Source of the DNA: Planctomycetota bacterium
GTDB taxonomy: Bacteria > Planctomycetota > PLA2 > JAEUHO01
Direction: 5' to 3'
Assembly (NCBI GenBank): GCA_965222115.1
Contig: CBDCTJ010000001.1
Coordinates: forward strand, 591,638 to 655,637
Length of the DNA stretch: 64,000 nucleotides
Shown: in pieces, positions 1 to 64,000 of the stretch
Position numbering within the stretch: position 1 is the first letter of the stretch
Layout of the letters: each line of letters begins with the position of its first letter
Translations under genes and position numbers: made by a program
The notes under the pieces: generated by a model
Databases searched by the model: none
What the model was told of the DNA's origin: nothing
The model's input: the letters and a program-made list of their open reading frames with translations, nothing else

Positions 1-148
1 ACCGTCGCTCGTGAACCGCCTTTTGAAAGGCGTCACTATGAGGTGAGGGAACGGTGCCGTGAATCCGGTACCGACGAAAGGACTGTGTGCGGAGCCTAAG
101 CATGGGGGCAAGACCGTACGACCACCGGGTGACAACACGGAAGGCACC

Positions 149-949
149 TTATTGCGAGCGGGAACAGGTGTTTCGCAGTGCGTTCTCGTCGATCCAACGC
201 TCCAATTCTCTGCTTTCCACCGGTTTTCCACAACGCGCTCGAAGGTAAGCGCGTGTCAAACGTCTCAATTCGAGAGGTCGAAGGGTTACGCGTAGATCCG
301 TGGCGAGCGTTCTGATGTCAAAACGCTCATTCTTTCCGCGTAACCCCGATGACATGCCGCCCCTTCTACAATCGAGAAACCAAACGGCGCTTGCCGCGTC
401 CCCCTCCTGCACGAGAATGTTGCGCGCGTGCAGATCGCGGTGGACAAATCCGAGTCTGTGCATCGCGCCAACCGACGCGCCCAGTGCGCGCACCGTTTGC
501 GCACGCTTCCACGACGACGTGAGCAGTGCGTCTTCCGGGTTCCTCGCACGCGCTGCGAGATCGGGTGCACCCTCGACCCATTCCGTCAGTAAGGCGTGAG
601 CCACTAGCCTTCTGCTCGTGATCTTGGCCACGGCCATAATCGGACGCACGGCCTGAATGCCATTCATTCGCAGCCAGTGGAGGTTGTCAAACTCGCGAAT
701 ACAAGGCGCGGACCCATACAACGACCCGCGACCGATCAAACCGCGTGACGTTTTCCAACCGGGATAGCGATAGCACTTCAAGTAGAAGCGCCTCGACGTT
801 TGCTCGATGTCTAAATCAACCGTTGTCGTGTACGAACCGGGAGCGTCGTCATTCGCCAGTGCAAGAAACGACTCGGTATCGTGTATGCCGACACGCTTTA
901 GCGCGCTCTGAAGCGCCACATCCACGCGCCACTGGGTAGTTCGACTCAT
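149..949 (-). CDS. Lipopolysaccharide kinase (Kdo/WaaP/InaA family)
   Basis: Kinase motifs FYLK, REFDNL, HRDLHARNIL and FLD; ATG at 949 preferred over the 1033 start. Confidence 0.8.
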   Translation of the reverse strand: MSRTTQWRVDVALQSALKRVGIHDTESFLALANDDAPGSYTTTVDLDIEQTSRRFYLKCYRYPGWKTSRGLIGRGSLYGSAPCIREFDNLHWLRMNGIQAVRPIMAVAKITSRRLVAHALLTEWVEGAPDLAARARNPEDALLTSSWKRAQTVRALGASVGAMHRLGFVHRDLHARNILVQEGDAASAVWFLDCRRGGMSSGLRGKNERFDIRTLATDLRVTLRPLELRRLTRAYLRARCGKPVESRELERWIDENALRNTCSRSQ

Positions 950-1783
950 GTTGCGCACCGTTTTCTCCGAAATTGCGCTGCACACAACGTTGATTGCCCC
1001 TGAAACACGCATGAATCGCGGGTAAACGTTCAACTTGATACGATCGGCGCCGATCTGACGCAGAAATTCTCAATTTGAGAGTCACTTCGCGGTTCCTATA
1101 CCCAAATCGAGTTCAATTCGCGTTGGGCATGAAAGTTGTATCGCGTGTACATGAAGTTGCGCGTTGTTTGGGCGTTCTCGTCCTGCGTGCGCAATGGTGC
1201 GAGCGTCGAGAACGCTTTCGTCATATCTGCAACATTCGTGGCATTTGTGATTCACGCGTTCCGCGCTGCTCGTCGCGCCCCAACGGGTCATGCGAGTGGT
1301 TGCAACGCTTCGCCGAACTTCACCCGTAGATGGTCGCACGTACCGCGACCCCCAGGATCGAGAGGTCGTGGGTCTGAGGGCAGAAGGCGTGGACGCGTGC
1401 CGACGGGCATGGTGCTGTGCCGGAGGGTTGGATTCAACCCGCGTCGCTCGGAGGGTGAACGGCGAATCGCGGCACCGCGGAAGTCGGGAAGGGCTTCCGG
1501 TTCGGATGACTCCCGTCCAGCGTTTCGAAGGCGAAGTCGTCTTGCAAAGGCGAAATTTGTCGAACTTGCTGGGCCGGCGAGGGCAGCAACGGGCAGTTGG
1601 ACATCGTCGCGAAGTGGTTGGCCACCGCGCGCACTGACTGCACGGGCGTCATCGTTATGACGCTCACACCTCGATTCGCTCGATGTGAATCGCCCCGTCC
1701 GATGCGATGGGGCCGTTCGGGGTTCGCCCTGTTCCGTGAGGTGCGTTCAATTCAAATTCTGGCTAGGTTTAGGAGACCGCCGT

Positions 1784-2164
1784 ATGGCTGCACGTAGAAA
1801 GAAGGGACGCCGCAAGAAGAAGGCGACCCGCAGAAAGAAGGCGACACGCCGCAAGAAGGCACGTCGTAAGAAGAAGGCAACGCGCAAGAAGAAGCGTCGT
1901 CGCAAGAAGAAGGCGACACGCCGCAAGAAGCGTCGCAAGAAGAAGGCGCGTCGCAAGAAGAAGCGCCGCAAGAAGAAGGCTCGTCGCAAGAAGAAGGCGA
2001 CACGCCGCAAGAAGCGTCGCAAGAAGAAGGCGACACGCCGCAAGAAGAAGCGTCGTAAGAAGAAAGCACGTCGCAAGAAGAAGGCAACACGCCGTAAGAA
2101 GCGTCGTAAGAAGAAGGCTCGCCGTAAGAAGAAGGCCCGTCGCAAGACGACGCGCCGTAGGTAG
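1784..2164 (+). CDS. Histone H1-/protamine-like K/R-rich protein (126 aa)
   Basis: AGGAG RBS at 1771-1775, ATG 1784; KKKA(T)RR repeats with synonymous codon variation; followed by a terminator. Confidence 0.85.
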   Translation: MAARRKKGRRKKKATRRKKATRRKKARRKKKATRKKKRRRKKKATRRKKRRKKKARRKKKRRKKKARRKKKATRRKKRRKKKATRRKKKRRKKKARRKKKATRRKKRRKKKARRKKKARRKTTRRR

Positions 2165-2216
2165 TGCCGCTTAGAGACGCTCGCGTTCAGCGAACGTGGG
2201 CGTTTCTCCTCTTCTC

Positions 2217-2250
2217 AAACCGCCCGGTACGTTACCGGGCGGTTTTTTTT
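2217..2250 (+). terminator. Rho-independent terminator
   Basis: AAACCGCCCGGTA-CGT-TACCGGGCGGTTT hairpin followed by a T run. Confidence 0.85.
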
Positions 2251-2447
2251 ACTCATGAAGATGCCCAGAGCCTTCGTTTCTCACGTTTCGATTCACAAGG
2301 GCGCGCATCGCCAAGTACGGGAATAGCGCGATTCCCCCTACGGACACCATGCGGGGCCACATGGGGGGTTCGAAACGATCAAAGAGATTCGCCAGCAACA
2401 CACAGGCGACCGTGAACAGGCCGCACGTCCCAACAAATATGCGTGTT

Positions 2448-3983
2448 CTATGGCCGTGGCTGGGCATCGGTTGGCCCTTCACCTGACTCGCCAGGCTCTG
2501 CACCTTCTTCGGCGGCCTTACGCTCGGCCTCCTTGGCGGCGTCGGCCTCCATTTCGCGCAGGCGGCGATAGAGCGTGGCCTTTCCAATGCCAAGAATCGA
2601 TGCAGCGGCTTCGCGGTTGCCGCCCACCGCCAACAAGGTCTGTCGAATCGCTTCACGTTCCAACGTGCTGAGTCGTTGGCCTACGCGAAAAGGAATCACC
2701 TCGGGCGCTGGGACGTCTTCATTGCCGACGTAATCTTGAATGGCGCGAGGCAAATCGGCTGGCACCAACACGTCGCCACGGGCAAGCACCACAGCGCGTT
2801 CGATCGCATTTTCCAACTCGCGCACATTCCCGGGCCAGTTATAGACCTGAATAGCGCGAATCACTGACTCGTCCATGCTCTTGGGACCGTCGCGGCCCGT
2901 GGCTTCAAGCACTTTGGCGAGGTAATGGTCGGCAAGCAGAATCACATCGCCCGGGCGTTCGCGTAAGGGCGGCACGTGAATCGAAATCACATTGAGGCGC
3001 CAATAGAGGTCCTCGCGGAAGCGTCCTTCGCGTACTTCGGCTTCGAGGTCGCGATTGGTGGCTGCGATCACGCGCACGTCGGTGCGGATGGTTTCACTGC
3101 CTCCCACGCGTTCAAACTCGCCTTCTTGCAATACGCGCAAGAGCTTGACCTGGAGCGGCAAACTGAGTTCGCCAATCTCATCCAGAAAGAGCGTGCCGCC
3201 GTGGGCGAGTTCAAATCGACCCTTGCGCTGTTCATGGGCCCCGGTGTAGGCCCCCTTCTCATTGCCAAAGAGCTCGGATTCGAGCACACCTTCGGCCAGC
3301 GCGGCACAAGCCACCTTAATCAGCGGCCCATTCGCGCGCTCGCTCTGGGCGTGAATCTCCTCGGTGAGTAACTCCTTACCGGTGCCGCTTTCACCAAGCA
3401 GCAGTACCGTGCTGGACACCGGCGCAACGCGTTCGATGACGTCGAGCACGGAACAAAACGAAGGGCTGGCGCCAATGAGCGGTTTGCGAGATGCACTAGG
3501 CGCTCCATGCCCGTTGGAACCACCGTTTTTGCCACCATTCGCTCCGTTGGCGTCATCGGCACCACGATTGACGGAACGGGACGCGTCACTCGCGACCTTT
3601 GGCCGCTCCGAGATGGCGCGTTTTATCGCGCGACGCACATCGCGAAGTCGAATGGGCTTTTCTAGTACGTCACACACGCCGCGGCGGACGGCTTTTACGG
3701 CCGTGTCTACGCTCGCGAACGCCGAAATCAAAATTGCCGACACGTCGGGCTGCACAACGCGCAGGCCCTCCAAAAACCCCAGGCCATCCAAGCCCGGCAT
3801 CTTGAGGTCGGTAAGCACCAAGTCGAGATCGTGGTCCTGCGCTAGCGTAAGTGCGGCATTGCCCGTCTCCGCCGTGAGAACGGTGTAGCCATCGCGTTGC
3901 AGCGCGCGTCCCAATGACTCACGCGTGTTGCGGTCATCGTCCACGATCAGAATCGTGCGGTCGGTGTCGAGTGTTCGAACCAA
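2448..3983 (-). CDS. Sigma54-dependent response regulator (NtrC/AtoC family)
   Basis: Receiver ILIVDDD...DLKMP, Walker [15 protein letters not shown] loop, [10 protein letters not shown], Fis-type HTH. Confidence 0.95.
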
Positions 3984-4176
3984 GAGAATCCTCGCCGAAG
4001 AGTGTAACGTCCGGCGGCATTATGTGTGTGGGGTACCCCCGTGGTCACTTCCAATTAGCTCTTGGTCAGGTCCGCGGGACTGCGTGATAGCGAACTCGCG
4101 CGCTACGTAGCCGACCACTGCGCTGGCATCGAACCATCGAGGCCGAGCTGGAGATGCAAGTCGTTGACGTCAATCA

Positions 4177-5016
4177 TCACTTGCCCAGGGGGCGCTTAGT
4201 GTATCGGTGAATAGAAACTGGCAATATGTCGATGGACGACTCAAGAGAAATGTCGGAACTGAGCTTTTTCCGCCGGCCCAACCGAGGAAGCTGCTTGGGT
4301 GAAGGGCCATAAATCGGACGCTGGCTCAGATAGGTGCTTCCATTGAAGGCCGAGATCACATAGGTCAGAAATTGCGAAGGAAACACATCCTCAAGGGCGG
4401 GTTCCTCAATGCCCAATCGGCCAAAGTCGTCCTCGGTCACAAGTATGAGATTGGTATCCGTCGCCGTGACAAGTCGGTAGTTCCGTTCATGAGCCAACTC
4501 CACGAGGGCCCTCGCCGATGCACCAAACGGCCCGCGCCCCGCTTGCTGCACCATGGACACCGACGGCGGAACGGTTGGGTTGAATTCAATCACCAAGCAG
4601 CGTGGGCGCAGCTCCTTTAGGTTGGCAAACAGATGGTAGTCATCGCCGTCGATGTCGATCGACAGCAGATCGAGGTCCTTAGGAACACCGCGCGGTACAA
4701 GCAATGCGTCGAGTGCATGCTCGCCCGTTGGTGTTGCAAGCGCGTGAATAACTTGCACGGAAGGAAACTCGGCGGTGCTTTCGCGGAGTGCCTCACAACG
4801 ATCCCTCTCGCATTCAATCAATGCCGCCGACCAGCCCTCGTTGTGCCAAAGCTGCCACACATTGCTAAGGTATTTTCCATCCCACGCACCTAACTCGACG
4901 CAGTATTTGTTTCGTATTCCCATACGGGAGAATACTTCTTTAAGAACTCCGTCTTCTCCCGACTGGGACGTGACGGAACTACGACACTCATTGAACGGGG
5001 TGTTGAGGCTTTGCAT
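4177..5016 (-). CDS. FkbM-like SAM-dependent methyltransferase
   Basis: SQSGEDG, VELGAWDG, LLSIDIDGDD, IEFN motifs; AGATACCAAGC junction 10 nt upstream of the ATG. Confidence 0.7.
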   Translation of the reverse strand: MQSLNTPFNECRSSVTSQSGEDGVLKEVFSRMGIRNKYCVELGAWDGKYLSNVWQLWHNEGWSAALIECERDRCEALRESTAEFPSVQVIHALATPTGEHALDALLVPRGVPKDLDLLSIDIDGDDYHLFANLKELRPRCLVIEFNPTVPPSVSMVQQAGRGPFGASARALVELAHERNYRLVTATDTNLILVTEDDFGRLGIEEPALEDVFPSQFLTYVISAFNGSTYLSQRPIYGPSPKQLPRLGRRKKLSSDISLESSIDILPVSIHRYTKRPLGK

Positions 5017-5233
5017 GTGGCGCCAAGATACCAAGCAAAGGCACGATCCTCACATTTGACGCGTTTCGTCGAGCGCGTGTCAAGTGTGTTGCGATGCATG
5101 GAACACGGCGGACGAGGGACAGCTTGTCCATCGTGACGCGAGATTGGGCATTATCTACAATCCAATACATGAAACGAGGCTCATTGGGATGTGCCATGAT
5201 GCCCGGCGCTTTCGCATCCATACTCGGATGCCG

Positions 5234-6766
5234 TTAGTCCCGCGCAATGCCATCTGCGTCGTAGCGAATAAGAAGAAGGTCGTCGCGCTGAAATTCAGAG
5301 TCAAAGATCTGCTCGTTGGGCGTGCCCAAGTTCACCGTGAAACTCTCGTAAAACGTTCCGCCAATCACAAAGCTGCCGTCGTCGAACGCCGCAATGTCGC
5401 CCCAGGGCGATGTGGAGCCAATGCCTCCGTCGCGGCGAGCCCAAATGAGCGCGCCGGACGCGTCGAACTTGGCAATGAGGTAGTCGTTGCGCTCAAATGC
5501 AGCAAGGTGCAACTCGTCATGGCTATCGGGGTTAATCGTCACGACACCGGGTCCCTCGCCCAGCACAATGAAGGAGCCATCGCCCAAGGCAGCGATGCCA
5601 AGTGAATTCAAGAACGTGTCGACACGATGCTCGAGGTATTTGGCCCAACGCACACCACCATCCACGTCGAAACACGCGATAAATGAGTTTGCATCACTCT
5701 GACTGGTCAATGTCATTGCATCGGGTTGCCCGACGTTGAGCGTCATTGCGCCAGCGTTAAACGTCCCAAACACAGCCACCGCTCCATTGGCTAGCACCGT
5801 AGCCTCGCGTAAGAACTCTCGATTGGTGCCCGTCGCGTGGCGGGCCCAACGGACCGCCCCATTTGCATCCAATCGCGCAATGTACCCGTCATCAATTCCG
5901 TCCGGCACAAAGACCTGCTCGCGTGGCGTCCCACTGGCAAACGTCGTTTCCTCTGTAAACGTCCCGGTCACAATCAACTCGTTGCCCGGTAGGGCGGCGA
6001 TGCCCATCGCCACGCCAAATCCCGATCCGATACCGGGCGTCGTGGCGTATATGAGGGAGCCGTCGGACGCATAGCGTGCCACGAAATTCGTTACCACGGC
6101 CGTCGCCACCGAAGAAAGTGTGGTTTCGCTCGCTTCGCCTTCCCCAAATGTGGCCTCGGGGTCAATGTATCCGCAGAAAGCCGCCGATCCGTCGGCGAGC
6201 GCGCATGCAGAGTTTATGCCGGCACGATATCCACGTATGACGCGCACCCACAGCAACTCACCGGTCGCGGAGAACTTGGCGGCGAACGTGCTTTCCGTTT
6301 CATCAAACACAAAGGCATTGGGCTGGAGCGGGGCGACCTCGGTGCGGCCGGAGGCCGTTCCCATCACCATACAGGCACCATCGGGAAGCGAAACGACGGC
6401 GCTGAGCCGCGCGAAATCGTCGCTCTCAACCGTGCACACCCACCGAAGACGGCCGTCGGCTTCGTAGCGACAACAAAATCCGGTTCCCGTGCCGGCTCCC
6501 ATGCGCGTCGTTTCACCGCTACGTCCCGGCGCAAACGTGTGCGTATTCTCGAAGGAGCCGCAGGTTGACATGGATCCATCACTGTGAATCGCAACATCGT
6601 CGGTGTAGTCAAATCCCGACCCGGTTTCGATGGAAATGAAGGACGAGGAGGCCAGTTCTAGGTCGGCGTCCTCGCCTCCACCACCGCCTCCGCCACAACC
6701 CACCATCAACAGACTGATGGCACAGATGCCTACAATGAGTCTCCGATCGCTGGTTTGCCTGGACAT
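5234..6766 (-). CDS. Lipoprotein with beta-propeller (SBBP-like) repeats
   Basis: Lipobox MVGC plus poly-Gly linker; repeated (F/Y)IARxDxxGxxxW blades; AGGAG RBS. Confidence 0.8.
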   Translation of the reverse strand: MSRQTSDRRLIVGICAISLLMVGCGGGGGGGEDADLELASSSFISIETGSGFDYTDDVAIHSDGSMSTCGSFENTHTFAPGRSGETTRMGAGTGTGFCCRYEADGRLRWVCTVESDDFARLSAVVSLPDGACMVMGTASGRTEVAPLQPNAFVFDETESTFAAKFSATGELLWVRVIRGYRAGINSACALADGSAAFCGYIDPEATFGEGEASETTLSSVATAVVTNFVARYASDGSLIYATTPGIGSGFGVAMGIAALPGNELIVTGTFTEETTFASGTPREQVFVPDGIDDGYIARLDANGAVRWARHATGTNREFLREATVLANGAVAVFGTFNAGAMTLNVGQPDAMTLTSQSDANSFIACFDVDGGVRWAKYLEHRVDTFLNSLGIAALGDGSFIVLGEGPGVVTINPDSHDELHLAAFERNDYLIAKFDASGALIWARRDGGIGSTSPWGDIAAFDDGSFVIGGTFYESFTVNLGTPNEQIFDSEFQRDDLLLIRYDADGIARD

Positions 6767-6983
6767 CTACTACTCCTGAACTAGGTCTCGAAGTGCTAAG
6801 GCGTAGATGCCATGTCGGCTTGACCGCAAAATCTGGAATTTCCGAGCGATGGTGGCTTTGCCTACCGACTTAGGGCTCCCCCAGGAGGCCATCAAGCAAC
6901 GTGTGGACGCGCTTTGAGTCCCCGTGGAACCTCAATCGACGTCGAACGGCGTAGCTGTACATCTCCAGACGTCGCTAGAGGTT

Positions 6984-7280
6984 CTAATATTCCTCGACCC
7001 GAATGTCGTCTTGCGCTGCGCGTCGATAGGAGCGCTGCTTTAACGAGGCACCGGTAAAGAACACGCACACGCCAAGCACCAACAACCCAAATGCGTATAA
7101 CGCCAGGCTCCAGCCAAACCACCCAACCAGCGCCCCCACGATAGACACGCAACCCGCAGCGATGGCCAGCATCGCCATGAGAATCCCAATGTAATAGAGG
7201 CAGTCGCCTAGAAACCACGTGCGCGCCGCGGGATGATTGCGCCGACGCAGTTCTTTATAGAACGGCATGTCCATTGACAT
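6984..7280 (-). CDS. Small membrane protein, hypothetical
   Basis: 98-aa ORF with two hydrophobic helices. Confidence 0.6.
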   Translation of the reverse strand: MSMDMPFYKELRRRNHPAARTWFLGDCLYYIGILMAMLAIAAGCVSIVGALVGWFGWSLALYAFGLLVLGVCVFFTGASLKQRSYRRAAQDDIRVEEY

Positions 7281-7583
7281 GGATGCATGATACAGCGTCT
7301 CGAGGCAGCAGATTCTACCGTTCGCGGATTCGCTTCCAAGTTGCCAGGCGAATCGCCATGCCGCTCACCATCGCTCGTGGTTGCCGGCAACTAAAGGGCG
7401 CCGCCCACCACCGACGACGTGCGAGTCGATGTTCAAGCTCGGCGAGACTCTCCACGAAATGCTCACCGGCCATCTACTGCTGGGCAGGGTGGGCGTTTCC
7501 AGCCGATACGCGAATTCTCTAGCGGCAATGAAATCGATAGCTTCGGTTTCCTACATAGCACGTGAACCCCTTGGAGAATCCCC

Positions 7584-7715
7584 ATGAAGGTCCTCGCGTT
7601 ATTGCTGATTTCACTCTCGCTTACCGCGTGCGGTGGCGGTGGCGGCGGGTCTGAGCCAGCCAGCGTACCAAACCACTGGGATCAAATGGTGTGGGATCAA
7701 GGGTTATGGGAGTAG
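7584..7715 (+). CDS. 43-aa lipoprotein with C-terminal WDQMVWDQGLWE motif (absent from the ORF track)
   Basis: GGAGA RBS 7573-7577; MKVLALLLISLSLTAC-GGGGGG-SEPASVPNHWDQMVWDQGLWE*. Confidence 0.75.
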   Translation: MKVLALLLISLSLTACGGGGGGSEPASVPNHWDQMVWDQGLWE

Positions 7716-7770
7716 TTGGCAGCGGACCTGCGACTACGTCCTCGAACTCGACTCAAGTTGGAGAATCACG

Positions 7771-8397
7771 ATGCGACATTCGAAATATGTAGCGTGGAGC
7801 GCAATGCTCCTTCCGGTGGCACTGGTGTGCGCCGGTCTCGTCTATGCAAGTTCGGTCACTACGCCAAACACGTTCGTTGGGGGCACGGCAGTCGTTGCCG
7901 CAGAAGTAAACGCAAACTTCTCGGCGCATGCAGCCGCCATCAATGATAACGATGCGCGACTCAGCACGTTGGAATCAACCGCAATCACTCAGTTTCGGCG
8001 CCAACTTCACAGCTTTGATACGGAGTCCGCCGTATTTACCAATTCGCTAGGTGTTGCCCGACGGGCAAATCTGATGCGTGTCACTAAACATCATGATGAC
8101 ACGAAGTTTGAACTGGTATACGACGGCGAGTTCTCGCTTACAGAGAACAGCTCCGCCACGTTTTCTCTTGCGTTTGGACTGGATGACTTCAACCCCGGTA
8201 GCTTTCCGGCGCAGATCGAACGAATCTACGATGGTGCGCTGTTTGGAGAAGGCAACTTTCGCACCATTTACGACGGGCTACCTGCTGGCGAGTACACCGT
8301 CACCGTATGGGGTAGGGCGCACGGAGGCACCGCCACTGGACTCACGCTCTCTCCTCGCAATTCAAGCGAAACGTTCTTTATCAAAGAGTATCGATAA
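7771..8397 (+). CDS. Secreted protein with N-terminal PNTF..AAEVNANF motif (fibre/adhesin-like)
   Basis: GGAGA RBS, ATG 7771, signal peptide, short coiled coil, then a beta-rich C-terminal domain. Confidence 0.75.
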   Translation: MRHSKYVAWSAMLLPVALVCAGLVYASSVTTPNTFVGGTAVVAAEVNANFSAHAAAINDNDARLSTLESTAITQFRRQLHSFDTESAVFTNSLGVARRANLMRVTKHHDDTKFELVYDGEFSLTENSSATFSLAFGLDDFNPGSFPAQIERIYDGALFGEGNFRTIYDGLPAGEYTVTVWGRAHGGTATGLTLSPRNSSETFFIKEYR

Positions 8398-8488
8398 CAC
8401 GGATGCCGAGCCAGATGAGCTACCGGCCTGTTCATCTCATTTTGGTATCTTCGGTTTCCAACAAAACCGCTTGACAGGGCTAACCGTT

Positions 8489-8508
8489 TAGAGATGACTC
8501 GGTATCTT
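8489..8508. repeat. Junction motif TAGAGATGACTCGGTATCTT (19/20 inverted copy at 27151-27170; degenerate copy at 12706-12723)
   Basis: Direct sequence comparison. Confidence 0.9.
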
Positions 8509-8796
8509 CTATGGTGCTTTGCGAATTCCAGCCCTTTGTTCATAGGAACGAAGCTCGCGCTCTAGTGTATGGGCAGTTCCAAGCTCTATTACGGTACCGT
8601 CGCTCGCCATTACGAGCAGAGGCCCGAGACCCAAGATACCTTGCAATTCGTCGCCAGTTTCTACAGCGACCTTGGAATTGAAGCAGAACACCCACCCGTA
8701 GCTTGTCGGGTGCACGTAGGTTAGTGCCAACGGTATTCTCGTGAGAGAACTCGCGTGCTCTTCGGCCAGACTCTGGGCTTTGATGCGTGAAATCAT
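8509..8796 (-). CDS. Imm35/YrhB-like immunity protein
   Basis: YGWVFCFNS...LGLGPLLV..DG signature; AGGAG RBS; preceded by a papain-fold toxin tail. Confidence 0.75.
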   Translation of the reverse strand: MISRIKAQSLAEEHASSLTRIPLALTYVHPTSYGWVFCFNSKVAVETGDELQGILGLGPLLVMASDGTVIELGTAHTLERELRSYEQRAGIRKAP

Positions 8797-8804
8797 AAAT
8801 TCTC

Positions 8805-8882
8805 CTAATTCGTTCTAGCGTACGAAATCCTGGCGAAACCGCGAAGATCAGCGCCTTTGGGCGATTGCCCGTCAAGGTAGCG
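8805..8882 (-). pseudogene. 3' remnant of a papain-fold (Tox-PL, glutamine deamidase-type) toxin
   Basis: Reads RYLDGQSPKGADLRGFARISYARTN*, resembling the (F/Y)LDGQ...RTN* C-terminus of that family; cut by the junction motif at 8884-8896. Confidence 0.65.
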
Positions 8883-8900
8883 CTGACTCGGTATCTCCGC

Positions 8901-9128
8901 CTACCGAGGGAGCCACGATGCCTTGAGTATGCGTTCGCTGGCGTCCTCGATTTCGATTCTAGCGTTCATTCCTCGCGCATTCGTATTCGTGTGGACTTCC
9001 CAGATGATCGGACCAAAGAACAGCCAACGTCGCCGTCGCTTCACACGTACGGGCTCCTTCCATAACCAACCACGTCGTTCGATCTCAACCCTAGCAATCA
9101 CTTCTGCACGAACTCGATCTATTGACAT
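8901..9128 (-). CDS. Small hypothetical protein (possible immunity cargo)
   Basis: GAGGAG RBS, 75 aa; stop 4 nt from the junction motif. Confidence 0.65.
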   Translation of the reverse strand: MSIDRVRAEVIARVEIERRGWLWKEPVRVKRRRRWLFFGPIIWEVHTNTNARGMNARIEIEDASERILKASWLPR

Positions 9129-9139
9129 AGCCGTGCTCC

Positions 9140-9349
9140 TCACTCAGCCGAGACGGCGTATTTGACGTCACCCACGATGATCATCGCCCCAGTCGCCTCA
9201 CCGACAACGCGCCTCAGCGACACGTACGAAGTCGGTCTTCTTAGCGGGAATCGTATCGCATCGGGAAGACCCTTGATGCCGCACGCCCGCGGTTGCGCAT
9301 CCGCCTCTGCTAGGACCTCCTCGAGATAGCGATACAAGTGCGAGCGCTG
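9140..9349 (-). pseudogene. 3' fragment of an unidentified gene truncated at AGATATCAAG (9350-9359)
   Basis: Open frame with no credible start, ending just upstream of the RBS of 8901-9128. Confidence 0.4.
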
Positions 9350-9430
9350 AGATATCAAGAGAATCGATCGCCTAGGTCGATGCCAATTGTCTCGATGATG
9401 CGTTTATGCATGCTGGTAGTTCCTCCTGGG

Positions 9431-9518
9431 CCGTAGAACCCGTTGTTTATTTGCAGCACGATTTACCGTGACAGCGTGACAGGGGAACTACCGGCCTTTT
9501 CACCCCATCTCGGTATCT
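9431..9518. repeat. ~88-bp conserved non-coding arm ending in the junction motif (second copy 25381-25466; partial copies 8417-8450 and 26166-26191)
   Basis: Shared blocks CCGTAGA, GCAGCACG, CCGTGAC, CTACCGGCCTTTTC, CATCTCGGTATC. Confidence 0.85.
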
Positions 9519-9848
9519 TCATCTTGACTTCGAAATTTCGGCAGCCAACTTGTAGGCGAGGCTGTAGTACATTTCATAATATGGAGAGTCGTTTGGCACA
9601 TATTCAATCGCTTCGAGACTAACGATCAATCCAGTAGAAGCTCGAAAATCCCTTATGGCCTTGGTAACCGCCTCCAAAACGCGCGCTGGTTCGACGCTAG
9701 ACGAGTTATCCTCACGCACCCTAGCTAGCGGAATCAACCTCGGTGGCGAGTCGTTTTCACCCAACGCGGGCACTAGGCCGAGGAGAACATGTCGCAACCC
9801 GCTGTCAAACATTGCGCGAAATGAGTTACCGCTACGATAAATCTTCAT
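9519..9848 (-). CDS. Putative orphan immunity protein
   Basis: GGAGG RBS; start overlaps an upstream stop (TAATG) of a gene reduced to about 5 codons; stop abuts the junction motif. Confidence 0.6.
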   Translation of the reverse strand: MKIYRSGNSFRAMFDSGLRHVLLGLVPALGENDSPPRLIPLARVREDNSSSVEPARVLEAVTKAIRDFRASTGLIVSLEAIEYVPNDSPYYEMYYSLAYKLAAEISKSR

Positions 9849-9887
9849 TACTTGCCCTCCAGCGGATACCAAGCCGCGTATCCTTCA

Positions 9888-10758
9888 CGATACCAAGCCG
9901 CGTATTTTCCCACCAACTTCGTGACCTATGCCCCGCACCACATGATGCGGATCTAACAGCTTCAATGTCCGCGCAAATTGATCCTGCCGCTACGCGAAAG
10001 TCTTCTCTATGGCTATTGTCAAGAGTTCAGATGCGTGCAATGCGTAGTTCGAATGTTGCTCGATGAGTTTGTGATGGAGTGCGCGAAGACGCCCGACTGT
10101 GCTTGTGCTCGCATCAGTCCATCTTGATGCAGCTGCGATTACGAAGCGAGATCGACCGAGCATCCCATCGCGTCGATTTGGTCTGTTGAACCAGCGCGTG
10201 TATGCATTTCCAATGCGCATCATCGCATAGGACAGCGTTCCCTCGTCCGTACGCGCCATCAAGTGATAGTGAGAGCCAAGTAAACAGAACGCCTCTGGCC
10301 GAATCTCGTCACGACGCCGCGCACACGCGAGGAATGCTTGGAACTGACGACGATCTCGCGGTCCCGCGAACATCAAACGCTTGCTAATCCCTCGCATATA
10401 GATGTGATGACGAACACCCGGACCGTCGAATCGATTGCGCTTGCCCATATACGTAACTACGCGCAGCGCGCGAAATGGTCACACGTACGGGCGGTGTCAG
10501 GCTCTTGCGGTCAGCGCGGTGAGTCGAAAGTCACGAAGTTGGTGGGAAAAAACGCGGCTTCTATGAAAAGGCCTTGCATGTCAAGTGCGAAGCCGCGTCG
10601 GCGAGCGCATTTTCCGCGTTGTATATGTGCACATCGGCCCCTTGAGTACGCAACTTACCCTTATCGCCCTTGCCTTTTTGGCAGCGGATCGGAGCGAATC
10701 AAATTGCCAGCCATCGTCACTGGCGCCAGAAAACACGTCCCATTCAGGCTTGGTATCT
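9888..10758 (-). mobile_element. RAYT (HUH/Y1 transposase) element copy A with inverted GATACCAAGCC ends
   Basis: Ends 9888-9899 and 10747-10758; inner ~29-bp IR GCCGCGTwTTTTCCCACCAACTTCGTGAC at ~9897-9925 and ~10530-10558. Confidence 0.75.
9990..10448 (-). pseudogene. REP-associated tyrosine transposase, internally deleted
   Basis: RFDGPGVRHHIYMRG, HYHL (HUH), C-terminal HTH; the catalytic YxxxNP region is missing. Confidence 0.8.
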
Positions 10759-10761
10759 GTT

Positions 10762-11076
10762 TCATCCTGTGCGTAGGTGCCTCACTTGCCGCAGGCGACT
10801 AAGAGTATCGCGCAGAGCCGCTGCCCTTTGCGTCTCGTTCACATACAGGAGAAACTTTGCGTTCTGATGACTTGGCTCCGTCCACTCGTCCTCGAAGGAG
10901 TCGTAGTTTGGCTGGAGCACAAAGTGCTCTCCCCCAGATGTTCCTGCTCGATAATAGTCGCCGACCCATGAACTTTCATGGAGACTCATCGCGAGTCCGA
11001 GCCCCTGCTCGACAATCACCCTAGCGTCCTCAAGAGTGGATGCAGTGATACCATAGAGTGAGTAGTTGGTGTTCAT
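10762..11076 (-). CDS. Putative immunity protein
   Basis: ATGA overlap with an upstream toxin tail; acidic, 104 aa; stop 3 nt from the junction motif. Confidence 0.7.
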   Translation of the reverse strand: MNTNYSLYGITASTLEDARVIVEQGLGLAMSLHESSWVGDYYRAGTSGGEHFVLQPNYDSFEDEWTEPSHQNAKFLLYVNETQRAAALRDTLSRLRQVRHLRTG

Positions 11077-11347
11077 CGGACTCCAATGCTAGGTGATCGT
11101 GCCGCAGCCTGGGCCGCAACTCGGTAAACCATGAAATTTACGGGTCGGCCAGCCATCTTCTCGAGTGATCGCTGTAGACTACTCAGGCCAAGCGACTGAA
11201 TTTCGACGGGGAGTAGCGGCCCAGTCCGCGTTCCCTTGGACCGTAGGCCAACCCCAAGCCTCGCGGCAGTGTCAAACAGCGACTCGCTCGCGAGGGCGAT
11301 GTCGAAGTCGCTGACTCGGCCCACATCGAAGGGCTCGTGCGGAGGCC
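11073..11347 (-). pseudogene. C-terminal remnant of a polymorphic toxin (nucleotidyltransferase-like PFDVGRVSDFDIAL type)
   Basis: Frame reads ..EPFDVGRVSDFDIALAS..RTGPL..GRPVNFMVY; 5' end cut at AGATACCAAGCC (11348). Confidence 0.6.
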
Positions 11348-12492
11348 AGATACCAAGCCGCGTTTTTTCCCACCAACTTCGTGACCTATGTCCCGCACCA
11401 CATGATGCGGATCTAACAGCCTCAATGTCCGCGCAAATTGATCCTGCCGCTACGCGAAAGTCTTCTCTATGGCTATTGTCAAGAGTTCGGATGCACGCAG
11501 TGCGAAGTTCGAATGTTGCTCGATGAGCTTGTGATGGAGTGCGCGAAGACGCCCGACGGTGCTTGTGCTCGCATCAGTCCATCTTGATGCCGCTGCGATT
11601 GAAAGCCCGGCATAGCTGCACAACATTCCGATTCGAAGTACTTGCCATGCATCGCGTCGATTTCGCCTGTTGAACCAGCGCGTGTATGCATTTCCAATGC
11701 GCATCATCGCATAGGACAACGTTCCCTCGTCCGTACGCGCCATCAAGTGATAGTGAGAGCCAAGTAAACAGAACGCCTCTGGCCGAATCTCGTCACGACG
11801 CCGCGCACACGCGAGGAATGCTCGGAACTGACGACGATCTCGCGGTCCCGCGGACATCAAACGCTTGCTAATCCCACGCATATAGATGTGATGACGAACA
11901 CCCGGACCGTCGAATCGATTGCGCGTGCCCATATACGTGACTACGCGCAGCGCCCGATATGGTCACACGTACGAGGCGGTGTCAGACTCTTGCGGCTGGC
12001 GCGGTGAGTCGAAAATCACGAAGTTGGTGGGAAAAAACGGCTCTACTGCTCTTTGTGTGGGTCGTGATTTGGTGATTTCTTGTCCTGCCGCCCCTAAGAG
12101 GGCGCGGACGGCAGGAAAAGAAATGATGTTGGTGAGATTGGGCTGTCACAAACTTGTGGGGCCGTGCGAACCCAGCTACTGAGCCGTTCAAAGGCGCAAT
12201 TTTTCATGTTGTTGGCGTGTAGTGGCCGCCTCGGATCCAATACGATGCTTCCGTGACCCACATGAAGAGCAGGAGACTCGAAAAAACGCGGCTTCTATGA
12301 AAAGGCCTAGCATGTCAAGTGCGAAGCCGCGCCGGCGAGCGCATTTTCCGCGTTGTATATGTGCACATCGGCCCCTTGAGTACGCAACTTACCCTTATCG
12401 CCCTTGCCTTTTTGGCAGCGGATCGGAGCGAATCAGATTGCCAGCCATCGTCACTGGCGCCAGAGAACACGTCCCATTCAGGCTTGGTATCT
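11348..12492 (-). mobile_element. RAYT element copy B with a ~240-bp internal insert
   Basis: Near-identical to copy A; ends 11348-11359 and 12481-12492; arm 12281-12492 matches 10549-10758. Confidence 0.75.
11450..11932 (-). pseudogene. REP-associated tyrosine transposase, internally deleted (different breakpoints from copy A)
   Basis: Same N-terminus and HUH motif; jumps from NRRD to AWQVLRIG; no catalytic Tyr motif. Confidence 0.8.
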
Positions 12493-12500
12493 CGGTATCT

Positions 12501-12698
12501 CCGGTAGTACGTGTTGGGCGTCACGCCCAGCTGCTTGCAAATCAACCCTACTTTCGTGCCTTTTAGCTCAATCTTTGCCTGTCTCAGCATCCCAATAATC
12601 TGCTCCGTCGAGTACCGCTTCCTTGCCATCTGTTTGCTCCTGATCGAAAAGGTGTATCCGAACAAGTGGCACGCTCTGAGGGGGGGGGGGGCAGGTCA
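12501..12698 (-). mobile_element. IS3-family left-end remnant (IR plus the first ~43 codons of orfA)
   Basis: TGACCTGCCCCC.. end at 12698; AGGAG RBS; MARKRYSTEQIIGMLRQA..LGVTPNTYYR from ATG 12629. Confidence 0.8.
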
Positions 12699-12723
12699 CG
12701 CGTTAAGAGATGAATCGATATCT

Positions 12724-13149
12724 TTACTCCTGCCACGAGGAGACATCACACAACTCCAAATTGAAATTCTCTAAAATTCTTAACAGCCGCTGAGACACTA
12801 TCAGCTCATGCGAAGAATCGACGCCAGCGTCATCATGCCCGGACTCTCCAGTGATAAACAACCTTCTAAATTTCGGAACTACCAAATCAGGATCGAACTC
12901 AGATTGATCTCTATGGACTGTTGTTTTCATGGATCCTATAGAATACCCAGTCAAGTTCGCGTCCTTAAGTGCGTCGCTCAATCGCGGTGTAACCGCATAA
13001 CAAGGAAAGCACTCCACCAAATCGTCGCCAGACCAGTTAGAGATTTCCAGATGAAATGCACTCACGTCTGGAGGATGAATCGATGTGTCAAGTTGCGACA
13101 TCACTCCCAATTCACCTGGCACGTCTGGCGTAAGACGGAAGAAATTCAT
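12724..13149 (-). CDS. Cognate immunity protein of the giant toxin
   Basis: Immediately downstream of the toxin; DTSIHPP..W.GDDLVECFPCY pattern seen behind HH-type nuclease toxins; stop abuts the motif at 12706-12723. Confidence 0.75.
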   Translation of the reverse strand: MNFFRLTPDVPGELGVMSQLDTSIHPPDVSAFHLEISNWSGDDLVECFPCYAVTPRLSDALKDANLTGYSIGSMKTTVHRDQSEFDPDLVVPKFRRLFITGESGHDDAGVDSSHELIVSQRLLRILENFNLELCDVSSWQE

Positions 13150-13153
13150 AGGA

Positions 13154-16100
13154 CTACCTCACCGGTGGCACGAACAAATGTCCGTATCGATTGTCAATTG
13201 TAGTAGCAAAGTCCAATAGATCCTGCTTTGAAGGACGAGGATTCGCCTTGTACCAGCGATTCCATTCCTTTCGAATCGCACTCAAGTGTAGCTTGGAATT
13301 GAGCTTCTTCGGGATGCCCCGAAGATTCTCAAGAGAGTGCAGTTCATTGCCTGATAGCTTGAGGTGCGGGTAACGCCTTTGCACGCTCTGCTCTACCGCA
13401 TGATGAACCACGACCTTGCCGCGAAGCTCAGGATTCGCCTCAAAGAATGTCTTGCGATAGTCAACACGCGTCGCATTGCCAAATTTTGCTCCCGCCTCAG
13501 AAGTGGTTGAACGCCTTACCTTCCTCTTTCGAGTAGCCTTCATCCTCTTTACCTTGACTTGCTTTTTCGAATCGGGTCCTCGATCTGGCTTGTCCGGCTT
13601 CTTCGGAGGCTTACTCGGCGGTGGTGCCGAACTACCCGGCTGCGGGACGCCCTCTGGCTGCTTGGCTTCGGGGGCCTTACGTCGTCTTGTCTTATTGTTA
13701 TTCGGAGTGCCTATTGGACGAGGCTTTGAGCGCCTTCTTCTAGCCGTCGGCACCGGCGTAGACTTAGGACTGCCAGGAGGTCGCTTTATGACCTTCGTCT
13801 TCTTTGCGACCGGTGCACTAGATGCTATGGCCTTTGCAATATCAGATTGTTTCAACTTTCCCAGCTTGCTGGCAACGGCTTTGCCAAGTTTCCCGACAGG
13901 GATGAGATCACCAAACGCCGAGATAATCAAAGAGTTCGGCACCGGCTCATGCTTGAGCATTTTCGCGCCGATCTTTGCAATATCGCTACCGCTCACTTCA
14001 CCGACAACCTCAAGTACCTCAGCTACGTCCGCGGACTTCTGCTTGGCGAACGTCTGAACGCTCTTTGGTAGGAGCGACCGAGCCGCTTTTGCGACATCAC
14101 GTATCGCCTTGGGGCCATACGTGCCTGGAGGACGCGACACACAATCCAGTTTGGCATTCGCCGGAATGCGAATCACCTGTTCGTGCTTACCAGCCTTGTA
14201 CTGTAGGTGTTTTTCGTAGTAATTCTTGGCATCGGTGCCGCGCATGGCAAACACAGCGCCGGCCAAAAGGAAGTAGACGACGTAATCTCCTCCCTCATCA
14301 GTCCCCCCACTCAAGTAGTACATCGTTATCTTCTGCCTATCGCGCACTTCTCCAACTGTTGTACCCTTCTCGCAAGCCTTCTTGGCAAACTCAACTTGCT
14401 CGTGAGGAAACGTCATCCCGGACTCTCCCGAGGGGGCCCTGGGAGGTTTGATGGGAGGCGGAGGTTTCTTGGTGGGAGGAGGAGGTGGTGGCGGCGAATC
14501 AACTCCACCGTACCCATGCCCCGCTCCGGGAGGAGATACGCGGTTGCGGTGCCCGCCCGCATCGCTTTTACCGTCGTTCTCATCGCTCGATTCAGGAGGA
14601 ACAACCGGAGGCTTAAGAGGAACAGCGATTGATGTCGTAGGGCCTTTTGCACCGCCGCCTGCTCCCGCCCCAGGCGCCTTCTCCTTGGCTTTAGGCGGCT
14701 CATCCGGATCACTCGTACACTCGCACTTTCCGGGAGGCGGGCAGGTTTCTATACACTTTTTCTTGGCCTCCTGGAGCTCCTTATCGCACTTCTTCTTGAA
14801 CTCTTCTTCGCGCTTCTTTTTGCGCTTTTCGAGATCGTCTTTCTCTTGTCCTTCATTTCCCTCAAGAGGCTTGTCATATCCATTTAGCTCATCGAGGCGG
14901 GCCTCTTCATCCGCGGTTTGCTCTGCACGTAGTTCAGATAGTTCCTGCTCAGCGGCCTTCTTCTCGTCCTTGCTAGCCTCGGGATCGTCCTTGACCTTCT
15001 GAAGCGCGTCCATCCTATTATCGCGACGGGTGCGCTCCTTCTTTCTCAACTCATAGCGCCTGTCTTTTCGATCGCGACGCTGCTTAGCACGCCTTTTGAG
15101 CTCGTCGAGTTCCCTCTGTCGTTCACGCTCAGATAGTTCGAGTTCCTTCTTCCTGCTCTTCTGCTTTGGGCTCAACTTGATCCCAAGATCTTCAGACGAT
15201 CCAAGAGACTCTTTCTCCAAGTTCTCACGGTCGAGTTGATACTCACGAAAATCGTCACGCACTGCTTCGCGCGAATCGATATCTCGCTCGCGTCTCATGC
15301 GCGCATCACCCGTTCGGCTTCGATTGTTACGAATACGTTCGCGCGCCGTGGATCGCGCACTACGTGCGACGTTAGAGGCCTCTCTCCTCCTCTTGCGCAG
15401 ATTTCTACTTCTTGTGGCACTATTAGGCGGGCGACGTGCTTCTTTCTCAAGGTGCCTAAGCTCGGCTTCCATAGCACGAGAAGCTGCTTCGTACTCTCGA
15501 CGTGCCTGTTGGGATAATTCGTTCTTGCCGGTAGTTGCCGACTTCATGGCTTCGAGACTGTCGCGAACATCATTCTTGGCAGATTCTAAATCCGATCTTG
15601 ACAGATCCATCTTGTTCCTGAGCATATTCAAATGCGAATTGACCTTCAGTCGTGTTTCTTCAAGATCCGAGAAGTCATTCCCTGTCTGTTCGTGATCTTC
15701 TCGTCGAGCACCTTCGACTGACGACTTCGCCTGACTCTCTCGAAACCGGTCTTCTTTTCGCTTGACTAGATCGCTCAGCTTGTCTCTTGCAAGCTCAAAA
15801 GCCGCTCTAGCTCTGTGATAGTTCCACATGACGAATGTCCGTTTCGCAACCGCCCGACCAAGTTCGACCCCCGGACTGCTCCCTCCTCCACCTCCGCCAC
15901 TTGGAGTAGAGGCAACCAGCCCCCCTGGAGCGCGAGATTTGTAGTTTCCCGCTACATATCGATCCTCTGCAAGAGGAGCTGGCATCTGAACATTGCTCGG
16001 AGGCAGAACTCCGCCCTTAGTTCCAGGCTGGAGCGCAACACGTCCACCCAAGTAGTCTCCAGGCATACGTGCAAGACTCTTACTTGCAGTAGTATTGTGT

Positions 16101-18151
16101 TGGCGGCGCGGCGAATTCCGAACGAGTCGCCCAATGCCAGAGGAAGCGGTGGTAGGTTTGCCTGGATGCGAAGAAGGGGCGAGTGCTTGAGCTCTCGCGA
16201 ATCGTGGCGTAGATGGTGCAAGCGGACGCGGTGCTCCATATCGCGCTACGCGAACTTCGGCCTTGGATGGTATTGGCGCACGCGTTGAACGCGAGATCGT
16301 GGGACCTCCGAACGAACTAGCAAGATCGTATGGTCCCTTCTGACGAATTGGCTTTGCTGATTTGTTGTATGCATTGAGTGCTCGAGCTTTCGCGAATCGT
16401 GGCGCAGATGGCACAATCGGACTCGGTGTCCCATATCGTGCTGCGCTAACTTCGGTCTTGGAAAGTTCTGACGCATGCGTTGAACGCGAGATTGTGAGAC
16501 CGCCGAAAGAACCAGTACTCTCGTATGGTTCTTCCTGACGCGCTGACTTTCCTGATTTATTGAATGTCGCGTTCGCTAGGTGCCGCGAGTTACCCAACTG
16601 GCGAGAAGACCGAGTGCCACTCGGGTTAGCTGAGTAGTACTCAAGACTTGATGAATCAAAGTCATAAATCTCGGAATGAAGCTTGAACAGCGGATGCAGC
16701 TCGATCGGCTCTTTCACTATTCCAGCCTGCTGCCCGGGGGGCTTCTCTATTCGCTGAAGACTCGGAGAAGGACCTGAGGGGCTCGAACTACTATTGCCTA
16801 AGCGACTCTCTTCTAATCGAGTGGACTTGTAATTTGACGGAGATTCGACAGGCGTTTTCTCTTGGCGCTCTAGGAGCGGGTTACGCCCACGACCGCCACC
16901 GCCTCCTCCTCCGCCGCCACCTCCGCCGGCGCCGCCGCCACCTCCACCTTGATCATCGTCATCATCGTCGCCCGACTCCGGTTCATCGGGTACATTCGGA
17001 TCAAGGCGCGCATCAAAATCATAAATTTCCCAATCGCGAGTAATCCACTCAAGAAACGGACCAACCATGGGCCACCCAAGGCCTAGGGGCGCAAAGGCAG
17101 GTCCAAGTAGAGGCAAAAATTCCAAGCCGCGGCGGTTATCAATCTCGATTGCTCCGCTACCAGCGTCCTCGGTTCGAGAGAGATAACGATGAGCTTCGGC
17201 TATCTGATCCCCCGAGAGACTTCGATTACCTTCTAGCAGTCGCTGCTCGAACCCTAGAGAACTAGTCACTTGCGCAGTAGAGTCCACACGAGTGAGCGTG
17301 TGTAAATCTTCGATTGCGCCAAGTCCACCGTCAATCTCAAGTGGCGCGGGAATGAGTGCTCGTGGCTGCTGCAGAAAATTTTCGGGAACTGAAATGGTGA
17401 CGCCAGCGTCAATTGGATTCGTCCCGGTCGAAGTAGCTATGAACTCGAACGGCTCCTCAGGAAGAGGTAAGGGTTTAGGGACGGGCATGACGGGAAATAC
17501 ATCTTGCGGAAACACACCCATCGGAAACATATCTAGGAGAGATACGGCCTCTTCGGGTTCGCGGATGCACTTGCACTCAATGTTGCACTGACGCTCGGCT
17601 TCTTCAGCGGGCTTCTTGTCCCCGTCTTCACCTCCACCACCCCCCTTCCCACGATCCTGAATCTCAAGACCGCGAGACTTGAACTCCCCAGAGGCAGCAG
17701 GAACTTCAGGATCCGCCTTCTTTCCAACGACGCGCCGCCGCGGGCGCTCATTAGCACCCGATGACCCATGATAATTACTCGAAGCAACATCTGACGGCGA
17801 TTCGACCTCAGCGCTACCCGAGCTACTCCCCATTGCTGCATCCGAGGTGTGCGCGCGAGGCGTTTGCTGCAACAACTCTTGCAACATGGTTGGGCTGGAT
17901 TGCCCAGGCAGCATGACGCCGCGCGTTTCCGAGGAGAACTGCCCCTCAATGACGTCGGTTCCACGCGGGCCCAAATCATCTGGGCTAGGAACGACGCGTG
18001 AATAGGCCGCACGAACCCCCGCCCTTCGTTTGGAAGGGCGGAGGGTTGCTACGGTACCGTCGGGAAGTTCACATTTTTCGCTACGTCCAGCGTATCGAGT
18101 GTCTTTACTACCGAGACAGGACTTACATCCACATGCACTACTAAGATCCAC
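13154..18151 (-). CDS. 1665-aa polymorphic toxin with C-terminal HNH/EndoVII-like nuclease
   Basis: C-terminus VVVHHAVEQ..HSLENLRGIP..HLSAIRKEWN; long disordered and coiled-coil body; GTG start. Confidence 0.75.
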   Translation of the reverse strand: MDLSSACGCKSCLGSKDTRYAGRSEKCELPDGTVATLRPSKRRAGVRAAYSRVVPSPDDLGPRGTDVIEGQFSSETRGVMLPGQSSPTMLQELLQQTPRAHTSDAAMGSSSGSAEVESPSDVASSNYHGSSGANERPRRRVVGKKADPEVPAASGEFKSRGLEIQDRGKGGGGGEDGDKKPAEEAERQCNIECKCIREPEEAVSLLDMFPMGVFPQDVFPVMPVPKPLPLPEEPFEFIATSTGTNPIDAGVTISVPENFLQQPRALIPAPLEIDGGLGAIEDLHTLTRVDSTAQVTSSLGFEQRLLEGNRSLSGDQIAEAHRYLSRTEDAGSGAIEIDNRRGLEFLPLLGPAFAPLGLGWPMVGPFLEWITRDWEIYDFDARLDPNVPDEPESGDDDDDDQGGGGGGAGGGGGGGGGGGGRGRNPLLERQEKTPVESPSNYKSTRLEESRLGNSSSSPSGPSPSLQRIEKPPGQQAGIVKEPIELHPLFKLHSEIYDFDSSSLEYYSANPSGTRSSRQLGNSRHLANATFNKSGKSARQEEPYESTGSFGGLTISRSTHASELSKTEVSAARYGTPSPIVPSAPRFAKARALNAYNKSAKPIRQKGPYDLASSFGGPTISRSTRAPIPSKAEVRVARYGAPRPLAPSTPRFARAQALAPSSHPGKPTTASSGIGRLVRNSPRRQHNTTASKSLARMPGDYLGGRVALQPGTKGGVLPPSNVQMPAPLAEDRYVAGNYKSRAPGGLVASTPSGGGGGGSSPGVELGRAVAKRTFVMWNYHRARAAFELARDKLSDLVKRKEDRFRESQAKSSVEGARREDHEQTGNDFSDLEETRLKVNSHLNMLRNKMDLSRSDLESAKNDVRDSLEAMKSATTGKNELSQQARREYEAASRAMEAELRHLEKEARRPPNSATRSRNLRKRRREASNVARSARSTARERIRNNRSRTGDARMRRERDIDSREAVRDDFREYQLDRENLEKESLGSSEDLGIKLSPKQKSRKKELELSERERQRELDELKRRAKQRRDRKDRRYELRKKERTRRDNRMDALQKVKDDPEASKDEKKAAEQELSELRAEQTADEEARLDELNGYDKPLEGNEGQEKDDLEKRKKKREEEFKKKCDKELQEAKKKCIETCPPPGKCECTSDPDEPPKAKEKAPGAGAGGGAKGPTTSIAVPLKPPVVPPESSDENDGKSDAGGHRNRVSPPGAGHGYGGVDSPPPPPPPTKKPPPPIKPPRAPSGESGMTFPHEQVEFAKKACEKGTTVGEVRDRQKITMYYLSGGTDEGGDYVVYFLLAGAVFAMRGTDAKNYYEKHLQYKAGKHEQVIRIPANAKLDCVSRPPGTYGPKAIRDVAKAARSLLPKSVQTFAKQKSADVAEVLEVVGEVSGSDIAKIGAKMLKHEPVPNSLIISAFGDLIPVGKLGKAVASKLGKLKQSDIAKAIASSAPVAKKTKVIKRPPGSPKSTPVPTARRRRSKPRPIGTPNNNKTRRRKAPEAKQPEGVPQPGSSAPPPSKPPKKPDKPDRGPDSKKQVKVKRMKATRKRKVRRSTTSEAGAKFGNATRVDYRKTFFEANPELRGKVVVHHAVEQSVQRRYPHLKLSGNELHSLENLRGIPKKLNSKLHLSAIRKEWNRWYKANPRPSKQDLLDFATTIDNRYGHLFVPPVR
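16191..16540 (-). repeat. 195-nt (65-aa) internal tandem duplication in the toxin gene
   Basis: 16191-16345 vs 16386-16540; SFGGxTISRST..RYGxPxPxxPSxPRFAxAxAL occurs twice. Confidence 0.85.
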
Positions 18152-18160
18152 GGCTAATCC

Positions 18161-18520
18161 TTACGGTTGGCGATTAATGAAAAAACCCTGCAACCAACAG
18201 GTCACTCCTGGACTCGTACCGTTCAGGATGACGGCCACACGAAACCATCTCTTGGATAGTTGAAAATCAATTGGCTCTTCTCTGTCTTCTAGCGGTTCAA
18301 CCTGCGAAGTCCCCGCGACCATTTGCCAGTCGCCGCGATCCGTAGACTCCAACACCTCAACCTTAAACGTTGTCCCTGTGCCAACCAGAGGACCGCGCCA
18401 TAGGTAGAGCTTTGCCTCTTCATAAGCGGAAACATCGATAGGTAATGTTTCGTACCGCAACGCGCCAGCAAACGCAGTAAACCGAGGAATAAGAACTGCA
18501 GGGGTAACAATCTTTGTCAT
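18161..18520 (-). CDS. Small beta-rich protein, paralog 2 (capsid-cement/decoration-like fold suspected)
   Basis: GGAGG RBS; shares LIPR, WRG, ESTD..W, KRWFR and CW..GF with 18587-18946. Confidence 0.8.
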   Translation of the reverse strand: MTKIVTPAVLIPRFTAFAGALRYETLPIDVSAYEEAKLYLWRGPLVGTGTTFKVEVLESTDRGDWQMVAGTSQVEPLEDREEPIDFQLSKRWFRVAVILNGTSPGVTCWLQGFFINRQP

Positions 18521-18586
18521 TGCGAGGCCTCCAATGGGCGCGCCCCGGTACGCGGGGCGCGCAATGATTGAGTGCGTACGCCGCGA

Positions 18587-18946
18587 CTACGTCTGCCGCA
18601 ACTCGAGGAAGCCAATTGCCCAACATGAAGCACCTTGCGACGTGCCCGTGAGCGTGACTTTGGCGCGGAACCAACGCTTCTTGAGTTCTGGCGTGTACTG
18701 AGCTTCTGTTTCGGAACCGGGATCGGCAGATGTACTTCCCGTACAGGTTGTCCAACTGTCTTGGTCCGTTGACTCTTCAAACGCAATTGAGAAGCTTCCT
18801 GCATTGTCCAGCAACTTGCCTCGCCAAGTATTGACGATGGCCTTGGAATACTCTGTAACGTCCATTGCAATGGTCGTAAACGTCGAGTCGCCTGCATACG
18901 TCGTGTATCGCGGAATCAGAACGAGTGGAATGAGTTCTCCAGCCAT
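18587..18946 (-). CDS. Small beta-rich protein, paralog 1
   Basis: AAGGA RBS; both paralogs are 119 aa and colinear. Confidence 0.8.
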   Translation of the reverse strand: MAGELIPLVLIPRYTTYAGDSTFTTIAMDVTEYSKAIVNTWRGKLLDNAGSFSIAFEESTDQDSWTTCTGSTSADPGSETEAQYTPELKKRWFRAKVTLTGTSQGASCWAIGFLELRQT

Positions 18947-19054
18947 AGTGATTATCCTTTCGCCGTCGGTGTCAAATGAACACAGCCACCATCACCCGAC
19001 GGTCGGCACGAGAATCGACGCTACCGACGCTTCAAAAAACGCCGACTCCACTAG

Positions 19055-19591
19055 TTAATGACGCGCCATGCCCCTAAAAATTGAATTGGACGAATTCGAG
19101 CGCCTCAACGCGCGAGCAGCTCTGTCAATGCACCTACGAAATGCACTTGGATGTATTCCAAGTAGCCGAGCAGCACCGTCAATGGATTCGGACGCCATGT
19201 AAGCATCGAGCGCTTCCCGTTGACGACCCGTAAGTTGCTCACCACGGGAACGTACAACATCACGCAGACTTACCATGCCCCTTGATTGCCGCATCGGCAT
19301 CGACTCACTTGCCGCGATGGAGTCGTGTGCATTTCGACTTAGTACCCGCACCTGCTCCCTCGCAACATTCCGCGCCACCATTCGCAACCATCCGTCCGAC
19401 TCAAGCTTCTCCGAATCGTCCTCCGCACTCACATAGCGCTCCCACACTCGAACACACGTCTCCTGCAGCACATCTTGTTGATCGTGAGGCTGAAGGCGAT
19501 AACGCCTCGCCTCTTGATCACAGAGCTGCGCAAGTCTCGGGAGCCTCTGCTCGAACTCCCTAGCTCTCACCCGAAGACTTCCATTCTTCAT
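19055..19591 (-). CDS. ECF-type sigma-70 factor
   Basis: Region 2 DQQDVLQET..GWLRMVARN; region 4 LTGRQREAL..AARLLGI; start uncertain (19591 or 19693). Confidence 0.8.
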   Translation of the reverse strand: MKNGSLRVRAREFEQRLPRLAQLCDQEARRYRLQPHDQQDVLQETCVRVWERYVSAEDDSEKLESDGWLRMVARNVAREQVRVLSRNAHDSIAASESMPMRQSRGMVSLRDVVRSRGEQLTGRQREALDAYMASESIDGAARLLGIHPSAFRRCIDRAARALRRSNSSNSIFRGMARH

Positions 19592-19833
19592 TATCAACAC
19601 CAATCTGTAATCATGAGAAGCACCGATAGACACACCGCTCCCCCACGCGAGCTCAAATCGCGTTCTTTCATGAGCGGCGATAACTTCAACCAACGCGCAC
19701 TACAACGACGGCGCGCAAAGACGCGACCGACTGAGATCACCTACGAGGTGCGACCCTCAATAATCACAAAACCGGATCCCAGCCGGTCGCACAAGTTACT
19801 GTTGCAAGCACACGATCAGGTTTGATCGAAGCG

Positions 19834-20796
19834 CTACGCGTCACCCCCATGGGCCTCGTCACGTGGCGACGCATTCGACGCAGACTCCTGCGCGCGCCGG
19901 CGAAGCGCTGCTAACCGATTCGAAAATCGCAGGCGATCGTTCTTCACTTCACGTAGCCATGCACTCGCTTCCGCTCGATGAGGCTCGGGCAGCGAGAGAA
20001 CAACACGTCGAGCTTCGTCAGCAAGGCCACTCGCAGATAACAAGCCAACTCCTCGCTCACGCGCGTACTGGAACGCGTCGAAGTCCAGGTCGATTGTGGC
20101 TGGCAAGTTGTGGCGATTCTTGGCGTCCCATGCGTTGCTTCGCTCGGTGTGGAGCACACGCCGGCACGGCTCGTTCTCGCTTCCGGACTTCGCGTCGGAC
20201 AATCCACACGAAATGTAGTTCGCAAAGAGAAGCATGTCGCACCAGTCCTTGATCAAACCGTAGCACTTGGGATGGAGCCGTCCTTCGTAGCGCGCGTAGT
20301 CGTCGCCGAGTGGATTGGCGAAGTTCTTGGTTCCCACATGGGCAATCGAGATGATCTCAATGCCGTTGAGGGTGCGCAGTGCATCGAGCATTCGCAGCAA
20401 ACGGCGCCACTCGGAAAGGGCGGCAATGTACCCCTTACCGTAACCAGGGGTTTCAATCGACTCCCACCCATAGAGTTCGCACAGGTGATCCCAAATCAGA
20501 CACTCGACCCAGTCGAGCGAATCAAGAACCAGCGTCTTGTAGTCGGATTCGGCAACGGCGGCCACGGCATCCAACACGTCGCTAAAGGTCTTGGCTTCGG
20601 GGAAGCGAGGCACATCGAGGTAGCGCAGGCCATCCTCGGATGAAATAAACACAGGACTGGGGAACTTGCTAGCAAACGTCGATTTGCCCACACCCTCTAC
20701 ACCCTGCAATACGATGCGATCGGCACCAGGCCGTATGCCACGCGTGACACGCGTGAGCGTCATCCTTTTCCGCGGACTGACAACACTGTTCATCAT
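19834..20796 (-). CDS. Phage AAA_24 family ATP-binding protein (Sak4-like)
   Basis: GVEGVGKST, TLVLDSLDW, GYGKGY, IAH, DWCD, AKNR motifs. Confidence 0.9.
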   Translation of the reverse strand: MMNSVVSPRKRMTLTRVTRGIRPGADRIVLQGVEGVGKSTFASKFPSPVFISSEDGLRYLDVPRFPEAKTFSDVLDAVAAVAESDYKTLVLDSLDWVECLIWDHLCELYGWESIETPGYGKGYIAALSEWRRLLRMLDALRTLNGIEIISIAHVGTKNFANPLGDDYARYEGRLHPKCYGLIKDWCDMLLFANYISCGLSDAKSGSENEPCRRVLHTERSNAWDAKNRHNLPATIDLDFDAFQYARERGVGLLSASGLADEARRVVLSLPEPHRAEASAWLREVKNDRLRFSNRLAALRRRAQESASNASPRDEAHGGDA

Positions 20797-20875
20797 GTTT
20801 TGATCTCCATCTCGATTGGGTCATACGTCGTTAAAGTGAAAGCGCGCAATACCACTGCGCGCGAAAGACATGGGG

Positions 20876-21277
20876 TCATGGGTCGCACTCGTTTTCGATG
20901 TGATGCAGCACGGCTCCTTCAAACCACTTGCGGCGCCCGCTCTGACTGGCGGAATCGACCTTGACGAGTCGGCATCCGACTTGTAGCGACTCAAACCGCT
21001 TCCAATAGCGGTACCAATGCTGCCGAGTCATGCCGAGCTGCGCCGCGCACCAGGTGGCATCGCGCAACGGAAGCGTGCAATAGTCAGGTAGTTCAGTAGC
21101 GCGCGCGTTTGGCTCGACGTCATGCGTTGATCGCCCACTTCCAACAGCGACCTGATTCATCGCATCGGCATCGACGCCTGTTCGATCACATGGTGTTCGG
21201 TCACGTGGCGTTCGATCTCCCGGATCCGGAAGCCCGGCGGACAGCTCGTGTGGCAGATGGGGTTGTTCAGCGTACAT
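20876..21277 (-). CDS. Cro/AlpA/excisionase-like HTH protein
   Basis: C-terminal WCAAQLGMTRQHWYR...RKW; divergent from the repressor. Confidence 0.5.
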   Translation of the reverse strand: MYAEQPHLPHELSAGLPDPGDRTPRDRTPCDRTGVDADAMNQVAVGSGRSTHDVEPNARATELPDYCTLPLRDATWCAAQLGMTRQHWYRYWKRFESLQVGCRLVKVDSASQSGRRKWFEGAVLHHIENECDP

Positions 21278-21398
21278 ATCAACACACTAACGTATTTTTG
21301 CCTCACTGTCGAGCATATTTACCTTTTTTATGTATTTAGATACGGTAAATTAGTCCTAATCGGTTGACATCTCGCGCCCCTGCCCTTGGAGTCTCTTC
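21278..21398. promoter_or_regulatory. AT-rich divergent promoter/operator region
   Basis: ATTTACC (21317-21323) / GGTAAAT (21344-21350) inverted repeat between divergent HTH genes. Confidence 0.5.
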
Positions 21399-21782
21399 GT
21401 GAGTACAACGAAAGAATGGCCCTGGCACGCCAAGATTCAGGCCGAGCGCGGGCGCCGGGGCTGGACCTATGCCCACGTAGCGCGACGGGTAAAGGAGGAG
21501 TCGAGCCTCACTCGTCGCTGGCTGCGGGGAGAGACGCGACCTCGTGGTGACGTCATTCCGAAGTTTGCAAAGCTCATGGGCTGGCCCATTGCCTATTTGA
21601 TGGATGAGAACAAACCGTATCCGCCGGAGATGGACGACGACTGGCGAGAAGCGGTCCTGGATGGCCTTGATGAGCATCGTACGCGCCTCATGAATGCGAT
21701 GGCGGATGATCAGGCCGTGGCGTATCTGGTGAAGGCGCTTGATCAGTTTGAGGATCTTCGCGAGTCGTTGGGCGAGGATTAG
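21399..21782 (+). CDS. XRE-family repressor
   Basis: RGWTYAHVARRV..SLTRRWLRGETRP..IAYLM HTH; GGAG RBS, GTG start. Confidence 0.85.
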   Translation: MSTTKEWPWHAKIQAERGRRGWTYAHVARRVKEESSLTRRWLRGETRPRGDVIPKFAKLMGWPIAYLMDENKPYPPEMDDDWREAVLDGLDEHRTRLMNAMADDQAVAYLVKALDQFEDLRESLGED

Positions 21783-22296
21783 GTGTGTAGCAGCGACTTG
21801 CCTTGAAGGCTTCACGCGGCGCCGCGACAATGGCGACCCATTGACGAATTACATACTGTCGGATGGCAATCTGGCGCGCCCGATCTTCAGGCGTTGAGCC
21901 CGCGCTCAATGAGGCTCCGTGCGCTACGAGCCGATCCTTGGAGTCTATGAGGCTGGCGGAATCTTCGCGTGCATGTTTACCGTAATCAGGATCTCGCCGC
22001 CGGTCCGATTGCTTACCAACGCTGTTTTCCTTGGATTCGTTGGATTCATTAGAATCACTACCGCCGCTCTCTCGTCCGCGTTTGTTTGACACATGTGCTT
22101 CGTTTCCGGCCGCTTTCCCTCTCACCTAAGAGGGCCGAGAGGTTCCCAATGGCTCTCTGCGGAGGAACCATCTTAGGCATGGGGGCGACACTAACAAAAT
22201 ACTAATCAAGTGTTTGACCAATTTACTCAATATATTGTGGGCAATGGACTTATGTCTACTACTCAGAGTGCCTGATCTCTCCAGGAGAACCTCAGA

Positions 22297-23058
22297 CTAC
22301 TCGCCTCGTAGGCGCTCAACCTCCCGCTCCAGGTCGGCAACCCGAGCGGCGATCGAGGGGTGACCGTCCATGAGTTGATGTGCCCGGAACGCAGTCTCAA
22401 GCGTCGAGATCTTGGCGTACACCTTGTCCAGATCACGCTCCGCTTCGGGCCGACCGTAGTCCTCGTTTTCTACGTCCTTCAACCGTGCGGCTAAGGCCCC
22501 GAGCTCTCGTAGGGCATCGGATCGAGTGAAGCGATTCCCGCCAATGTCGGCGAGTGTTTCTTCCGCGTGATTCAAGCGAGTTCGCAACTCACGCATCGGA
22601 CCATTCGTAACGCGTTTCTCAACATTATCGATGGCTTGACTGAGCAGCTCTTTGGTTGCAGCAAGTTGCATCTTGTGATTTCGCTCCCACCCCGCGGTGC
22701 GGACTTCAAGCTGACGAAACGCTTCGTCTTCGCGACCGTCTTCCCGAGCACGCACGAGGTCGGCCGCATGGCTGACCTGAAGGGAAGACTCGTGACGTGC
22801 AAGCGTATCGATATAGCCTGTGGCTCCGAGCCGCACAATCGCCGTGGTAACGGACATGACAAGACCTGCCGCGCCAATGATCCAACCCCAGTTGATGGGA
22901 CGACGCGAATGCTCCGCGAGTTCTTTGAGCTCGCGAGCAAGCTTTTCAAAGTTGCGCTCCAAGTTTCCGAGTCCTGCTTGAACCTCGGCTTTGAACGACT
23001 CGAGATCGGTCTTGAGGCTGCCTATGCTGGTGTTCTTCGATGTTGTGCTAGTTGCCAT
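22297..23058 (-). CDS. Single-TM coiled-coil protein (phage lysis-cassette-like)
   Basis: N-terminal coiled coil, INWGWIIGAAG TM helix, long C-terminal coiled coil. Confidence 0.7.
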   Translation of the reverse strand: MATSTTSKNTSIGSLKTDLESFKAEVQAGLGNLERNFEKLARELKELAEHSRRPINWGWIIGAAGLVMSVTTAIVRLGATGYIDTLARHESSLQVSHAADLVRAREDGREDEAFRQLEVRTAGWERNHKMQLAATKELLSQAIDNVEKRVTNGPMRELRTRLNHAEETLADIGGNRFTRSDALRELGALAARLKDVENEDYGRPEAERDLDKVYAKISTLETAFRAHQLMDGHPSIAARVADLEREVERLRGE

Positions 23059-23386
23059 AGTGTTCATCCCCCACGGGTGCCTCTGCACGAGATGACGCTA
23101 CGTGTGCCTCGCGCACCGCTTGATCGATGGCCTCTTCTGCACGCCAGACACGAACGCTTGGCTTCGTGCGATGGTCGTAGAGCAGCTTGAGCCAAACGCC
23201 GAGGAGTGATCCCAACCCCGCCGACCACTTGATCCATGGCAACTCAGGCCAGAAATGAGCGGCGACGAGCGCAAAGAAGCCGAGCGTGGCGATACACGCG
23301 GGCGGAAATCCACTACGCATCCATAGTGACGATGGCTTGGGTCTACATGCATGGCTTACAGGCTCGTGGTTCATTTTCGTTTCCAT
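23048..23386 (-). CDS. Two-TM small membrane protein (holin-like)
   Basis: Two hydrophobic helices and a charged tail; overlaps both neighbours. Confidence 0.55.
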   Translation of the reverse strand: METKMNHEPVSHACRPKPSSLWMRSGFPPACIATLGFFALVAAHFWPELPWIKWSAGLGSLLGVWLKLLYDHRTKPSVRVWRAEEAIDQAVREAHVASSRAEAPVGDEHYGN

Positions 23387-23838
23387 AATCCGTATCCAAG
23401 TACCTGGCCGTTCTCTGACGTCATGCGCAGCGTCCGCTTATCGCCAGCGCTTCCGGAAACCGGCCACCATGAATGGGTCGTGGTCCCATCGCGCTGAAGA
23501 GTTACGTCGTTCTCCGGTCTTCCGATTGACTCGCGAAACGCATCTACCGTTTCTGCGCGCGCGGCGGCCCGCACGCGATCGTAGGGAATCGCGTCATTTG
23601 GAAGTGGTCCGCTCTCTTGATCGGGAGGTGGAACTACTTCCGGTATCGGTATCAAGTCGGGCTCAAAGATCACGTCGGGATTGGGTGTCGGGGGAGAGAC
23701 ATCGGGCGCGGGTTCGATGTGGGGTTCAACCGGTGGATCGACGACCACAATCTCGGGTTGCGTAGTGCACGCAAACGTCGCGAATGCGAACACCAGCACT
23801 ACGCTTCGCTTGATCAGACTTGCTGACTCGTATGTCAT
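23371..23838 (-). CDS. Pro-rich lipoprotein
   Basis: GGAGG RBS; lipobox TFAC; Pro-rich linker. Confidence 0.7.
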   Translation of the reverse strand: MTYESASLIKRSVVLVFAFATFACTTQPEIVVVDPPVEPHIEPAPDVSPPTPNPDVIFEPDLIPIPEVVPPPDQESGPLPNDAIPYDRVRAAARAETVDAFRESIGRPENDVTLQRDGTTTHSWWPVSGSAGDKRTLRMTSENGQVLGYGLWKRK

Positions 23839-23839
23839 C

Positions 23840-24676
23840 TCAAACCTCCACCGACAGGGGCTTCAACGGCGCCCACGATTCCCAAACGAATTCGTTCTCC
23901 CAAACATCGAACGGAATCCATGCGAAACACGGCGGCAGATCGTCGCCCATCACGGGGTGCGAGATCCCCCACCCATTCCAAGAGTTCATTTCTAGAAACG
24001 CGCCGCGTCGTCGTGCACTTGTCGCTACGTATTCGCGGTCGTACCCCACGATCTGCGTGCAATGACCGCCAAGCATGGCACCCCGAGCACCTTCATGCAC
24101 ACCCGTACGTCCCACACGCTCGGTATTGGCATAGACACCGCGCCCAATCACCACCGGACGTGCGGGAAGTCCATCGAGTCCGGCGAGTGCGGCGGCAACT
24201 TGCGTTGCACGTCGAAGATAGGACCAACCCACACGATGAAGCGGGCGCTCCAACGTTGCAGCCTCCGGCGGCAAATCGGTTGTGACGCGACTGGGGTCGT
24301 AGGGCCATGCGGCTTCGCTACACGTTCCGTACTCGCCGATCCAGCGCGCGACATGATGCAGATAGGCACCGCGATCGCGCTTGTGAGCGTTCCCACCCTC
24401 CAATAAACGACCGCCGTAGTAGACATCCATTCGCGACACATCAACCGATGCACCGGTTTGCTGCTTGGTAAAGGTCTCAAGTGCGCCGCCGAATCCATGC
24501 GCGGTACACGAACCAGCATGTTCTTGAAACTGTGCGCGCCACAGTGGCAGTAATACGCGCATAGGCAGCGAACTCATGCGAGTCGAGCGCGCTAGCCTGC
24601 GCGTGCGAGGAAGAGACGTCTTCGGTGTGGGCCCTTTGACGCCGCCAATCGGAAGCATCGATACGTCGATAGCCAT
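23840..24676 (-). CDS. Papain-like cysteine peptidase (C1 family)
   Basis: QEHAGSC, GGHCTQIVGYD, NSWNGWG catalytic motifs. Confidence 0.9.
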   Translation of the reverse strand: MAIDVSMLPIGGVKGPTPKTSLPRTRRLARSTRMSSLPMRVLLPLWRAQFQEHAGSCTAHGFGGALETFTKQQTGASVDVSRMDVYYGGRLLEGGNAHKRDRGAYLHHVARWIGEYGTCSEAAWPYDPSRVTTDLPPEAATLERPLHRVGWSYLRRATQVAAALAGLDGLPARPVVIGRGVYANTERVGRTGVHEGARGAMLGGHCTQIVGYDREYVATSARRRGAFLEMNSWNGWGISHPVMGDDLPPCFAWIPFDVWENEFVWESWAPLKPLSVEV

Positions 24677-24686
24677 GCGATCACGC

Positions 24687-25187
24687 CTACTTCATGAACG
24701 CATGCGGATCGTCCGCAGACGTCGTGCATGTCGGACACAAGTTTCCCGCAGCAGTTCGCTCCGCAGAAGGCGCTGGTGATTCGACCGCAGGCGCAATGGC
24801 TTGGACGAGGCCCAATGAAATAGTCTCATCGGACATGGAGTAGCTCATTGGCAGAGGCGCGCATGGATCCGTTGGGGCACGCGCGGGGGGTGCCGCAGGC
24901 AACGAATAGGGAGCAGCCGGATAGGACACAACACGCTGCACAGCTCGCGTCTGAGCGAACGATGCGCGTTCAACCATGGGACGTGCATCCGTACACGTAC
25001 CGCCAATGCAGAACTTGCATCCAAACACAGGATCTCGAACACACAGACCATTGATCGTCTCGCCGACAACGGTCTGAACGTCAAGTGCTGTAGCGCGCTG
25101 GGTTGCGGGCGGCGCACTCTGCATCGTCGTACAGGCCGTGGCCATAGACAATGCGAAACCAACCAGTATCAATCGAACAAAGAACAT
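24687..25187 (-). CDS. Cys-rich lipoprotein
   Basis: GGAGG RBS 25194-25198; lipobox ATAC; CxxC pairs. Confidence 0.65.
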   Translation of the reverse strand: MFFVRLILVGFALSMATACTTMQSAPPATQRATALDVQTVVGETINGLCVRDPVFGCKFCIGGTCTDARPMVERASFAQTRAVQRVVSYPAAPYSLPAAPPARAPTDPCAPLPMSYSMSDETISLGLVQAIAPAVESPAPSAERTAAGNLCPTCTTSADDPHAFMK

Positions 25188-25380
25188 AATCATCCTCCGC
25201 AATCGGAGGGTCGCACGGTTCTTATACGCGCTTGGTCAGAGAGAGGTTCCCCTCTTTTACTGTTCTCTCATAGCGACCGCGTAAGGGGAAGTATCTCGAA
25301 AGCTCATTAGATGATTCATCTGCACTCGAACGCAAGGGTCGATCTCGCTAAAGCGCTGCAATGTGCTGCACGAAAGGGGA

Positions 25381-25500
25381 CCGTAGAGCCCGCCTTTTTC
25401 GCAGCACGGTTTTCCGTGACTGATCTATAGAGGAGCTACCGGCCTTTTCGTTCCATCTCGGTATCCAGTACCCGGCATCCATCTCGATATCCTCGTATCC
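25381..25500. repeat. Conserved arm plus four stacked junction-motif variants
   Basis: CATCTCGGTATCC, CCCGGCATCC, ATCTCGATATCC, TCGTATCC in tandem at 25454-25500. Confidence 0.8.
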
Positions 25501-25508
25501 GTTGGTGA

Positions 25509-26003
25509 TTAACGGCTGGTGACGAATCCCCAAGAACTGCTTCGTTGCGGCTCCCATGAGATCTTCCCATCTGCATCACGACGAACCATTGTGACCAATC
25601 CGCCACCGCCATCAACCGCTCGAACTCGAATCTCAAACTCACCGTCGTACTCATTTATGCCACTCGGAATCACCGCCCACACCTCTAGAACTCCTTCATC
25701 AGCGCTGTCCGTAGCCCCAATCCATTTAAGAGATAGAGGATCACTTGGATCCAACGCAAGTGCTTGGACAGCTTCGATCACCCAACGAGATGTCGAGTGG
25801 TCACTTAATATCTTACGACGCTGCGTAATCGTTCTAACCTCCACTTCCAGTACTTTCTTGCGCAAGCACGCTGTCTCATAGTTGGGCTGAGGCTCCCTAT
25901 ACTTGGACGACGTGTCAGTAAGGCATCGTGTGCATGCGCCGCCCTTACAACCTGAAAGTACCAGAGGCAGCAAGACAAGCAGGAAGTTTCCGACGATTCT
26001 CAT
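25509..26003 (-). CDS. Hypothetical lipoprotein
   Basis: Signal peptide with LSGC lipobox. Confidence 0.65.
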   Translation of the reverse strand: MRIVGNFLLVLLPLVLSGCKGGACTRCLTDTSSKYREPQPNYETACLRKKVLEVEVRTITQRRKILSDHSTSRWVIEAVQALALDPSDPLSLKWIGATDSADEGVLEVWAVIPSGINEYDGEFEIRVRAVDGGGGLVTMVRRDADGKISWEPQRSSSWGFVTSR

Positions 26004-26239
26004 TTAGCTATCCATGTCGCGTTGGTGGACTCTGAGTTGAAGGGGGCGGGGTTGGGCGGTCATCGACCTAGCGATCAACGTCGTATTTCGAACGTCATTG
26101 AGTTGGTGAGATTAAACGCGACTTTGCATCCACAAATTGCCTTGGCCGCAGGACTGACTAGCGAGCGGCCTTTCATCCCATCTCGGCATCTACATCGAGC
26201 GGTGAACTCCGGGCCATACCACTTAGAATCGGTCACCCT

Positions 26240-27148
26240 ATGGAATCACGCCCTCCCACCGGACCTAATCACCCGTCGAACGCCCAACTTCGGAGTCGAA
26301 TCGAGACGCTCTTCGATGGTCCTGTTCAGTTTGAGGATCGATCCCGGACGTTCGGGCGCGCCCATGTGGTGTGGCGGGTGTCCACGCACAGCGGCGAGGC
26401 GTTCTTTGCCAAGCAGCACGAATCTCCGCTCCACTTTGGGCGCGCATTGATGGCCCATGAACGATGGTTTCCTGAGCTCAAGCACATTGACAGCCTTGCT
26501 CTCCCCCATGCCGTCGCCGTCGACTACGACCTGCATCTCATCGTTGTGAAGGAGATCGAAGGGCAGATCGTTGACAACGTATCGCCGCACGATCAGTTGA
26601 TCGCAATGCGATTGGCCGGACGAATTTTGCGCGCGGTTCACGATGTCGATGACCGTCTGAATCAAGGGGATTCAGAAGCGGCGCACCGCGCGATGGCCGT
26701 CAAGTATACTGGGATACTCCCGGGAGAAGTGTCTGCGGAAGAAGAGGCATGGATACGTTCAATCGCCTCGGACACGTCCATCTTTCGTCATGCACGAGCG
26801 GTCCCTACTCACGGTGATTTTTCGCCACGCAACTGGATACTTCAGAGTGCAGAGTGTGGGCCAGTACTCGGCGTGATCGACTGGGAGCGCGCTCGTCACC
26901 ATGCTTGGATTCACGACATCGTTCGCATGATGCACGACTACTGGGCGCGGGAGCCTGCAGGGCGTGACGCATTCTTTGCTGGGTATGGTCGCACGCCCAG
27001 CGACGCCGAAGAGCGACAGATCCTCTGGAGCAGTGCGCTAATGGCGGGAGCGAGCGTTGCTTGGGCACGCACATTTGGTGACCGCCACTATGAACAACTT
27101 AATCGCGACTTGCTAGCGCGCCTGATGGCAAGACACCCTCGAATTTGA
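26240..27148 (+). CDS. Aminoglycoside phosphotransferase/choline kinase family protein
   Basis: FFAK, HGDFSPRNW, VIDWE motifs; flanked by inverted junction motifs at 26179-26191 and 27152-27170. Confidence 0.85.
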   Translation: MESRPPTGPNHPSNAQLRSRIETLFDGPVQFEDRSRTFGRAHVVWRVSTHSGEAFFAKQHESPLHFGRALMAHERWFPELKHIDSLALPHAVAVDYDLHLIVVKEIEGQIVDNVSPHDQLIAMRLAGRILRAVHDVDDRLNQGDSEAAHRAMAVKYTGILPGEVSAEEEAWIRSIASDTSIFRHARAVPTHGDFSPRNWILQSAECGPVLGVIDWERARHHAWIHDIVRMMHDYWAREPAGRDAFFAGYGRTPSDAEERQILWSSALMAGASVAWARTFGDRHYEQLNRDLLARLMARHPRI

Positions 27149-27167
27149 GAAAGATACTGAGTCATCT

Positions 27168-28724
27168 CTACTTCGCACCCTTCGACGCCGGCTTGGCACG
27201 CATCTTCGGATGGGGCACAACGGCGGGCCAACGGATGGAAACCGACGTACCGCGACCGGGTGTACTCGATAGCGTCATAGCGCCGCCGGAAGCATGTACG
27301 ATTTCGCGGACGAGATAGAGTCCGAGTCCCGAGCCACCGGGTTTGTCGGTGAAGAAGGGCTCGAACACTTTGGCTTGAACGTCTTCGGGAATGCCAGGTC
27401 CACTATCGCGAATGGTGACCTTGACGCTGCGCCGCATACGGCGTACTTGCAGGGTGATGGTGCCGCGTCGTGCTGCTGCGCTTGGTTCGGGTTCCGTGCC
27501 TTTTCCATTGGTTGGGACGTGAGCCGCGGCGGGCATCACGGTTTCGTGTGTGCCACGAATGGCGTCGAGTGCGTTCTCAACCACGTTGAGCAATACACGT
27601 CGAACTTGATTGGGATCCACGGAGATCTCGTGGTTGCCGTCATCGCGGCGCACGCGCATGGTTACGCCCACGTCCGCCGCACGCGATTCGAGCTCTTCGG
27701 TAAACGATGCCACGGTGTCGCCGAGATCGAGGACTTTGGGTTCCGCGCCGCCGATCTTAGAGAGCGCGAGGTAGTGCGTAATGATCTGATTGAGACGCTC
27801 AATCTCTTCGCGAATGGCCTGCAGGGTGGGTGCGATGGCGCGGCGTGTGGCGTCGTCAGCCTCCAGCTCGTCTTCCAAGAGATCCGTTGATATGAATAAC
27901 GAGTTGAGCGGATTACGAAACTCGTGTGCCACGCTACCGGCGATTTTTGCCATCGCGGAGAGCTTCTCCGTTTCGATGAGACGCTCTTTGATGTGTTGCA
28001 CTTCGGTCAAGTCATGAAACACAAATAGGTAGCGCTCCCGGTCGGGATCTTTCTTTGACGCGCGATTGTTGTTTGGTGAATTGTTTCCTTTGGATGTGTC
28101 TTTCTTGGATACGTCTTTGGATTGGCTTGAACTGCCCACCTCACCACTGTCGGGCAGGCGCGATGCAAACATGCGTACCGGCACCGACTCGCCACCGGAG
28201 CGACGCAACATGAGCTCACGCCCCCGTATCGCTCCGCGCTGGTCAAGATCGCTAAGAATCGTTCGGTATGTCTCGCCGTTCTCGAAGATCGAACGCAGCC
28301 CACGACGCCCGACTTCCCAGCGCTTGCGACCGGTCAAGCGCGCCGCGGCAGCACTCCAGCGGGCAAGCCGACCCGATGCGCGCACCGTCACAACGGCATC
28401 GGGCGTTGCACGCAACAAATGGTCCCAATGCAGCTCCCCGGGTGCTGGCAACGGCGCACCTTCCGACTTACGACGTCGCGACGATTTTCGCTTCTTCTTA
28501 CGATCGCTGGCCTTGCGGTCATTCGCTTTGCGTTCGCCGGCCTTTCGATCACTTGCCTTGCGGTTCGCCCGTTTCTGATCGGGCGCGCGTCGAGCTGCGG
28601 TCTTCTGATCCTTCTTCTTGTCCCTCTTCTTGTCCTCGTTCGGCGCCTTCCGCTCGGCCACGTTTCCCTCAGTGGACTTGCGCTCCCCTGCCTTGTTCGA
28701 ACTCTTGGATCGGGCAGATGCCAT
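27168..28724 (-). CDS. PAS sensor histidine kinase
   Basis: PAS domain, AHEFRNPL H-box, NALDA, DSGPG, FEPFFT, GSGLGL; basic low-complexity N-terminus. Confidence 0.95.
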   Translation of the reverse strand: MASARSKSSNKAGERKSTEGNVAERKAPNEDKKRDKKKDQKTAARRAPDQKRANRKASDRKAGERKANDRKASDRKKKRKSSRRRKSEGAPLPAPGELHWDHLLRATPDAVVTVRASGRLARWSAAAARLTGRKRWEVGRRGLRSIFENGETYRTILSDLDQRGAIRGRELMLRRSGGESVPVRMFASRLPDSGEVGSSSQSKDVSKKDTSKGNNSPNNNRASKKDPDRERYLFVFHDLTEVQHIKERLIETEKLSAMAKIAGSVAHEFRNPLNSLFISTDLLEDELEADDATRRAIAPTLQAIREEIERLNQIITHYLALSKIGGAEPKVLDLGDTVASFTEELESRAADVGVTMRVRRDDGNHEISVDPNQVRRVLLNVVENALDAIRGTHETVMPAAAHVPTNGKGTEPEPSAAARRGTITLQVRRMRRSVKVTIRDSGPGIPEDVQAKVFEPFFTDKPGGSGLGLYLVREIVHASGGAMTLSSTPGRGTSVSIRWPAVVPHPKMRAKPASKGAK

Positions 28725-28851
28725 AGATAGGAACGCTCCGATGTGTTGCGTTTTAGAAACACACAGCGAACGCCAGCGCGCAAGCCTACGACCGAGGATA
28801 CACGGGACGAGCCGCAAGCGGTATCCTCGACTCGTTCATTTGGAGCCCTGT

Positions 28852-30708
28852 ATGTTGACCAACACGTCCCGCGCAGAAGGACATCGGCAATGCCTAAGGG
28901 CGCTGCCACTTGGCATCCTGCTCATGCTATTGACGTATTCAAGCGTCGAAGCACGGGAAGGCGACGGCTTTGCATCACTTCGGGGAGCACTTCACCGTGG
29001 ACAGCCCGTTGCGCTGGGAAGCGCCATTGCAAGGAGCAGCCAACCGGAGGACCTCCTCACGCTGGCGCGCATCGCGTTTCGGGCGTCATCAAGCGATGCC
29101 CTCAATGCCCTTCGAGTCAAGCTTGAAGCGCTGGAAGAAGAAGGCCATGCCAGCAGTGCGGCCGACGTCGCGGTGGGGTTTACGAGTTTGGGGTTGGCCA
29201 AGGTGCAAATGGCCGATGAGACGCAGCAGGGATCTGACTTAAGTCTACTGCTCGCAGACGCTGTTACCCGCGCCAAGCGGGTCATAGAAAAAGAGAGCGA
29301 TCCCCGCCATGCACTGCATCAACTCGCCGTGTTGTTGCTGGCCGAAGTGCGCCTCGCGGAGGGGTCGTTGTCGGGGCTCGACGTTGTTGAATCGCATGCG
29401 AAGGCATTCAAGGAGAATGAGTCCCAGCGTATCCCTGAGTTGGATGCTTACGAAGCCCGCGTGCTTTACGCGCGCGCAGTTGGGCGACCGCTTGTGAAAC
29501 GCGCGCTCAGTCCGGTGGCTGCTAAAGAGTATTCACGTGCGGCTTCCCTTGCCCGTCGCACGCTCGATGCCATGTCGTCTCCCAACGTGTTGAGTACGCC
29601 AACAATGCGCGAGGCACTCGGCCTTCGGGAAGCGTGGTCGCATCATCGCCTTTACGCGTTTGAAGCTGCGGAACGCGCATACCGCGCGGTGTGGGCCACC
29701 GGCGAGAAGCCAACCGATCGCGCGCGCACGTTCGCCATTCGCGGGCTCACACGTCTTTATGGGAATCGCCCCAAGCAACTCGATGCAGCCCTCTCCAAGC
29801 TCGTTACCGCTGAGGGCACCGTGGCATCCGATGCGGCACGTGCGTTGGTCAAGGCGCGCATAGCACGGGGTGCGTTGGGCGGCGCCTTGCGTGCCGCGCA
29901 GTCATTCGCGTCTGAGCAACCGGGACCGGAAGCAACGCTACTTACCGGCAATGTGTTTCAGGCCATGAAGCAATGGCATGAAGCACGGGCACACTATGAA
30001 CGCGCCTACAAGCAGGACCCTTCGTCGAAAGATGCCCTACATGCCTTGGAGCTGTTGGCGCGCGCCATGGTCCCCAGTGCTCCCGAACGCGCTGTCGAGA
30101 TTTACGAAAGTCTGCTTGCGCGACGCCCAAACGACATTTACTTGCGCAACAATCTGGGGTTCATCCTACGCGACTTGGTAACACCGCACACACGCATGGC
30201 CAAGGGCAACCGACAGGTATTGCGTTCGGATGCACCCAAGAAAGCCCATGACCATCTCAAACGCTGCGTGGAGGTGTACAGCGAGGCCGTTGATCTGATT
30301 GATCCCGCGCTGGATGGTGAACGCGAACTTGAGGTTGACTGGGACTATGCGGGCATCATTAACGACTTGGCGTTGATCCTGCATTACTTCGTGGACGTGG
30401 AGGCGCCCCTTGAAGCCGAAGCGCTCTACCACCGCGCCTTGCGCATGACCGAGTTTGGCTTCAAAGACACCTACAGCCCGAATCTGCAACGGCTCTACCG
30501 CTTCGTGCTGAAAGACCGCACCTACGTGTGGTGGAAGACCGCGAAGGTGGCCAAGGAATCGATTCTCATGGAGCAGCGTGATGCACGCGGCACACTGGAG
30601 TTGGTCCCCGACGAACGCAAACGCGCGGCGGCCACGCGCGACGAGGCAGCACTTCGGAAGATTCTGCTTGACGAACTCACGGGTGCGAACGACGGGGACG
30701 ACCGTTAG
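28852..30708 (+). CDS. Secreted TPR-repeat protein
   Basis: GGAG RBS, signal-like helix, TPR-like repeats; C-terminus resembles the next gene (NNxGxxLRD). Confidence 0.8.
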   Translation: MLTNTSRAEGHRQCLRALPLGILLMLLTYSSVEAREGDGFASLRGALHRGQPVALGSAIARSSQPEDLLTLARIAFRASSSDALNALRVKLEALEEEGHASSAADVAVGFTSLGLAKVQMADETQQGSDLSLLLADAVTRAKRVIEKESDPRHALHQLAVLLLAEVRLAEGSLSGLDVVESHAKAFKENESQRIPELDAYEARVLYARAVGRPLVKRALSPVAAKEYSRAASLARRTLDAMSSPNVLSTPTMREALGLREAWSHHRLYAFEAAERAYRAVWATGEKPTDRARTFAIRGLTRLYGNRPKQLDAALSKLVTAEGTVASDAARALVKARIARGALGGALRAAQSFASEQPGPEATLLTGNVFQAMKQWHEARAHYERAYKQDPSSKDALHALELLARAMVPSAPERAVEIYESLLARRPNDIYLRNNLGFILRDLVTPHTRMAKGNRQVLRSDAPKKAHDHLKRCVEVYSEAVDLIDPALDGERELEVDWDYAGIINDLALILHYFVDVEAPLEAEALYHRALRMTEFGFKDTYSPNLQRLYRFVLKDRTYVWWKTAKVAKESILMEQRDARGTLELVPDERKRAAATRDEAALRKILLDELTGANDGDDR

Positions 30709-30760
30709 GGGTTCGTGTACAGTCGCCGCTACCCAATTCAAGGGTCCAGGAGATCACCTC

Positions 30761-32506
30761 ATGAACACGTCAAACGATGCATCGCGCTCCGGCATCTGGG
30801 GCCTCAAGCTCGGCACTGTCCTCATTGCGCTCATGGTTTTGACGTCGCCGGCATGGGCGAAGACGGTTGCCAAAGGGGAAAAGGCGCTTGCCGAAGGGAA
30901 GTGGGCCGAAGCCGCCGAGGCCTTCGCTGCTGTCGCCGAAAAGGATGCCACCGACAAGCAAGCGGTGTTGGGACTCGCCAAGGCGGCGCGTGAAGGGAAG
31001 CTGGCAGATCACCTCGTCACGGCCACCGAGCTCCTCGTTGGGCTTCGGGAATCGGCTCCCAAGGACTTAGAGCTCGCGATTGCAACCGGCGAAACATTCT
31101 TGGCCCGAGGACTTGCGGCAGGTGCAAGTGATCCGGAGGCACTTCGTTACGCCTTGGCCGATGCAAAGAGCGCCTTCGAGGATGCGATTGCTATTGATCC
31201 GGATAGTGAGGCGGGTCATGTAGGCGCTGCGCAGGTTGCATTTCAGGGCGCCGAGTTTGATCAGGCACTCAAGATCTTGGATGGTTTCTTGAATAAGAAT
31301 CCCGATAAGCCGGGTCGTGCGCTTTACTGGCAGGGCAAGGTGTACTACTTGCGTGCTGGCGATGCCCACCGCGCAGCGGGGTCCAAGTTCCCCTTGGCGG
31401 AGAACGTCCGCAAACTCTACGTGAAGGCGAAGGCGGCCTTTGATGCCAGCGTATTGAAAGATCCCAACAACTTCGACGCGCAGATGCAGTTGGCCTATGC
31501 GTCGCAGATCTTGGGCGACCAACCCACGGCGGCAACCGCTTACGAGAAGGCACTTGCACTCGATCCCAAGAGCCAACTTCCGCTCAAGGGCTTTAGTGCA
31601 CTTTACACTCATAAGCCCGAAAAGTACGTTGAGACGCTCACGCGGCTTAGCAAGGCCTATCCCAAGAACGCCGTTGTGTTTTATCACCTCGGCTATCACC
31701 ACGTGCGCGGCAAGCGCTGGAGCGACGCAGTCCCCCACTTTTCTAAGTCGATTGACTTGGCCAGCAACGATCTATTCAAGGCCGAAGCCAATTTCTATCT
31801 CGGGTGGTGCTACGACCAGTTGAATCAGAAAGAGAAGGCGATCAAAGCCTTTGAGTCCACCCTCAAAGCCAACCCCAACCACGCCTACGCACCGGTGCGA
31901 CTTGAAAAGTTTATCATGGCCGACGTGGCGCCTTCCGGCGGCAAGGCATTGGATCTCGATGGCGGCAAGCGCGCACTCAAGGCCTACGAACGACTCACGG
32001 AGATGGCGCCCAAGAACGTGGACATTCGCAACAACATCGGACTCATGCTGCGCGACGCCTATGAGCAAAATGGCCAATCCAGCAAGTACGAGGGCCTATT
32101 GAAGGCCTCCACAAAGTTCTATACGGAGGCAAGTGACCTCATTGGCGAGTGGAACCCCGATATGGAAGAGCAGGTGCCGTTCGCCACGCGTTACGGTCAT
32201 GCACAGGTCATTAGCGACACCGGCCTGATGTATCAGTTCTATAAGCCAACGCGCGACTACGCGAAGGCCGAGGCGTACTACTCACGCGCGCTTGAGTTCA
32301 GTTCCGACGGCTACTACGACGCGTTCAACAACCTCTCAAAGATCTACACCGAGCAGAAGAAATGGGACGAACTCTACGACCTATGTGCTGCTTGCGAAGA
32401 AACGCTCGTTGCCAACGGAAAGGGGGCACCCCACAACGTCGGCCGCGCCCAAGCCAAATCCATCATGAAACGCTTGGTCTCGGAGGGTAAGGTCGAAGGC
32501 GAATAG
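30761..32506 (+). CDS. Secreted TPR-repeat protein
   Basis: AGGAG RBS, AWA signal cleavage site, many TPR units. Confidence 0.9.
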   Translation: MNTSNDASRSGIWGLKLGTVLIALMVLTSPAWAKTVAKGEKALAEGKWAEAAEAFAAVAEKDATDKQAVLGLAKAAREGKLADHLVTATELLVGLRESAPKDLELAIATGETFLARGLAAGASDPEALRYALADAKSAFEDAIAIDPDSEAGHVGAAQVAFQGAEFDQALKILDGFLNKNPDKPGRALYWQGKVYYLRAGDAHRAAGSKFPLAENVRKLYVKAKAAFDASVLKDPNNFDAQMQLAYASQILGDQPTAATAYEKALALDPKSQLPLKGFSALYTHKPEKYVETLTRLSKAYPKNAVVFYHLGYHHVRGKRWSDAVPHFSKSIDLASNDLFKAEANFYLGWCYDQLNQKEKAIKAFESTLKANPNHAYAPVRLEKFIMADVAPSGGKALDLDGGKRALKAYERLTEMAPKNVDIRNNIGLMLRDAYEQNGQSSKYEGLLKASTKFYTEASDLIGEWNPDMEEQVPFATRYGHAQVISDTGLMYQFYKPTRDYAKAEAYYSRALEFSSDGYYDAFNNLSKIYTEQKKWDELYDLCAACEETLVANGKGAPHNVGRAQAKSIMKRLVSEGKVEGE

Positions 32507-32545
32507 CCTTCGCCAATTGGACACGAGAGAACGCGAAACGCCCGA

Positions 32546-33475
32546 TTACCTACCCGCTGCGGCTCCGAGGTCCCTTTCGCCGCGATCGCCATTGCCCAAC
32601 GGTCGCACGGTGCGGTCTTCTTGGGAGTTGGCGCTCGCTCTACGCGCGGCAATACGGCCGAGCGCAGAGAACGAACTAATCGTTTCCGTGCCTGGCATCT
32701 GCGGCCAATTGGCACCACCGGAGAGCCAAAGCTCAGCACCCGCTTCTTGGGCCAGCCTTGAGACGCTACCGAGGCGCACGGCCAACCCCGCAGCATCCGC
32801 GGTGACGTCCGACACGAGCACCACCACGTGTGGCTGCTGCCCTTCAATCATCTGCTCGATGTTCTCGGGCTCGGTGGCGACGCCCATTTCAAGCACCGTG
32901 TAACCACGCTCGCGCAACACGGTCTCCGCGAGACAAAGAAGAACACTTCCAATCTCGCCGCCGGGGCTCGCAAGCAACGCGACAGGAGCGCCCATGCGCG
33001 GACGAAGTCGTCCCGCAGCACGCAAGCAGGCGCGCACAAAACTACTCTGAAGCGCACGCCAGGTGCCTTCCTTCAATCGGCCCTCGTGGTGGCGACGTCG
33101 CAGTCCGTGGAGAAACTCGGCAAGTACGGCGTCGGCCGCTTGTCCCCAATCCGACGCATTTGCACGTAGCGCGAGGAGAGCGGCTTCCATGCGATCCGGA
33201 TCCACCAATGTGTTCGCGCGATCGAGCCACTCGCGCGGCGCGCCCAACCGTAGACTCAAGTGCCCCGTGGAACGGCCCATGCCAGCACGCGGATCAACCA
33301 GCGCACGAAAGTCCATAATGACGCTGCGAAGGAAGCGTCGGTGGCCGCCGGGTGTGCGCGTGTGGGGAATTCGTCCTTGATCACTCCAGCGCTTGAGCGT
33401 TGTGGGGCCGACGCCCAAAAGCCGCGCAGCTTCGGGAAGGGTGATCACGTCGGACGGGCTAGGGTCATTTGCCAT
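32546..33475 (-). CDS. MerR-type HTH plus cobalamin-binding-like domain regulator (CarH/LitR-like)
   Basis: EAARLLGVGPTTLKRW..RTPGGHRRF; C-terminal Rossmann-like domain GYTVLEMG..LSGG. Confidence 0.8.
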   Translation of the reverse strand: MANDPSPSDVITLPEAARLLGVGPTTLKRWSDQGRIPHTRTPGGHRRFLRSVIMDFRALVDPRAGMGRSTGHLSLRLGAPREWLDRANTLVDPDRMEAALLALRANASDWGQAADAVLAEFLHGLRRRHHEGRLKEGTWRALQSSFVRACLRAAGRLRPRMGAPVALLASPGGEIGSVLLCLAETVLRERGYTVLEMGVATEPENIEQMIEGQQPHVVVLVSDVTADAAGLAVRLGSVSRLAQEAGAELWLSGGANWPQMPGTETISSFSALGRIAARRASANSQEDRTVRPLGNGDRGERDLGAAAGR

Positions 33476-33917
33476 TTCTGCTACCTCGCGGCTTGCTACC
33501 TATTCGTGGTCGCATCTTCACGTCTAAAGTCCCTCGCAATCAAAGGGCCCAAATCCACCGAATCCTTCAAAACTTCTCTCATAATTGGATTATCGGCCTC
33601 GTGAGGCGATTTTCTGCAGCAATTCATACCGTCTCACACGAACTCAAGATGAGGAATTGACTAACGAAACTCGCTTGCACAATCTCATTTGTACCATTAG
33701 CGCACCACAAATTGCTCGTTGATTGGGAATATGAACTCGGAACACATAATTCAGTATGAAACGGCGCTGAGCGGCGCCCCTCATGGGCGATTCAGTAATG
33801 GACTCGCGTCGGACGTTTTTTGCTCGACCGAAGATTGGCGCGAATCCACTGTCTAGCCTGGACTGTTCATGACTAGTCCGGGTTAGGAACGGCATCGGTT
33901 GCGTGCGGAGGGACGGC

Positions 33918-35057
33918 ATGGACAAGGACATGACGAGAGGCGCAACGGACGGCGCCAACCTCCGTACAACCTCGCGAGCCGTAAATCGCGGCCTGCTCTT
34001 TTTCGCGCTCACGGGCATCGCGGTGTGGGCATTTGGCCTGCTGGTGTGGCCGTTTATCAAACCCATCGCATGGGCACTTTGCTTGGCGGCCATCTCACTC
34101 AAACCCTACTACTGGCTGGCGAAGACCTGGCGTAAACCTCGCCTCGCAGCATTCGTGATGACGGTCGTGACGGCGCTGATGGTAGTCGGTCCCATTGCGT
34201 TTGTGTCGTACCTCGTGCTGGATGAAGCCCAGAGCATTGATCTGACATCGAGCATCAAGGATCTAGAAGATGCCCAGGGCGAGTGGACCACCAAAATCGA
34301 CACCGTTCTGAAGAAGGTTGGCCTGCCCGGCCTCGATGACATTACCAAAGAGGTTGAAAAGGACCTCCCTGCAATGGTCATGCGCGTGATCACGGGACCT
34401 GTTCGAGACACGGCATTTTCCGTCATCATGAGCCCCTTCGTGTTTCTTTTAAGCTTCGCGGTCATGCTCGCAACCCAGTACTTCATTTATCTGGAGTCGA
34501 GTAGGCTCCGCCGCATGGCGCACGACCTGTCGCCCCTGGCAAATGACGATACCGATCTGATTCTGGCCAACCTCCGCGAGACAACCGCCAGTGCAATTAT
34601 CGGAACTGTATTGGTGGCTGCCATTCAAGGGGCGCTGGGTGGCATTGGGTTTGCCATTGCCGGCATTCAGTCGCCGGTGATGTGGTCGGTGGTCATGGCC
34701 GCCGCATCGCTTATTCCATTCGTTGGATGTGCGGTGGTTTGGGTCCCCGCCGTGATCTACCTCTTTGCCACGGGCGACACGAGCATGGCGTGGTTCTTGT
34801 TGGGCTGGTCAGCCATTGTCGTTGGCAGTGCGGACAACTTCTTGCGGCCCTGGATTATGACGAAAACGGGCGCCAAAGACATTCATCCCATGCTCTTGTT
34901 CTTTGCCATCCTCAGTGGGATCGGCCTTTTTGGCATTAGCGGCATCGTCTTTGGTCCACTGTTGCTCGCGCTCTTGCTCACGCTCGTTCTCATTTACCGC
35001 GAACACCTATCGGAAGTGCCCGCGTTGACGTTCGCGAAGAATGCGCCCGAATCATGA
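33918..35057 (+). CDS. AI-2E family transporter
   Basis: Multi-TM; IPFVG, DNFLRP, IHP..GIGLFG..GPL motifs. Confidence 0.9.
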   Translation: MDKDMTRGATDGANLRTTSRAVNRGLLFFALTGIAVWAFGLLVWPFIKPIAWALCLAAISLKPYYWLAKTWRKPRLAAFVMTVVTALMVVGPIAFVSYLVLDEAQSIDLTSSIKDLEDAQGEWTTKIDTVLKKVGLPGLDDITKEVEKDLPAMVMRVITGPVRDTAFSVIMSPFVFLLSFAVMLATQYFIYLESSRLRRMAHDLSPLANDDTDLILANLRETTASAIIGTVLVAAIQGALGGIGFAIAGIQSPVMWSVVMAAASLIPFVGCAVVWVPAVIYLFATGDTSMAWFLLGWSAIVVGSADNFLRPWIMTKTGAKDIHPMLLFFAILSGIGLFGISGIVFGPLLLALLLTLVLIYREHLSEVPALTFAKNAPES

Positions 35058-35068
35058 ACGCAGCCACG

Positions 35069-35590
35069 TCATGATCGCAGCGCAAGCGTAACGCCCTCAA
35101 GTTCAAGCAGCGCCCGTTTGGTATCGACGCCGCCGGGCGCCGAAAAGCCACAGAGTTTTCGATTCGCTGCTACCACGCGATGGCACGGCACATAGAGCGG
35201 TAGCGGATTGCGCGAACAGGCCCCCCCAACAACGCGCGCGGCACGGGGCTTTCGAATGGCCTTTGCAACGGCACCGTAGGTGCGCACTTGCCCGCGGGGG
35301 ATCTTTCGCAGTTGTTTCCAGATGCGCGTATCGGTGCCGTTGTCAGGAAGGACGACGGGGAAGGCCAGTTCGCGTTTGGATCCCTCGAAGTAGCGCTCGA
35401 TGGCACGTCCCGCGCCAGTGGTCATGGCACTGGCACGCTTGAAGGCGGCTTCGGGGTACTGCTTCTTCACCGCCGCCTGCAAACGATCCACGTCGCCGCC
35501 GATTTGAATGCGAATCACGCCACTGGACGTACCCGCAATGAGGACGGGGCCAATGGGCGTCTTGCGAACGCGCGTCATGTGAACGTGCAT
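35069..35590 (-). CDS. ogt: Methylated-DNA-[protein]-cysteine S-methyltransferase
   Basis: IPRGQVRTYG, ARVVG, NPLPLYVPCHRVV. Confidence 0.93.
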   Translation of the reverse strand: MHVHMTRVRKTPIGPVLIAGTSSGVIRIQIGGDVDRLQAAVKKQYPEAAFKRASAMTTGAGRAIERYFEGSKRELAFPVVLPDNGTDTRIWKQLRKIPRGQVRTYGAVAKAIRKPRAARVVGGACSRNPLPLYVPCHRVVAANRKLCGFSAPGGVDTKRALLELEGVTLALRS

Positions 35591-35626
35591 GCGTCCCTCT
35601 TTCTATGATCGATTTGCAGAGCGCGC

Positions 35627-37477
35627 CTAGCGACGCCCACCCAAGACAACGCGAAGTCTCACCGTTTGATCTTCACGAAGCACCGCGAGTTCAACGTCTT
35701 TGCCCGGTCGGAGCCTAGCAAGAAGTCGCGAGAGGTCTTGCAGGGTACGCACGGTCTGGCCCGCGAGTGACACGACGATGTCGCCTGGCTGGACTCCGGC
35801 GCGCTGGGCTGGGCCTTTGGGACTCACCGCCGAGACCAAAATGCCACGCGGGTCGGGTTCGCGAGACGGCACAACGCCGATAAACGCTGGGCGCCGCGGA
35901 CGGGGCGGCATGGTGAACTCAAGCGCAGCGTTGCGGTTTGCCGTCGTGGTGCACGTGTCACGCACGAGTTCGGTGATGCGGTGCATGGCGTCGAAGTCCA
36001 GCGTATCTACATCGTCTGTGGGGCGATGGTAATCCTTGTGAAGCATGGTGAAGAAGAAGAGTACCGGAATGCGTTTTCGAAAAAACGAGGTGCTGTCGGT
36101 AGGTGCAGTGCCGCCCGGGTCACATGTGATGTTGAGCTTGTGATCCTTGTTGGCCGTGGCGACAACATCCCTGAGCCCTTTTGCCGTACCCACACCACCA
36201 ACGTGCAACTTGTTGTCGCGGCAACGACCCACCATATCCATATTGATCATGAGGCGTATGTCGGCCAACGGCACGGTGGGCTTATTCACGAAGTGACGCG
36301 ACCCAAGGAGGCCTCGCTCCTCACCGGTGAATGCGATGAAGAGTATGGAGCGGCGTGGCCGATGCGCTTCGTTCCCAAACCATGCTGCCAGTTCAAGCAA
36401 GCTCGACGTTCCCGATGCGTTGTCGTCGGCACCGTTGTGAATCTTGCCGGACGCACTGGGTCCGCCAGCGCTTCCAAAGAGACCCAGGCCCACGTGGTCG
36501 TAGTGTGCCCCCACCACAATGACTTCATGCGCCAACTCGGGATCACGACCGCGGAGCAAGCCCACCACATTTCGCGCATTCTTGCCTTTGGACTGCGTGA
36601 GTTTCGTCGTGAGGGCCACATGAACGTTCTTGGGCGCAAAGCTCTTGGGGCCGTCGGCGCGAAGTGACGTCTCCCAGTCCTGCAGCGTTGTTCCCTGAAC
36701 ATCGAGAATCGACTGTGCCATGGCCTGCGAGATAAACGCGTAGGGAATCGCACCACTGCCCGCAGGCGCGCCAAGTGACGCACTCCAATGGCCGATGCGA
36801 TCGCCACCTCCTTTGGTGGTCGCGGGGTCATTGCAGAGCAGAAGCGCCACCGCACCTCGCTTGGCGGCCTGACCGAGCTTGTTGACAAACGACGCGTGTT
36901 TGACGTTCTTCCAACCCGGGTCCTTGCGCATCACGAGCACGACTTTGCCCTTGACGTCAACATCCGTGTAGTCGTCCCATGAGCGCTCCGGCGCCGAAAT
37001 GCCGTAGCCACAGCACACGACTTCGCCGGAGATCGATCCAACCGCCGACACCGAAAAGGGGTTCCAGTCCTTTTCCACGGCGTACGACGTAGATGTGCCA
37101 CCGATCGCGATGGAACACACATTGCCCTTCTGCAAAACCGGCTCGCGAATGGTGAAGGGTTGAAACCATGTGCCGTCCGTTCCGTGGGGCTCCACGCCCG
37201 CGGCCTCCAAGTGCTTTGCGATGTAGTTCGATGCAACGGTCGCTTCTTTGCTGGTGGAATCTCGACCGCGCATGGCGTCGGACGCGAGATGTTCCACATG
37301 GCGCCGCAACGATTCCTTATCAATGACAGGATCGGGCGCAACGACGTCGGACGCGTGACGCTCTCTAGCACTCGCAGCGTGTGGCTCGACTCCGAGCACA
37401 GCAACCCACAGAACCAGGACAATTCGACAAGAACGCATCGTTTCCCCCAACATCGAACCGCGCGCATGTGCACTCAT
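35627..37477 (-). CDS. M28 family aminopeptidase with PA and PDZ domains
   Basis: GAHYDH, GADDNASG, GEERGLLGS, NMDMVG, YHRPTD; C-terminal PDZ. Confidence 0.92.
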   Translation of the reverse strand: MSAHARGSMLGETMRSCRIVLVLWVAVLGVEPHAASARERHASDVVAPDPVIDKESLRRHVEHLASDAMRGRDSTSKEATVASNYIAKHLEAAGVEPHGTDGTWFQPFTIREPVLQKGNVCSIAIGGTSTSYAVEKDWNPFSVSAVGSISGEVVCCGYGISAPERSWDDYTDVDVKGKVVLVMRKDPGWKNVKHASFVNKLGQAAKRGAVALLLCNDPATTKGGGDRIGHWSASLGAPAGSGAIPYAFISQAMAQSILDVQGTTLQDWETSLRADGPKSFAPKNVHVALTTKLTQSKGKNARNVVGLLRGRDPELAHEVIVVGAHYDHVGLGLFGSAGGPSASGKIHNGADDNASGTSSLLELAAWFGNEAHRPRRSILFIAFTGEERGLLGSRHFVNKPTVPLADIRLMINMDMVGRCRDNKLHVGGVGTAKGLRDVVATANKDHKLNITCDPGGTAPTDSTSFFRKRIPVLFFFTMLHKDYHRPTDDVDTLDFDAMHRITELVRDTCTTTANRNAALEFTMPPRPRRPAFIGVVPSREPDPRGILVSAVSPKGPAQRAGVQPGDIVVSLAGQTVRTLQDLSRLLARLRPGKDVELAVLREDQTVRLRVVLGGRR

Positions 37478-37497
37478 GAAGGCTCCCTACCGTTGCT

Positions 37498-38427
37498 TCA
37501 CGACTCGGTGGCAAGCAGTGCTCGCAGTGCGTGATCGACCTCTTCCCACTCGGGATGCGCTTCATGGGCTTCTTTGAGCAACCGTGCGGCCTCTAGCAGT
37601 CGTTCTGCGTTATTTCGCAAAAACAGCCCGTAGTTGCCCTTCGCACGCGATGGATTGCGTGCCGCACGCACGGCATTCTTGAATCCCTGTTCCGCACGAT
37701 CGGGCACACCGAGGTGTTGATGGGCAACGGCAAACACCGTCCACGCGCGCTCATTCTTTTTCCGACGCTTGAGTGAGGCCGTCGCGACTTGTGCCGCCTC
37801 TTGCCAGCGCTCACAAAGCATGAGCGCGCCCGCCAAGTCGTCGAGGTACGGACCCCAATCGGGTTGCAACACGGTGGCTTTGCGAAAGTAGGTGGCCGCG
37901 GCTTCCGGATCACCGGTTTCAATCTTGGCGTACCCCAATGCGGCGAATACGGGAGCCTCTTTCTTGTGGTGCTTCTTGTGTGCCTCAAGCACCTTGGCCG
38001 CTTCCTTCGAACGCCCCTGGACACGCAGTGCACGTGTCAACCGAATCAACGGTTCCACATCGTTGGGGGCCATGCGCAGCGCATCGCGAAACGACGACGT
38101 GGCGTCTTCCCAACGTCGTTGCAATTCGTAGGCGCACCCGAAGGCAAACTGAACGCCCGCCGATCGCTTTACGTCCGACCGCGTGCTTTCTGCAAACGCG
38201 TCTATGGCTCGCCAGTCTTTGTAGCGCGTGTAAAACTCAAGCGTGCGAACAGCCAACCGGCTCGAGTCGCTGAAGGCTGTACGCGCTTGTTCTAGGAGTT
38301 TTCGCGCGACGGCGGAGGAGCCTTCGCTCTCGTTCGCGTCGACAAGTCGCAATAATGCCTTTTCGTCGCCCGCTGCAATGGCGGCATCGAACTCGCGCTG
38401 CACGTCTTCCGGTAGGACCGACTCCAT
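37498..38427 (-). CDS. TPR-repeat protein
   Basis: Consecutive TPR units. Confidence 0.8.
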   Translation of the reverse strand: MESVLPEDVQREFDAAIAAGDEKALLRLVDANESEGSSAVARKLLEQARTAFSDSSRLAVRTLEFYTRYKDWRAIDAFAESTRSDVKRSAGVQFAFGCAYELQRRWEDATSSFRDALRMAPNDVEPLIRLTRALRVQGRSKEAAKVLEAHKKHHKKEAPVFAALGYAKIETGDPEAAATYFRKATVLQPDWGPYLDDLAGALMLCERWQEAAQVATASLKRRKKNERAWTVFAVAHQHLGVPDRAEQGFKNAVRAARNPSRAKGNYGLFLRNNAERLLEAARLLKEAHEAHPEWEEVDHALRALLATES

Positions 38428-38553
38428 AGCGACAAGGTAGCAGCCTGCGAGGCGAAATCCTGTGTGGCCCGCGCGCACTCCCCGGAGGCGAGACGGCCAG
38501 TAGCAAGGCGCATCGAAGCGCGCCCCGAACGCGCGCTTCGTGCAACATCCGGG

Positions 38554-39933
38554 CTAGCGAGCCACTGCGGCGCGGAATTTCGCCCAGGGGAAGTTCTTGC
38601 CGGGGCAGGCCGTATTGCAGCAGTCGCAGTGCCCAATGATGTCTCGGGGCGATATGCCGTAGCGCTTCGCAAGCCACTTACAGAGCGACACCATCGCGGC
38701 GAACTGCTTGGAGGTGGGCTCGGCATCCCCCTCGTCGAAGTCGCCTACGAGGCAGATGCCGACGCCGTACTCGTTGTACCGATTTCCAGGCACCTTTGCA
38801 TGGGCACCCTGAATCTGGCGCACCCAGCGCGGGCCAACTTCGACTTCGCCGTCACCACTGAGGCTTCCGTTTCCAATGACGAAGTGATAGCCAAGCCCGT
38901 TTTCCCATCCATTGTCCTCGAGGTGAGTCTTGTGATACTTGGCGGCGTTGCCGCTGGTGTCATCGGAGTGATGGAGCACAATCCATCGCCACTTACGCTC
39001 TTTGACGCTCGACGGAGGCGCCCAAGTGCTTGAGGAGACCGGGGCGCACTCGAACGGGCAGGAACCACGCTTCGACGGTGAACAAAACATGCCATCGGAA
39101 CTGCCCAACAGTTCATCGATGGAGCGTAACTTACGTTTACCACTCTTGCGGGCCGGCTTGGCCGCCACGCTACGCTTGTTTGAAGACGCGCGCCGAGCCA
39201 CATCAACCTTGGAACTCATGGGTAGTGAGGCACCGGACGACGGAAGAGAACGAGTAACAACACCATTCGCAGGCATGACCGTGCCACCCAAACTCGTCGT
39301 TGAACCACCGGGCGTTGCCGGATAGACGAAGATGCGCGAACCCTGTTGCACGATGCGCGCGCCGGCGGGCCAACCTTGGTTGCCAACTCCGTGGCCAGCA
39401 GTTCCGTGCCCGGCAGCACCGTGGCCATGGGCGGGCATATAGGGATTGCTCCTCCCCATGAGGGCGCGGTACGGACGATGGGGTGTGGCGCTGGTTGACT
39501 GAGGCGAATAGGTTGGCTGAGGCGAAGGTGTATAGGTAGAGCGCGCAGACAGCGAATGCGCGTCAACCTCATGCGATAGGAACGTGACGACTCGGCTGGG
39601 AAGCACCCACGTATTGCCCGACTTCGAAACAATGTCCTTGAGCACGTAGCGCTTGCCGTTAACCGTTGCATCGGAACGATTTTGGTAGAGGCGCACGCGC
39701 ACGGCGCCTTGCATCAATAGATAGCTACCGGCGTCTTGAACCGTGAGACCCTTGGACCGGGCAAATTGGCGCGCCGTCATGGATGCATCGGCAGCTTGTG
39801 CCGCCGTATGGTGAATCGCCGCAAACCCGGTCACGAGCAACGCGAAGAAGAGGCCGCGCTTCCAGTAGGTACGCGATTCCGAGGCGCCTGTCTGTTCCGA
39901 CGCGTACGTCTGTATCTTCCCTGAACTGCTCAT
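38554..39933 (-). CDS. N-acetylmuramoyl-L-alanine amidase (Amidase_2/PGRP-like)
   Basis: WIVLHHS, LGYHFVIGNG, GAH, IGH..TACPG; N-terminal signal/TM segment. Confidence 0.9.
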   Translation of the reverse strand: MSSSGKIQTYASEQTGASESRTYWKRGLFFALLVTGFAAIHHTAAQAADASMTARQFARSKGLTVQDAGSYLLMQGAVRVRLYQNRSDATVNGKRYVLKDIVSKSGNTWVLPSRVVTFLSHEVDAHSLSARSTYTPSPQPTYSPQSTSATPHRPYRALMGRSNPYMPAHGHGAAGHGTAGHGVGNQGWPAGARIVQQGSRIFVYPATPGGSTTSLGGTVMPANGVVTRSLPSSGASLPMSSKVDVARRASSNKRSVAAKPARKSGKRKLRSIDELLGSSDGMFCSPSKRGSCPFECAPVSSSTWAPPSSVKERKWRWIVLHHSDDTSGNAAKYHKTHLEDNGWENGLGYHFVIGNGSLSGDGEVEVGPRWVRQIQGAHAKVPGNRYNEYGVGICLVGDFDEGDAEPTSKQFAAMVSLCKWLAKRYGISPRDIIGHCDCCNTACPGKNFPWAKFRAAVAR

Positions 39934-40230
39934 CGGAAGCTCCCTCGTAGGCCATGCGCGACCGCTCGCCGGTGGACCCTACCGCCACCAAGCGACAAAA
40001 AATGGCGGCCCGCTGAGCGCAGGCCGCCCCTCCATGGGTAATCGGCTTGAATTCATCGGCCCCGCAGCCCGCTGGCGCGCGGTTTTGCAGGCGTCCAGCC
40101 CTTGGAAACCATCCATCCGTCTCACCTTTAGACAATCGGGCCACTCCGTAGAATCTTCGTGGCCGATTTCGCGGCGGAATTCCCATCGATCGCCCGGCGA
40201 CCGCGCCCCATGAACTAGGAGCTGAGTGGC

Positions 40231-43200
40231 ATGACACAGGTCCCCAAAGGACCCAACGAACGGCCTCAGGGCTCGACGAGGGCGCGATGGCGCGGACCCG
40301 TCCTTTGGATCTGGATGGGGATCGTGCTGTTGATGCTGCCCCGCGTAGCCGCGGCCGCCGATGGGCTCGCTCCACCCAAGGCGCTGACCCTTGAACCGAT
40401 CCCCTTTGCCGACGCACCGTCCATCGACGGCGACCTGGGCGAGTGGCGCAGTGAAGCAAGCAAAGCAACCCTGCTTCTAGAGCGGTCGGAACAAGTACAC
40501 CCCACACGACGCGCTGCATGGGACGGTCCGCGCGACTTGAGTATGCGCGGGTGGGTTGGCCAGCACGACAACACGTTGTACATGGCGTTGCGCATTCAAG
40601 ACGATGACCGGTTCCATGACCCAACGGAAGCGTGGTGGCATGGCGATAGCGTAGAACTGTTTATCAATAGTGACTATGGCACGCCGTCGTCAACCACCGG
40701 ATACACGGACGGTTGTTGGCAGTTGTTTCTTATGCCCGTCAACGAAGAAATGCGATGGGGCGTGGTGTGGCGCGGTAAGCGCATGTTGTTTAGTGATGGC
40801 AATCTTCGCGGCGTACGCATGGCCCATCGTCTGCGGGGAAGTGAAGGGCTTGACATTGAGCTCGCCTTGCCGCTCGAAAACTTTGGCATCGACCCGCGCC
40901 GCGGTGCGCGCACCATTGGATTCGCGCTGGCGCTCAACGATGCCGATACGGCTCCGTCTCGGCCCGGTACCTACATGTCGTGGAATGCGGGATTCGATCT
41001 CTTCCAACGACCTGAGCATTTCGGCGCCATGACGCTGGGGCCGACCGCCCCGAAGCAGGATGCCGCCGCCGCGCCCACACATTCGCCACCAAGCTGGATA
41101 TGGAGCGCATTGGCGCTCGCCTTCGCAGCGGGCCTTGCGTTGCTGCTCGCAGGCCCCGGAAGCCATTTTCTTGCGCGTTGGAGCCTACGCGCCAAATGCA
41201 CCTCACTCGCCTGCATCGGGCTCCTGGCCCTGCTCATTCAACTGGTTGCGGGCAGTCCCGTTGAGGCCGCTCGCGCGCGCGAGACGCAAGCCATCGCCGA
41301 AGCAGCCAAGGCCATGGATCCGATTGCACGCGAAGCTGACCACGCCGGTGTCTTTGTCGATTCGAGTCCAGCGTCGAGGGCCGATCGACTTCGGCGTCTT
41401 ATGTTGGGTGACGCCGTGCCGTGCATGCCCCCGGTAGCGGCTGCGCGCATGGTTCCGATTCATGAGAACGGATCGTTCGTCGGAGACGTCCCGCCGCGAT
41501 ACGACTTCGACCTTTCCGTCGCCCGTCAGTTCGATCTCCCCGAACCAGTACACGCGCGTGCCCTGAAGTTGGATGTTCGCATACCTGCAACGGACCGAAC
41601 GCGTCGTGGCTCCCCCACCCTTGGCACATTGCGCGTATCAAGCAAAGACAAGCGACAGTTTGATGTTCCGGTCCCCATGCCACGCACGGAGCCGGGCTCG
41701 GCAAGCGCTACGTTGACGTTGACGTTGCCGCAGGCACTGACGTTGCACCGGATGGATTGGATACCGAACGACGGCGGCAACCGCGCGACGCTTATGCGTG
41801 TGTCGGCGCAATCCCCGGGTAACGACACAAGCAAGCCGTTATTGCTGAGCCGCCGCATGCAAGCGGGGATTCCTGTCTTAGCGGGACCCGGCACGCACGG
41901 TGGTGTGCGCGTATTGACGCCAGGCCAGTCGATGGAAACCGCATTGCCCGCGTTGGATGTCCCGGCCAATCGACTGTGGGTCTTGCTTGAGAGCGACGTG
42001 GCGTTCCCCGACCTCCTGGGTGACCCGGTGTTGGCTCGCTTGGCCGTGCACTACGACCGCGGCGAGCCACAGATCGTGGCGCTGCGCAACGGGATACACG
42101 TGGTGGCCAGTCGCCGCGCGCTGGGTCATGGAAATCCGCCACCCCTTGCCAGTCGAACCGCCTATGCATGGCGAGATTCTCAAGGATTTCGTCGGGAGCA
42201 ACCCGCCCTGCCCGTGGGCCTGGACCCAACCCGCCGTCCCGTGCGCCTAACGCTTGAGAATCTCAAGCCCGGGGGACCCCTCACGTTGGTGGCTGCCACG
42301 TTGGTGGCCCACCGTGCGGAGGCCGGTGGCGCACACCTGCGGGTGACGTACAACGACGAGGGACCGCACGACACGGTGCATCGCCGCGATGCCAAGCACC
42401 CCGACTTTCACAACATCTTGTCTCGCGACGGCGCCACGCACCGAGACACGCATGGGGACGTGCGCGTTCATGCGACTCACACATTCGAGACTGAGGCTGG
42501 CGACGCATCACTTGAGTTTGAACGCGCCATTCCCGCCGCTGCAACGGACGCCGCCGCGCGCAAGCGCACGCTACTACTCGGATGTCTCGTCGCCGCATTG
42601 GCGCTTTTGGTGCTCATTGCTGTAGATGTCGCGAGTCGTTTTCGACAACTCACGTGGCGGTTGGGCTTTGGCGTCATCGTTGCGGCGCTTGTTCCGCTGG
42701 TTATCTCGCTTTTGCTCGTCGATCAACACGCACGGCGCGACATGGAGCAAGATCAACGGCGCATGACGGCCGCGGGAGTTGACGCATTGCGTTTACGGCT
42801 TAACGACACGCGGCGACAGATTCAATCAGCGGCCGAAGCACTCGTTGAACATGTCGAGTCACACGACTCCACGTCGGAGCGGCTCACACTAAAGCGACGC
42901 GTTGCGCTCGTGAGCCGCGCCACGCTGCCCTCCATGCGACGCGCGTCGGTGTGGATCCACGGTGCGCAAATTCCACCGACGGTTGTGGATGTCGGCGATG
43001 TTGCCCAACCATTGCAATGCGCGCGATTTCTTCACGATGCCGCGGGCGACTCCGGACTTCACATTTCGCCCTGGGACGGATTGTTGGCCGTGGGATCGGC
43101 ACGTCGCGGAAGTGATGATCGCTGGGTCCAAGTGATCGTGGGAATACCGATTGACGATGACTACTTGACGTCATTGGTCAAGGAGTCGTTGCCGACACGT

Positions 43201-45678
43201 CGTGCCCAAGCGCACGTGGTCGCTGCCGATGGACGCCAACTCGCCCACGCAGATAGTGCCCACGCAGGCAGTGTGGATGAGCGCGGTAACAAGGAGGTAG
43301 CGAATCAAGCGCCGATGTTTGGCCGCGCCGCATCCATGACGCTCCCCACAAGCCCCTCAGCCACGCTTTCGCCGGTGCGCCTTGCCCTGGAACTCGACGC
43401 ATCTGATGCCGAGGAGCGGCTCTCACGCTCCCGAATGCCGCTGCTTTGGCTGGGTCTCTTTGGACTCGTGCTTCTGGCGGGCGCCATCGGGTTGGTGGCA
43501 CGTCGCATTGCCGATCCCATCCGCGATCTTGTCGACGTCACCAACGCAGTACGCAGCGGAAGTTTCGATGTGCCGGCACCCGAAGCGGGCAGTGACGAGA
43601 TCGGTCAACTGTCGATTGCATTCGATCAAATGCGACTGGACTTGCGCCAACAAGTGCGCGACCTCGCGCGGCTTCGAAATGCTCAGGAGCGGCTGTCAAC
43701 CACCCTTGACTACGGACTGCGCGCCGACATGGCCGCAACGCTCTTTCGTGAACACTGCCACGCCGATCATGCCATCGTCTTAGGAGCGCGCAGCCCTGCG
43801 GGCCCCATTCGCGTGCTTGCCGCACAGTTGGACGACGATGAGAATCGATTCTCTAGCGAACCGATGCCGCTGTCGAAGAACAGTTGGCTTGCGCATGCGT
43901 TGGCCACGCACGGTCCCCTGATTCGTAGCGCCGACGGCGATGGAGACGTGGCAGCCACGGGCATTGAGGCGCGCCTGCTTCGCCATGCACCGGCCTGGAT
44001 GGCCGTTCCCCTACGCGCAGGACAAGCACTGGAAGGCGCAGCACTGCTGGGTTGGCGCGATAGCACGGACGCAACCGAACAGGGGGGCGACACGCCCCGT
44101 GTGCTGGGGTTGGCATCGATCGTTTCTAACTCTCTGCACAATGCCCATCTGTACCGCATGGCCGCATTGGATGAACAAACAGGCCTGCAAAGTGCTTCCG
44201 CGTTTCGCGCGGGGCTGCAGGCTGAAGTCGATGACGTCTTGGCGCACGGCGATTCTGTTACGGTCTTGCTGGTGGGACTCGATCAGAGTGAACACATTGC
44301 ACGGCGCCGCGGCTCCGCCTTGGCACGCGCCGTTCGCCATCAATGTGCCGGTCGTCTCCGCGGGATCGTCACCGATGACATGCGATTAGGCGCCATTTCG
44401 AACCACGACATGGCGGTGCGGATGCGGGGCATCAACCGGCAGGCCCTAGACGAGTTGACGGCGCGCATTCGGACAAGTCTCGGTTCTATCGAAGTGGTAC
44501 AAGAAGACGACGACGTACCCGCCACGACGTCGGTATCGATTGGTGTGGCGCGTGTACCGGAAGACGCGGCCAGTGTGGAATTCGCCATGGATGCAGCGGA
44601 GCGTGCATTGCGTGCAGCGCAGCGAGAGGGCGGAAGCGCCGTCGTTGATGCCGGTCGTTTGGAGTCGGCTGCGGTGACCATGCCACCCTTCGAGGACGGC
44701 GCGGTGTTCCGCTCGCGCAATATGATTGATGTCGTTGAACGCGCGCGCCGGGCTGCCGCGTCGGATGCCTCGGTCCTTGTGACGGGCGAAACGGGAACTG
44801 GCAAGGAAGTCATCGCCTCGCTCGTTCACAAGCGCAGCGCACGCGCTTCACGACCACTGGTAAGCGTCAACTGCGCCGCATTTCCCGATTCGCTGCTTGA
44901 AAGCGAGCTCTTTGGACACGAACGCGGTGCCTTTACGGGTGCGGAACGACGCCGTGAAGGACGCTTTGAACTCGCCGACGGCGGCACCCTCTTTCTCGAT
45001 GAGGTGGGTGAAATGTCGGCCGGCGCACAGGCCAAGTTGCTGCGCGTGTTACAGGAACGCCAGTTCACGCGGCTAGGTGGCTCCCGGCCCATCGATGTCG
45101 ATGTGCGCTTGATCGCCGCCACGAACGCGGATCTCGAAGAGTCGATTCGACGCGGCACGTTCCGTCAGGACCTCTATTACCGCCTCAACGTGATTCGCCT
45201 CGAGATTCCGCCACTGCGCGAACGGCGCCCGGAAATTCCGCCACTGGTGGAGCACTTCCTGCGTGAGGCGCGCAACCGTGCGGGTCGCGGTCCCCGTGGC
45301 ATGACCGCGGGAGCCATGGATGTGCTCTACCGTCACCCGTGGCCGGGCAATGTGCGTGAGTTGAAGAACGTCGTCGAGCGCTGTGCCGTGTTTTGTGAAG
45401 GTGAACTCGTTCAATCGGCGGATTTGCAAATCGACACGCCGATGGCCGACGAAGGCGCCGCACTTTCTCCGCGCAGTGCCCCCACCGACGATCTCAATCC
45501 GAGACAGCGCAAGCTCTTGGAACACTTGTCACGCGTGGGCCGGTGTACGAACCGCGAGTACTACGAGATGACAGGAACGTCGCCGCGCACCGGACTGCGC
45601 GACCTGCAGAACTTGATGGAACGTGGGCTGCTCGTGCGTGAAGGCAAACGACGTGGCGCGGTGTACCGACTCCCGTAA
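40231..45678 (+). CDS. Giant membrane-anchored sigma54 enhancer-binding protein (CBM9-like, TM, HAMP, GAF-like, degenerate GGDEF, AAA+, wHTH)
   Basis: IDGDLGEW/GDSVELF (CBM9-like), DEIGQL..FDQM (HAMP), GETGTGKE, GAFTGA, C-terminal winged helix. Confidence 0.85.
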   Translation: MTQVPKGPNERPQGSTRARWRGPVLWIWMGIVLLMLPRVAAAADGLAPPKALTLEPIPFADAPSIDGDLGEWRSEASKATLLLERSEQVHPTRRAAWDGPRDLSMRGWVGQHDNTLYMALRIQDDDRFHDPTEAWWHGDSVELFINSDYGTPSSTTGYTDGCWQLFLMPVNEEMRWGVVWRGKRMLFSDGNLRGVRMAHRLRGSEGLDIELALPLENFGIDPRRGARTIGFALALNDADTAPSRPGTYMSWNAGFDLFQRPEHFGAMTLGPTAPKQDAAAAPTHSPPSWIWSALALAFAAGLALLLAGPGSHFLARWSLRAKCTSLACIGLLALLIQLVAGSPVEAARARETQAIAEAAKAMDPIAREADHAGVFVDSSPASRADRLRRLMLGDAVPCMPPVAAARMVPIHENGSFVGDVPPRYDFDLSVARQFDLPEPVHARALKLDVRIPATDRTRRGSPTLGTLRVSSKDKRQFDVPVPMPRTEPGSASATLTLTLPQALTLHRMDWIPNDGGNRATLMRVSAQSPGNDTSKPLLLSRRMQAGIPVLAGPGTHGGVRVLTPGQSMETALPALDVPANRLWVLLESDVAFPDLLGDPVLARLAVHYDRGEPQIVALRNGIHVVASRRALGHGNPPPLASRTAYAWRDSQGFRREQPALPVGLDPTRRPVRLTLENLKPGGPLTLVAATLVAHRAEAGGAHLRVTYNDEGPHDTVHRRDAKHPDFHNILSRDGATHRDTHGDVRVHATHTFETEAGDASLEFERAIPAAATDAAARKRTLLLGCLVAALALLVLIAVDVASRFRQLTWRLGFGVIVAALVPLVISLLLVDQHARRDMEQDQRRMTAAGVDALRLRLNDTRRQIQSAAEALVEHVESHDSTSERLTLKRRVALVSRATLPSMRRASVWIHGAQIPPTVVDVGDVAQPLQCARFLHDAAGDSGLHISPWDGLLAVGSARRGSDDRWVQVIVGIPIDDDYLTSLVKESLPTRRAQAHVVAADGRQLAHADSAHAGSVDERGNKEVANQAPMFGRAASMTLPTSPSATLSPVRLALELDASDAEERLSRSRMPLLWLGLFGLVLLAGAIGLVARRIADPIRDLVDVTNAVRSGSFDVPAPEAGSDEIGQLSIAFDQMRLDLRQQVRDLARLRNAQERLSTTLDYGLRADMAATLFREHCHADHAIVLGARSPAGPIRVLAAQLDDDENRFSSEPMPLSKNSWLAHALATHGPLIRSADGDGDVAATGIEARLLRHAPAWMAVPLRAGQALEGAALLGWRDSTDATEQGGDTPRVLGLASIVSNSLHNAHLYRMAALDEQTGLQSASAFRAGLQAEVDDVLAHGDSVTVLLVGLDQSEHIARRRGSALARAVRHQCAGRLRGIVTDDMRLGAISNHDMAVRMRGINRQALDELTARIRTSLGSIEVVQEDDDVPATTSVSIGVARVPEDAASVEFAMDAAERALRAAQREGGSAVVDAGRLESAAVTMPPFEDGAVFRSRNMIDVVERARRAAASDASVLVTGETGTGKEVIASLVHKRSARASRPLVSVNCAAFPDSLLESELFGHERGAFTGAERRREGRFELADGGTLFLDEVGEMSAGAQAKLLRVLQERQFTRLGGSRPIDVDVRLIAATNADLEESIRRGTFRQDLYYRLNVIRLEIPPLRERRPEIPPLVEHFLREARNRAGRGPRGMTAGAMDVLYRHPWPGNVRELKNVVERCAVFCEGELVQSADLQIDTPMADEGAALSPRSAPTDDLNPRQRKLLEHLSRVGRCTNREYYEMTGTSPRTGLRDLQNLMERGLLVREGKRRGAVYRLP

Positions 45679-45689
45679 ACAACGGGACT

Positions 45690-46928
45690 CTACTTGGGAG
45701 CCTTTTCGCTCTCTTTCTCTCTGTCCTTGGCGTCACCGTTACCCGATTCGCCGTCCTTTGAGTCATCGTCTTTGGATTCACCGTCTTCAGATTCACCATC
45801 GTTGGGCTTATCGTCTTTCTCGGGTTCCTTCTTCTTCAACAGGAGATCGAGGGGATCCAGACGAAACTCATTCACACCATGGTTGCCTCGAACAACAAAG
45901 ACGTAGTCCTTGCCGTCACAACGCACGTAGCGATGTCCCTTGGTGGAACCATCGGGCGTCTCGTCGCTGCCTTCGTCTTTGACGCTCTTACCTACGTATA
46001 GCGTGCGCACATGAATACGCTTATCTACACGCTGCTTGAGCGTGATCACGAGTTCGGGCGCATCGAGGCCAAACGACTTTAGGTCTTCGTCGCTGGCACT
46101 GCCCGCGGCGATGTTCTCAATCAAGAGCCCAGAAAGCGTTTGGGCTAAGTTGTTGACGCGGTTGGTGTCTACGTCGCCTTCGGCAGGCGACGCCATCCAA
46201 TACACTTTGCTGGTATCGGCTTCATCTTTCTCGGGCGCATCGACTTCTACATCCACCGGGCTCTCACCACGCCGAACAATGGTGACAACGCGCTTATCCA
46301 GCCGCTGATCGATGTCGAGGCGGATCGTCTCGGCCTTTTCGGTGGGCTCCCACACGCTACGCGAGATCCAGTCGGCCACGTCTAAGGTCACGACGTGCCT
46401 CGGCACACCGCGGGTGCGCACAATTTGCTCGGCACCGTCGACCTCCATGCGCAGGAACGCATCCGGGTAGCGATCGTCACGGCCGAGTGAGAAGTCGGTG
46501 ATCACATCGCCGCCACTCTTCATGGCGCGTACGTGCGTCCATCCACTTGTGCTCGCGTACTTGGCAAACGTCTCCTTGTTGGTGGTGACGAGGCCTCGGT
46601 TGCGCGCGCCGACCAGCGCATCCAACACGCCTTGCACCTGTGCCTTCAATGCGGGGTAGCGAAACGCGCTTTCCACGATCCACGAACCATCCGACTCGCG
46701 CTGCAACACAACACGCTTCTCTTTGTCGGGCGACGAACCGTCCACTGCTTGCTCGGACAGTTCGATGCGACTGATGTCGGCGTCGGAAACGTTTGGTGCA
46801 ATGCGCGGAAAGTTCTCTTTGGCCACCGAACTTTGCTTCGAGGGACGCGCTAGCATGTAGGCCGCAAGGCCCACGGCAAGCAGGCCGAGAACGATGTTTC
46901 TGCGCTGGAGCGTCTGAACACGGCTCAT
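45690..46928 (-). CDS. DUF4340 domain protein
   Basis: N-terminal TM, FGLDAP motif, position after a GldG-like gene. Confidence 0.75.
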   Translation of the reverse strand: MSRVQTLQRRNIVLGLLAVGLAAYMLARPSKQSSVAKENFPRIAPNVSDADISRIELSEQAVDGSSPDKEKRVVLQRESDGSWIVESAFRYPALKAQVQGVLDALVGARNRGLVTTNKETFAKYASTSGWTHVRAMKSGGDVITDFSLGRDDRYPDAFLRMEVDGAEQIVRTRGVPRHVVTLDVADWISRSVWEPTEKAETIRLDIDQRLDKRVVTIVRRGESPVDVEVDAPEKDEADTSKVYWMASPAEGDVDTNRVNNLAQTLSGLLIENIAAGSASDEDLKSFGLDAPELVITLKQRVDKRIHVRTLYVGKSVKDEGSDETPDGSTKGHRYVRCDGKDYVFVVRGNHGVNEFRLDPLDLLLKKKEPEKDDKPNDGESEDGESKDDDSKDGESGNGDAKDREKESEKAPK

Positions 46929-46947
46929 AGGAGTCGTCCTCCGTGAA

Positions 46948-48831
46948 CTAGTTACGGCGTAGGAAAAACACGACCAACCCACAGAGGGCCAGTAACAACG
47001 GAATGCCAAAGAGACTTGCGTACTTAATGGTCTTTTGCGTACTCACTTCAGTCTTGTCGAGCTTTCGCAACTTGGGTTGACGGGTGCGAAGTTCCATGAG
47101 GTCGTCGCCACCGGCCATCCACAACATGGTGCTCACGATGGCCTCAACGCCGCCCTCGCCATTGATCTGCGCCAGACCCGATCGCGCGTCGCTCGTAAAT
47201 TGATCCTGGGCAAACTCGGCATCGGACATGACAAGGAGTTGAACGCGCCCTTCATTGACCTGTGGTGGCCCGTCAAACATCTGCTGCGGGGCGCTTTCCT
47301 CTTCACTCGGCTTCTCGCCTTCGTCCGGCTTGGCGTCTTCATCGGGCTTGGCTGCATCTTCGCCCGAGGAATTGTCGCCCTTGTTGTCGGGGTCGTCGCC
47401 ATCGCTATCGCCATCGCCCTTGTTGCCCCCCTCGCCTTCGCCGCCCTCATCGTCGCCACCAGGGAAGGCGGGAATACCTTCTTTGTCGTCCTCGCCGGAC
47501 TCGGCACCGTCGTCCTTCGGCTCTTCCTTCTTGAACTTGCCCTTCCAGAACGACGTTGCGGGTCCATCGATGTACACCGCGAGGGGAATGGCCTCACGAC
47601 TTGCCCCCTCAAAGTCCAGCGACGGCGCGAGTAGTCCTGTAATGCTCTTTCGACGCACACCCTCGGATGACGTGGAGAGCCACACCGTCGCATGACGACC
47701 GGCCTTCTGCTGCACATCCTCATCCAAGGCAATGGCCGAAGGCCAAAATACAGGAAAGCCCTTCAAGCCCTGGAGCGCTGTTGCTTCGGGGCTAATGCCG
47801 GATTCCAAGATGCGCAACCAAAACGGATGCTCACGAAGTTCAATGCCCATGCGTTGCCGAAGGGGTAGACGGCACACCGCGCCGTTGGCCGTGTCGGCAA
47901 CAACGCCGCGCTCCACCGTAACGCCCAAGTGTTCGAGCCACGACTCAAAGCCACTCTCTCGTATGGTTCCTTGTGAGCGACCCAACACGGCTTGCGCGTG
48001 AACGGGGTCGAGCAGCAAGATGACCCGGCCACCGTTCAAGAGGAACTGTTCGACGTGATACACCTCTTGATCGCTCAGGTTGTCGGGAGCGAGTACAAGC
48101 AACACATCAACGGCCTGCGGCACCGGTCGCTTCAAGTCGATGTTGTCTCTTACGTGGGAAGATGGCGCGAATCGATTGCTGGTGCCGCCGCTTGGATCCG
48201 CGATTTGCGACAAGTAGCGCGTAATGCGGCCATACCCAAGCTGTGTCGCGGTGGCCCGCTCCTGCATGGCGCCTCGACGGATGTAAACGCCAAATACGGG
48301 TGAGTCTTCGCGCGTGCGCCGAACAATCTCGGCCATGAGATCGTACTCCAGCGTATCCACTTGCAGGGCCACGCCATCGATCACCATGGGACGATCGGCG
48401 CCGGTCTCCAGCACGAGACTCATGTACCCCTTGGTCGTACGAATCTCGTTGCCTTCCGGGGCCTGCATGATGTGCTGATTCACGCCGAGCTTGCGCGCTT
48501 CTTCTTCGGCCGAGTCATCCTCCATATCGACCCACTGCACCGTGAGGTTGTCCGTCTCATTTTCAAGCTCGTCGAGCAACGCAACGATGCGCTCCTTGGG
48601 CGCGTCGTAGTAGGACGGTACGTCCTTCCAAAACATCTTGATGGAAAGAGGATCCTGAAGCTTGCCCAGCACCTTGGACGTGGCCTGACTCAACGTGAAC
48701 TGTTTTTCTTCGGTCAAGTCAATGCGCGTATTGACACGCGCGAAGACGACGTTGGCCAACACCAATACGCCCAGGAGCAACAGGCAGCTCAGAAGCGAAA
48801 GCGAGCGGATGCGGTAGTTTCGATTCCCCAT
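46948..48831 (-). CDS. GldG-family ABC auxiliary component
   Basis: RIDLTEEKQFTLSQAT, QFLLNGG, C-terminal TM. Confidence 0.85.
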   Translation of the reverse strand: MGNRNYRIRSLSLLSCLLLLGVLVLANVVFARVNTRIDLTEEKQFTLSQATSKVLGKLQDPLSIKMFWKDVPSYYDAPKERIVALLDELENETDNLTVQWVDMEDDSAEEEARKLGVNQHIMQAPEGNEIRTTKGYMSLVLETGADRPMVIDGVALQVDTLEYDLMAEIVRRTREDSPVFGVYIRRGAMQERATATQLGYGRITRYLSQIADPSGGTSNRFAPSSHVRDNIDLKRPVPQAVDVLLVLAPDNLSDQEVYHVEQFLLNGGRVILLLDPVHAQAVLGRSQGTIRESGFESWLEHLGVTVERGVVADTANGAVCRLPLRQRMGIELREHPFWLRILESGISPEATALQGLKGFPVFWPSAIALDEDVQQKAGRHATVWLSTSSEGVRRKSITGLLAPSLDFEGASREAIPLAVYIDGPATSFWKGKFKKEEPKDDGAESGEDDKEGIPAFPGGDDEGGEGEGGNKGDGDSDGDDPDNKGDNSSGEDAAKPDEDAKPDEGEKPSEEESAPQQMFDGPPQVNEGRVQLLVMSDAEFAQDQFTSDARSGLAQINGEGGVEAIVSTMLWMAGGDDLMELRTRQPKLRKLDKTEVSTQKTIKYASLFGIPLLLALCGLVVFFLRRN

Positions 48832-48833
48832 GA

Positions 48834-49556
48834 CTAGACATACCTCCGATTCTCAACCGACTGCACATTGAGGTAGAGGAAGAAGAAAATGAAACTAATG
48901 AAGTAGAACACGTCACGAAGATCCACCACCCCGCGCCCCATCGCTTGGTAGTGCTTGGTGAGTGAGAGATTGTTGAGGGCCGATGCGAAGCTCACGTCAC
49001 TGGTTGCTGCCATGCGCTGAAGCATGATGAACAATCCGCCAATGGCCGCGGTGAGCAGAAACGCGATGGTCTGATGCTTCGTGCGCGATGAAATCCAGGT
49101 TCCAATCGCAAGATACGCACCATTAAACAGGAACAGACCCAAGTAGGCACCGAGCACGGGGCCCCAGTCGAGATCCCCCAAAACGTCAACGGTAATAGGA
49201 ATCGGAAGTGTAAGGAGGATCGCGATCAATATGACGGTCCACCCGGCAAAGAACTTCCCCAACACCATGGACGTGCTCGAAATCGAAGACGTCATGAGGG
49301 ATTCCATCGTTCCCGAGCGGATTTCCTCGCTCCACAGTCGCATGGACAACGCGGGCACCAAGATAACGATGATGGGCGAGGTCTCGAGCCCGCTAAAGAG
49401 CTGGCGCATGCTGGCTTCGTCATAGAGAAAGAATTGGTTCTGAAAGTAGAACACGTACGCAATAGCGGCCACAAAGAGCGCCATCACAATCCACGCGATG
49501 GGTCCCACGAAGTAGGACTTAAGCTCTTTGCGGTAAACGGTGAGTACGTCATTCAT
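48834..49556 (-). CDS. ABC-2 permease (GldF-like)
   Basis: KELKSYF, MRLWSEEIRSGTME, GKF, RGVVDLRD. Confidence 0.92.
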   Translation of the reverse strand: MNDVLTVYRKELKSYFVGPIAWIVMALFVAAIAYVFYFQNQFFLYDEASMRQLFSGLETSPIIVILVPALSMRLWSEEIRSGTMESLMTSSISSTSMVLGKFFAGWTVILIAILLTLPIPITVDVLGDLDWGPVLGAYLGLFLFNGAYLAIGTWISSRTKHQTIAFLLTAAIGGLFIMLQRMAATSDVSFASALNNLSLTKHYQAMGRGVVDLRDVFYFISFIFFFLYLNVQSVENRRYV

Positions 49557-50605
49557 GACGAGACACCTCCTTCCGCACCCGAGTCTTGGTTAGAAACGTC
49601 TTCCTTAGATACATCGTCGGCAACCAAGTTCGGTTCGCTCGGGAGGTCGGCCCCGGGCGCAACGGTGCCACTCGTGAGCCCTGCGAAGACCGTGCCCAGC
49701 GATGCGCGATCGGCGCGCAGTTCCGAAAGGGGAAGCCCCGCAGCGTGCATGGCGGCCGCTGCAGCCTCCAATGCGTCGCTGGGAATGTCGCCGCCAAGCT
49801 CGAGACGGACGTGAACCCGCTCGGCATCACCTTCCACCGGCGAAACACGTACGGACTTGACCTTTGAAATGCTCTTGATGGCGTTGCGTGCCTGCGATTC
49901 ATCGGCACGCACAATCATCGCGATGCCACTTCCCATTTGGGCCGACTCGCGGATCTCGTCGATCGTGCCATCGGCTGCAAGCGTGCCGTTGCTGATAATG
50001 AGCGCGCGATCGCAAACCGCTTCAACTTCCGAAAGAATGTGTGTGGACAACACAACCGTTCGGGTTTCACCCAAACGACGCATCAACGCGCGCATGTCTT
50101 CCTGTTGGTTGGGATCAAGGCCCGAGGTGGGTTCATCCAAAATGAGCATGGGCGGGCGATGGAGCAAGGCTTGCGCGAGGCCTACACGCTGTCGATACCC
50201 GCGCGACAATGACGAGATCAAACTACGTTCGCGACCTTCTAGCCCCACAGCGCCAATGGCGTCTTGAATTGACTTCCAGCGTTCAGTGCCGCGCAGGCCG
50301 TGCAAGGATGCTGCGAAGTTGAGCGACTCGTTGACCCGAAGATCGAGGTATAGCGGATTGCCTTCAGGAAGATAGCCGATTTGGCGTTGGGCGGCGCGCG
50401 GATCATCGAGCACGTCTACGTCGCCAACCCGCGCGGTGCCGCTGGAGGGTGCGAGGAATCCCGTCACAATGCGCATGGTGGTTGACTTCCCCGCGCCATT
50501 GGGTCCCAACAGTCCCACGACTTGGCCTTGCGGAATCTTGAACGACACACCGCGAAGCGCTTTGGTCACTCCGTAATTCTTGCGGAGATCTTCGACTTCG
50601 ATCAT
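49553..50605 (-). CDS. ABC transporter ATP-binding protein (GldA-like)
   Basis: GPNGAGKST, LSRGYRQR, LILDEPT. Confidence 0.95.
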   Translation of the reverse strand: MIEVEDLRKNYGVTKALRGVSFKIPQGQVVGLLGPNGAGKSTTMRIVTGFLAPSSGTARVGDVDVLDDPRAAQRQIGYLPEGNPLYLDLRVNESLNFAASLHGLRGTERWKSIQDAIGAVGLEGRERSLISSLSRGYRQRVGLAQALLHRPPMLILDEPTSGLDPNQQEDMRALMRRLGETRTVVLSTHILSEVEAVCDRALIISNGTLAADGTIDEIRESAQMGSGIAMIVRADESQARNAIKSISKVKSVRVSPVEGDAERVHVRLELGGDIPSDALEAAAAAMHAAGLPLSELRADRASLGTVFAGLTSGTVAPGADLPSEPNLVADDVSKEDVSNQDSGAEGGVSS

Positions 50606-50955
50606 CGCGTGAAACTCCCTTGGCGGATGGCGCAGACACGACGCGGGCCGCTACCTCGTAGGCTCGCGCCACACCACGGAAACGCCGAGCCGAGCCGAAG
50701 CCTATAGCTGCCCATTCTTCTAGCCAATCCTGGATTCTTGTCCAACCCAGGGGCCCCGATTCGGGAATTCTGTGTCAGTCCAGTGCTAACGAATCTCAAC
50801 ACCCGTGCTGCCGAATCTTCGAAAGGGGGACGGTACCAGCCCGTACGAACGTCGGGACCGTCTGTTGGACCCGACGCCGTGGAATCATGAGGAGTGAATT
50901 CGAGGCGATCCGGCTCTGCTCGGACCTCGCCCCGAGCTGCTACGACTCAGAGCTG

Positions 50956-52179
50956 CTACGAAGTCGGGCCGTCGTCGGCAAACGTGGCCGGCTCGTCGGC
51001 GGCATAGGTAGCGTCGTAATCGTCTTCGTAGGCAGCCGCGTCGCGCTCCGCCAATGCGTCCTCAACGGTGGCATTGCGGCGGTCCAAGCGACATGCAGTC
51101 ACCGGGTCAAGCCGGTCATCGACGTTGCCAACGGAGTACATCTCAATGATGCCCTCATCGACGGCCTGATTGATGAGATTGCGCTTCTGACGCGGGTCAT
51201 CGATGCCGCAGTTATGCGGCCCCAACACCTTATTGACGAGATAGCGCACGCCCACGAAGGGAAGGCGCTCTTCCAACTCGTCTATCAGCCGAACAAACGG
51301 GCCCCAGAGATAATTGCCGAACTCGGGATCGGGCGCGCCATCGAAGAATGCTTCCGCCGCGGAGCCCGACCGCCGAGAGCGTTCGTAGCGATCGCGCCCA
51401 CGGTAGTCATTGTCGTATCCGTTGTCGTCGGCGTGGCGCCCGCCCGAATAGCGACTCGAGTACCCGCCACTTCGGCCACCCTGACTGAGTTGACCGTCAC
51501 CCGCTCGGTGACCTGGTGACGCGAAGCGCACACCGCGGTCGGCGCTCGGTGCAGGGGTGATGCCCGCAGTTTGATCCAACTGAATGCGGGTTGCTGCGCG
51601 GGCCGGTCGTAAGACCACGGGATCCAAGGATGTGCCATCGAGAATCTGTCTGAGGCTAAAGGCTTGATCGGATTCGCTAACCAGTTCGGCAAAGGGCCCG
51701 TCGGCTGCGTCCACGCCCTCAATGTTCTCCAAGTCGGGGTTCTCCAAGTCGGGCGCAACCAGGATGACTTCACAGCCTTCCGCGCGGAGGATCTGCATGA
51801 GCGGTACGAGCGCGGGTTCACCCGAAACCACGACGAACGCATCGGGCTCATCCCCCTCAAAGAGGGCGCGCATGGCGTCGATGGTCAATCGAATGTGGCT
51901 GCGGTCTTCCCCCTCGGCCGTGGCGGGCACAAGGACGGGCGCAATACCGGTGCCAACCAACTCTTTTGACGCTTCGGCATCAAGCGACCAGTCGGCATAG
52001 GCCTGGGCAATGCCAATGCGACCCGCACCCGAAGCAAAGCTGCGCAACATGCGAGACGTATCGCGAATCGTGGGGGCCTCGCTCTCTCCTTCTGACGATT
52101 CGCTCGACGACAACCGAAGCCCTTGACGGAATCCGGCGAAATCTACAAAGAGCCCAACCAAAGCACGCGCATCTGACAT
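50956..52179 (-). CDS. NYN/LabA-like domain protein
   Basis: LFVDF, AYADW, LTIDAM, VVSGE (degenerate acidic motifs). Confidence 0.7.
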   Translation of the reverse strand: MSDARALVGLFVDFAGFRQGLRLSSSESSEGESEAPTIRDTSRMLRSFASGAGRIGIAQAYADWSLDAEASKELVGTGIAPVLVPATAEGEDRSHIRLTIDAMRALFEGDEPDAFVVVSGEPALVPLMQILRAEGCEVILVAPDLENPDLENIEGVDAADGPFAELVSESDQAFSLRQILDGTSLDPVVLRPARAATRIQLDQTAGITPAPSADRGVRFASPGHRAGDGQLSQGGRSGGYSSRYSGGRHADDNGYDNDYRGRDRYERSRRSGSAAEAFFDGAPDPEFGNYLWGPFVRLIDELEERLPFVGVRYLVNKVLGPHNCGIDDPRQKRNLINQAVDEGIIEMYSVGNVDDRLDPVTACRLDRRNATVEDALAERDAAAYEDDYDATYAADEPATFADDGPTS

Positions 52180-52585
52180 AAAAAAAGCTCCCAATGGTCT
52201 GAATAGAGGCCCCGATTTGATTCAAAACTACAGACAATCAACGCATCAAAGCAATACCTGCCAACGTCAACAATACGACGTTTGACTTGTCCACACGATC
52301 CACGGCAACCGAATCGTATGCAAGTCTAGCGTCGTATTCCGAAGAAACGCGGTCAATTAGACGCGTCGCTGCCTTTCCGCAAACCAGCCCTCGAAAAAAT
52401 ACCTGTGAAACACTGACTGTAGGACCGCGAGCGTACCTATGCATGGGGACACCGCAAGGATCGCTAGGGTGCAGAACTCGCAAGGTCGCCCAGAACGACG
52501 CTTCGGCGCACGCTGGCGTGACGACGTGGGCCAAAGGTCATTGAACAAGCCCATGAACAACAACCCCGTCCCGTAAAGTCTTGAC

Positions 52586-53344
52586 ATGGCAGATCGTTCC
52601 CCTTCTGACTCGCTGAGCGAGATTCACGCGCTCGTGACCGGAGGTACGCGTCGAATCGGTCGCGCTATTTCACTCCACTTGGCCCAACACGGTGCCCAAG
52701 TGACCGTGCATACCGCCAGTGGATCAAGCCGGATGCCGAATCTTGAGCGGGAGGCCAAGCAACGCGGCGCAACACGGCCCTTAAGGAGCACTTGCGCCGA
52801 CTTACGCTCATCATCCGAACTCGACGCTCTCGTCACTACGCTTCGAGGCAGCGCACCGCCCATAAATGTACTCATCAACAACGCCGCCGGATTCGAAGCC
52901 ACGCCATGGGGCGCATGGAGCGATGATGCATTTGATCAACACATGCAACTCAATGCCCGTGCGGTCTATCGCCTCTGTGGACTGCTCGGCGCCGACATGA
53001 AACACCGAGGCCACGGCGCAATCGTCAACATCTCATGCACCTCTGCGGCACGACCTATGAAAACGTACTTGCCCTACTCCGCAAGCAAGGCCGCAGTGAG
53101 CAATCTCACCAAATCTTTCGCGCGCGCGCTCGCCCCCGAAGTGCGCGTCAACGCCATTGCCCCCGGCCCCATTCTCCCACCCGCCGGTGCCGACGCATCA
53201 CAGGGAGACGCCGCTGCCGACAGCACGTTGCTCGGTCGCTATGGTGATCCTAAAGACATCGCGCATGCGGTTCACTTTTTGTTGGTGCAGTCTTACGTTA
53301 CGGGTGTTGTTCTGGCGGTGGATGGGGGGCGGACGGTTGCGTAG
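52586..53344 (+). CDS. SDR oxidoreductase (pteridine reductase/FolM-like)
   Basis: TGGTRRIG, NNA, YSASK, VNAIAPG, VDGG. Confidence 0.9.
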   Translation: MADRSPSDSLSEIHALVTGGTRRIGRAISLHLAQHGAQVTVHTASGSSRMPNLEREAKQRGATRPLRSTCADLRSSSELDALVTTLRGSAPPINVLINNAAGFEATPWGAWSDDAFDQHMQLNARAVYRLCGLLGADMKHRGHGAIVNISCTSAARPMKTYLPYSASKAAVSNLTKSFARALAPEVRVNAIAPGPILPPAGADASQGDAAADSTLLGRYGDPKDIAHAVHFLLVQSYVTGVVLAVDGGRTVA

Positions 53345-53381
53345 CTGGCTGCGTGACGTTAATGGGATTGACGCCCCAGAA

Positions 53382-55220
53382 TCAGGCGGTATCAACTTCA
53401 CGACGCAAAACATCGGAACTCCAGATGCGTTCTGCGAGTTGTCGATAGAGCTCCTGCCTCGCGTCGAGATCCGACTTCTTGAATTCTGAATGGGGGCGAA
53501 AGGGCAGACCAGAATCTCTTAGAAACTTGAGGAAGCCGGGGTTGTGCTTGTACGTGTTCTCGTGGAGGCTCTGGGCCAAGAGATTTTGACCGTGATAGTG
53601 CGACACCTTTGTTGAATAGGGTTTATCGCCGTAGCTCGCATTAAATGGCTTCGGTAGCAACAACAGACCGCCTATTCGATTGCGGTATTCACTAAAGTCG
53701 GCAGGGTGAGCAAATTCATCGCTGTGCCGCTCCGGGTGATTCGCCCAGATGTGTTCCACTTCGTATCCATTCTTGCCGCGCTGCTGAATGTACTCGGCGT
53801 AGCGCGAGGCCTGCCCCGACTGCGTTTCGACGTAGTCGGTCATCCGAGCGAGTAACCGGTGGATCAGGCGCCCATTCATGCCGTGGAGTCGAAATCGATC
53901 GTTCTTCGCGAAGGTTTCTTCCTCGGCTTCGAGACGTTCGATCAAGATGCTCGCAAGTTCTGCGGCTGACTTGCCTCGAATCTTCAGAATGACCAACTGA
54001 AAGATATTGTACTGCATCGCTGAATAGCTCGTCGCTTTCCAGTTCCATACTCGTCTGGCAATCAAAACATCGATATAGGCGGCGACGATGCGGAACTTAC
54101 GAAGAACGTCTTCTTCACTGTCACTACGTCGTAATGGGGCGAGCAACGCCGGATACTGAAGCGTAAAGTTGCTTTGGGCGTTGTAATGGATGGCCTCAAG
54201 TCCAGGGGTGCGCGTGTTGGCCGCCATTCGAATCCGTTCGTACCAGCGCCCATAAAACGCGAAGTCGTCTTGAATGAAATCGCCGAAAGCCTGACTCGAC
54301 GTCAACGATAGCGACTCCTCGTGGTCGCGAACCCAACGATGAAACTCCGTTCCAATCAGATCAAAGTCCCTAGGCTTCGCCCCGCGCTTGCGTTCGCGAA
54401 TCGTCTGTGCGTGTTGACTCCGCAACCACGCCTTGATGGCGTCCGCCTCTTCTTCCTTCCCGAGCTGCCGCAGCGCAGCAACGCGCTCTCGCCAGACGAG
54501 ACTGGCCTCGGTACGTCGCGTCGAATCACTGATATTAGCGAGAAGATAGCCCTTAAGCATGTCCGTGGGCGTTAGAGAGAGGCCACGGTCGTTCATGGTC
54601 TCAAATATCGTGTACGCGTCTGCGTCTGAATACGCCGTAATTTCTACGAAATGGACATTCTCAATTAGCCAATCAGAAAAGTACGGCAGCGCATCGCCGC
54701 TTAGCTCCTCGGGAAAGCCCTCTTCAATGTCTTGAAAACGAGCGAGAATGTTATGCACCGATTCCGACTGATCCGTGTCATCGAAGGCGGCGTCCGTAAA
54801 GAGAGCCTCCATACACTGCGATCGTTCAGGCACATCGAGGTTGAAGGAGCGCCGCCCAACCTTGTACGAGAAAATCAGGTTCGCAAGCTCCTTCTTTTGA
54901 TCATCGTCACTAAGCTGGCGATAAAGATAAATCAGGAGCAATGTAATCGTCGTTAGTCGCTGCTGTCCGTCGATGATGAATTTGTGACCATCCTTGTCAC
55001 TGATAATAATCGAGCCAAGAAAGTAATGGCCGTAACGTTCAACCGCACTGCGTTCGTTGCCCGATTCGTGACTATCGAGAAACTTTTCACTTAGATCATC
55101 GAGGAGTTCATCGACCTGCTTCGTCTCCCAACGGTACTCGCGTTGATAGTAGTCAATTGCGAACTTTGCATTCCCAAGTAGGCTGCGAATGTTCCGGGCG
55201 TTCCCACGAATCTCTCTCAA
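53382..55220 (-). CDS. GmrSD-type (DUF262 plus DUF1524 HNH) type IV restriction endonuclease
   Basis: YQREYRW, IDGQQRLTT, IFETMNDRG, VEHIW..N..L.L...N; TTG start with AGGAG RBS. Confidence 0.88.
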   Translation of the reverse strand: MREIRGNARNIRSLLGNAKFAIDYYQREYRWETKQVDELLDDLSEKFLDSHESGNERSAVERYGHYFLGSIIISDKDGHKFIIDGQQRLTTITLLLIYLYRQLSDDDQKKELANLIFSYKVGRRSFNLDVPERSQCMEALFTDAAFDDTDQSESVHNILARFQDIEEGFPEELSGDALPYFSDWLIENVHFVEITAYSDADAYTIFETMNDRGLSLTPTDMLKGYLLANISDSTRRTEASLVWRERVAALRQLGKEEEADAIKAWLRSQHAQTIRERKRGAKPRDFDLIGTEFHRWVRDHEESLSLTSSQAFGDFIQDDFAFYGRWYERIRMAANTRTPGLEAIHYNAQSNFTLQYPALLAPLRRSDSEEDVLRKFRIVAAYIDVLIARRVWNWKATSYSAMQYNIFQLVILKIRGKSAAELASILIERLEAEEETFAKNDRFRLHGMNGRLIHRLLARMTDYVETQSGQASRYAEYIQQRGKNGYEVEHIWANHPERHSDEFAHPADFSEYRNRIGGLLLLPKPFNASYGDKPYSTKVSHYHGQNLLAQSLHENTYKHNPGFLKFLRDSGLPFRPHSEFKKSDLDARQELYRQLAERIWSSDVLRREVDTA

Positions 55221-55645
55221 TTTACTAACTCCTGGTCACAGACGATCCAAAGGGTACCGTTCTGTGGCTCGCCTCACTACTTTCACGACCGAAATCCCAC
55301 TCGCGGGGACGCTATGTGCGGGAAAATCCATACCCTTCGCAAGTAGACACGAAATTGGTACAGGTGTCGTGATCGGAGCAGCGGGAGATGTGCAAGACGA
55401 TGATCTCTGTTTCCCACTTCCGATTCACGTGCCCTTTAGTTTGGCCCTTCGACGCGCTTTGCGTGGATCGTAGATCCACGCACGCTTGCTCAGGATCTAC
55501 GATCTTGTCGGGTCTTCGACCCTCCAGATCTCCGACACGCACCCCGAGACGTTTACGACTCTGGTTTTCGGGCTGTCTGAGTCTCTAATCGTCAAAGGTG
55601 CACTCTTGGAGCGCAAAGAGTACAACGAAAGTCCGCGCGCCTCCG

Positions 55646-55748
55646 CCGCCCATTCAGGGCGGTTTCGAATGGAGGAATCGATACCCAGGGCTGCGCATCG
55701 CTTCGCGCTGCTGACCCTAGGCTATTGTCCCGTGGCCCCTAAGGGGCC
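55646..55748. repeat. REP-like multi-hairpin element (related copy at 58282-58373)
   Basis: Hairpin - ACCCAGGG..CGCTTCGC..GCTA - GGCCCCTAAGGGGCC layout. Confidence 0.6.
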
Positions 55749-55922
55749 GTTGAGAATTCCAAATTGCGCCAACGGCGAGGACACTGTTTCTACTCGTGAA
55801 TTCCACCACATGTCTAACGGATAGAAACCCAATCTCCGTATTCACGGCTTGCGTTCGCCGACGCCTCTTCGTAGGAACAGCACACCTACCAACTTGGTAT
55901 GGTCGCCGTTCGGAGGATTCCG

Positions 55923-56240
55923 ATGGGACTCGCACGCAAGGGCTCACGCACCATCCATGCGGACGGTCGCGACTATCGATGGGTCGTATCGCCAGACTGC
56001 GGATACATGTGCCTTGTCATTGAGCACGATTCAGGCAACGGCCAACGTCTCAAGGCGCGCGTTTCGTACGGCGATGAGTCAGGCGCAATAAACCCGTCGT
56101 CAACCGCGCACGGACCGGTGACGCCAATGATCGTTCGTCGTGCGATCGAACTCGCTATCAGTGACGGCTGGAAACCGGAACAAGGCGGACTGCCGCCATT
56201 CCGAATAGAAGACGCCGATGAGAGACTCTGGGGCACGTAA
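55923..56240 (+). CDS. Hypothetical protein (KGSRTI..YRW type)
   Basis: GGAGG RBS at 55912-55916, ATG 55923. Confidence 0.7.
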   Translation: MGLARKGSRTIHADGRDYRWVVSPDCGYMCLVIEHDSGNGQRLKARVSYGDESGAINPSSTAHGPVTPMIVRRAIELAISDGWKPEQGGLPPFRIEDADERLWGT

Positions 56241-56588
56241 AGACGCCATACTTCGTTCTTACTCGTCAATTTGGGATCTTACGCTCGATAGAATTCGTTC
56301 CTTTCGAGTGCAGCATTCTGGAATGCACGATTTCCCAGGGCATGGACTCCTCGCTATTCGCTATCGGCTTTGGTCTCGCTAGGCCCTTCCTTCTCTTGAT
56401 CGTCTTCCTGGAACACGAATTCCACAGCTACGGCAGCGCTTGGTGCCCTTGGTGAGAACCTCGTAATCCAGGAGACGTGGTAGGTATACGGACAGAATCC
56501 ACACCACTCTCAGGTAGACACGGCACGTCAACCGATGCCGTGCACAAATCTCCTTTCAGCCCAGACCGCGCGAACGAACGACCCGACG

Positions 56589-58097
56589 TTACCGTTCGCG
56601 CATCGATGGAAGGGCCTTCTCAATCATGCCCACGATCGCCTCGGACAACTTTTGAGTCTCTACGATCGCTTCGAGCTTGTCTGCATCTGATGACGTTCCG
56701 AGCCTTGTCACGATGTTCACGAGTGTCACTTGGCTTCGCTCCGAATCTAGATCAGGCAAGAGCTGAAGGGCTCCGGCGACTGCTTCCTGCTCCGCTTGAT
56801 CGCCATCGGGATGCTCAAGTGCCATGAGCGTTTTGCCGTGAAGACTGTGAGTATCGCGAAGACTCAGCTCCTCGACATTCGCTTTGATGATGAGTGACGA
56901 ACGAGGCCTCACGTGGGCGATGGCTCGAACAACGTCATGATAGCGCTCACGGTACTTTCGCCACAGCCTGATCAGTTCCTTTTGAATAGCGATAGACGTA
57001 CGCGCGCGAGATAGCGCCTTCACTGCGGCTAGAGTGACTTCTATGCGTTCATGCCTAAGCAGTCGCAGAAACGGGACCTCGATCTTTGCGCCGACTACCT
57101 CGCCATCCGCGTGGCCGATCAGGGGCAGTGCTACGCGTCTCAATACAGCAAATTCCTCTGTAGTGGCGACACGGATTGCGCTATCGAGATCACCCCCCTT
57201 GTCTGCCCGAACGACGCGAAGAGCATTGAGGGCCGCGATACGAATGACTCCGTCATCGCTATCTAAGTACTTGCGTACGAGCGTCTCCATGGCCGCGCGG
57301 TCATACGCCACGCCTCGAGTAAGCGACAGGCGATTCAGCGCCCGTCCAATCAACTCGGGTTCGTTGCCAGACAGGATGGCGGATAGTTCGCTGATGGCCT
57401 GGCGTTGCTTCGCTGGATCGGCACTCCTGAGATTCGATTGCGCGTCAATCTTCCGAAATGGCGTAGGTGGATCGCGACGTTGTGCTTCCCAGAGCAGGGC
57501 TTGTTCATGGTCTCGAATTCGAAAGTCGAGTTCGCCATCGCGTGACATGACTAGATGGAATCCCGCATGCCCGCCAGATCGATGCCCACCTCCCCACGCA
57601 ATCGTGCCGTCATCCCAAATGGAAAAACCTGCATGCGAGCACTCGTTCTGACTACCTGGACCACTACGAATCGTGAGCCCTGCGGCGCCGCCGTGAGGTG
57701 CTTCGAGACGAACAGACGTACCTGGATTTCGCAATACAACGTAGGGCGCATCGCCGTGCATGAGGGCGAGTTGAAGGCGGGTCGCCCCCGTTCGAGCCTT
57801 GAAGCGTAGCAGAGCCTGATGGCTCTCAAGACCAAGTGCGATTCTCTCTCTACGTTGGGCATCGTGGACCAGCAACCCCGATGGACTCAGTGAAACTCGT
57901 GGAGTCCCCTTGTCATCGACAATGATCAAGCTCCTTACACGGAGATCGCCTCCCGGCTCGCTAGGCCCCAAGGCATCAAGTCGATCTTCTAGTTGTTTAA
58001 CTCGTTGTTCCAACGTAGCCGACTCATCTTTCGCATCGGCCCAACCGGAACAGGCGATGCCCACGAACACGGCCAGCACAGCAATCAGTAGCTTCAT
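56589..58097 (-). CDS. Secreted protein with beta-rich N-terminal domain and HEAT-like repeats
   Basis: Signal peptide, coiled coil, LIIVDDKGTPR beta repeats, helical repeats. Confidence 0.75.
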   Translation of the reverse strand: MKLLIAVLAVFVGIACSGWADAKDESATLEQRVKQLEDRLDALGPSEPGGDLRVRSLIIVDDKGTPRVSLSPSGLLVHDAQRRERIALGLESHQALLRFKARTGATRLQLALMHGDAPYVVLRNPGTSVRLEAPHGGAAGLTIRSGPGSQNECSHAGFSIWDDGTIAWGGGHRSGGHAGFHLVMSRDGELDFRIRDHEQALLWEAQRRDPPTPFRKIDAQSNLRSADPAKQRQAISELSAILSGNEPELIGRALNRLSLTRGVAYDRAAMETLVRKYLDSDDGVIRIAALNALRVVRADKGGDLDSAIRVATTEEFAVLRRVALPLIGHADGEVVGAKIEVPFLRLLRHERIEVTLAAVKALSRARTSIAIQKELIRLWRKYRERYHDVVRAIAHVRPRSSLIIKANVEELSLRDTHSLHGKTLMALEHPDGDQAEQEAVAGALQLLPDLDSERSQVTLVNIVTRLGTSSDADKLEAIVETQKLSEAIVGMIEKALPSMRER

Positions 58098-58281
58098 GTC
58101 GATCCCTTCATCACGAATCGCGCTTTCTAAGGATAGTGTGCCGCCTTTCTTCCCATCAAGCTGATGGCTTTACGCTCGATGATTTCGCGCTTTCTTGCGC
58201 TCTGCGGCTCTGCGCGCGGCTCTTCTTCTCATCTCGCCAAAGGATTCCAGACGATTCCGGCAGACGTAACATACTCCGGTT

Positions 58282-58373
58282 GCGCTCTTTCAGAGCGCTT
58301 CCGTTCGGGGCGTAAACTCTACCAGGGTTCGCTTCGCTCACTCTTCGCTATCAACTTTGGCTCCTTCGGAGCC
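58282..58373. repeat. REP-like multi-hairpin element
   Basis: GCGCTC-TTTCA-GAGCGC; ACCAGGGTTCGCTTCGCTC; GGCTCC-TTC-GGAGCC. Confidence 0.6.
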
Positions 58374-58529
58374 ATGTCCTTTCGGCTGTCTTCCGGAATG
58401 CGGCGTCCACTCTTCAGGCTGCGCTTGGTGAACTTCGTGCCCTTGGTGAGATCCTCTTCTTCAAAGAGCGTCCTACAATCAGTCATCCACACACCAACAA
58501 GACGGCTATCCCCGACGCGCGCGCATCGC

Positions 58530-61500
58530 TTATCGCGCCATCGCACGCTCGGAGAGCTGATCGCGAGGGGCATCCTGCGGATCGTAGTCGCCGAGCCGAT
58601 GCACGTGTTCACGGTAGTTGCGAAGATCGAGCAAGGAGAGCGTTTGCACCGTGCGCAGTGAAACCAATTGCGAACTCACACGACCCGGATGCCGAAGAAT
58701 GGTGGCGAGTTTCTGAACGCCTCGTTCCCGTGCCACGTCTACACCCGGCTCGTCCAATACACGCAGGGCATCGCCCACACCATCTACATTGTGAACGATG
58801 GCACGCCAGGCAGCCTTCTTGGCGTACTTATCCTCAACGTCTTGCTGTGCCCACCAGCGATTGAAACGACCACGTGCGGAGATGCCAATGAGACCGCGAC
58901 TGGGTAACAGTGGCTCTTGTGCCGCAGCAGCCGCAGTTTCGTTGAGCATGGCTTCAGCCGAGAGATCGGTGCGCAGCCCGAGATAGTCAGCTCGGTAGCA
59001 CATCGCCAATGCACGGATCATGCGCGGATCAAACACGCCCTGTGGAACGCCCATCGCTGAAGCAACGTCGTCAACTAGGCCGCCATCCATCATGCCCGCA
59101 AGCGCACGCATGTCCGATGCGGCGCGATCGCGCTCGCGGTCTACGCGGCGACGCTGATCGGGCGTGGCGTCGATGAAGTCCAAGTCGTCTTCAATGTGTG
59201 CGCCGTCCAAGCCCGTGGCATCGCTTCGCGGAATACGCACACCCATGTACTCCGCATCAAAGCGTGCGCGCATCCATAGGGCCGCCCACACAATGGGACC
59301 TCGCATGCGATCAATCTTTCGACGTGCCGCATGAAAGTCGGCATGTGCCGTGTCGGTGCGAATCAGATCTGCACGCGGTTTGCGAATTTGCCCCACGGCG
59401 CGCACAGTCCACGCCAGAACCCGGCCCACATTTCGCAGGGTCCGCCCTAGAACCCTCACGGGCAACCAAAGGGCACGGCCGCCGCCCAACCAACGGTTGT
59501 AGAGGCGATAGAGATTAAGCACGCGACGTTCGCGAGGTCGCGCGTCGAGTGGGTACGTTCCAAAGACTTGGCGAAACAACATCTTTCGATCGTCTTGCAG
59601 GCGAACCAAGATGTCATCCCCGAAGAGCGACGCAACCTCGGCGTCGCGATGGGGATCGTCATCAAGAAAATGAAGCGCGGTAAACTCGGTTGTGACATAG
59701 TCGCGTTGGCGCGCGGCTTGTTGCTTGCTGCCCGTCGGCCGCGGGTCGCCCTTGGCGAGCGGGATTCGGTGCTGCCAACGTTCCAAGACCTCGCGCTCCG
59801 CATCGGGCAACAAGACGCGTTCACCAAGCGGAACGGCGCTACGGCAGTAGTCATCGATCAATCGGGCACACGTTTGTGACATCGCCTTGCATATGAACGA
59901 AAACCACAAGTAAGGGACCGCGCAACGTTGAGCGACCGCCAGCAAGATCGAGCCGTGCAAGCGCTTTGCGTTCCTTCTTGTTCATACGACTGGACCACGA
60001 ACGCATTTGCGCGATCGCCGGTGCACCCAGGAGCTGACTGGTTGGTGCGCGCATCCGATTCACCGAAGAGCGCGCCATCCAAGTTGTCGCGATAGAGCAG
60101 CGCGACGCGTTCCATGGTTTCATTTACGTCGTCGTTTGAAGGACCTTCATGAGGTTTGACGAGCCAGCTCTCGACAAAGCTCTGAAACACGCTGCGGCGA
60201 TCGGACTCCCACCTCAATCGACGTTCGGCCGGCGAGCGCGTCTTCGGGTCGCAACACACCGGCGATCAAGCACCACACTGTCGCGCTCAAGATTGCGCCC
60301 CTTAAACGCCTCGGTAAGCGCAATAAAGTTGGCGTGGGCCAGTTGTTCATAGAACGACGTGGCCTGCCCCGCAACGCGGCGCAGCCACCATCCGATGCCA
60401 AGAATTATCAGGCAAATGCTCCCCAAGATGAGCAGCGTTGTACCGACATAGCTTTCAAGCCACTTTGAAACGCGGTGCAACCATCCGCCCTTGGGTTCTG
60501 GCTTCGCTGCCGGCGCGGCGTTGTTATCGTGCTCTTCCGCTGTGGCCGCCAACCTCTTGATTTACCGATTCGGATGCGGGCGGGACGGTCTTCGCGACGC
60601 CCAAAGACAACAGCAGTTGCACCAACAGATAGAACGTACCAAACAGCAGCAACCGATAGGCCGGGCGCGATGACCCTCGCACCAACGCGTTGCCCACGCG
60701 ATCCACAAACTCCGCAGGGGTCACCGTGCCATGCAAATCGGCGATCCATAGCGCTCGATCGCGTTGGCGGCCAAGTTCGCGCGACGCTTGAACGGGCCGC
60801 GGCCACAGTCACATCGGCGTCCGTCATGGTGGGCGAAAGCCGAGGCACGTAACGTCGAATGATCGGCAGCCATCGAATGGGCGCCCGCCGGAAAACGTGC
60901 GAATGGCGCGCGCGGATCGTTCGACGAAGTCACTTCCGTAACTCGGTCTCCAGTTGTTCGGGGCGTGGCGGAGGACATGCGAAACAGCAAAGCGTCGGCT
61001 GTAATCTCGGGTCGCATCTCGATTGCCGGTTTGCGCGTTTCATCGGGCGGCTGCAGCCAGCCTCGATCCCGCGCGCGCCGATAGGACGTAAGTCGCGCAT
61101 CCCCCACCTCGTCGCGCTGCTCGGGGGCGGTCTCGTGCAGTAAGTCCTTCCAGCTGTCGGAAAGTTCGTTGCGAAGAGCCCACCCGCGATCGGCGTCGTC
61201 GAGCGCACGTTGCGCCACGTCGCGGCGCTCTGCCACGGTGGGATGCAGAATGATGTTGCGATTGAGAAGGTAACCGTAGCGGCGAACCAGCCCGGTCCAT
61301 GCCACGCGAGAGAAATCCAAAGGCCCGCATCATGCGGATCAACGGCATCAGAAGGCGTACGTAGCGCGCGACGCGAGTCAGACGAAGAAGCGAAGGACAC
61401 GGGCCAATCGTGTATCGGAAGGCGCCGGGCTGGTAGAGCGCACAAGGCCAAAGGGAAGTGGACCGAAGAAAGTCGATGAGGAAGTGGCGTCCGAAACCAC

Positions 61501-62510
61501 TGCCACTTGCCCCGCACATGCCGGAGTTTGACGAAGAACTCCGTGAGAAAAATGACACACGCCAGCGTGGTCGGACGATGGCCAGCGTGACGAATCGCGC
61601 CGCGGCTCAGGGGAACGATTGCCTCCACCAGAAGAATGCCAATGACGAGGAGGATTAGCCAAAGTATCAGTCGTTCGGAACGGCCGACGAGCGTTGGCCA
61701 TACTTGACTCAGCGTGTGTTGAAGTTCCACGTTCTTGAAGTTCAATCGACAGTCGGCGGCGAAGACGTTTGAGCGTTCGTCGTCGCCGCCGCCTGCGCGC
61801 CTCTCAATACTGCGTGTGTGCCAGCGAACCGTGGTCGCCGGTAGACGACGAAGCACACCACCGCCTCACGCGGATCCATCTCGTCCACTTGCGCCAAGGC
61901 GGCGTCGGTTCGATCGGCCAGTTCGCGCACCCACCCGTCACGTTGCGCATCGCTCGCCGACTCACGCTCAACGGCTTGCACGAATGCTGCGCGTAGCGGC
62001 GCTTGCAGCGAGGCAACGGGATCTTCTTCGCTAGCCGCAGGTGCGCCGGAGGAGGGGTGCATGTCAAAGTCGGTGCGCATGCGCGGCACCTCGCAGCAGT
62101 GTTGAGAACAGTGCATCGGCCACGACGAGGAGTTTCGGCGCCGTCTCGTCGATCGTCTACGAGCGACCGCGGCATGATGGCGCCAGGCCTAAGGCATCAT
62201 CGGCCAAACGTTTCAATGAATTCATCTACACGGGACGCTTCTCTTCATGACCGAGTTGTTTAAGTGAGTCGCGCCAGTCTTCAAGCGTGGTGCTTACGGC
62301 ATTTCCTTGTTCGCGTGACGGGTCAGTGCTCATGACGCTGAAAAGTAGCGCAGCAAGTCTTGTTCAAGCGCGCCAAACTGCTGAGCACGTTCGGTGGGCG
62401 TCAAGTCGCTATTGGACGTAACCGCTGCGAGGCTCTGCTCAAGCCGATCGAGTTCATGCTCATCCACGAAGGCAACGGGCGACGGCGGGGGAGGTGATGA
62501 TTTCGTCCAA
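58530..62510 (-). CDS. Large (~1300 aa) membrane protein with ion-transport/voltage-sensor-like domain; multiple frameshifts
   Basis: Pieces in different frames: ACVIFLTEFFVKL..RHFLIDFL..RLTRVARYVRLL; start approximate. Confidence 0.55.
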
Positions 62511-62534
62511 CGCAACAACTCACGACAAGGCGGG

Positions 62535-63576
62535 CTACACCACGACGACGTCGCGTTCGCCACGATCTTCCCACGCGACCAATAACGGCGCGGGTTGTCC
62601 ACGTCTCGGACTTCAAGTGCGTTGAGCAGTGCATCCACACGATCCGCCGCGACCGATATCAACAGGCCCCCCACTGGTTTGCGGATCGCAAAGAACCGCG
62701 CGCTGCATGTCGTTGCCGCCTTCGTACGAAACGCGGTGGTTCTACATAGGCCGCGTGCGCTTGAGTCCACCGCAGGTGTTCTTCGCTGTTGCATGCTGTT
62801 CCAATCCTTCAATCCACGGCAACATTGGCTACGTCGATGCGCACGGTGGTGCCCGATTCCGACGCCATTTCCGTCAAGTGACCCAGCAAACCAAAACCCG
62901 TGACGTCGGTGGCCGCATGCACGCCTACCTCAATCATGGCTTCTGCCCGCCGATCGGTTGAGCGTTGCCATCACCACCATGACCGCTGTGGTTTCGACGT
63001 CCGGCAAGGTGCCGCCTTGATTGCCGTACACAGGTAGCCACTGCCGAGGGGCCTTTGGTAAGCACGAGCACATCACCCACCTTCGCTCCGGCGGTGTTTA
63101 CGATGCGCTTAGGATGAATCCGTCCCGTAACGCACAGCCCGAATTTGATCTCGCATCCTTTTTACCGTGTGGCCGCCGATGAGTGGGGTGTTGGCTTCAA
63201 CCAGCGTATCGACTGCGCCATTGAGGATGGCGGCGGGCACACCGTCGGGCAACCCCTTGGGAAGGCCATACACACACACACGCCGACACGGGTTCGCCCC
63301 CATGCATAGACATCGGAAAGACTGTGACGCGCCGATCCGACCAAACCACGTGGGGTCGTCCACCATCGGCGGGAAAAAGTCCACCGTTTTGTACAAGGCG
63401 CTAACTCGTCGTCAATGCGCACAACGCCCGCGTCCGTCGGCTGTGGACGTGCCCACCAAGACACTGGGATGATTCGGCAACCGCACGGGCGCCAACAAGG
63501 CCTCAAGTTCGGCCTTATCAACCTTCGCCGCTCAGCCGCCCGCGGCGGCGTACTTCGTCAATCGAACCGCACTCAT
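62535..63576 (-). CDS. selD: Selenophosphate synthetase, selenocysteine-containing; frameshifted read
   Basis: [29 protein letters not shown], LTKxLG, DVTGFG, DPQTSGGLL across frames. Confidence 0.9.
63491..63522 (-). promoter_or_regulatory. Putative bacterial SECIS element
   Basis: GTTGATAAGGCC-GAACTTGA-GGCCTTGTTGGC stem; G-initiated loop 21 nt after the in-frame TGA (63532-63534). Confidence 0.65.
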
Positions 63577-63579
63577 GAA

Positions 63580-64000
63580 TCAGCTCTCCGACGTCGCCAG
63601 CCACCGACGAACGTGGCGCAGGGCGGCAATCAACTCATCGTCGTCATCGGGACGAAGCGTTCGCACATGCAGATGCAATGCCTCGTCATGCACGGTACCA
63701 AACACGGGCGGTGAACCCGTTCGGAGCGCGCGCGCTACGGCGCTCGCACCGTGCGCTGCGTGCGTTACTCGAACCGCAAAACCCGGCAATCCCGACGGTA
63801 GGTAACGATCCGGCACCCACCGCATCCTCGGCCTCGACTACGTCCCACCGTCCAGGCATCGGCGTCTTCCGTGACCGCTCGTTGTAACGCCATTCGCAAC
63901 CTCATTGGCCACGCGCAGCCAACGCGTCGTTGGACAATGTGAGCATGGCCGTGGTCGGATGATCGTCGTGCAGCGTTTCGGGATTTAGGAACAGGCGCAG
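63580..64000 (-). CDS. selA: L-seryl-tRNA(Sec) selenium transferase, 3' part
   Basis: VGAGSLP, ALRTGSPPVFGTV..LHLHVRTL C-terminal signature; directly upstream of selD. Confidence 0.8.

Follow-up and report, generated by a model that had tools for sequence, protein, structure and literature searches.

Repeat tips in a Planctomycetota genome probably mark a scrambled array of leftover immunity genes and are no proof of a gene-capture machine

The DNA analysed here (hereafter the window, 64,000 nucleotides of contig C1 of a Planctomycetota assembly, whose positions are used unless a contig is named) carries a cluster of the motif AGATACCRAG, copies of which will be referred to as tips. An earlier note had interpreted them as junctions of a gene-cassette system driven by a RAYT-type HUH nuclease. 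All of the 21 sites which it listed are present, with the same coordinates and strands; those other than exact AGATACCRAG deviate by 1-3 bases, that at 6805 is a weak match (AGATGCCATG), and four tips begin with GG instead of AG. The exact motif occurs 8 times in the window against 0.06 expected (at least 8 in 0 of 100 shuffles) and RGATRCCRAG-type sites 14 times against 1.0, those at 28909 and 38719 being additional to the list. With 11 matches to a loose pattern in 7.5 kb versus ~0.25 per 5 kb elsewhere, the cluster at 5026-12500 is the sole one of its kind in the 4.55-Mb assembly.

The array is headed by a minus-strand ORF (13154..18151) for a 1665-aa low-complexity protein with a putative C-terminal HNH/EndoVII-like toxin domain. 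We read it as a full-length polymorphic toxin, and the HNH-type domain is a candidate reading to be taken as a lead only: the last 135 aa retrieved DUF2380, Tox-SHH, AHH and Pyocin_S clusters at 0.90-0.93 in an Atlas feature search, a Pfam search gave no match and no paralog was found in the genome. Neither is it an Rhs protein, the window holding none of the 80 RHS-repeat matches that define ~9 large rhs genes genome-wide. Directly behind the toxin, a 141-aa gene (12724..13149, -), which gave no match in family searches and stops 0 nt from the motif, would by its position be the cognate immunity gene. It is followed by a degenerate solo tip (12705..12723, -; AGATATCGAT plus TCATCTCTT) and by an IS3-type fragment cut by the motif, comprising the left end and the first ~50 orfA codons (12501..12698, -; PF01527 HTH_Tnp_1, E 1.8e-7).

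Further modules are oriented alike. A leftover toxin remnant (11073..11347, -), the last ~90 aa of a toxin domain, is cut at an inverted motif; it has 158 longer homologues (the best 76% identical, E 2.8e-32), many bearing RHS, DUF637, PT-VENN, HINT or WXG100 domains, corresponds to the C-terminal ~90 aa of toxins of the Rhs, CdiA-type, HINT and LXG kinds and aligns at the extreme C-terminus of proteins of 1585 and 1731 aa. The candidate immunity gene of 104 aa at 10762..11076 (-), similar to unnamed ~105-aa Atlas clusters at 0.91-0.92, overlaps the remnant's stop by 4 nt and ends 3 nt before the motif. A 110-aa gene (9519..9851, -) with no match in family searches stops 0 nt from the motif and has its own GGAGGG ribosome-binding site 4 nt from an inverted tip. 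Two overlapping small ORFs at 8901..9349 (-), one of ~69 aa cut at the inverted motif and one of 80 aa, may constitute a second toxin-remnant and immunity module, which stops 4 nt before the motif; family searches matched neither and no homologues of the ~69-aa ORF were found. The 95-aa gene at 8509..8796 (-), stopping 1 nt before the motif, is an Imm35 immunity gene (PF15567, E 3.2e-7) and the only immunity gene with a family match above the curated cut-off.

A solo tip (AGATACCGAG) lies at 8887..8896 (-); the segment 8401..8507 (-) consists of a solo tip with a TCATCTCTA extension (8489-8507) and of a tip, 30 nt of an IS110-type left end and an inverted tip (8401-8450); 3 nt separate this inverted tip from the stop codon of gene 7633-8397, which is convergent. 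At 9350..9518 (-) a tip is followed by 167 nt from the left end of the IS110-type element, which take in the first 18 transposase codons, and by the inverted tip-like CTTGATATCT; the break falls where the intact element reads CTTGGTAT. Outlying copies are a tip at 5026..5035 (+), lying 9 nt ahead of the probable start codon (ATG) of gene 4177-5016 (-); four tandem degenerate tips and 89 nt of IS110-type left end (25377..25500, -) behind gene 25509-26003, whose stop is 8 nt away; a degenerate whole repeat made of a tip, a short IS110-type left-end remnant and CGCG-T/A run-CTCACCAACTCAATGAC (26054..26191, -); and a solo tip with the TCATCTCTA extension (27152..27170, +) between the convergent stops of 26240-27148 (+, APH-like) and 27168-28817 (-, histidine kinase).

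Counting ORFs of at least 60 aa, a same-strand stop lies 0-8 nt upstream of the motif at 8 of the 21 sites (3, 3, 1, 4, 0, 3, 0 and 8 nt), as the earlier note had reported, against a null rate of 2.7% in this window (binomial p ~4e-8 on a site list hand-picked by its reader). Outside the window, the bare 10-mer shows no such link to stops (0 of 23 copies). The proposal that flanking genes are cut mid-frame at the motif is true for three of them, namely the IS3-type orfA (12500), the IS110-type transposase (9350) and the toxin C-terminal domain (11348); ORF 4177-5034 is probably uncut, an ATG being present 9 nt inside the motif-proximal end. Logan contigs from public runs, which may be the source sample, reproduce 4500-9991, 10722-11384 and 12427-13500 with zero differences; the matched junctions are therefore no artefact of this assembly alone. 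The earlier note's view of the motif as a junction element is borne out.

The motif itself forms the outermost part of a longer element, a non-palindromic repeat of ~50 nt, (GATACCGNG)n-CCGCG-T run-CCCACCAACTTCGTGAC, in which one to four GATACCGNG tips precede CCGCG, the T run and CCCACCAACTTCGTGAC. Across the genome we count 21 credible copies, of which the window holds 3, and the repeat does not fold into a hairpin (z +0.7). Tandem tips join at AG/ATACC, the slash marking the joint (for example window 12483-12500, C1:106336, C5:86280-86340 and C3:80540). Outside the window 4 of 18 copies, as counted by hand, have an ORF of at least 60 aa ending 0-5 nt before the outermost tip, against a null of ~1.8%. 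The repeat is always intergenic and ahead of a downstream module, be it a conserved 282-287-aa gene (5 loci), leftover rhs fragments (2-3 loci) or the window gene 25509-26003. It could be a regulatory leader serving the unit after the immunity genes as promoter, operator or terminator and conserved for expression, with tips as protein-binding iterons and junctions as mere borders of a conserved intergenic block. One to four tips per copy would suit a binding-site array, and some copies contain CCAACTT-N16-CGTA, which by eye we take to resemble ECF-sigma promoters, although the putative -10 part varies among copies. This explanation is nonetheless the least probable of those considered, since it accounts neither for the inverted copies around a RAYT-like gene and the exact tip-to-tip duplication nor for solo tips devoid of the remaining repeat and genes cut at tips.

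The Rhs loci of the same genome show what the repeat borders. In 6 of 9 examined loci the gene downstream of rhs is in turn followed by the repeat, and a seventh has a tip and an IS110-type element; the distances from stop to tip are 0, 5, 12, 13, ~21, ~78 and ~243 nt, and the genes behind rhs gave weak or unrelated family matches only. With the C5 locus as reference (q coordinates), homology stops at ~q5840-5872, in the rhs core, and for 4 of 6 loci returns within the tips (q7313-7329), shortly ahead of the repeat core at q7341; in the remaining two it returns later, at q7489 and q7512. The repeat is, then, the start of the conserved 3' arm which follows the variable toxin-tip and immunity segment of Rhs loci. 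A leftover module at C7:2545-2547k retains the upstream core homology, which the leftover modules of the window do not. The cargos are thus toxin-immunity modules of the polymorphic-toxin kind (Imm35, a toxin C-terminal remnant) and not random foreign DNA.

Most junction types arise from IS110-type remnants, an ISL3 MITE and the IS3 fragment. The genome contains three full copies of an intact IS110/IS1111-type element (domains DEDD_Tnp_IS110 and Transposase_20), whose left end abuts a tip-like 10-mer at 7 of 8 junctions (C7:508422, C3:484738, C3:196220 and window 9518, 8450, 25466 and 26191), the single junction without one being C7:2362002. Its insertion point is after the tip's final AG, between tip and CCGCG, and its right end adjoins the CCGCG of the RAYT unit's repeat; the tip is its preferred target, and four of the sequence types found 3' of the motif are explained by its insertions and remnants. 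The right-end module of the window starts where the element has an internal copy of its terminal CATAGAAG. Three repeat copies (C1:603652, in the window, C7:1272427 and C7:2978824) have an ISL3 element or MITE within their T run, and a full ISL3 element adjoins the T run beside C7:1273899, confirming the full-length form outside the window.

Among intact enzymes, only the IS110/IS1111-type recombinase was shown to use the motif, and it might itself be an RNA-guided cassette engine, recombining tips or look-alike ends to move, delete and stack tip-bounded modules as an integrase-free integron analogue. The tandem-tip joint AG/ATACC shares its AG/AT step with the element junction AG/ATGGG, and internal look-alike ends are used, the right-end module being present in triplicate at C7:2359821-2360468. 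According to the available parts of the literature, IS110 relatives (seekRNA, bridge-RNA) carry out insertion, excision and inversion, and the related ISPpu9 inserts in REPs and moves as separate modules (10.1101/2025.01.17.633520). We consider such an engine unlikely: none of the array modules is bounded by both element ends, tip-by-tip recombination without a donor junction is undescribed for the IS110/IS1111 family, four tips start with GG and not AG, no guide-like stretch complementary to the tip over more than 5 nt turned up in the non-coding regions of the element, and the inverted-tip junctions are on the tip's outer side, where cuts by the element are not seen.

Two RAYT-like units with inverted tips at both ends are also part of the array. 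Copy 1 (9864..10758), which shows a duplication of the tip and initial TIR bases (9864-9887), carries an HUH gene (9990-10448, -) and an IS110-type right-end module (10558-10751) between the tip and the CCGCG of the right repeat. Copy 2 (11348..12500) has an internally deleted HUH gene (11450-11932, -), a 240-bp ISL3-type MITE with a 9-bp target duplication (12040-12279) and the same type of right-end module (12292-12485). Repeat copies form perfect 31-nt inverted repeats around the RAYT-like gene, and the shared homology runs exactly from GATACCAAG (9889 / 11349) to CTTGGTATCT (10758 / 12492), in agreement with the earlier view of the motif as the termini of these units. Following that view, a RAYT-type HUH nuclease would recognise the tip and either capture foreign DNA as cassettes or trim neighbouring DNA by adjacent deletion until a selected gene is reached. 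The sole HUH genes of this subfamily are flanked by inverted copies of the tip-ended repeat; copying of the unit ran precisely from tip to tip with no target duplication, in the style of HUH elements; and genes facing a tip end 0-8 nt away, while toxin 5' parts and transposases, for which no selection is expected, are cut. Moreover, AGATACC occurs in some copies of another, classical hairpin REP of this genome, which numbers ~70 copies and flanks a full-length RAYT of its own.

Other findings speak against this proposal. Both HUH genes are copies of one internal-deletion derivative (152 and 160 aa versus 321 and 341 aa in the paralogs) lacking a middle segment of ~170-190 aa with the Y(I/V)xxNP motif, where we take the catalytic tyrosine to be located, and they score 19-20 bits against NCBIfam REP_Tyr_transpos, whose cut-off is 80. 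A tblastn search of the assembly (90% complete) yielded two further HUH paralogs only, neither with these ends, and no intact cognate RAYT; therefore the enzyme for a RAYT-driven system is not in hand. The repeat, with no hairpin, is unlike known RAYT and IS200/IS605 substrates, the TIR-RAYT-TIR arrangement is a single independent instance that was duplicated, and the cargos share one functional class where random captures would differ. Gene capture by a RAYT is thus unproven and, in our judgement, improbable, the more so than the IS110-type engine.

Taken together, the findings favour a scrambled array of leftover immunity genes. More precisely, and with a probability of roughly 0.6, 8400-13150 and the outlier 25377-27170 represent leftover toxin-immunity modules with repeat scars behind a full-length HNH-type toxin, the tip being both the start of the conserved flank and the target of the IS110-type element. 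In the array the tip is kept just after the last gene of each module. Modules would pile up by the usual polymorphic-toxin displacement and recombination through conserved flanks; repeated IS110-type insertion would part tips from the remainder of the repeat; and excision or deletion through look-alike ends (the internal CATAGAAG, the in-gene CTTGGTAT and AG/ATACC at tip starts) could remove toxin 5' parts, leaving solo tips, tandem tips and tip, remnant and inverted-tip scars. The ISL3 MITE, the IS3 fragment and the two dead RAYT-like units may have supplied further junctions. The stop-to-tip spacing would be tight because the tip begins the conserved flank, and was probably tightened further by one-way spacer loss where the neighbouring gene is under selection.

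Some observations run counter to this leftover-module reading. The array is not at an Rhs locus and the head toxin has no paralog, so the arrival of tip-bearing modules can only be inferred. The 0-8 nt spacing at the 8 window sites is tighter than at Rhs loci (0 to ~243 nt) and is not predicted by homologous recombination alone. Homology between the RAYT-like units stops precisely at the tips, even though 194 bp separate the right tip from its repeat core; some process must therefore have used the tip as an end in its own right. Recombination at the tip is possible, and trimming by adjacent deletion up to a selected gene would be compatible with the data.

Several known systems invite comparison. 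As in integrons, co-oriented small genes have a shared site close behind each, and a specialised insertion sequence targets that site, as IS1111 elements target the attC sites of integrons. Unlike integrons, the site lacks an attC-like folded structure, several of the cassettes are truncated genes and, as the earlier note had also concluded, an IntI-type integrase is absent, no tyrosine recombinase (PF00589) being matched on contig C1. REP/REPIN-RAYT systems likewise place an HUH Y1 gene between inverted copies of a dispersed extragenic repeat, and REP-targeting IS110 elements, as far as the available account of ISPpu9 goes, also land sequence-specifically in a repeat and leave separate right-end modules; here, by contrast, the repeat forms no hairpin, has only ~21 copies concentrated behind toxin-immunity modules, and flanks an internally deleted HUH gene. 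[quoted passage not shown] The Rhs leftover ('orphan') toxin-immunity arrays formed by C-terminal displacement, e.g. in Salmonella, differ, from the available parts of the reports (PMC3967940, PMC7043789), in that the window leftovers begin at an inverted 10-nt tip and not at core homology, each module is closed by that same tip within 0-8 nt of its stop, and the toxin at the head does not belong to the Rhs proteins. With them the array shares a full-length toxin and immunity gene followed by co-oriented, 5'-truncated toxin tips each with an immunity gene, and a variable segment between conserved flanks, as seen in the genome's own Rhs loci.

The small genes lined up behind the gene of a putative 1665-aa toxin (window 13154-18151, minus strand) in the array at 8400-13150, with an outlier at 25377-27170, represent a set of leftover toxin-immunity modules; two of these modules are firmly established, and the remaining ones are probably of the same kind. 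The gene at 8509-8796 encodes an Imm35 protein, and an ORF cut at 11348 (remnant 11073-11347) retains only the final ~90 aa of a domain placed at the extreme C-terminus of Rhs, CdiA-type, HINT and LXG proteins (158 matches, with identities up to 76%). A 104-aa gene overlapping the stop of the remnant resembles unnamed clusters of ~105-aa proteins from several phyla. The homologue search with the second cut ORF (9143-9349) was empty, the remaining small genes could be assigned to no family, most small ORFs lacking a Pfam or NCBIfam match, and PADLOC retrieved nothing among 10 array proteins. In the 1665-aa protein heading the array the last 135 aa are similar to HNH-type DUF2380, Tox-SHH, AHH and Pyocin_S (Atlas features only, 0.90-0.93), while Pfam returned no match for it; judged by its position, the gene behind it is a candidate for the corresponding immunity. 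The rest of this protein abounds in low-complexity, charged and Gly/Pro stretches, and its gene contains two tandem ~195-nt repeats, 80% identical, at 16181-16566.

The modules share a 3' border, the 10-nt tip AGATACCRAG, which is also the outer end of a ~50-nt repeat. All the motif sites listed in the earlier note are real (21/21 found as described, some with 1-3 mismatches); the tip occurs 8 times in the window versus 0.06 expected and the looser RGATRCCRAG 14 times versus 1.0, the cluster at 5026-12500 being the sole one of its kind across the 4.55-Mb assembly. The claimed proximity to stop codons was likewise borne out: considering all ORFs and counting those of at least 60 aa, a same-strand ORF ends 0-8 nt upstream at 8/21 sites, with a window background rate of 2.7% (p about 4e-8). 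The same all-ORF test linked 0/23 bare 10-mers outside the window to a stop, thereby ruling out the 10-mer as a genome-wide stop-linked signal. In its full form the repeat opens with between one and four GATACCGNG tips and continues through CCGCG and a run of Ts to CCCACCAACTTCGTGAC; the genome has 21 credible copies, of which 3 lie in the window and several cluster at toxin loci. As counted by hand, 4/18 repeat copies outside the window follow an ORF of at least 60 aa ending 0-5 nt before the outermost tip (null about 1.8%). Therefore, stop adjacency belongs to the repeat and not to the 10-mer.

The genome encodes about nine large rhs genes, as delimited by RHS-repeat matches, and the repeat was found behind the gene following rhs at 6/9 loci examined, with a tip joined to an IS110-type element in a seventh. 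Taking the Rhs locus of contig C5 as reference (q coordinates), core homology between loci extends to about q5840-5872, breaks off across the toxin tip and the gene after it, and picks up at q7313-7329, within the tips and just ahead of the repeat core (q7341), in 4/6 comparisons, restarting further in for the other 2/6. Thus, the conserved 3' arm opens with the tip as its first base, behind a variable toxin-immunity segment of the classical type, and about 735 bp are conserved beyond the resumption point, including the start of a 282-287-aa gene. Stop-to-tip spacing ranges from 0 to about 243 nt at Rhs loci versus 0-8 nt in the window. The ~735-bp unit behind Rhs loci, made up of the repeat, a stretch of about 150 nt and the beginning of the 282-287-aa gene (which has no Pfam match), is present at C1:67332, C1:269767, C3:453853 and C5:86320, with partial copies at C1:106335, C7:1573711, C7:2451538 and C7:2544152 and frameshifts in several copies. 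A group II intron with a 511-aa reverse-transcriptase-like ORF (C3:80878-82802, L001:878-2802 in the extracted stretch; Rfam group-II-D1D4-6 169 bits, Intron_gpII 44.6 bits) sits about 300 nt inside a repeat-headed unit of at least 4 copies; as it begins about 300 nt further in, the intron was rejected as origin of the repeat's inner sequence. In addition, 5'-truncated leftover rhs fragments at C7:2545667-2547499 and C7:3062129, possibly also at C3:475814, start immediately at the inner side of a repeat copy, in the order repeat-TTAAGTCTCGCC-rhs core. Upstream core homology is kept by the leftover at the Rhs locus C7:2542-2556k, in which 1136 nt of rhs core are repeated.

Four types of sequence follow the motif, all copies being oriented alike: ATGGGRTGAAAAGGCCGGTAG..., the left end of the IS110-type element; CCTGAATGGGACG..., the last 194 nt of this element; CCGCGT(A/T)TTTTCCCACCAACTTCGTGAC, the remainder of the repeat flanking the RAYT-like gene; and TCATCTCTA or TCAGCGCTA in solo tips, of which there are four copies, all inside the window. 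Full copies of the IS110-type element are located at C7:506880-508412, C3:484738-486303 and C7:2360467-2362002. Its 365-aa ORF matches DEDD_Tnp_IS110 (PF01548, 2.5e-18) and Transposase_20 (PF02371, 4.5e-22), a 386-nt non-coding region lies 3' of the gene, and subterminal inverted repeats with ATGAAAAGGCC near both ends conform to the IS1111 layout. Its target is sequence-specific, a tip-like 10-mer being found at 7/8 left-end junctions genome-wide. The right-end module begins at an internal copy of the terminal CATAGAAG of the element and terminates as CATAGAAG|CCGCGTTTTTTCCCACC within the right repeat of the RAYT-like unit; therefore, the element inserts between tip and CCGCG, landing after the final AG of the tip and using internal look-alike ends. 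That the tip is part of the element itself was discarded, one full copy having no tip and the uninterrupted repeat reading tip-CCGCG. At C7:2359821-2362002 the final 325 nt of one copy of the element recur twice more in tandem behind it, so that the right-end module is present in triplicate. Separate right-end modules and REP targeting are reported for ISPpu9 (10.1101/2025.01.17.633520). Other insertions touch the same repeat. A 240-bp MITE (window 12040-12279) lies in the T run with a 9-bp target duplication, GAAAAAACG, and its ends match a full ISL3-family element at C7:1272594-1273850 (DDE_Tnp_ISL3, 9.8e-69); ISL3 element or MITE interrupts the T run at three examined copies (the window one, C7:1272427 and C7:2978824), the full element abuts it at C7:1273899, and an IS3-type orfA is severed at a tip in the window.

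We propose that the modules most likely piled up via displacement and recombination through conserved flanks, and that, once the IS110-type element had repeatedly inserted at tips, look-alike ends would have served for its excision or for deletions; examples of such ends are CATAGAAG, CTTGGTAT within the transposase gene at the 9350 break, and the AG|ATACC at which tips are joined in tandem (12483-12500, C1:106336, C5:86280 and C3:80540). These events would have left behind the solo tips and the scars made up of tip, remnant and inverted tip, with loss of the toxin 5' parts, and the 0-8 nt spacing may reflect a one-way loss of spacer beside a recombination-prone end, halted only by selection on the gene. 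It is this one-way loss, i.e. the 'trimming' idea of the earlier note without an assigned enzyme, that best explains the tight spacing. It can also be speculated that the RNA-guided IS110/IS1111-type recombinase is itself the cassette engine; it is the sole intact enzyme using the tip, and the AG|AT joins agree with such a role, but tip-by-tip recombination is undescribed in this family, and in our guide-to-target comparison the matches to the tip were of 5 nt only, with one 7-nt match to the right flank. This explanation appears unlikely.

The RAYT-like gene lies between 31-nt perfect inverted repeats in two tip-bounded units, at 9864-10758 and 11348-12500, whose HUH ORFs (152 and 160 aa) represent the same gene in two copies. 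Over 103 aa these ORFs share 46.6% identity with a paralog of 341 aa that matches Y1_Tnp (PF01797, 4.9e-8), and on their own they reach 19-20 bits against the NCBIfam RAYT model, whose cut-off is 80. Compared with the full-length paralogs of 321 and 341 aa, the first ~103 and last ~40 residues are kept and the middle is gone, including the Y(I/V)xxNP segment that presumably holds the catalytic tyrosine. Neither full-length paralog carries the ends of the RAYT-like unit, and therefore the assembly, which is 90% complete, contains no intact cognate enzyme. A search of the PDB sequences with the full-length paralog yielded nothing relevant. The tip plus repeat does not form a hairpin upon DNA folding (-0.7 kcal/mol, z +0.70), solo tips give z values of -0.26 and +0.28, and the idea of a strong hairpin in the 8401-8450 scar was dismissed by folding of 8398-8453 (z -0.16). 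The other REP of the genome does fold (L006:440-500, -10.8 kcal/mol, z -1.96). This different, classical hairpin REP, with a consensus near GCGCCACAGAAACCAGGTATTTTTGGCGC and about 70 copies in clusters of 2-4, lies on both sides of one full-length paralog, the 321-aa gene at C7:305836-307150 (extracted as L006), and in some of its copies the 7 bases with which the motif opens, AGATACC, are found again. A RAYT-driven system building the array, as the earlier note had interpreted it, is thus left without an enzyme and without a hairpin substrate and appears very unlikely; the interpretation given there is supported in part, the tip itself holding as the border of genes and units.

Homology shared by the two RAYT-like units runs exactly tip to tip and includes the same IS right-end module; therefore, the unit was copied after the module arrived, and the copy event used the outermost tip as its end. 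This duplication, the inverted copies and the cut genes are all left unexplained if the repeat is taken as a regulatory leader, which we regard as highly improbable. Three observations leave room for a bolder idea, although a distinctly unlikely one: the composite unit is duplicated exactly from tip to tip, tips are joined in tandem at AG|ATACC, and stops lie 0-8 nt from tips. According to this idea the GATACC-tipped sequence would be an attC-like inter-module recombination site for toxin-immunity cassettes. The window would then harbour an 'immunity integron' on the chromosome that does without an integrase and belongs to a new mechanistic class, and the enzyme acting at the 10-nt tip either the IS110/IS1111-type recombinase or a full-length RAYT-type HUH nuclease outside the assembly.

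No further copies of the repeat turned up in the collections scanned. Metagenome scans, from which records of the same genome may be excluded, gave no relative of the RAYT-like protein and 0 matches to a degenerate tip-plus-repeat pattern. Under the same reservation, the repeat-core 18-mer had 16 matches in the genome contig collection, about chance level, three of them in a repeated coding gene of one MAG with no tip. In a DNA search of 40 related genomes, of which 24 belong to the same family and none to the same genus, the first RAYT-like unit had one weak 95-nt match of 72% identity. With E values up to 1 allowed, Rfam produced zero matches to positions 4000-29000 of the window. Independently assembled contigs of public runs, possibly from the source sample of the genome, reproduce window 4500-9991, 10722-11384 and 12427-13500 with zero differences. 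No Logan contig over 4500-13500 (4 runs of one study, depth about 4) joins across a removed or reordered module; contigs drop rare variants and this result therefore says nothing about mobility. The few joints detected (9889/10522, 10559/10506 and 12151/12254) are all inside inverted and duplicated repeats. In run X3 a single contig (depth 4.1) connects 11619 with 11921 through 18 letters of other sequence; it may represent a variant of the RAYT-like unit with a further deletion, or a copy from elsewhere in the community.

The main array is separated from the outlying tips at 25377-27170 by a block of minus-strand genes (18161-25202), most of them unannotated. This block includes an AAA_24 ATPase (5.5e-42), a sigma-70-like protein and a weak match of papain-like type, and may be phage-like or mobile. 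Next to an outlying solo tip, 3 nt from its stop, ends an APH-family phosphotransferase-like gene (26240-27148; PF01636 at 2.8e-15, 24 bits with the APH(3') model versus a cut-off of 205). Elsewhere in the assembly, the 48-kb contig C6 has a GC content of 39.7% versus 55-59% in the other six contigs and may stem from a plasmid, from foreign DNA or from misbinning.

Leftover immunity gene arrays determine which neighbours' toxins a bacterium withstands. The locus provides a concrete, testable case beyond Bacteroidales, with all modules ending at the same 10-nt tip that also starts the conserved flank of Rhs loci and is the landing site of an intact recombinase of the RNA-guided type. If recombination at the level of the tip were true, it would connect cassette exchange with bridge/seekRNA recombinases or RAYTs; otherwise, the locus still illustrates clearly how a repeat-targeting insertion sequence shapes toxin-immunity loci.

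In integrons, attC sites are imperfect inverted repeats folding as single strands, unlike the tip and repeat of this array, which remain unfolded (z +0.70). In a search of the whole assembly for tyrosine recombinases (PF00589), the 7 matches were confined to contigs C7 and C4, and C1, which carries the window, had none; with no IntI-type integrase and no folding site the array is not an integron. It shares with REP/RAYT (REPIN) systems an HUH Y1 gene between inverted repeat copies, but its HUH ORFs are internally deleted and below cut-offs, and its repeat lacks the hairpin of a REP. Two features of rAID clusters as defined in PMC12247911 are present here, namely short immunity genes that share one orientation and motifs conserved between the genes. 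That definition also includes a tyrosine recombinase, and its absence from contig C1 excludes the array from this class, whose biogenesis the same paper states to be unknown. In its working the locus is closest to these rAID clusters and to Rhs leftover arrays. With the latter it shares downstream 5'-truncated toxin tips and immunity genes, although Rhs leftover arrays keep upstream core homology and the window leftovers, which start inside the toxin domain at the motif, do not. Insertion of IS110-family elements into REP-like repeats was already known (10.1101/2025.01.17.633520). What is new is that a single 10-nt tip combines three roles: it bounds toxin-immunity modules on their 3' side, it ends a RAYT-like unit, and an IS1111-type element targets it.

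Follow-up and report, generated by a model that had tools for sequence, protein, structure and literature searches.

What defines a polymorphic toxin family is its delivery part, and a new part of this kind usually exposes a new machine. Eight modes of export are named in the sections of Zhang et al. (2012; PMC3482391) drawn on here for polymorphic toxin systems. Nuclease bacteriocins join a disordered region, a coiled coil and a nuclease, and are released by lysis or prophage genes, as outlined in parts of PMC5536347 and PMC7374059. Small jelly-rolls that form rings or fibers are described, in the excerpts used, for XepA/YomS (PMC6834076) and for Ena appendages (PMC11362473).

We analyzed a 64,000-nucleotide stretch of Planctomycetota DNA (the window). 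A preliminary description had singled out positions 12724..25251, which hold a toxin core, phage-like genes and lysis-like genes, as one phage-derived module. We find that the conserved unit is smaller than that module. A pair of paralogous jelly-roll proteins, overlooked there as such, serves throughout a whole toxin family as its conserved hallmark. Judged from sequence comparison, the core is apparently a family of antibacterial toxin loci in planctomycetes, undescribed so far.

The comparisons that follow refer to the portions of each source drawn on here. Like polymorphic toxin systems (PMC3482391), the family has a variable C-terminal toxin, adjacent immunity and orphan cassettes, with a tip common to Rhs, PAAR and T7SS carriers; unlike them, its jelly-roll arrays and Cys-cluster carriers fall outside the eight export modes named. 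With colicins and S-pyocins (PMC5536347) it shares a disordered region and a coiled-coil-like stalk, both read here from composition, together with a predicted C-terminal nuclease and an immunity gene; the same tip occurs on S-pyocin carriers, and lysis or prophage genes may likewise provide release. It differs in its three Cys clusters, its jelly-roll partners and its carriers split into two to three genes. Like Streptomyces umbrella particles (PMC11062931), it encodes a large stalked toxin and small accessories at the same locus, which would likewise assemble; unlike them, the accessories are single jelly-rolls, no repeat ring was detected and the phylum is different. Umbrella particles are secreted in that account, whereas the planctomycete carriers have no signal. 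XepA/YomS, prophage lytic-cassette proteins (PMC6834076), provide the best fold match of one paralog and a phage association, but identity is 11-12% and the paralog arrays are linked with a toxin gene rather than a lytic cassette. Small paralogous jelly-rolls encoded with a long stalked protein also make up the Ena appendages and their BclA ruffles (PMC11362473), and disulfide chemistry may be common to both; the planctomycete family differs in that its Cys clusters belong to the carrier instead of a subunit connector, in having a toxin tip, not an adhesin, and in giving no DUF3992 match. Like MuF toxins of temperate phages (PMC5576092), it is a polymorphic toxin associated with phage-like elements; unlike them, it has no MuF domain, is not part of a DNA-packaging module and extends beyond prophages.

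The jelly-roll/Cys-carrier delivery part has no library entry, a strict gene layout and a home in a phylum with little-studied weapons. It is also a small kit, with two 119-aa proteins, one carrier and one immunity gene.

A predicted toxin core shared across planctomycete genomes

The core and its downstream companion comprise the following features.

10762..11324, minus strand: orphan tip and immunity pair, lying downstream of the toxin and not within the segment first described
12724..13149, minus strand: predicted immunity protein for the tip, 141 aa (phrog_32682, E 3e-27)
13154..18151, minus strand: carrier-toxin, 1665 aa (composition profile; same layout across the family)
13157..13519, minus strand: swappable toxin tip, the last 121 aa of the carrier, predicted HNH/EndoVII-type nuclease
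14717..14788, minus strand: Cys cluster C3, residues 1122-1145, at the end of the helical region
14792..15814, minus strand: Pro-poor, charged helical or coiled-coil-like region, about residues 780-1120 (by composition only)
17567..17587, minus strand: Cys cluster C2, residues 189-195, ending in CxC
18116..18133, minus strand: Cys cluster C1, residues 7-12, N-terminal motif of the carrier family
18161..18520, minus strand: jelly-roll paralog B, 119 aa, faster-evolving class, 39% identical to paralog A
18587..18946, minus strand: jelly-roll paralog A, 119 aa, conserved class and family marker

We count 33 loci marked by the paralogs, spread over 23 genomes; of these genomes, 21 bear a Planctomycetota label and eight have two or more loci. 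Loci were found via paralog A patterns only, with at most 10 kb considered per side and many contigs short; a further locus (L034) was dropped as a non-member (no tblastn match). The tblastn survey covered 34 loci. Jelly-roll genes followed by a signal-less Cys-cluster carrier were present at all 30 loci with downstream DNA in view; at L008, L032 and L033 the contig ends before the carrier position. Note that carriers were picked by position, not by motif. The motif tested, C-x(1,5)-CxC, was present in the carriers of all 30 loci and in 3 of 81 other genes used as a control, and these three were two further carrier genes and a Cys-rich ORF behind a related jelly-roll array.

The shared anatomy is a jelly-roll gene array, a signal-less carrier of one to three ORFs, a tip that can be exchanged, the small gene that goes with it, and orphan cassettes. 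In long-form carriers, a disordered part precedes a helical part, the variable tip stands at the end and the small gene comes next. We interpret this unit as a polymorphic toxin system of Planctomycetota; in the window, we take the functional unit to be 12724-18946, with the ECF sigma factor probably as its local switch.

The modules occupy tRNA islands, lie beside a satellite or stand among housekeeping genes. Several loci are of the last kind (L001, L005 and L010), and homologs are thus not limited to complete prophages; the module is not confined to prophages. The view that it is mobile cargo fits the 7 of 33 loci that are tRNA-linked. Among 137 flanking proteins, none matched a capsid or portal. 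Inspection of 28 leaders by eye showed no common upstream DNA motif, and scans for promoters (4 versus 6.2) and terminators (14 versus 12.3) were at chance level.

Tip, carrier and jelly-roll proteins

The expectation that the tip varies between genomes was borne out, with 16 tip groups among 19 complete toxins and only three shared tips. Carriers that are alike can bear different tips (L027/L030, 56-61%; L020/L024, 55-57%), and in two pairs (L003/L027 and L023/L030) the next small gene is shared along with the tip. The window's tip has 446 relatives, and PAAR, T7SS, Rhs, S-pyocin, PT-TG and LysM carriers are among the 120 matches listed. Across 60 sequences, its residues H39, H40, H61 and H78 do not vary. 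The Atlas gives DUF2380, Tox-SHH and AHH as look-alikes, at 0.93, and only three of its ten best hits belong to a common family. Compared with the HNH/EndoVII families (AHH, SHH, DUF2380), the tip has an invariant His pattern, but no Pfam match and no solved relative; the phage collection yielded no match, and a sequence search of solved structures gave none that was significant.

Homologs of the immunity protein lie directly behind the same tip in a Photobacterium and two Bacillus records, the window's tip/immunity pair is adjacent in three of the five plasmid-collection records with the tip, and a 56% immunity homolog lies downstream of the toxin in L029; the immunity protein had no match in the phage collection. 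We consider it very probable, on sequence grounds, that the tip is an HNH-type DNase blocked by the product of 12724-13149, in keeping with the large bacteriocin-like toxin and immunity pair predicted earlier. The orphan pair at 10762..11324 matches, at 60% and 33%, two neighboring genes within an array of orphan toxin and immunity genes in a Pseudomonas aeruginosa record, and L001 likewise carries an orphan tip and a second immunity copy.

The carrier, described before as giant, is present at 1665 aa; that label overstated a family-typical size, as complete tip-bearing ORFs span 905-1916 aa. Its composition profile gives the order C1, C2, disordered region, charged helical region, C3, Pro-rich linker, ordered pre-toxin region and tip. 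The N-terminal 98 aa are 39% identical to L031, and a chance ORF was rejected because the frame is conserved with L031 and the tip is conserved. Where carriers are split into two or three ORFs, stop and start codons overlap or abut, and the separate pieces presumably reassemble.

The whole carrier had no Pfam, PHROG or NCBIfam match. In a domain scan of 34 family ORFs, the only matches were to domains of the tips, to a single immunity family and to one coiled coil; these scans found no known trafficking domain, including the N-terminal trafficking or repeat domains of Rhs, CdiA, PAAR, WXG/LXG, MuF and other named carrier families, and no carrier scanned matched a colicin/pyocin translocation domain in Pfam. 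The ring of umbrella toxins consists of degenerate ALF repeats. No repeat family of that type matched the carriers scanned, and degenerate repeats could escape such detection. The window's carrier has no signal peptide and family carriers show no signal-like N-terminus, which makes release by lysis plausible.

The two paralogous beta-proteins noticed earlier do belong together, with 46 of 119 residues common to both. Paralog A has 195 relatives, the best 120 of them at 55-77% identity. Its model is all-beta (pLDDT 92.7), and we take both paralogs to be single jelly-rolls, with XepA/YomS and Ena pilins as the closest folds. Structure comparison of the paralog A model gave Z 11.9 against XepA (rmsd 2.8, 107 aligned), 10.8 against YomS (rmsd 2.3, 99 aligned), 10.0 against Ena2A (rmsd 3.1, 103 aligned) and 9.6 against 7a02; a second array family also reached Z 9.6 against 7a02 (rmsd 3.9, 97 aligned). 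Ring- or fiber-forming jelly-rolls are among the nearest solved folds of paralog A and of this second family. These matches are middling and unspecific, as paralog A scores 10.1 against GOLD domains and at most 8.9 against carbohydrate-binding modules, and cupins reach 8-9 with the second array family. Sequence searches of solved structures gave nothing significant for paralog A or the second array family, and neither paralog matches Pfam (DUF3992 included).

At 50% identity, the jelly-roll family comprises at least 904 clusters (E up to 0.001). Profile comparison gave no link between the second array family and the paralogs (probability 0.15%), and a weak one for a third jelly-roll class (32%, E 5e-4). 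In a quick paralog tree, used for classes only with 41 of 76 branches unresolved, distinct classes are kept together in larger arrays, and paralog B clusters with its counterparts in L031 and L001 (SH-aLRT 91-92), a grouping with related carriers that plain linkage can explain. A complex prediction with three copies of paralog A and two of paralog B gave ipSAE 0.00 in both runs of this complex alone (mark 0.32), a result that is neutral on binding.

Phage-like and lysis-like neighbors

Upstream of the paralogs, and at the segment's two edges, we find the following.

12705..12723, minus strand: short palindromic junction site directly behind the immunity stop codon, 16/19 identical to 8489-8507
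19055..19591, minus strand: ECF-like sigma factor (ORF 19055-19693, start inferred from sequence; Sigma70_r2 E 9e-7)
19834..20796, minus strand: Sak4-like phage recombination ATPase (AAA_24 E 5e-42; phrog_124 E 2e-39)
20876..21277, minus strand: small HTH-like ORF divergent from the repressor (sequence inspection only)
21399..21782, plus strand: XRE-type repressor (HTH_31 E 4e-5; PHROG repressors E 2e-5), at 0 of 34 loci
22297..23067, minus strand: coiled-coil protein with one hydrophobic stretch, lysis-cassette-like by label, no phage-collection match
23048..23386, minus strand: small membrane protein, holin-like by position only, no Pfam or PHROG match
23371..23838, minus strand: Pro-rich protein with a signal-like N-terminus and Cys (hydrophobic stretch; lipobox pattern unmatched)
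23840..24676, minus strand: intact papain-like C1A peptidase, candidate endolysin
24687..25193, minus strand: predicted lipoprotein (lipobox pattern and hydrophobic N-terminus)
25395..25466, minus strand: long-arm junction site at the segment's 5' side, 79% identical to 9447-9517 across 71 nt

All ORFs of the preliminary description were found and are open, and its identification of the AAA_24 ATPase and of an ECF sigma factor (sigma-70 regions 2 and 4 in Pfam) holds. So does its statement that integrase, terminase, portal, capsid and tail genes are absent, with no match in Pfam (54 window ORFs scanned) or PHROGs (22 + 30). A divergent repressor pair and an early recombination gene are present; among the window ORFs scanned, the integrase, packaging and replication genes of a complete prophage or satellite are not. 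The repressor matches phage repressors, as proposed. Its divergent partner had no match in Pfam, PHROG or NCBIfam, so its label "Cro/Xis-like" comes from inspection only. The Sak4-like ATPase is matched by 119 phage records and occurs at none of the 34 family loci. A tailocin or gene-transfer agent was rejected as no tail or head gene was found among the ORFs scanned.

The proposed lipoprotein/peptidase/holin-like operon stands in part. The peptidase has its catalytic residues Q51, C57, H205 and N231 invariant in six of six aligned sequences, and it resembles (27%, E 1e-6) the N-terminal portion of a phage MMB025 protein annotated as an endolysin; relatives at 85% and 59% indicate that at least one further lineage also keeps the window's cassette. 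One of the two supposed lipoproteins has a lipobox pattern, and the holin-like genes have one hydrophobic stretch each (hydrophobicity scale) and no library match.

By tblastn, the phage-like and lysis-like genes were found at none of the 34 loci (at least 6.3 kb upstream is visible in 19 of the 33 member loci). The claim that repressor switch, Sak4, ECF sigma and lysis-like cassette form a conserved circuit with the toxin is therefore unsupported. The sigma factor, 108 nt upstream of paralog A and with its best NCBIfam matches below cut-offs, has no homolog at other family loci; at 11 of 27 loci another regulator (sigma-like, LuxR-like or AraC-like) occupies the same place. We regard it as a probable local activator of the toxin core. 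The XRE, HTH, Sak4 and lysis-like genes are likely the reduced remains of a phage-like carrying element, outside the toxin family, and they may still trigger and release the toxin in the window's lineage.

The sequence AGATACYRAG occurs nine times against 0.14 expected. The junction motif said to end the segment is thus real, but both bounding sites are degenerate copies and are not among the nine. The motif was found at 1 of 34 loci and is no family trait. Integron attC sites are longer than about 20 nt. We rejected attC as an identity for these junction sites, which at about 20 nt are too short.

Delivery and competing explanations

We favor, with modest confidence, a toxin core with its own delivery anatomy, beside which the phage genes are leftovers. 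Jelly-rolls and carrier would build a colicin-like particle. In a version that we hold tentatively, at slightly less than even odds, jelly-rolls and carrier come together as a ring or short stack whose pieces the Cys clusters bind through disulfides or metal, and the helical stalk crosses the target envelope as in colicins. Release would be by cell lysis, supplied by the host or a resident phage, a step to which we give an even chance. Candidates for lysis genes are the window's cassette and phage-like genes at L031, with none recognized at the other loci in view; lysis would thus be needed mostly in trans. A dedicated exporter may be encoded elsewhere. The fullest version, secretion-system-free delivery in which a self-assembling, hetero-oligomeric ring or short fiber of phage-derived single jelly-rolls, a Cys-knotted stalk of one to three chains and a swappable toxin make up a diffusible particle, is somewhat unlikely. 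If true, this particle would be a planctomycete counterpart of umbrella particles, made of virion decoration parts, and phage decoration-type domains may have been recruited for bacterial warfare.

WXG100/Lap and PAAR proteins are small carriers or chaperones. The jelly-rolls could similarly bring the toxin to a planctomycete exporter in a secreted, contact-dependent system, or form a surface fiber tipped with the toxin, much as Ena fibers bear ruffles. Paralog A is strongly conserved and the carriers are not, as expected of a component docking onto a machine that the host conserves; distinct paralog classes stand side by side in larger arrays, both array families have Ena folds among their high-ranking matches (Z 9.6-10.0) and many loci lack lysis genes in view. 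Against this, all-against-all clustering found no exporter gene common to the flanks, no signal peptide was found, and the N-terminal arms of both paralogs lack Cys, unlike disulfide-linked Ena subunits. We find this reading rather doubtful.

That repressor, Sak4, ECF sigma and lysis cassette are kept as one inducible toxin-release unit, a domesticated prophage circuit, is unlikely. Every ORF is intact, the peptidase keeps its catalytic residues and has close relatives, the genes from the HTH through Sak4, ECF and paralogs to the toxin share one strand, and related junction sites bound the segment; prophage-driven release of colicins is known as well (in the part of PMC7374059 used). A conserved circuit is nevertheless unsupported given its absence from the 34 loci, and upstream regulators vary by locus. 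Sak4 stands without other replication or recombination genes, and the gene order, in which lysis genes, repressor and Sak4 follow one another without an intervening integrase, would seem to resemble a deletion product.

It is more improbable still that the jelly-rolls act as capsid cement or tail decoration that fixes the toxin onto helper phage particles. Their Atlas look-alikes fall in 78-100% viral clusters, one carrying Bbp16 on 13% of its members; the best BFVD match is an uncharacterized phage protein (TM 0.78), Bbp16 scores Z 8.7, and a PHROG major tail protein is matched weakly by 44 of the 121 paralog-family members. Furthermore, L007 adjoins small and large terminase subunits and a primase, and L031, home of the closest carrier relative, has an integrase on one side and phage-like late genes on the other. 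However, paralog A had no match in 50,697 phage records, packaging genes occur at only 1 of 33 loci, and 55-77% identity among the best 120 of 195 relatives would ill fit many different helper capsids.

Hardly credible is a deletion remnant, in which the whole region and the toxin with it are prophage cargo in decay: fragments of IS3 and RAYT do lie downstream of the toxin and L031 may sit at a prophage end, but for the core this reading is largely refuted by its intactness in 23 genomes, eight of them with at least two loci and often with no phage genes in view.

The toxin locus and its relatives

The segment at 12724 to 25251 had been described as a phage-derived module with a repressor switch, a giant toxin and a lysis-like cassette. 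All ORFs named in that preliminary description were found with open reading frames, and library scans backed the XRE repressor, the Sak4-like AAA_24 ATPase and the ECF-like sigma factor. Within the lysis-like cassette, the peptidase label stood (a weak papain-family match), whereas library support was absent for the holin-like label, as it was for the Cro-like label of the small HTH-like ORF. The peptidase's catalytic Gln, Cys, His and Asn are retained in six of six aligned sequences, and it has a weak match (27%, E 1e-6) to the N-terminal portion of a phage protein annotated as an endolysin. The reported absence of integrase, terminase, portal, capsid and tail genes also held, as no such family was matched (54 window ORFs in Pfam, 52 in PHROGs), and the two 119-aa beta-proteins are indeed paralogous, with 46 residues in common. 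The genes of the toxin locus are:

12724..13149 (-), predicted immunity gene
13154..18151 (-), carrier-toxin, 1665 aa
13157..13519 (-), tip (C-terminal toxin part of the carrier)
18161..18520 (-), paralog B
18587..18946 (-), paralog A

One scan of species-representative genomes found 34 loci, 33 of them members. Of the 23 genomes with member loci, 21 are labelled Planctomycetota and 2 Gemmatimonadota, and eight have at least two loci. The neighbourhood proposed for checking recurs in part: paralogs and carrier are found again and tips vary, but a homolog of the window's ECF is not found with them. The paralogs are the conserved hallmark, with at least two jelly-roll genes at 30 of the 33 loci; the other three have one, near a contig end. 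We conclude that the locus family is very probably a polymorphic toxin system.

The carrier gene sits immediately 3' of the jelly-roll array. Its sequence is nearly unconserved and its layout fixed. A Cys motif at the N-terminus and a second Cys cluster that closes with CxC are followed by a long stretch rich in Pro, Gly and Ser, then by a charged helical segment and a third Cys cluster; a linker leads on to an ordered region and the tip. The C-x(1,5)-CxC cluster is present at all 30 loci where downstream DNA is visible, L019 and L026 included. Among 81 control genes it was seen in three, namely two further carrier genes and one gene behind a related jelly-roll array. The L017 carrier is atypical and short, and at several loci the carrier is divided among two or three ORFs whose stop and start codons overlap or abut. 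A tandem duplication of ~195 nt (80% identical) lies inside the disordered part of the window's carrier (16181-16566).

Jelly-roll proteins, tips and a proposed mechanism

For paralog A, 195 relatives were found; identity is 55-77% across the top 120, and both relatives with a taxon name are Planctomycetota. Searching with a profile of the other paralogs gave 904 clusters (50% identity level), of which 367 reach E 1e-10. The predicted structure of paralog A is confident (pLDDT 92.7) and all-beta, and the model is a single jelly-roll, matching best XepA (Z 11.9), YomS (10.8), a GOLD domain (10.1), Ena2A (10.0), Ena1 (9.6) and Bbp16 (8.7); all these scores are middling, evidence of fold and not of function. 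Most look-alikes from the language-model and viral-structure comparisons are uncharacterised phage proteins, and a weak match to a PHROG family of major tail proteins was seen for 44 of 121 paralog-family members. Paralog A had zero sequence matches across 50,697 phage records. Jelly-roll genes of the arrays sort into recognisable classes, and a second array family, in ten larger arrays, also has the jelly-roll fold (top matches PM2 spike P1, Z 10.0, and Ena1, 9.6).

Variants were also seen. Another array (L015 1-4482, (-)) has four distantly related jelly-roll genes, then an ORF rich in Cys and a gene for a protein of 550 aa, and is possibly a sister system; its class occurs as single genes ahead of the main arrays in L005, L006 and L015. 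In protein P0331, from outside the window, a family jelly-roll is fused to a repeat-rich region, beta-propeller-like by eye, hinting at a binding domain on some family members. At L031 (1609-1967), paralog A is split over two frames (a broken gene or an assembly error), with paralog B and the toxin intact.

Among 19 complete toxins, just three pairs have a common tip, and in two of these pairs the following small gene is common too. Tips differ between closely related carriers. The L001 tip matches a non-specific endonuclease (E 1e-11), those of L023 and L030 match CdiA_C, and that of L004 matches Ntox46, the last three under curated cut-offs. The window tip has 446 relatives, with PAAR, T7SS, Rhs, S-pyocin, PT-TG and LysM carriers among the 120 listed (55-77% identity), and it adjoins the same downstream gene in three of five plasmid-collection records. 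It had no match in Pfam or among solved structures; because of invariant histidines and Atlas look-alikes, which point to an HNH/EndoVII nuclease, we predict this activity. An orphan tip/immunity pair lies downstream in the window and has a counterpart inside a Pseudomonas orphan array. Four small ORFs without library matches, between junction sites at 8540-9872, are probably more orphan immunity genes.

Gene layout, tip exchange, tip/immunity linkage, the jelly-roll fold and the absence of signal peptides are the features shown here. In the mechanism we propose, the tip would act as a DNase that the next gene's product blocks, and the jelly-rolls would assemble with the carrier; pentamers, heptamers and fibres are among the solved structures nearest to these jelly-rolls. 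The Cys clusters would hold the parts together, which would account for the persistence of split carriers; the helical stalk would cross the target envelope, colicin-like, and lysis would set the toxin free. We lean slightly towards this chain as a whole. A signal-like hydrophobic N-terminus was seen on none of the carriers inspected. Export via some planctomycete machine, or a surface fibre, is a main alternative that we consider rather unlikely.

Such a toxin system is undescribed in the titles and abstracts of the open-access matches listed (Creative Commons PubMed Central, bioRxiv), and domain tables in toxin-survey supplements might include these carriers. Polymorphic toxins are known as a class; what appears to be new is a planctomycete family whose jelly-roll/Cys-cluster delivery anatomy had gone unrecognised.

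Genomic setting

A conserved circuit of phage genes and toxin is not supported. The window's repressor, HTH, Sak4, ECF, peptidase, lipoprotein and membrane genes are matched at 0 of 34 loci (E 1e-4), and at least 6.3 kb upstream, enough for these genes, is visible at 19 member loci. The XRE, HTH, Sak4 and lysis-like genes are probably remains of a reduced phage-like element, outside the toxin family, and the window's toxin locus looks to sit in this element. A domesticated prophage circuit specific to this lineage is doubtful. The preliminary description was accurate as an observation and partly supported as an interpretation.

Regulator genes at the head are frequent but differ in type: 11 of 27 loci examined have one that is sigma-like, LuxR-like or AraC-like (two sigma assignments by eye), and no homolog of the window's ECF was detected among these regulators. 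A tRNA gene occurs at 7 of 33 loci, tyrosine integrases at four and IS elements at several; some loci are surrounded by plain housekeeping genes. Terminase subunits with a primase occur at L007 only, and there was no capsid or portal match among 137 flanking proteins (a subset of genes, from gene calls made here). Loading of the toxin onto helper virions is improbable. The three alternatives, export or surface fibre, prophage circuit and virion loading, are not fully exclusive.

Upstream of the L007 toxin locus (1-6106) is a satellite-like element with primase, excisionase-like HTH, XRE, small and large terminase and resolvase genes. L031, the closest carrier relative, has a tRNA-linked integrase on one side and phage-like late genes on the other, and may be a prophage end. 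L029 is flanked by tRNA-Gly duplications; its tandem islands at tRNA-Gly (690-20246), with a 65-nt repeat present four times, are organised like the window's junction array.

Junction motifs and mobile pieces of the island

On each side the segment is bounded by a degenerate copy of a motif specific to the island, whose exact form occurs 9 times versus 0.14 expected. These boundaries fit the segment as cargo, though an empty site was not seen. The motif family spans 5026-27170, has the core GATAC[CT][GA]AG and frequently lies directly 3' of a stop codon. It comprises two types:

26191, 25466, 9518, 8450: long-arm type
27152, 12723, 8896, 8507: short palindromic type

No exact copy occurs in the window past 27161, and no recombinase was found within the 64 kb. 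The family may be a cassette-capture system. Two truncated, near-identical RAYT-like transposase elements (9889-12500) are flanked by 31-nt inverted repeats ending in the core motif, and one of the elements splits an IS3 orfA fragment (12315-12665). RAYT-like ORFs, assigned by eye, also lie 3' of the toxin in L016 and L020. Besides a GmrSD restriction gene, a stretch of lower GC at 53382-59960, possibly a separate defence island, carries two long ORFs (56589-58097 and 58530-59960) without significant library matches.
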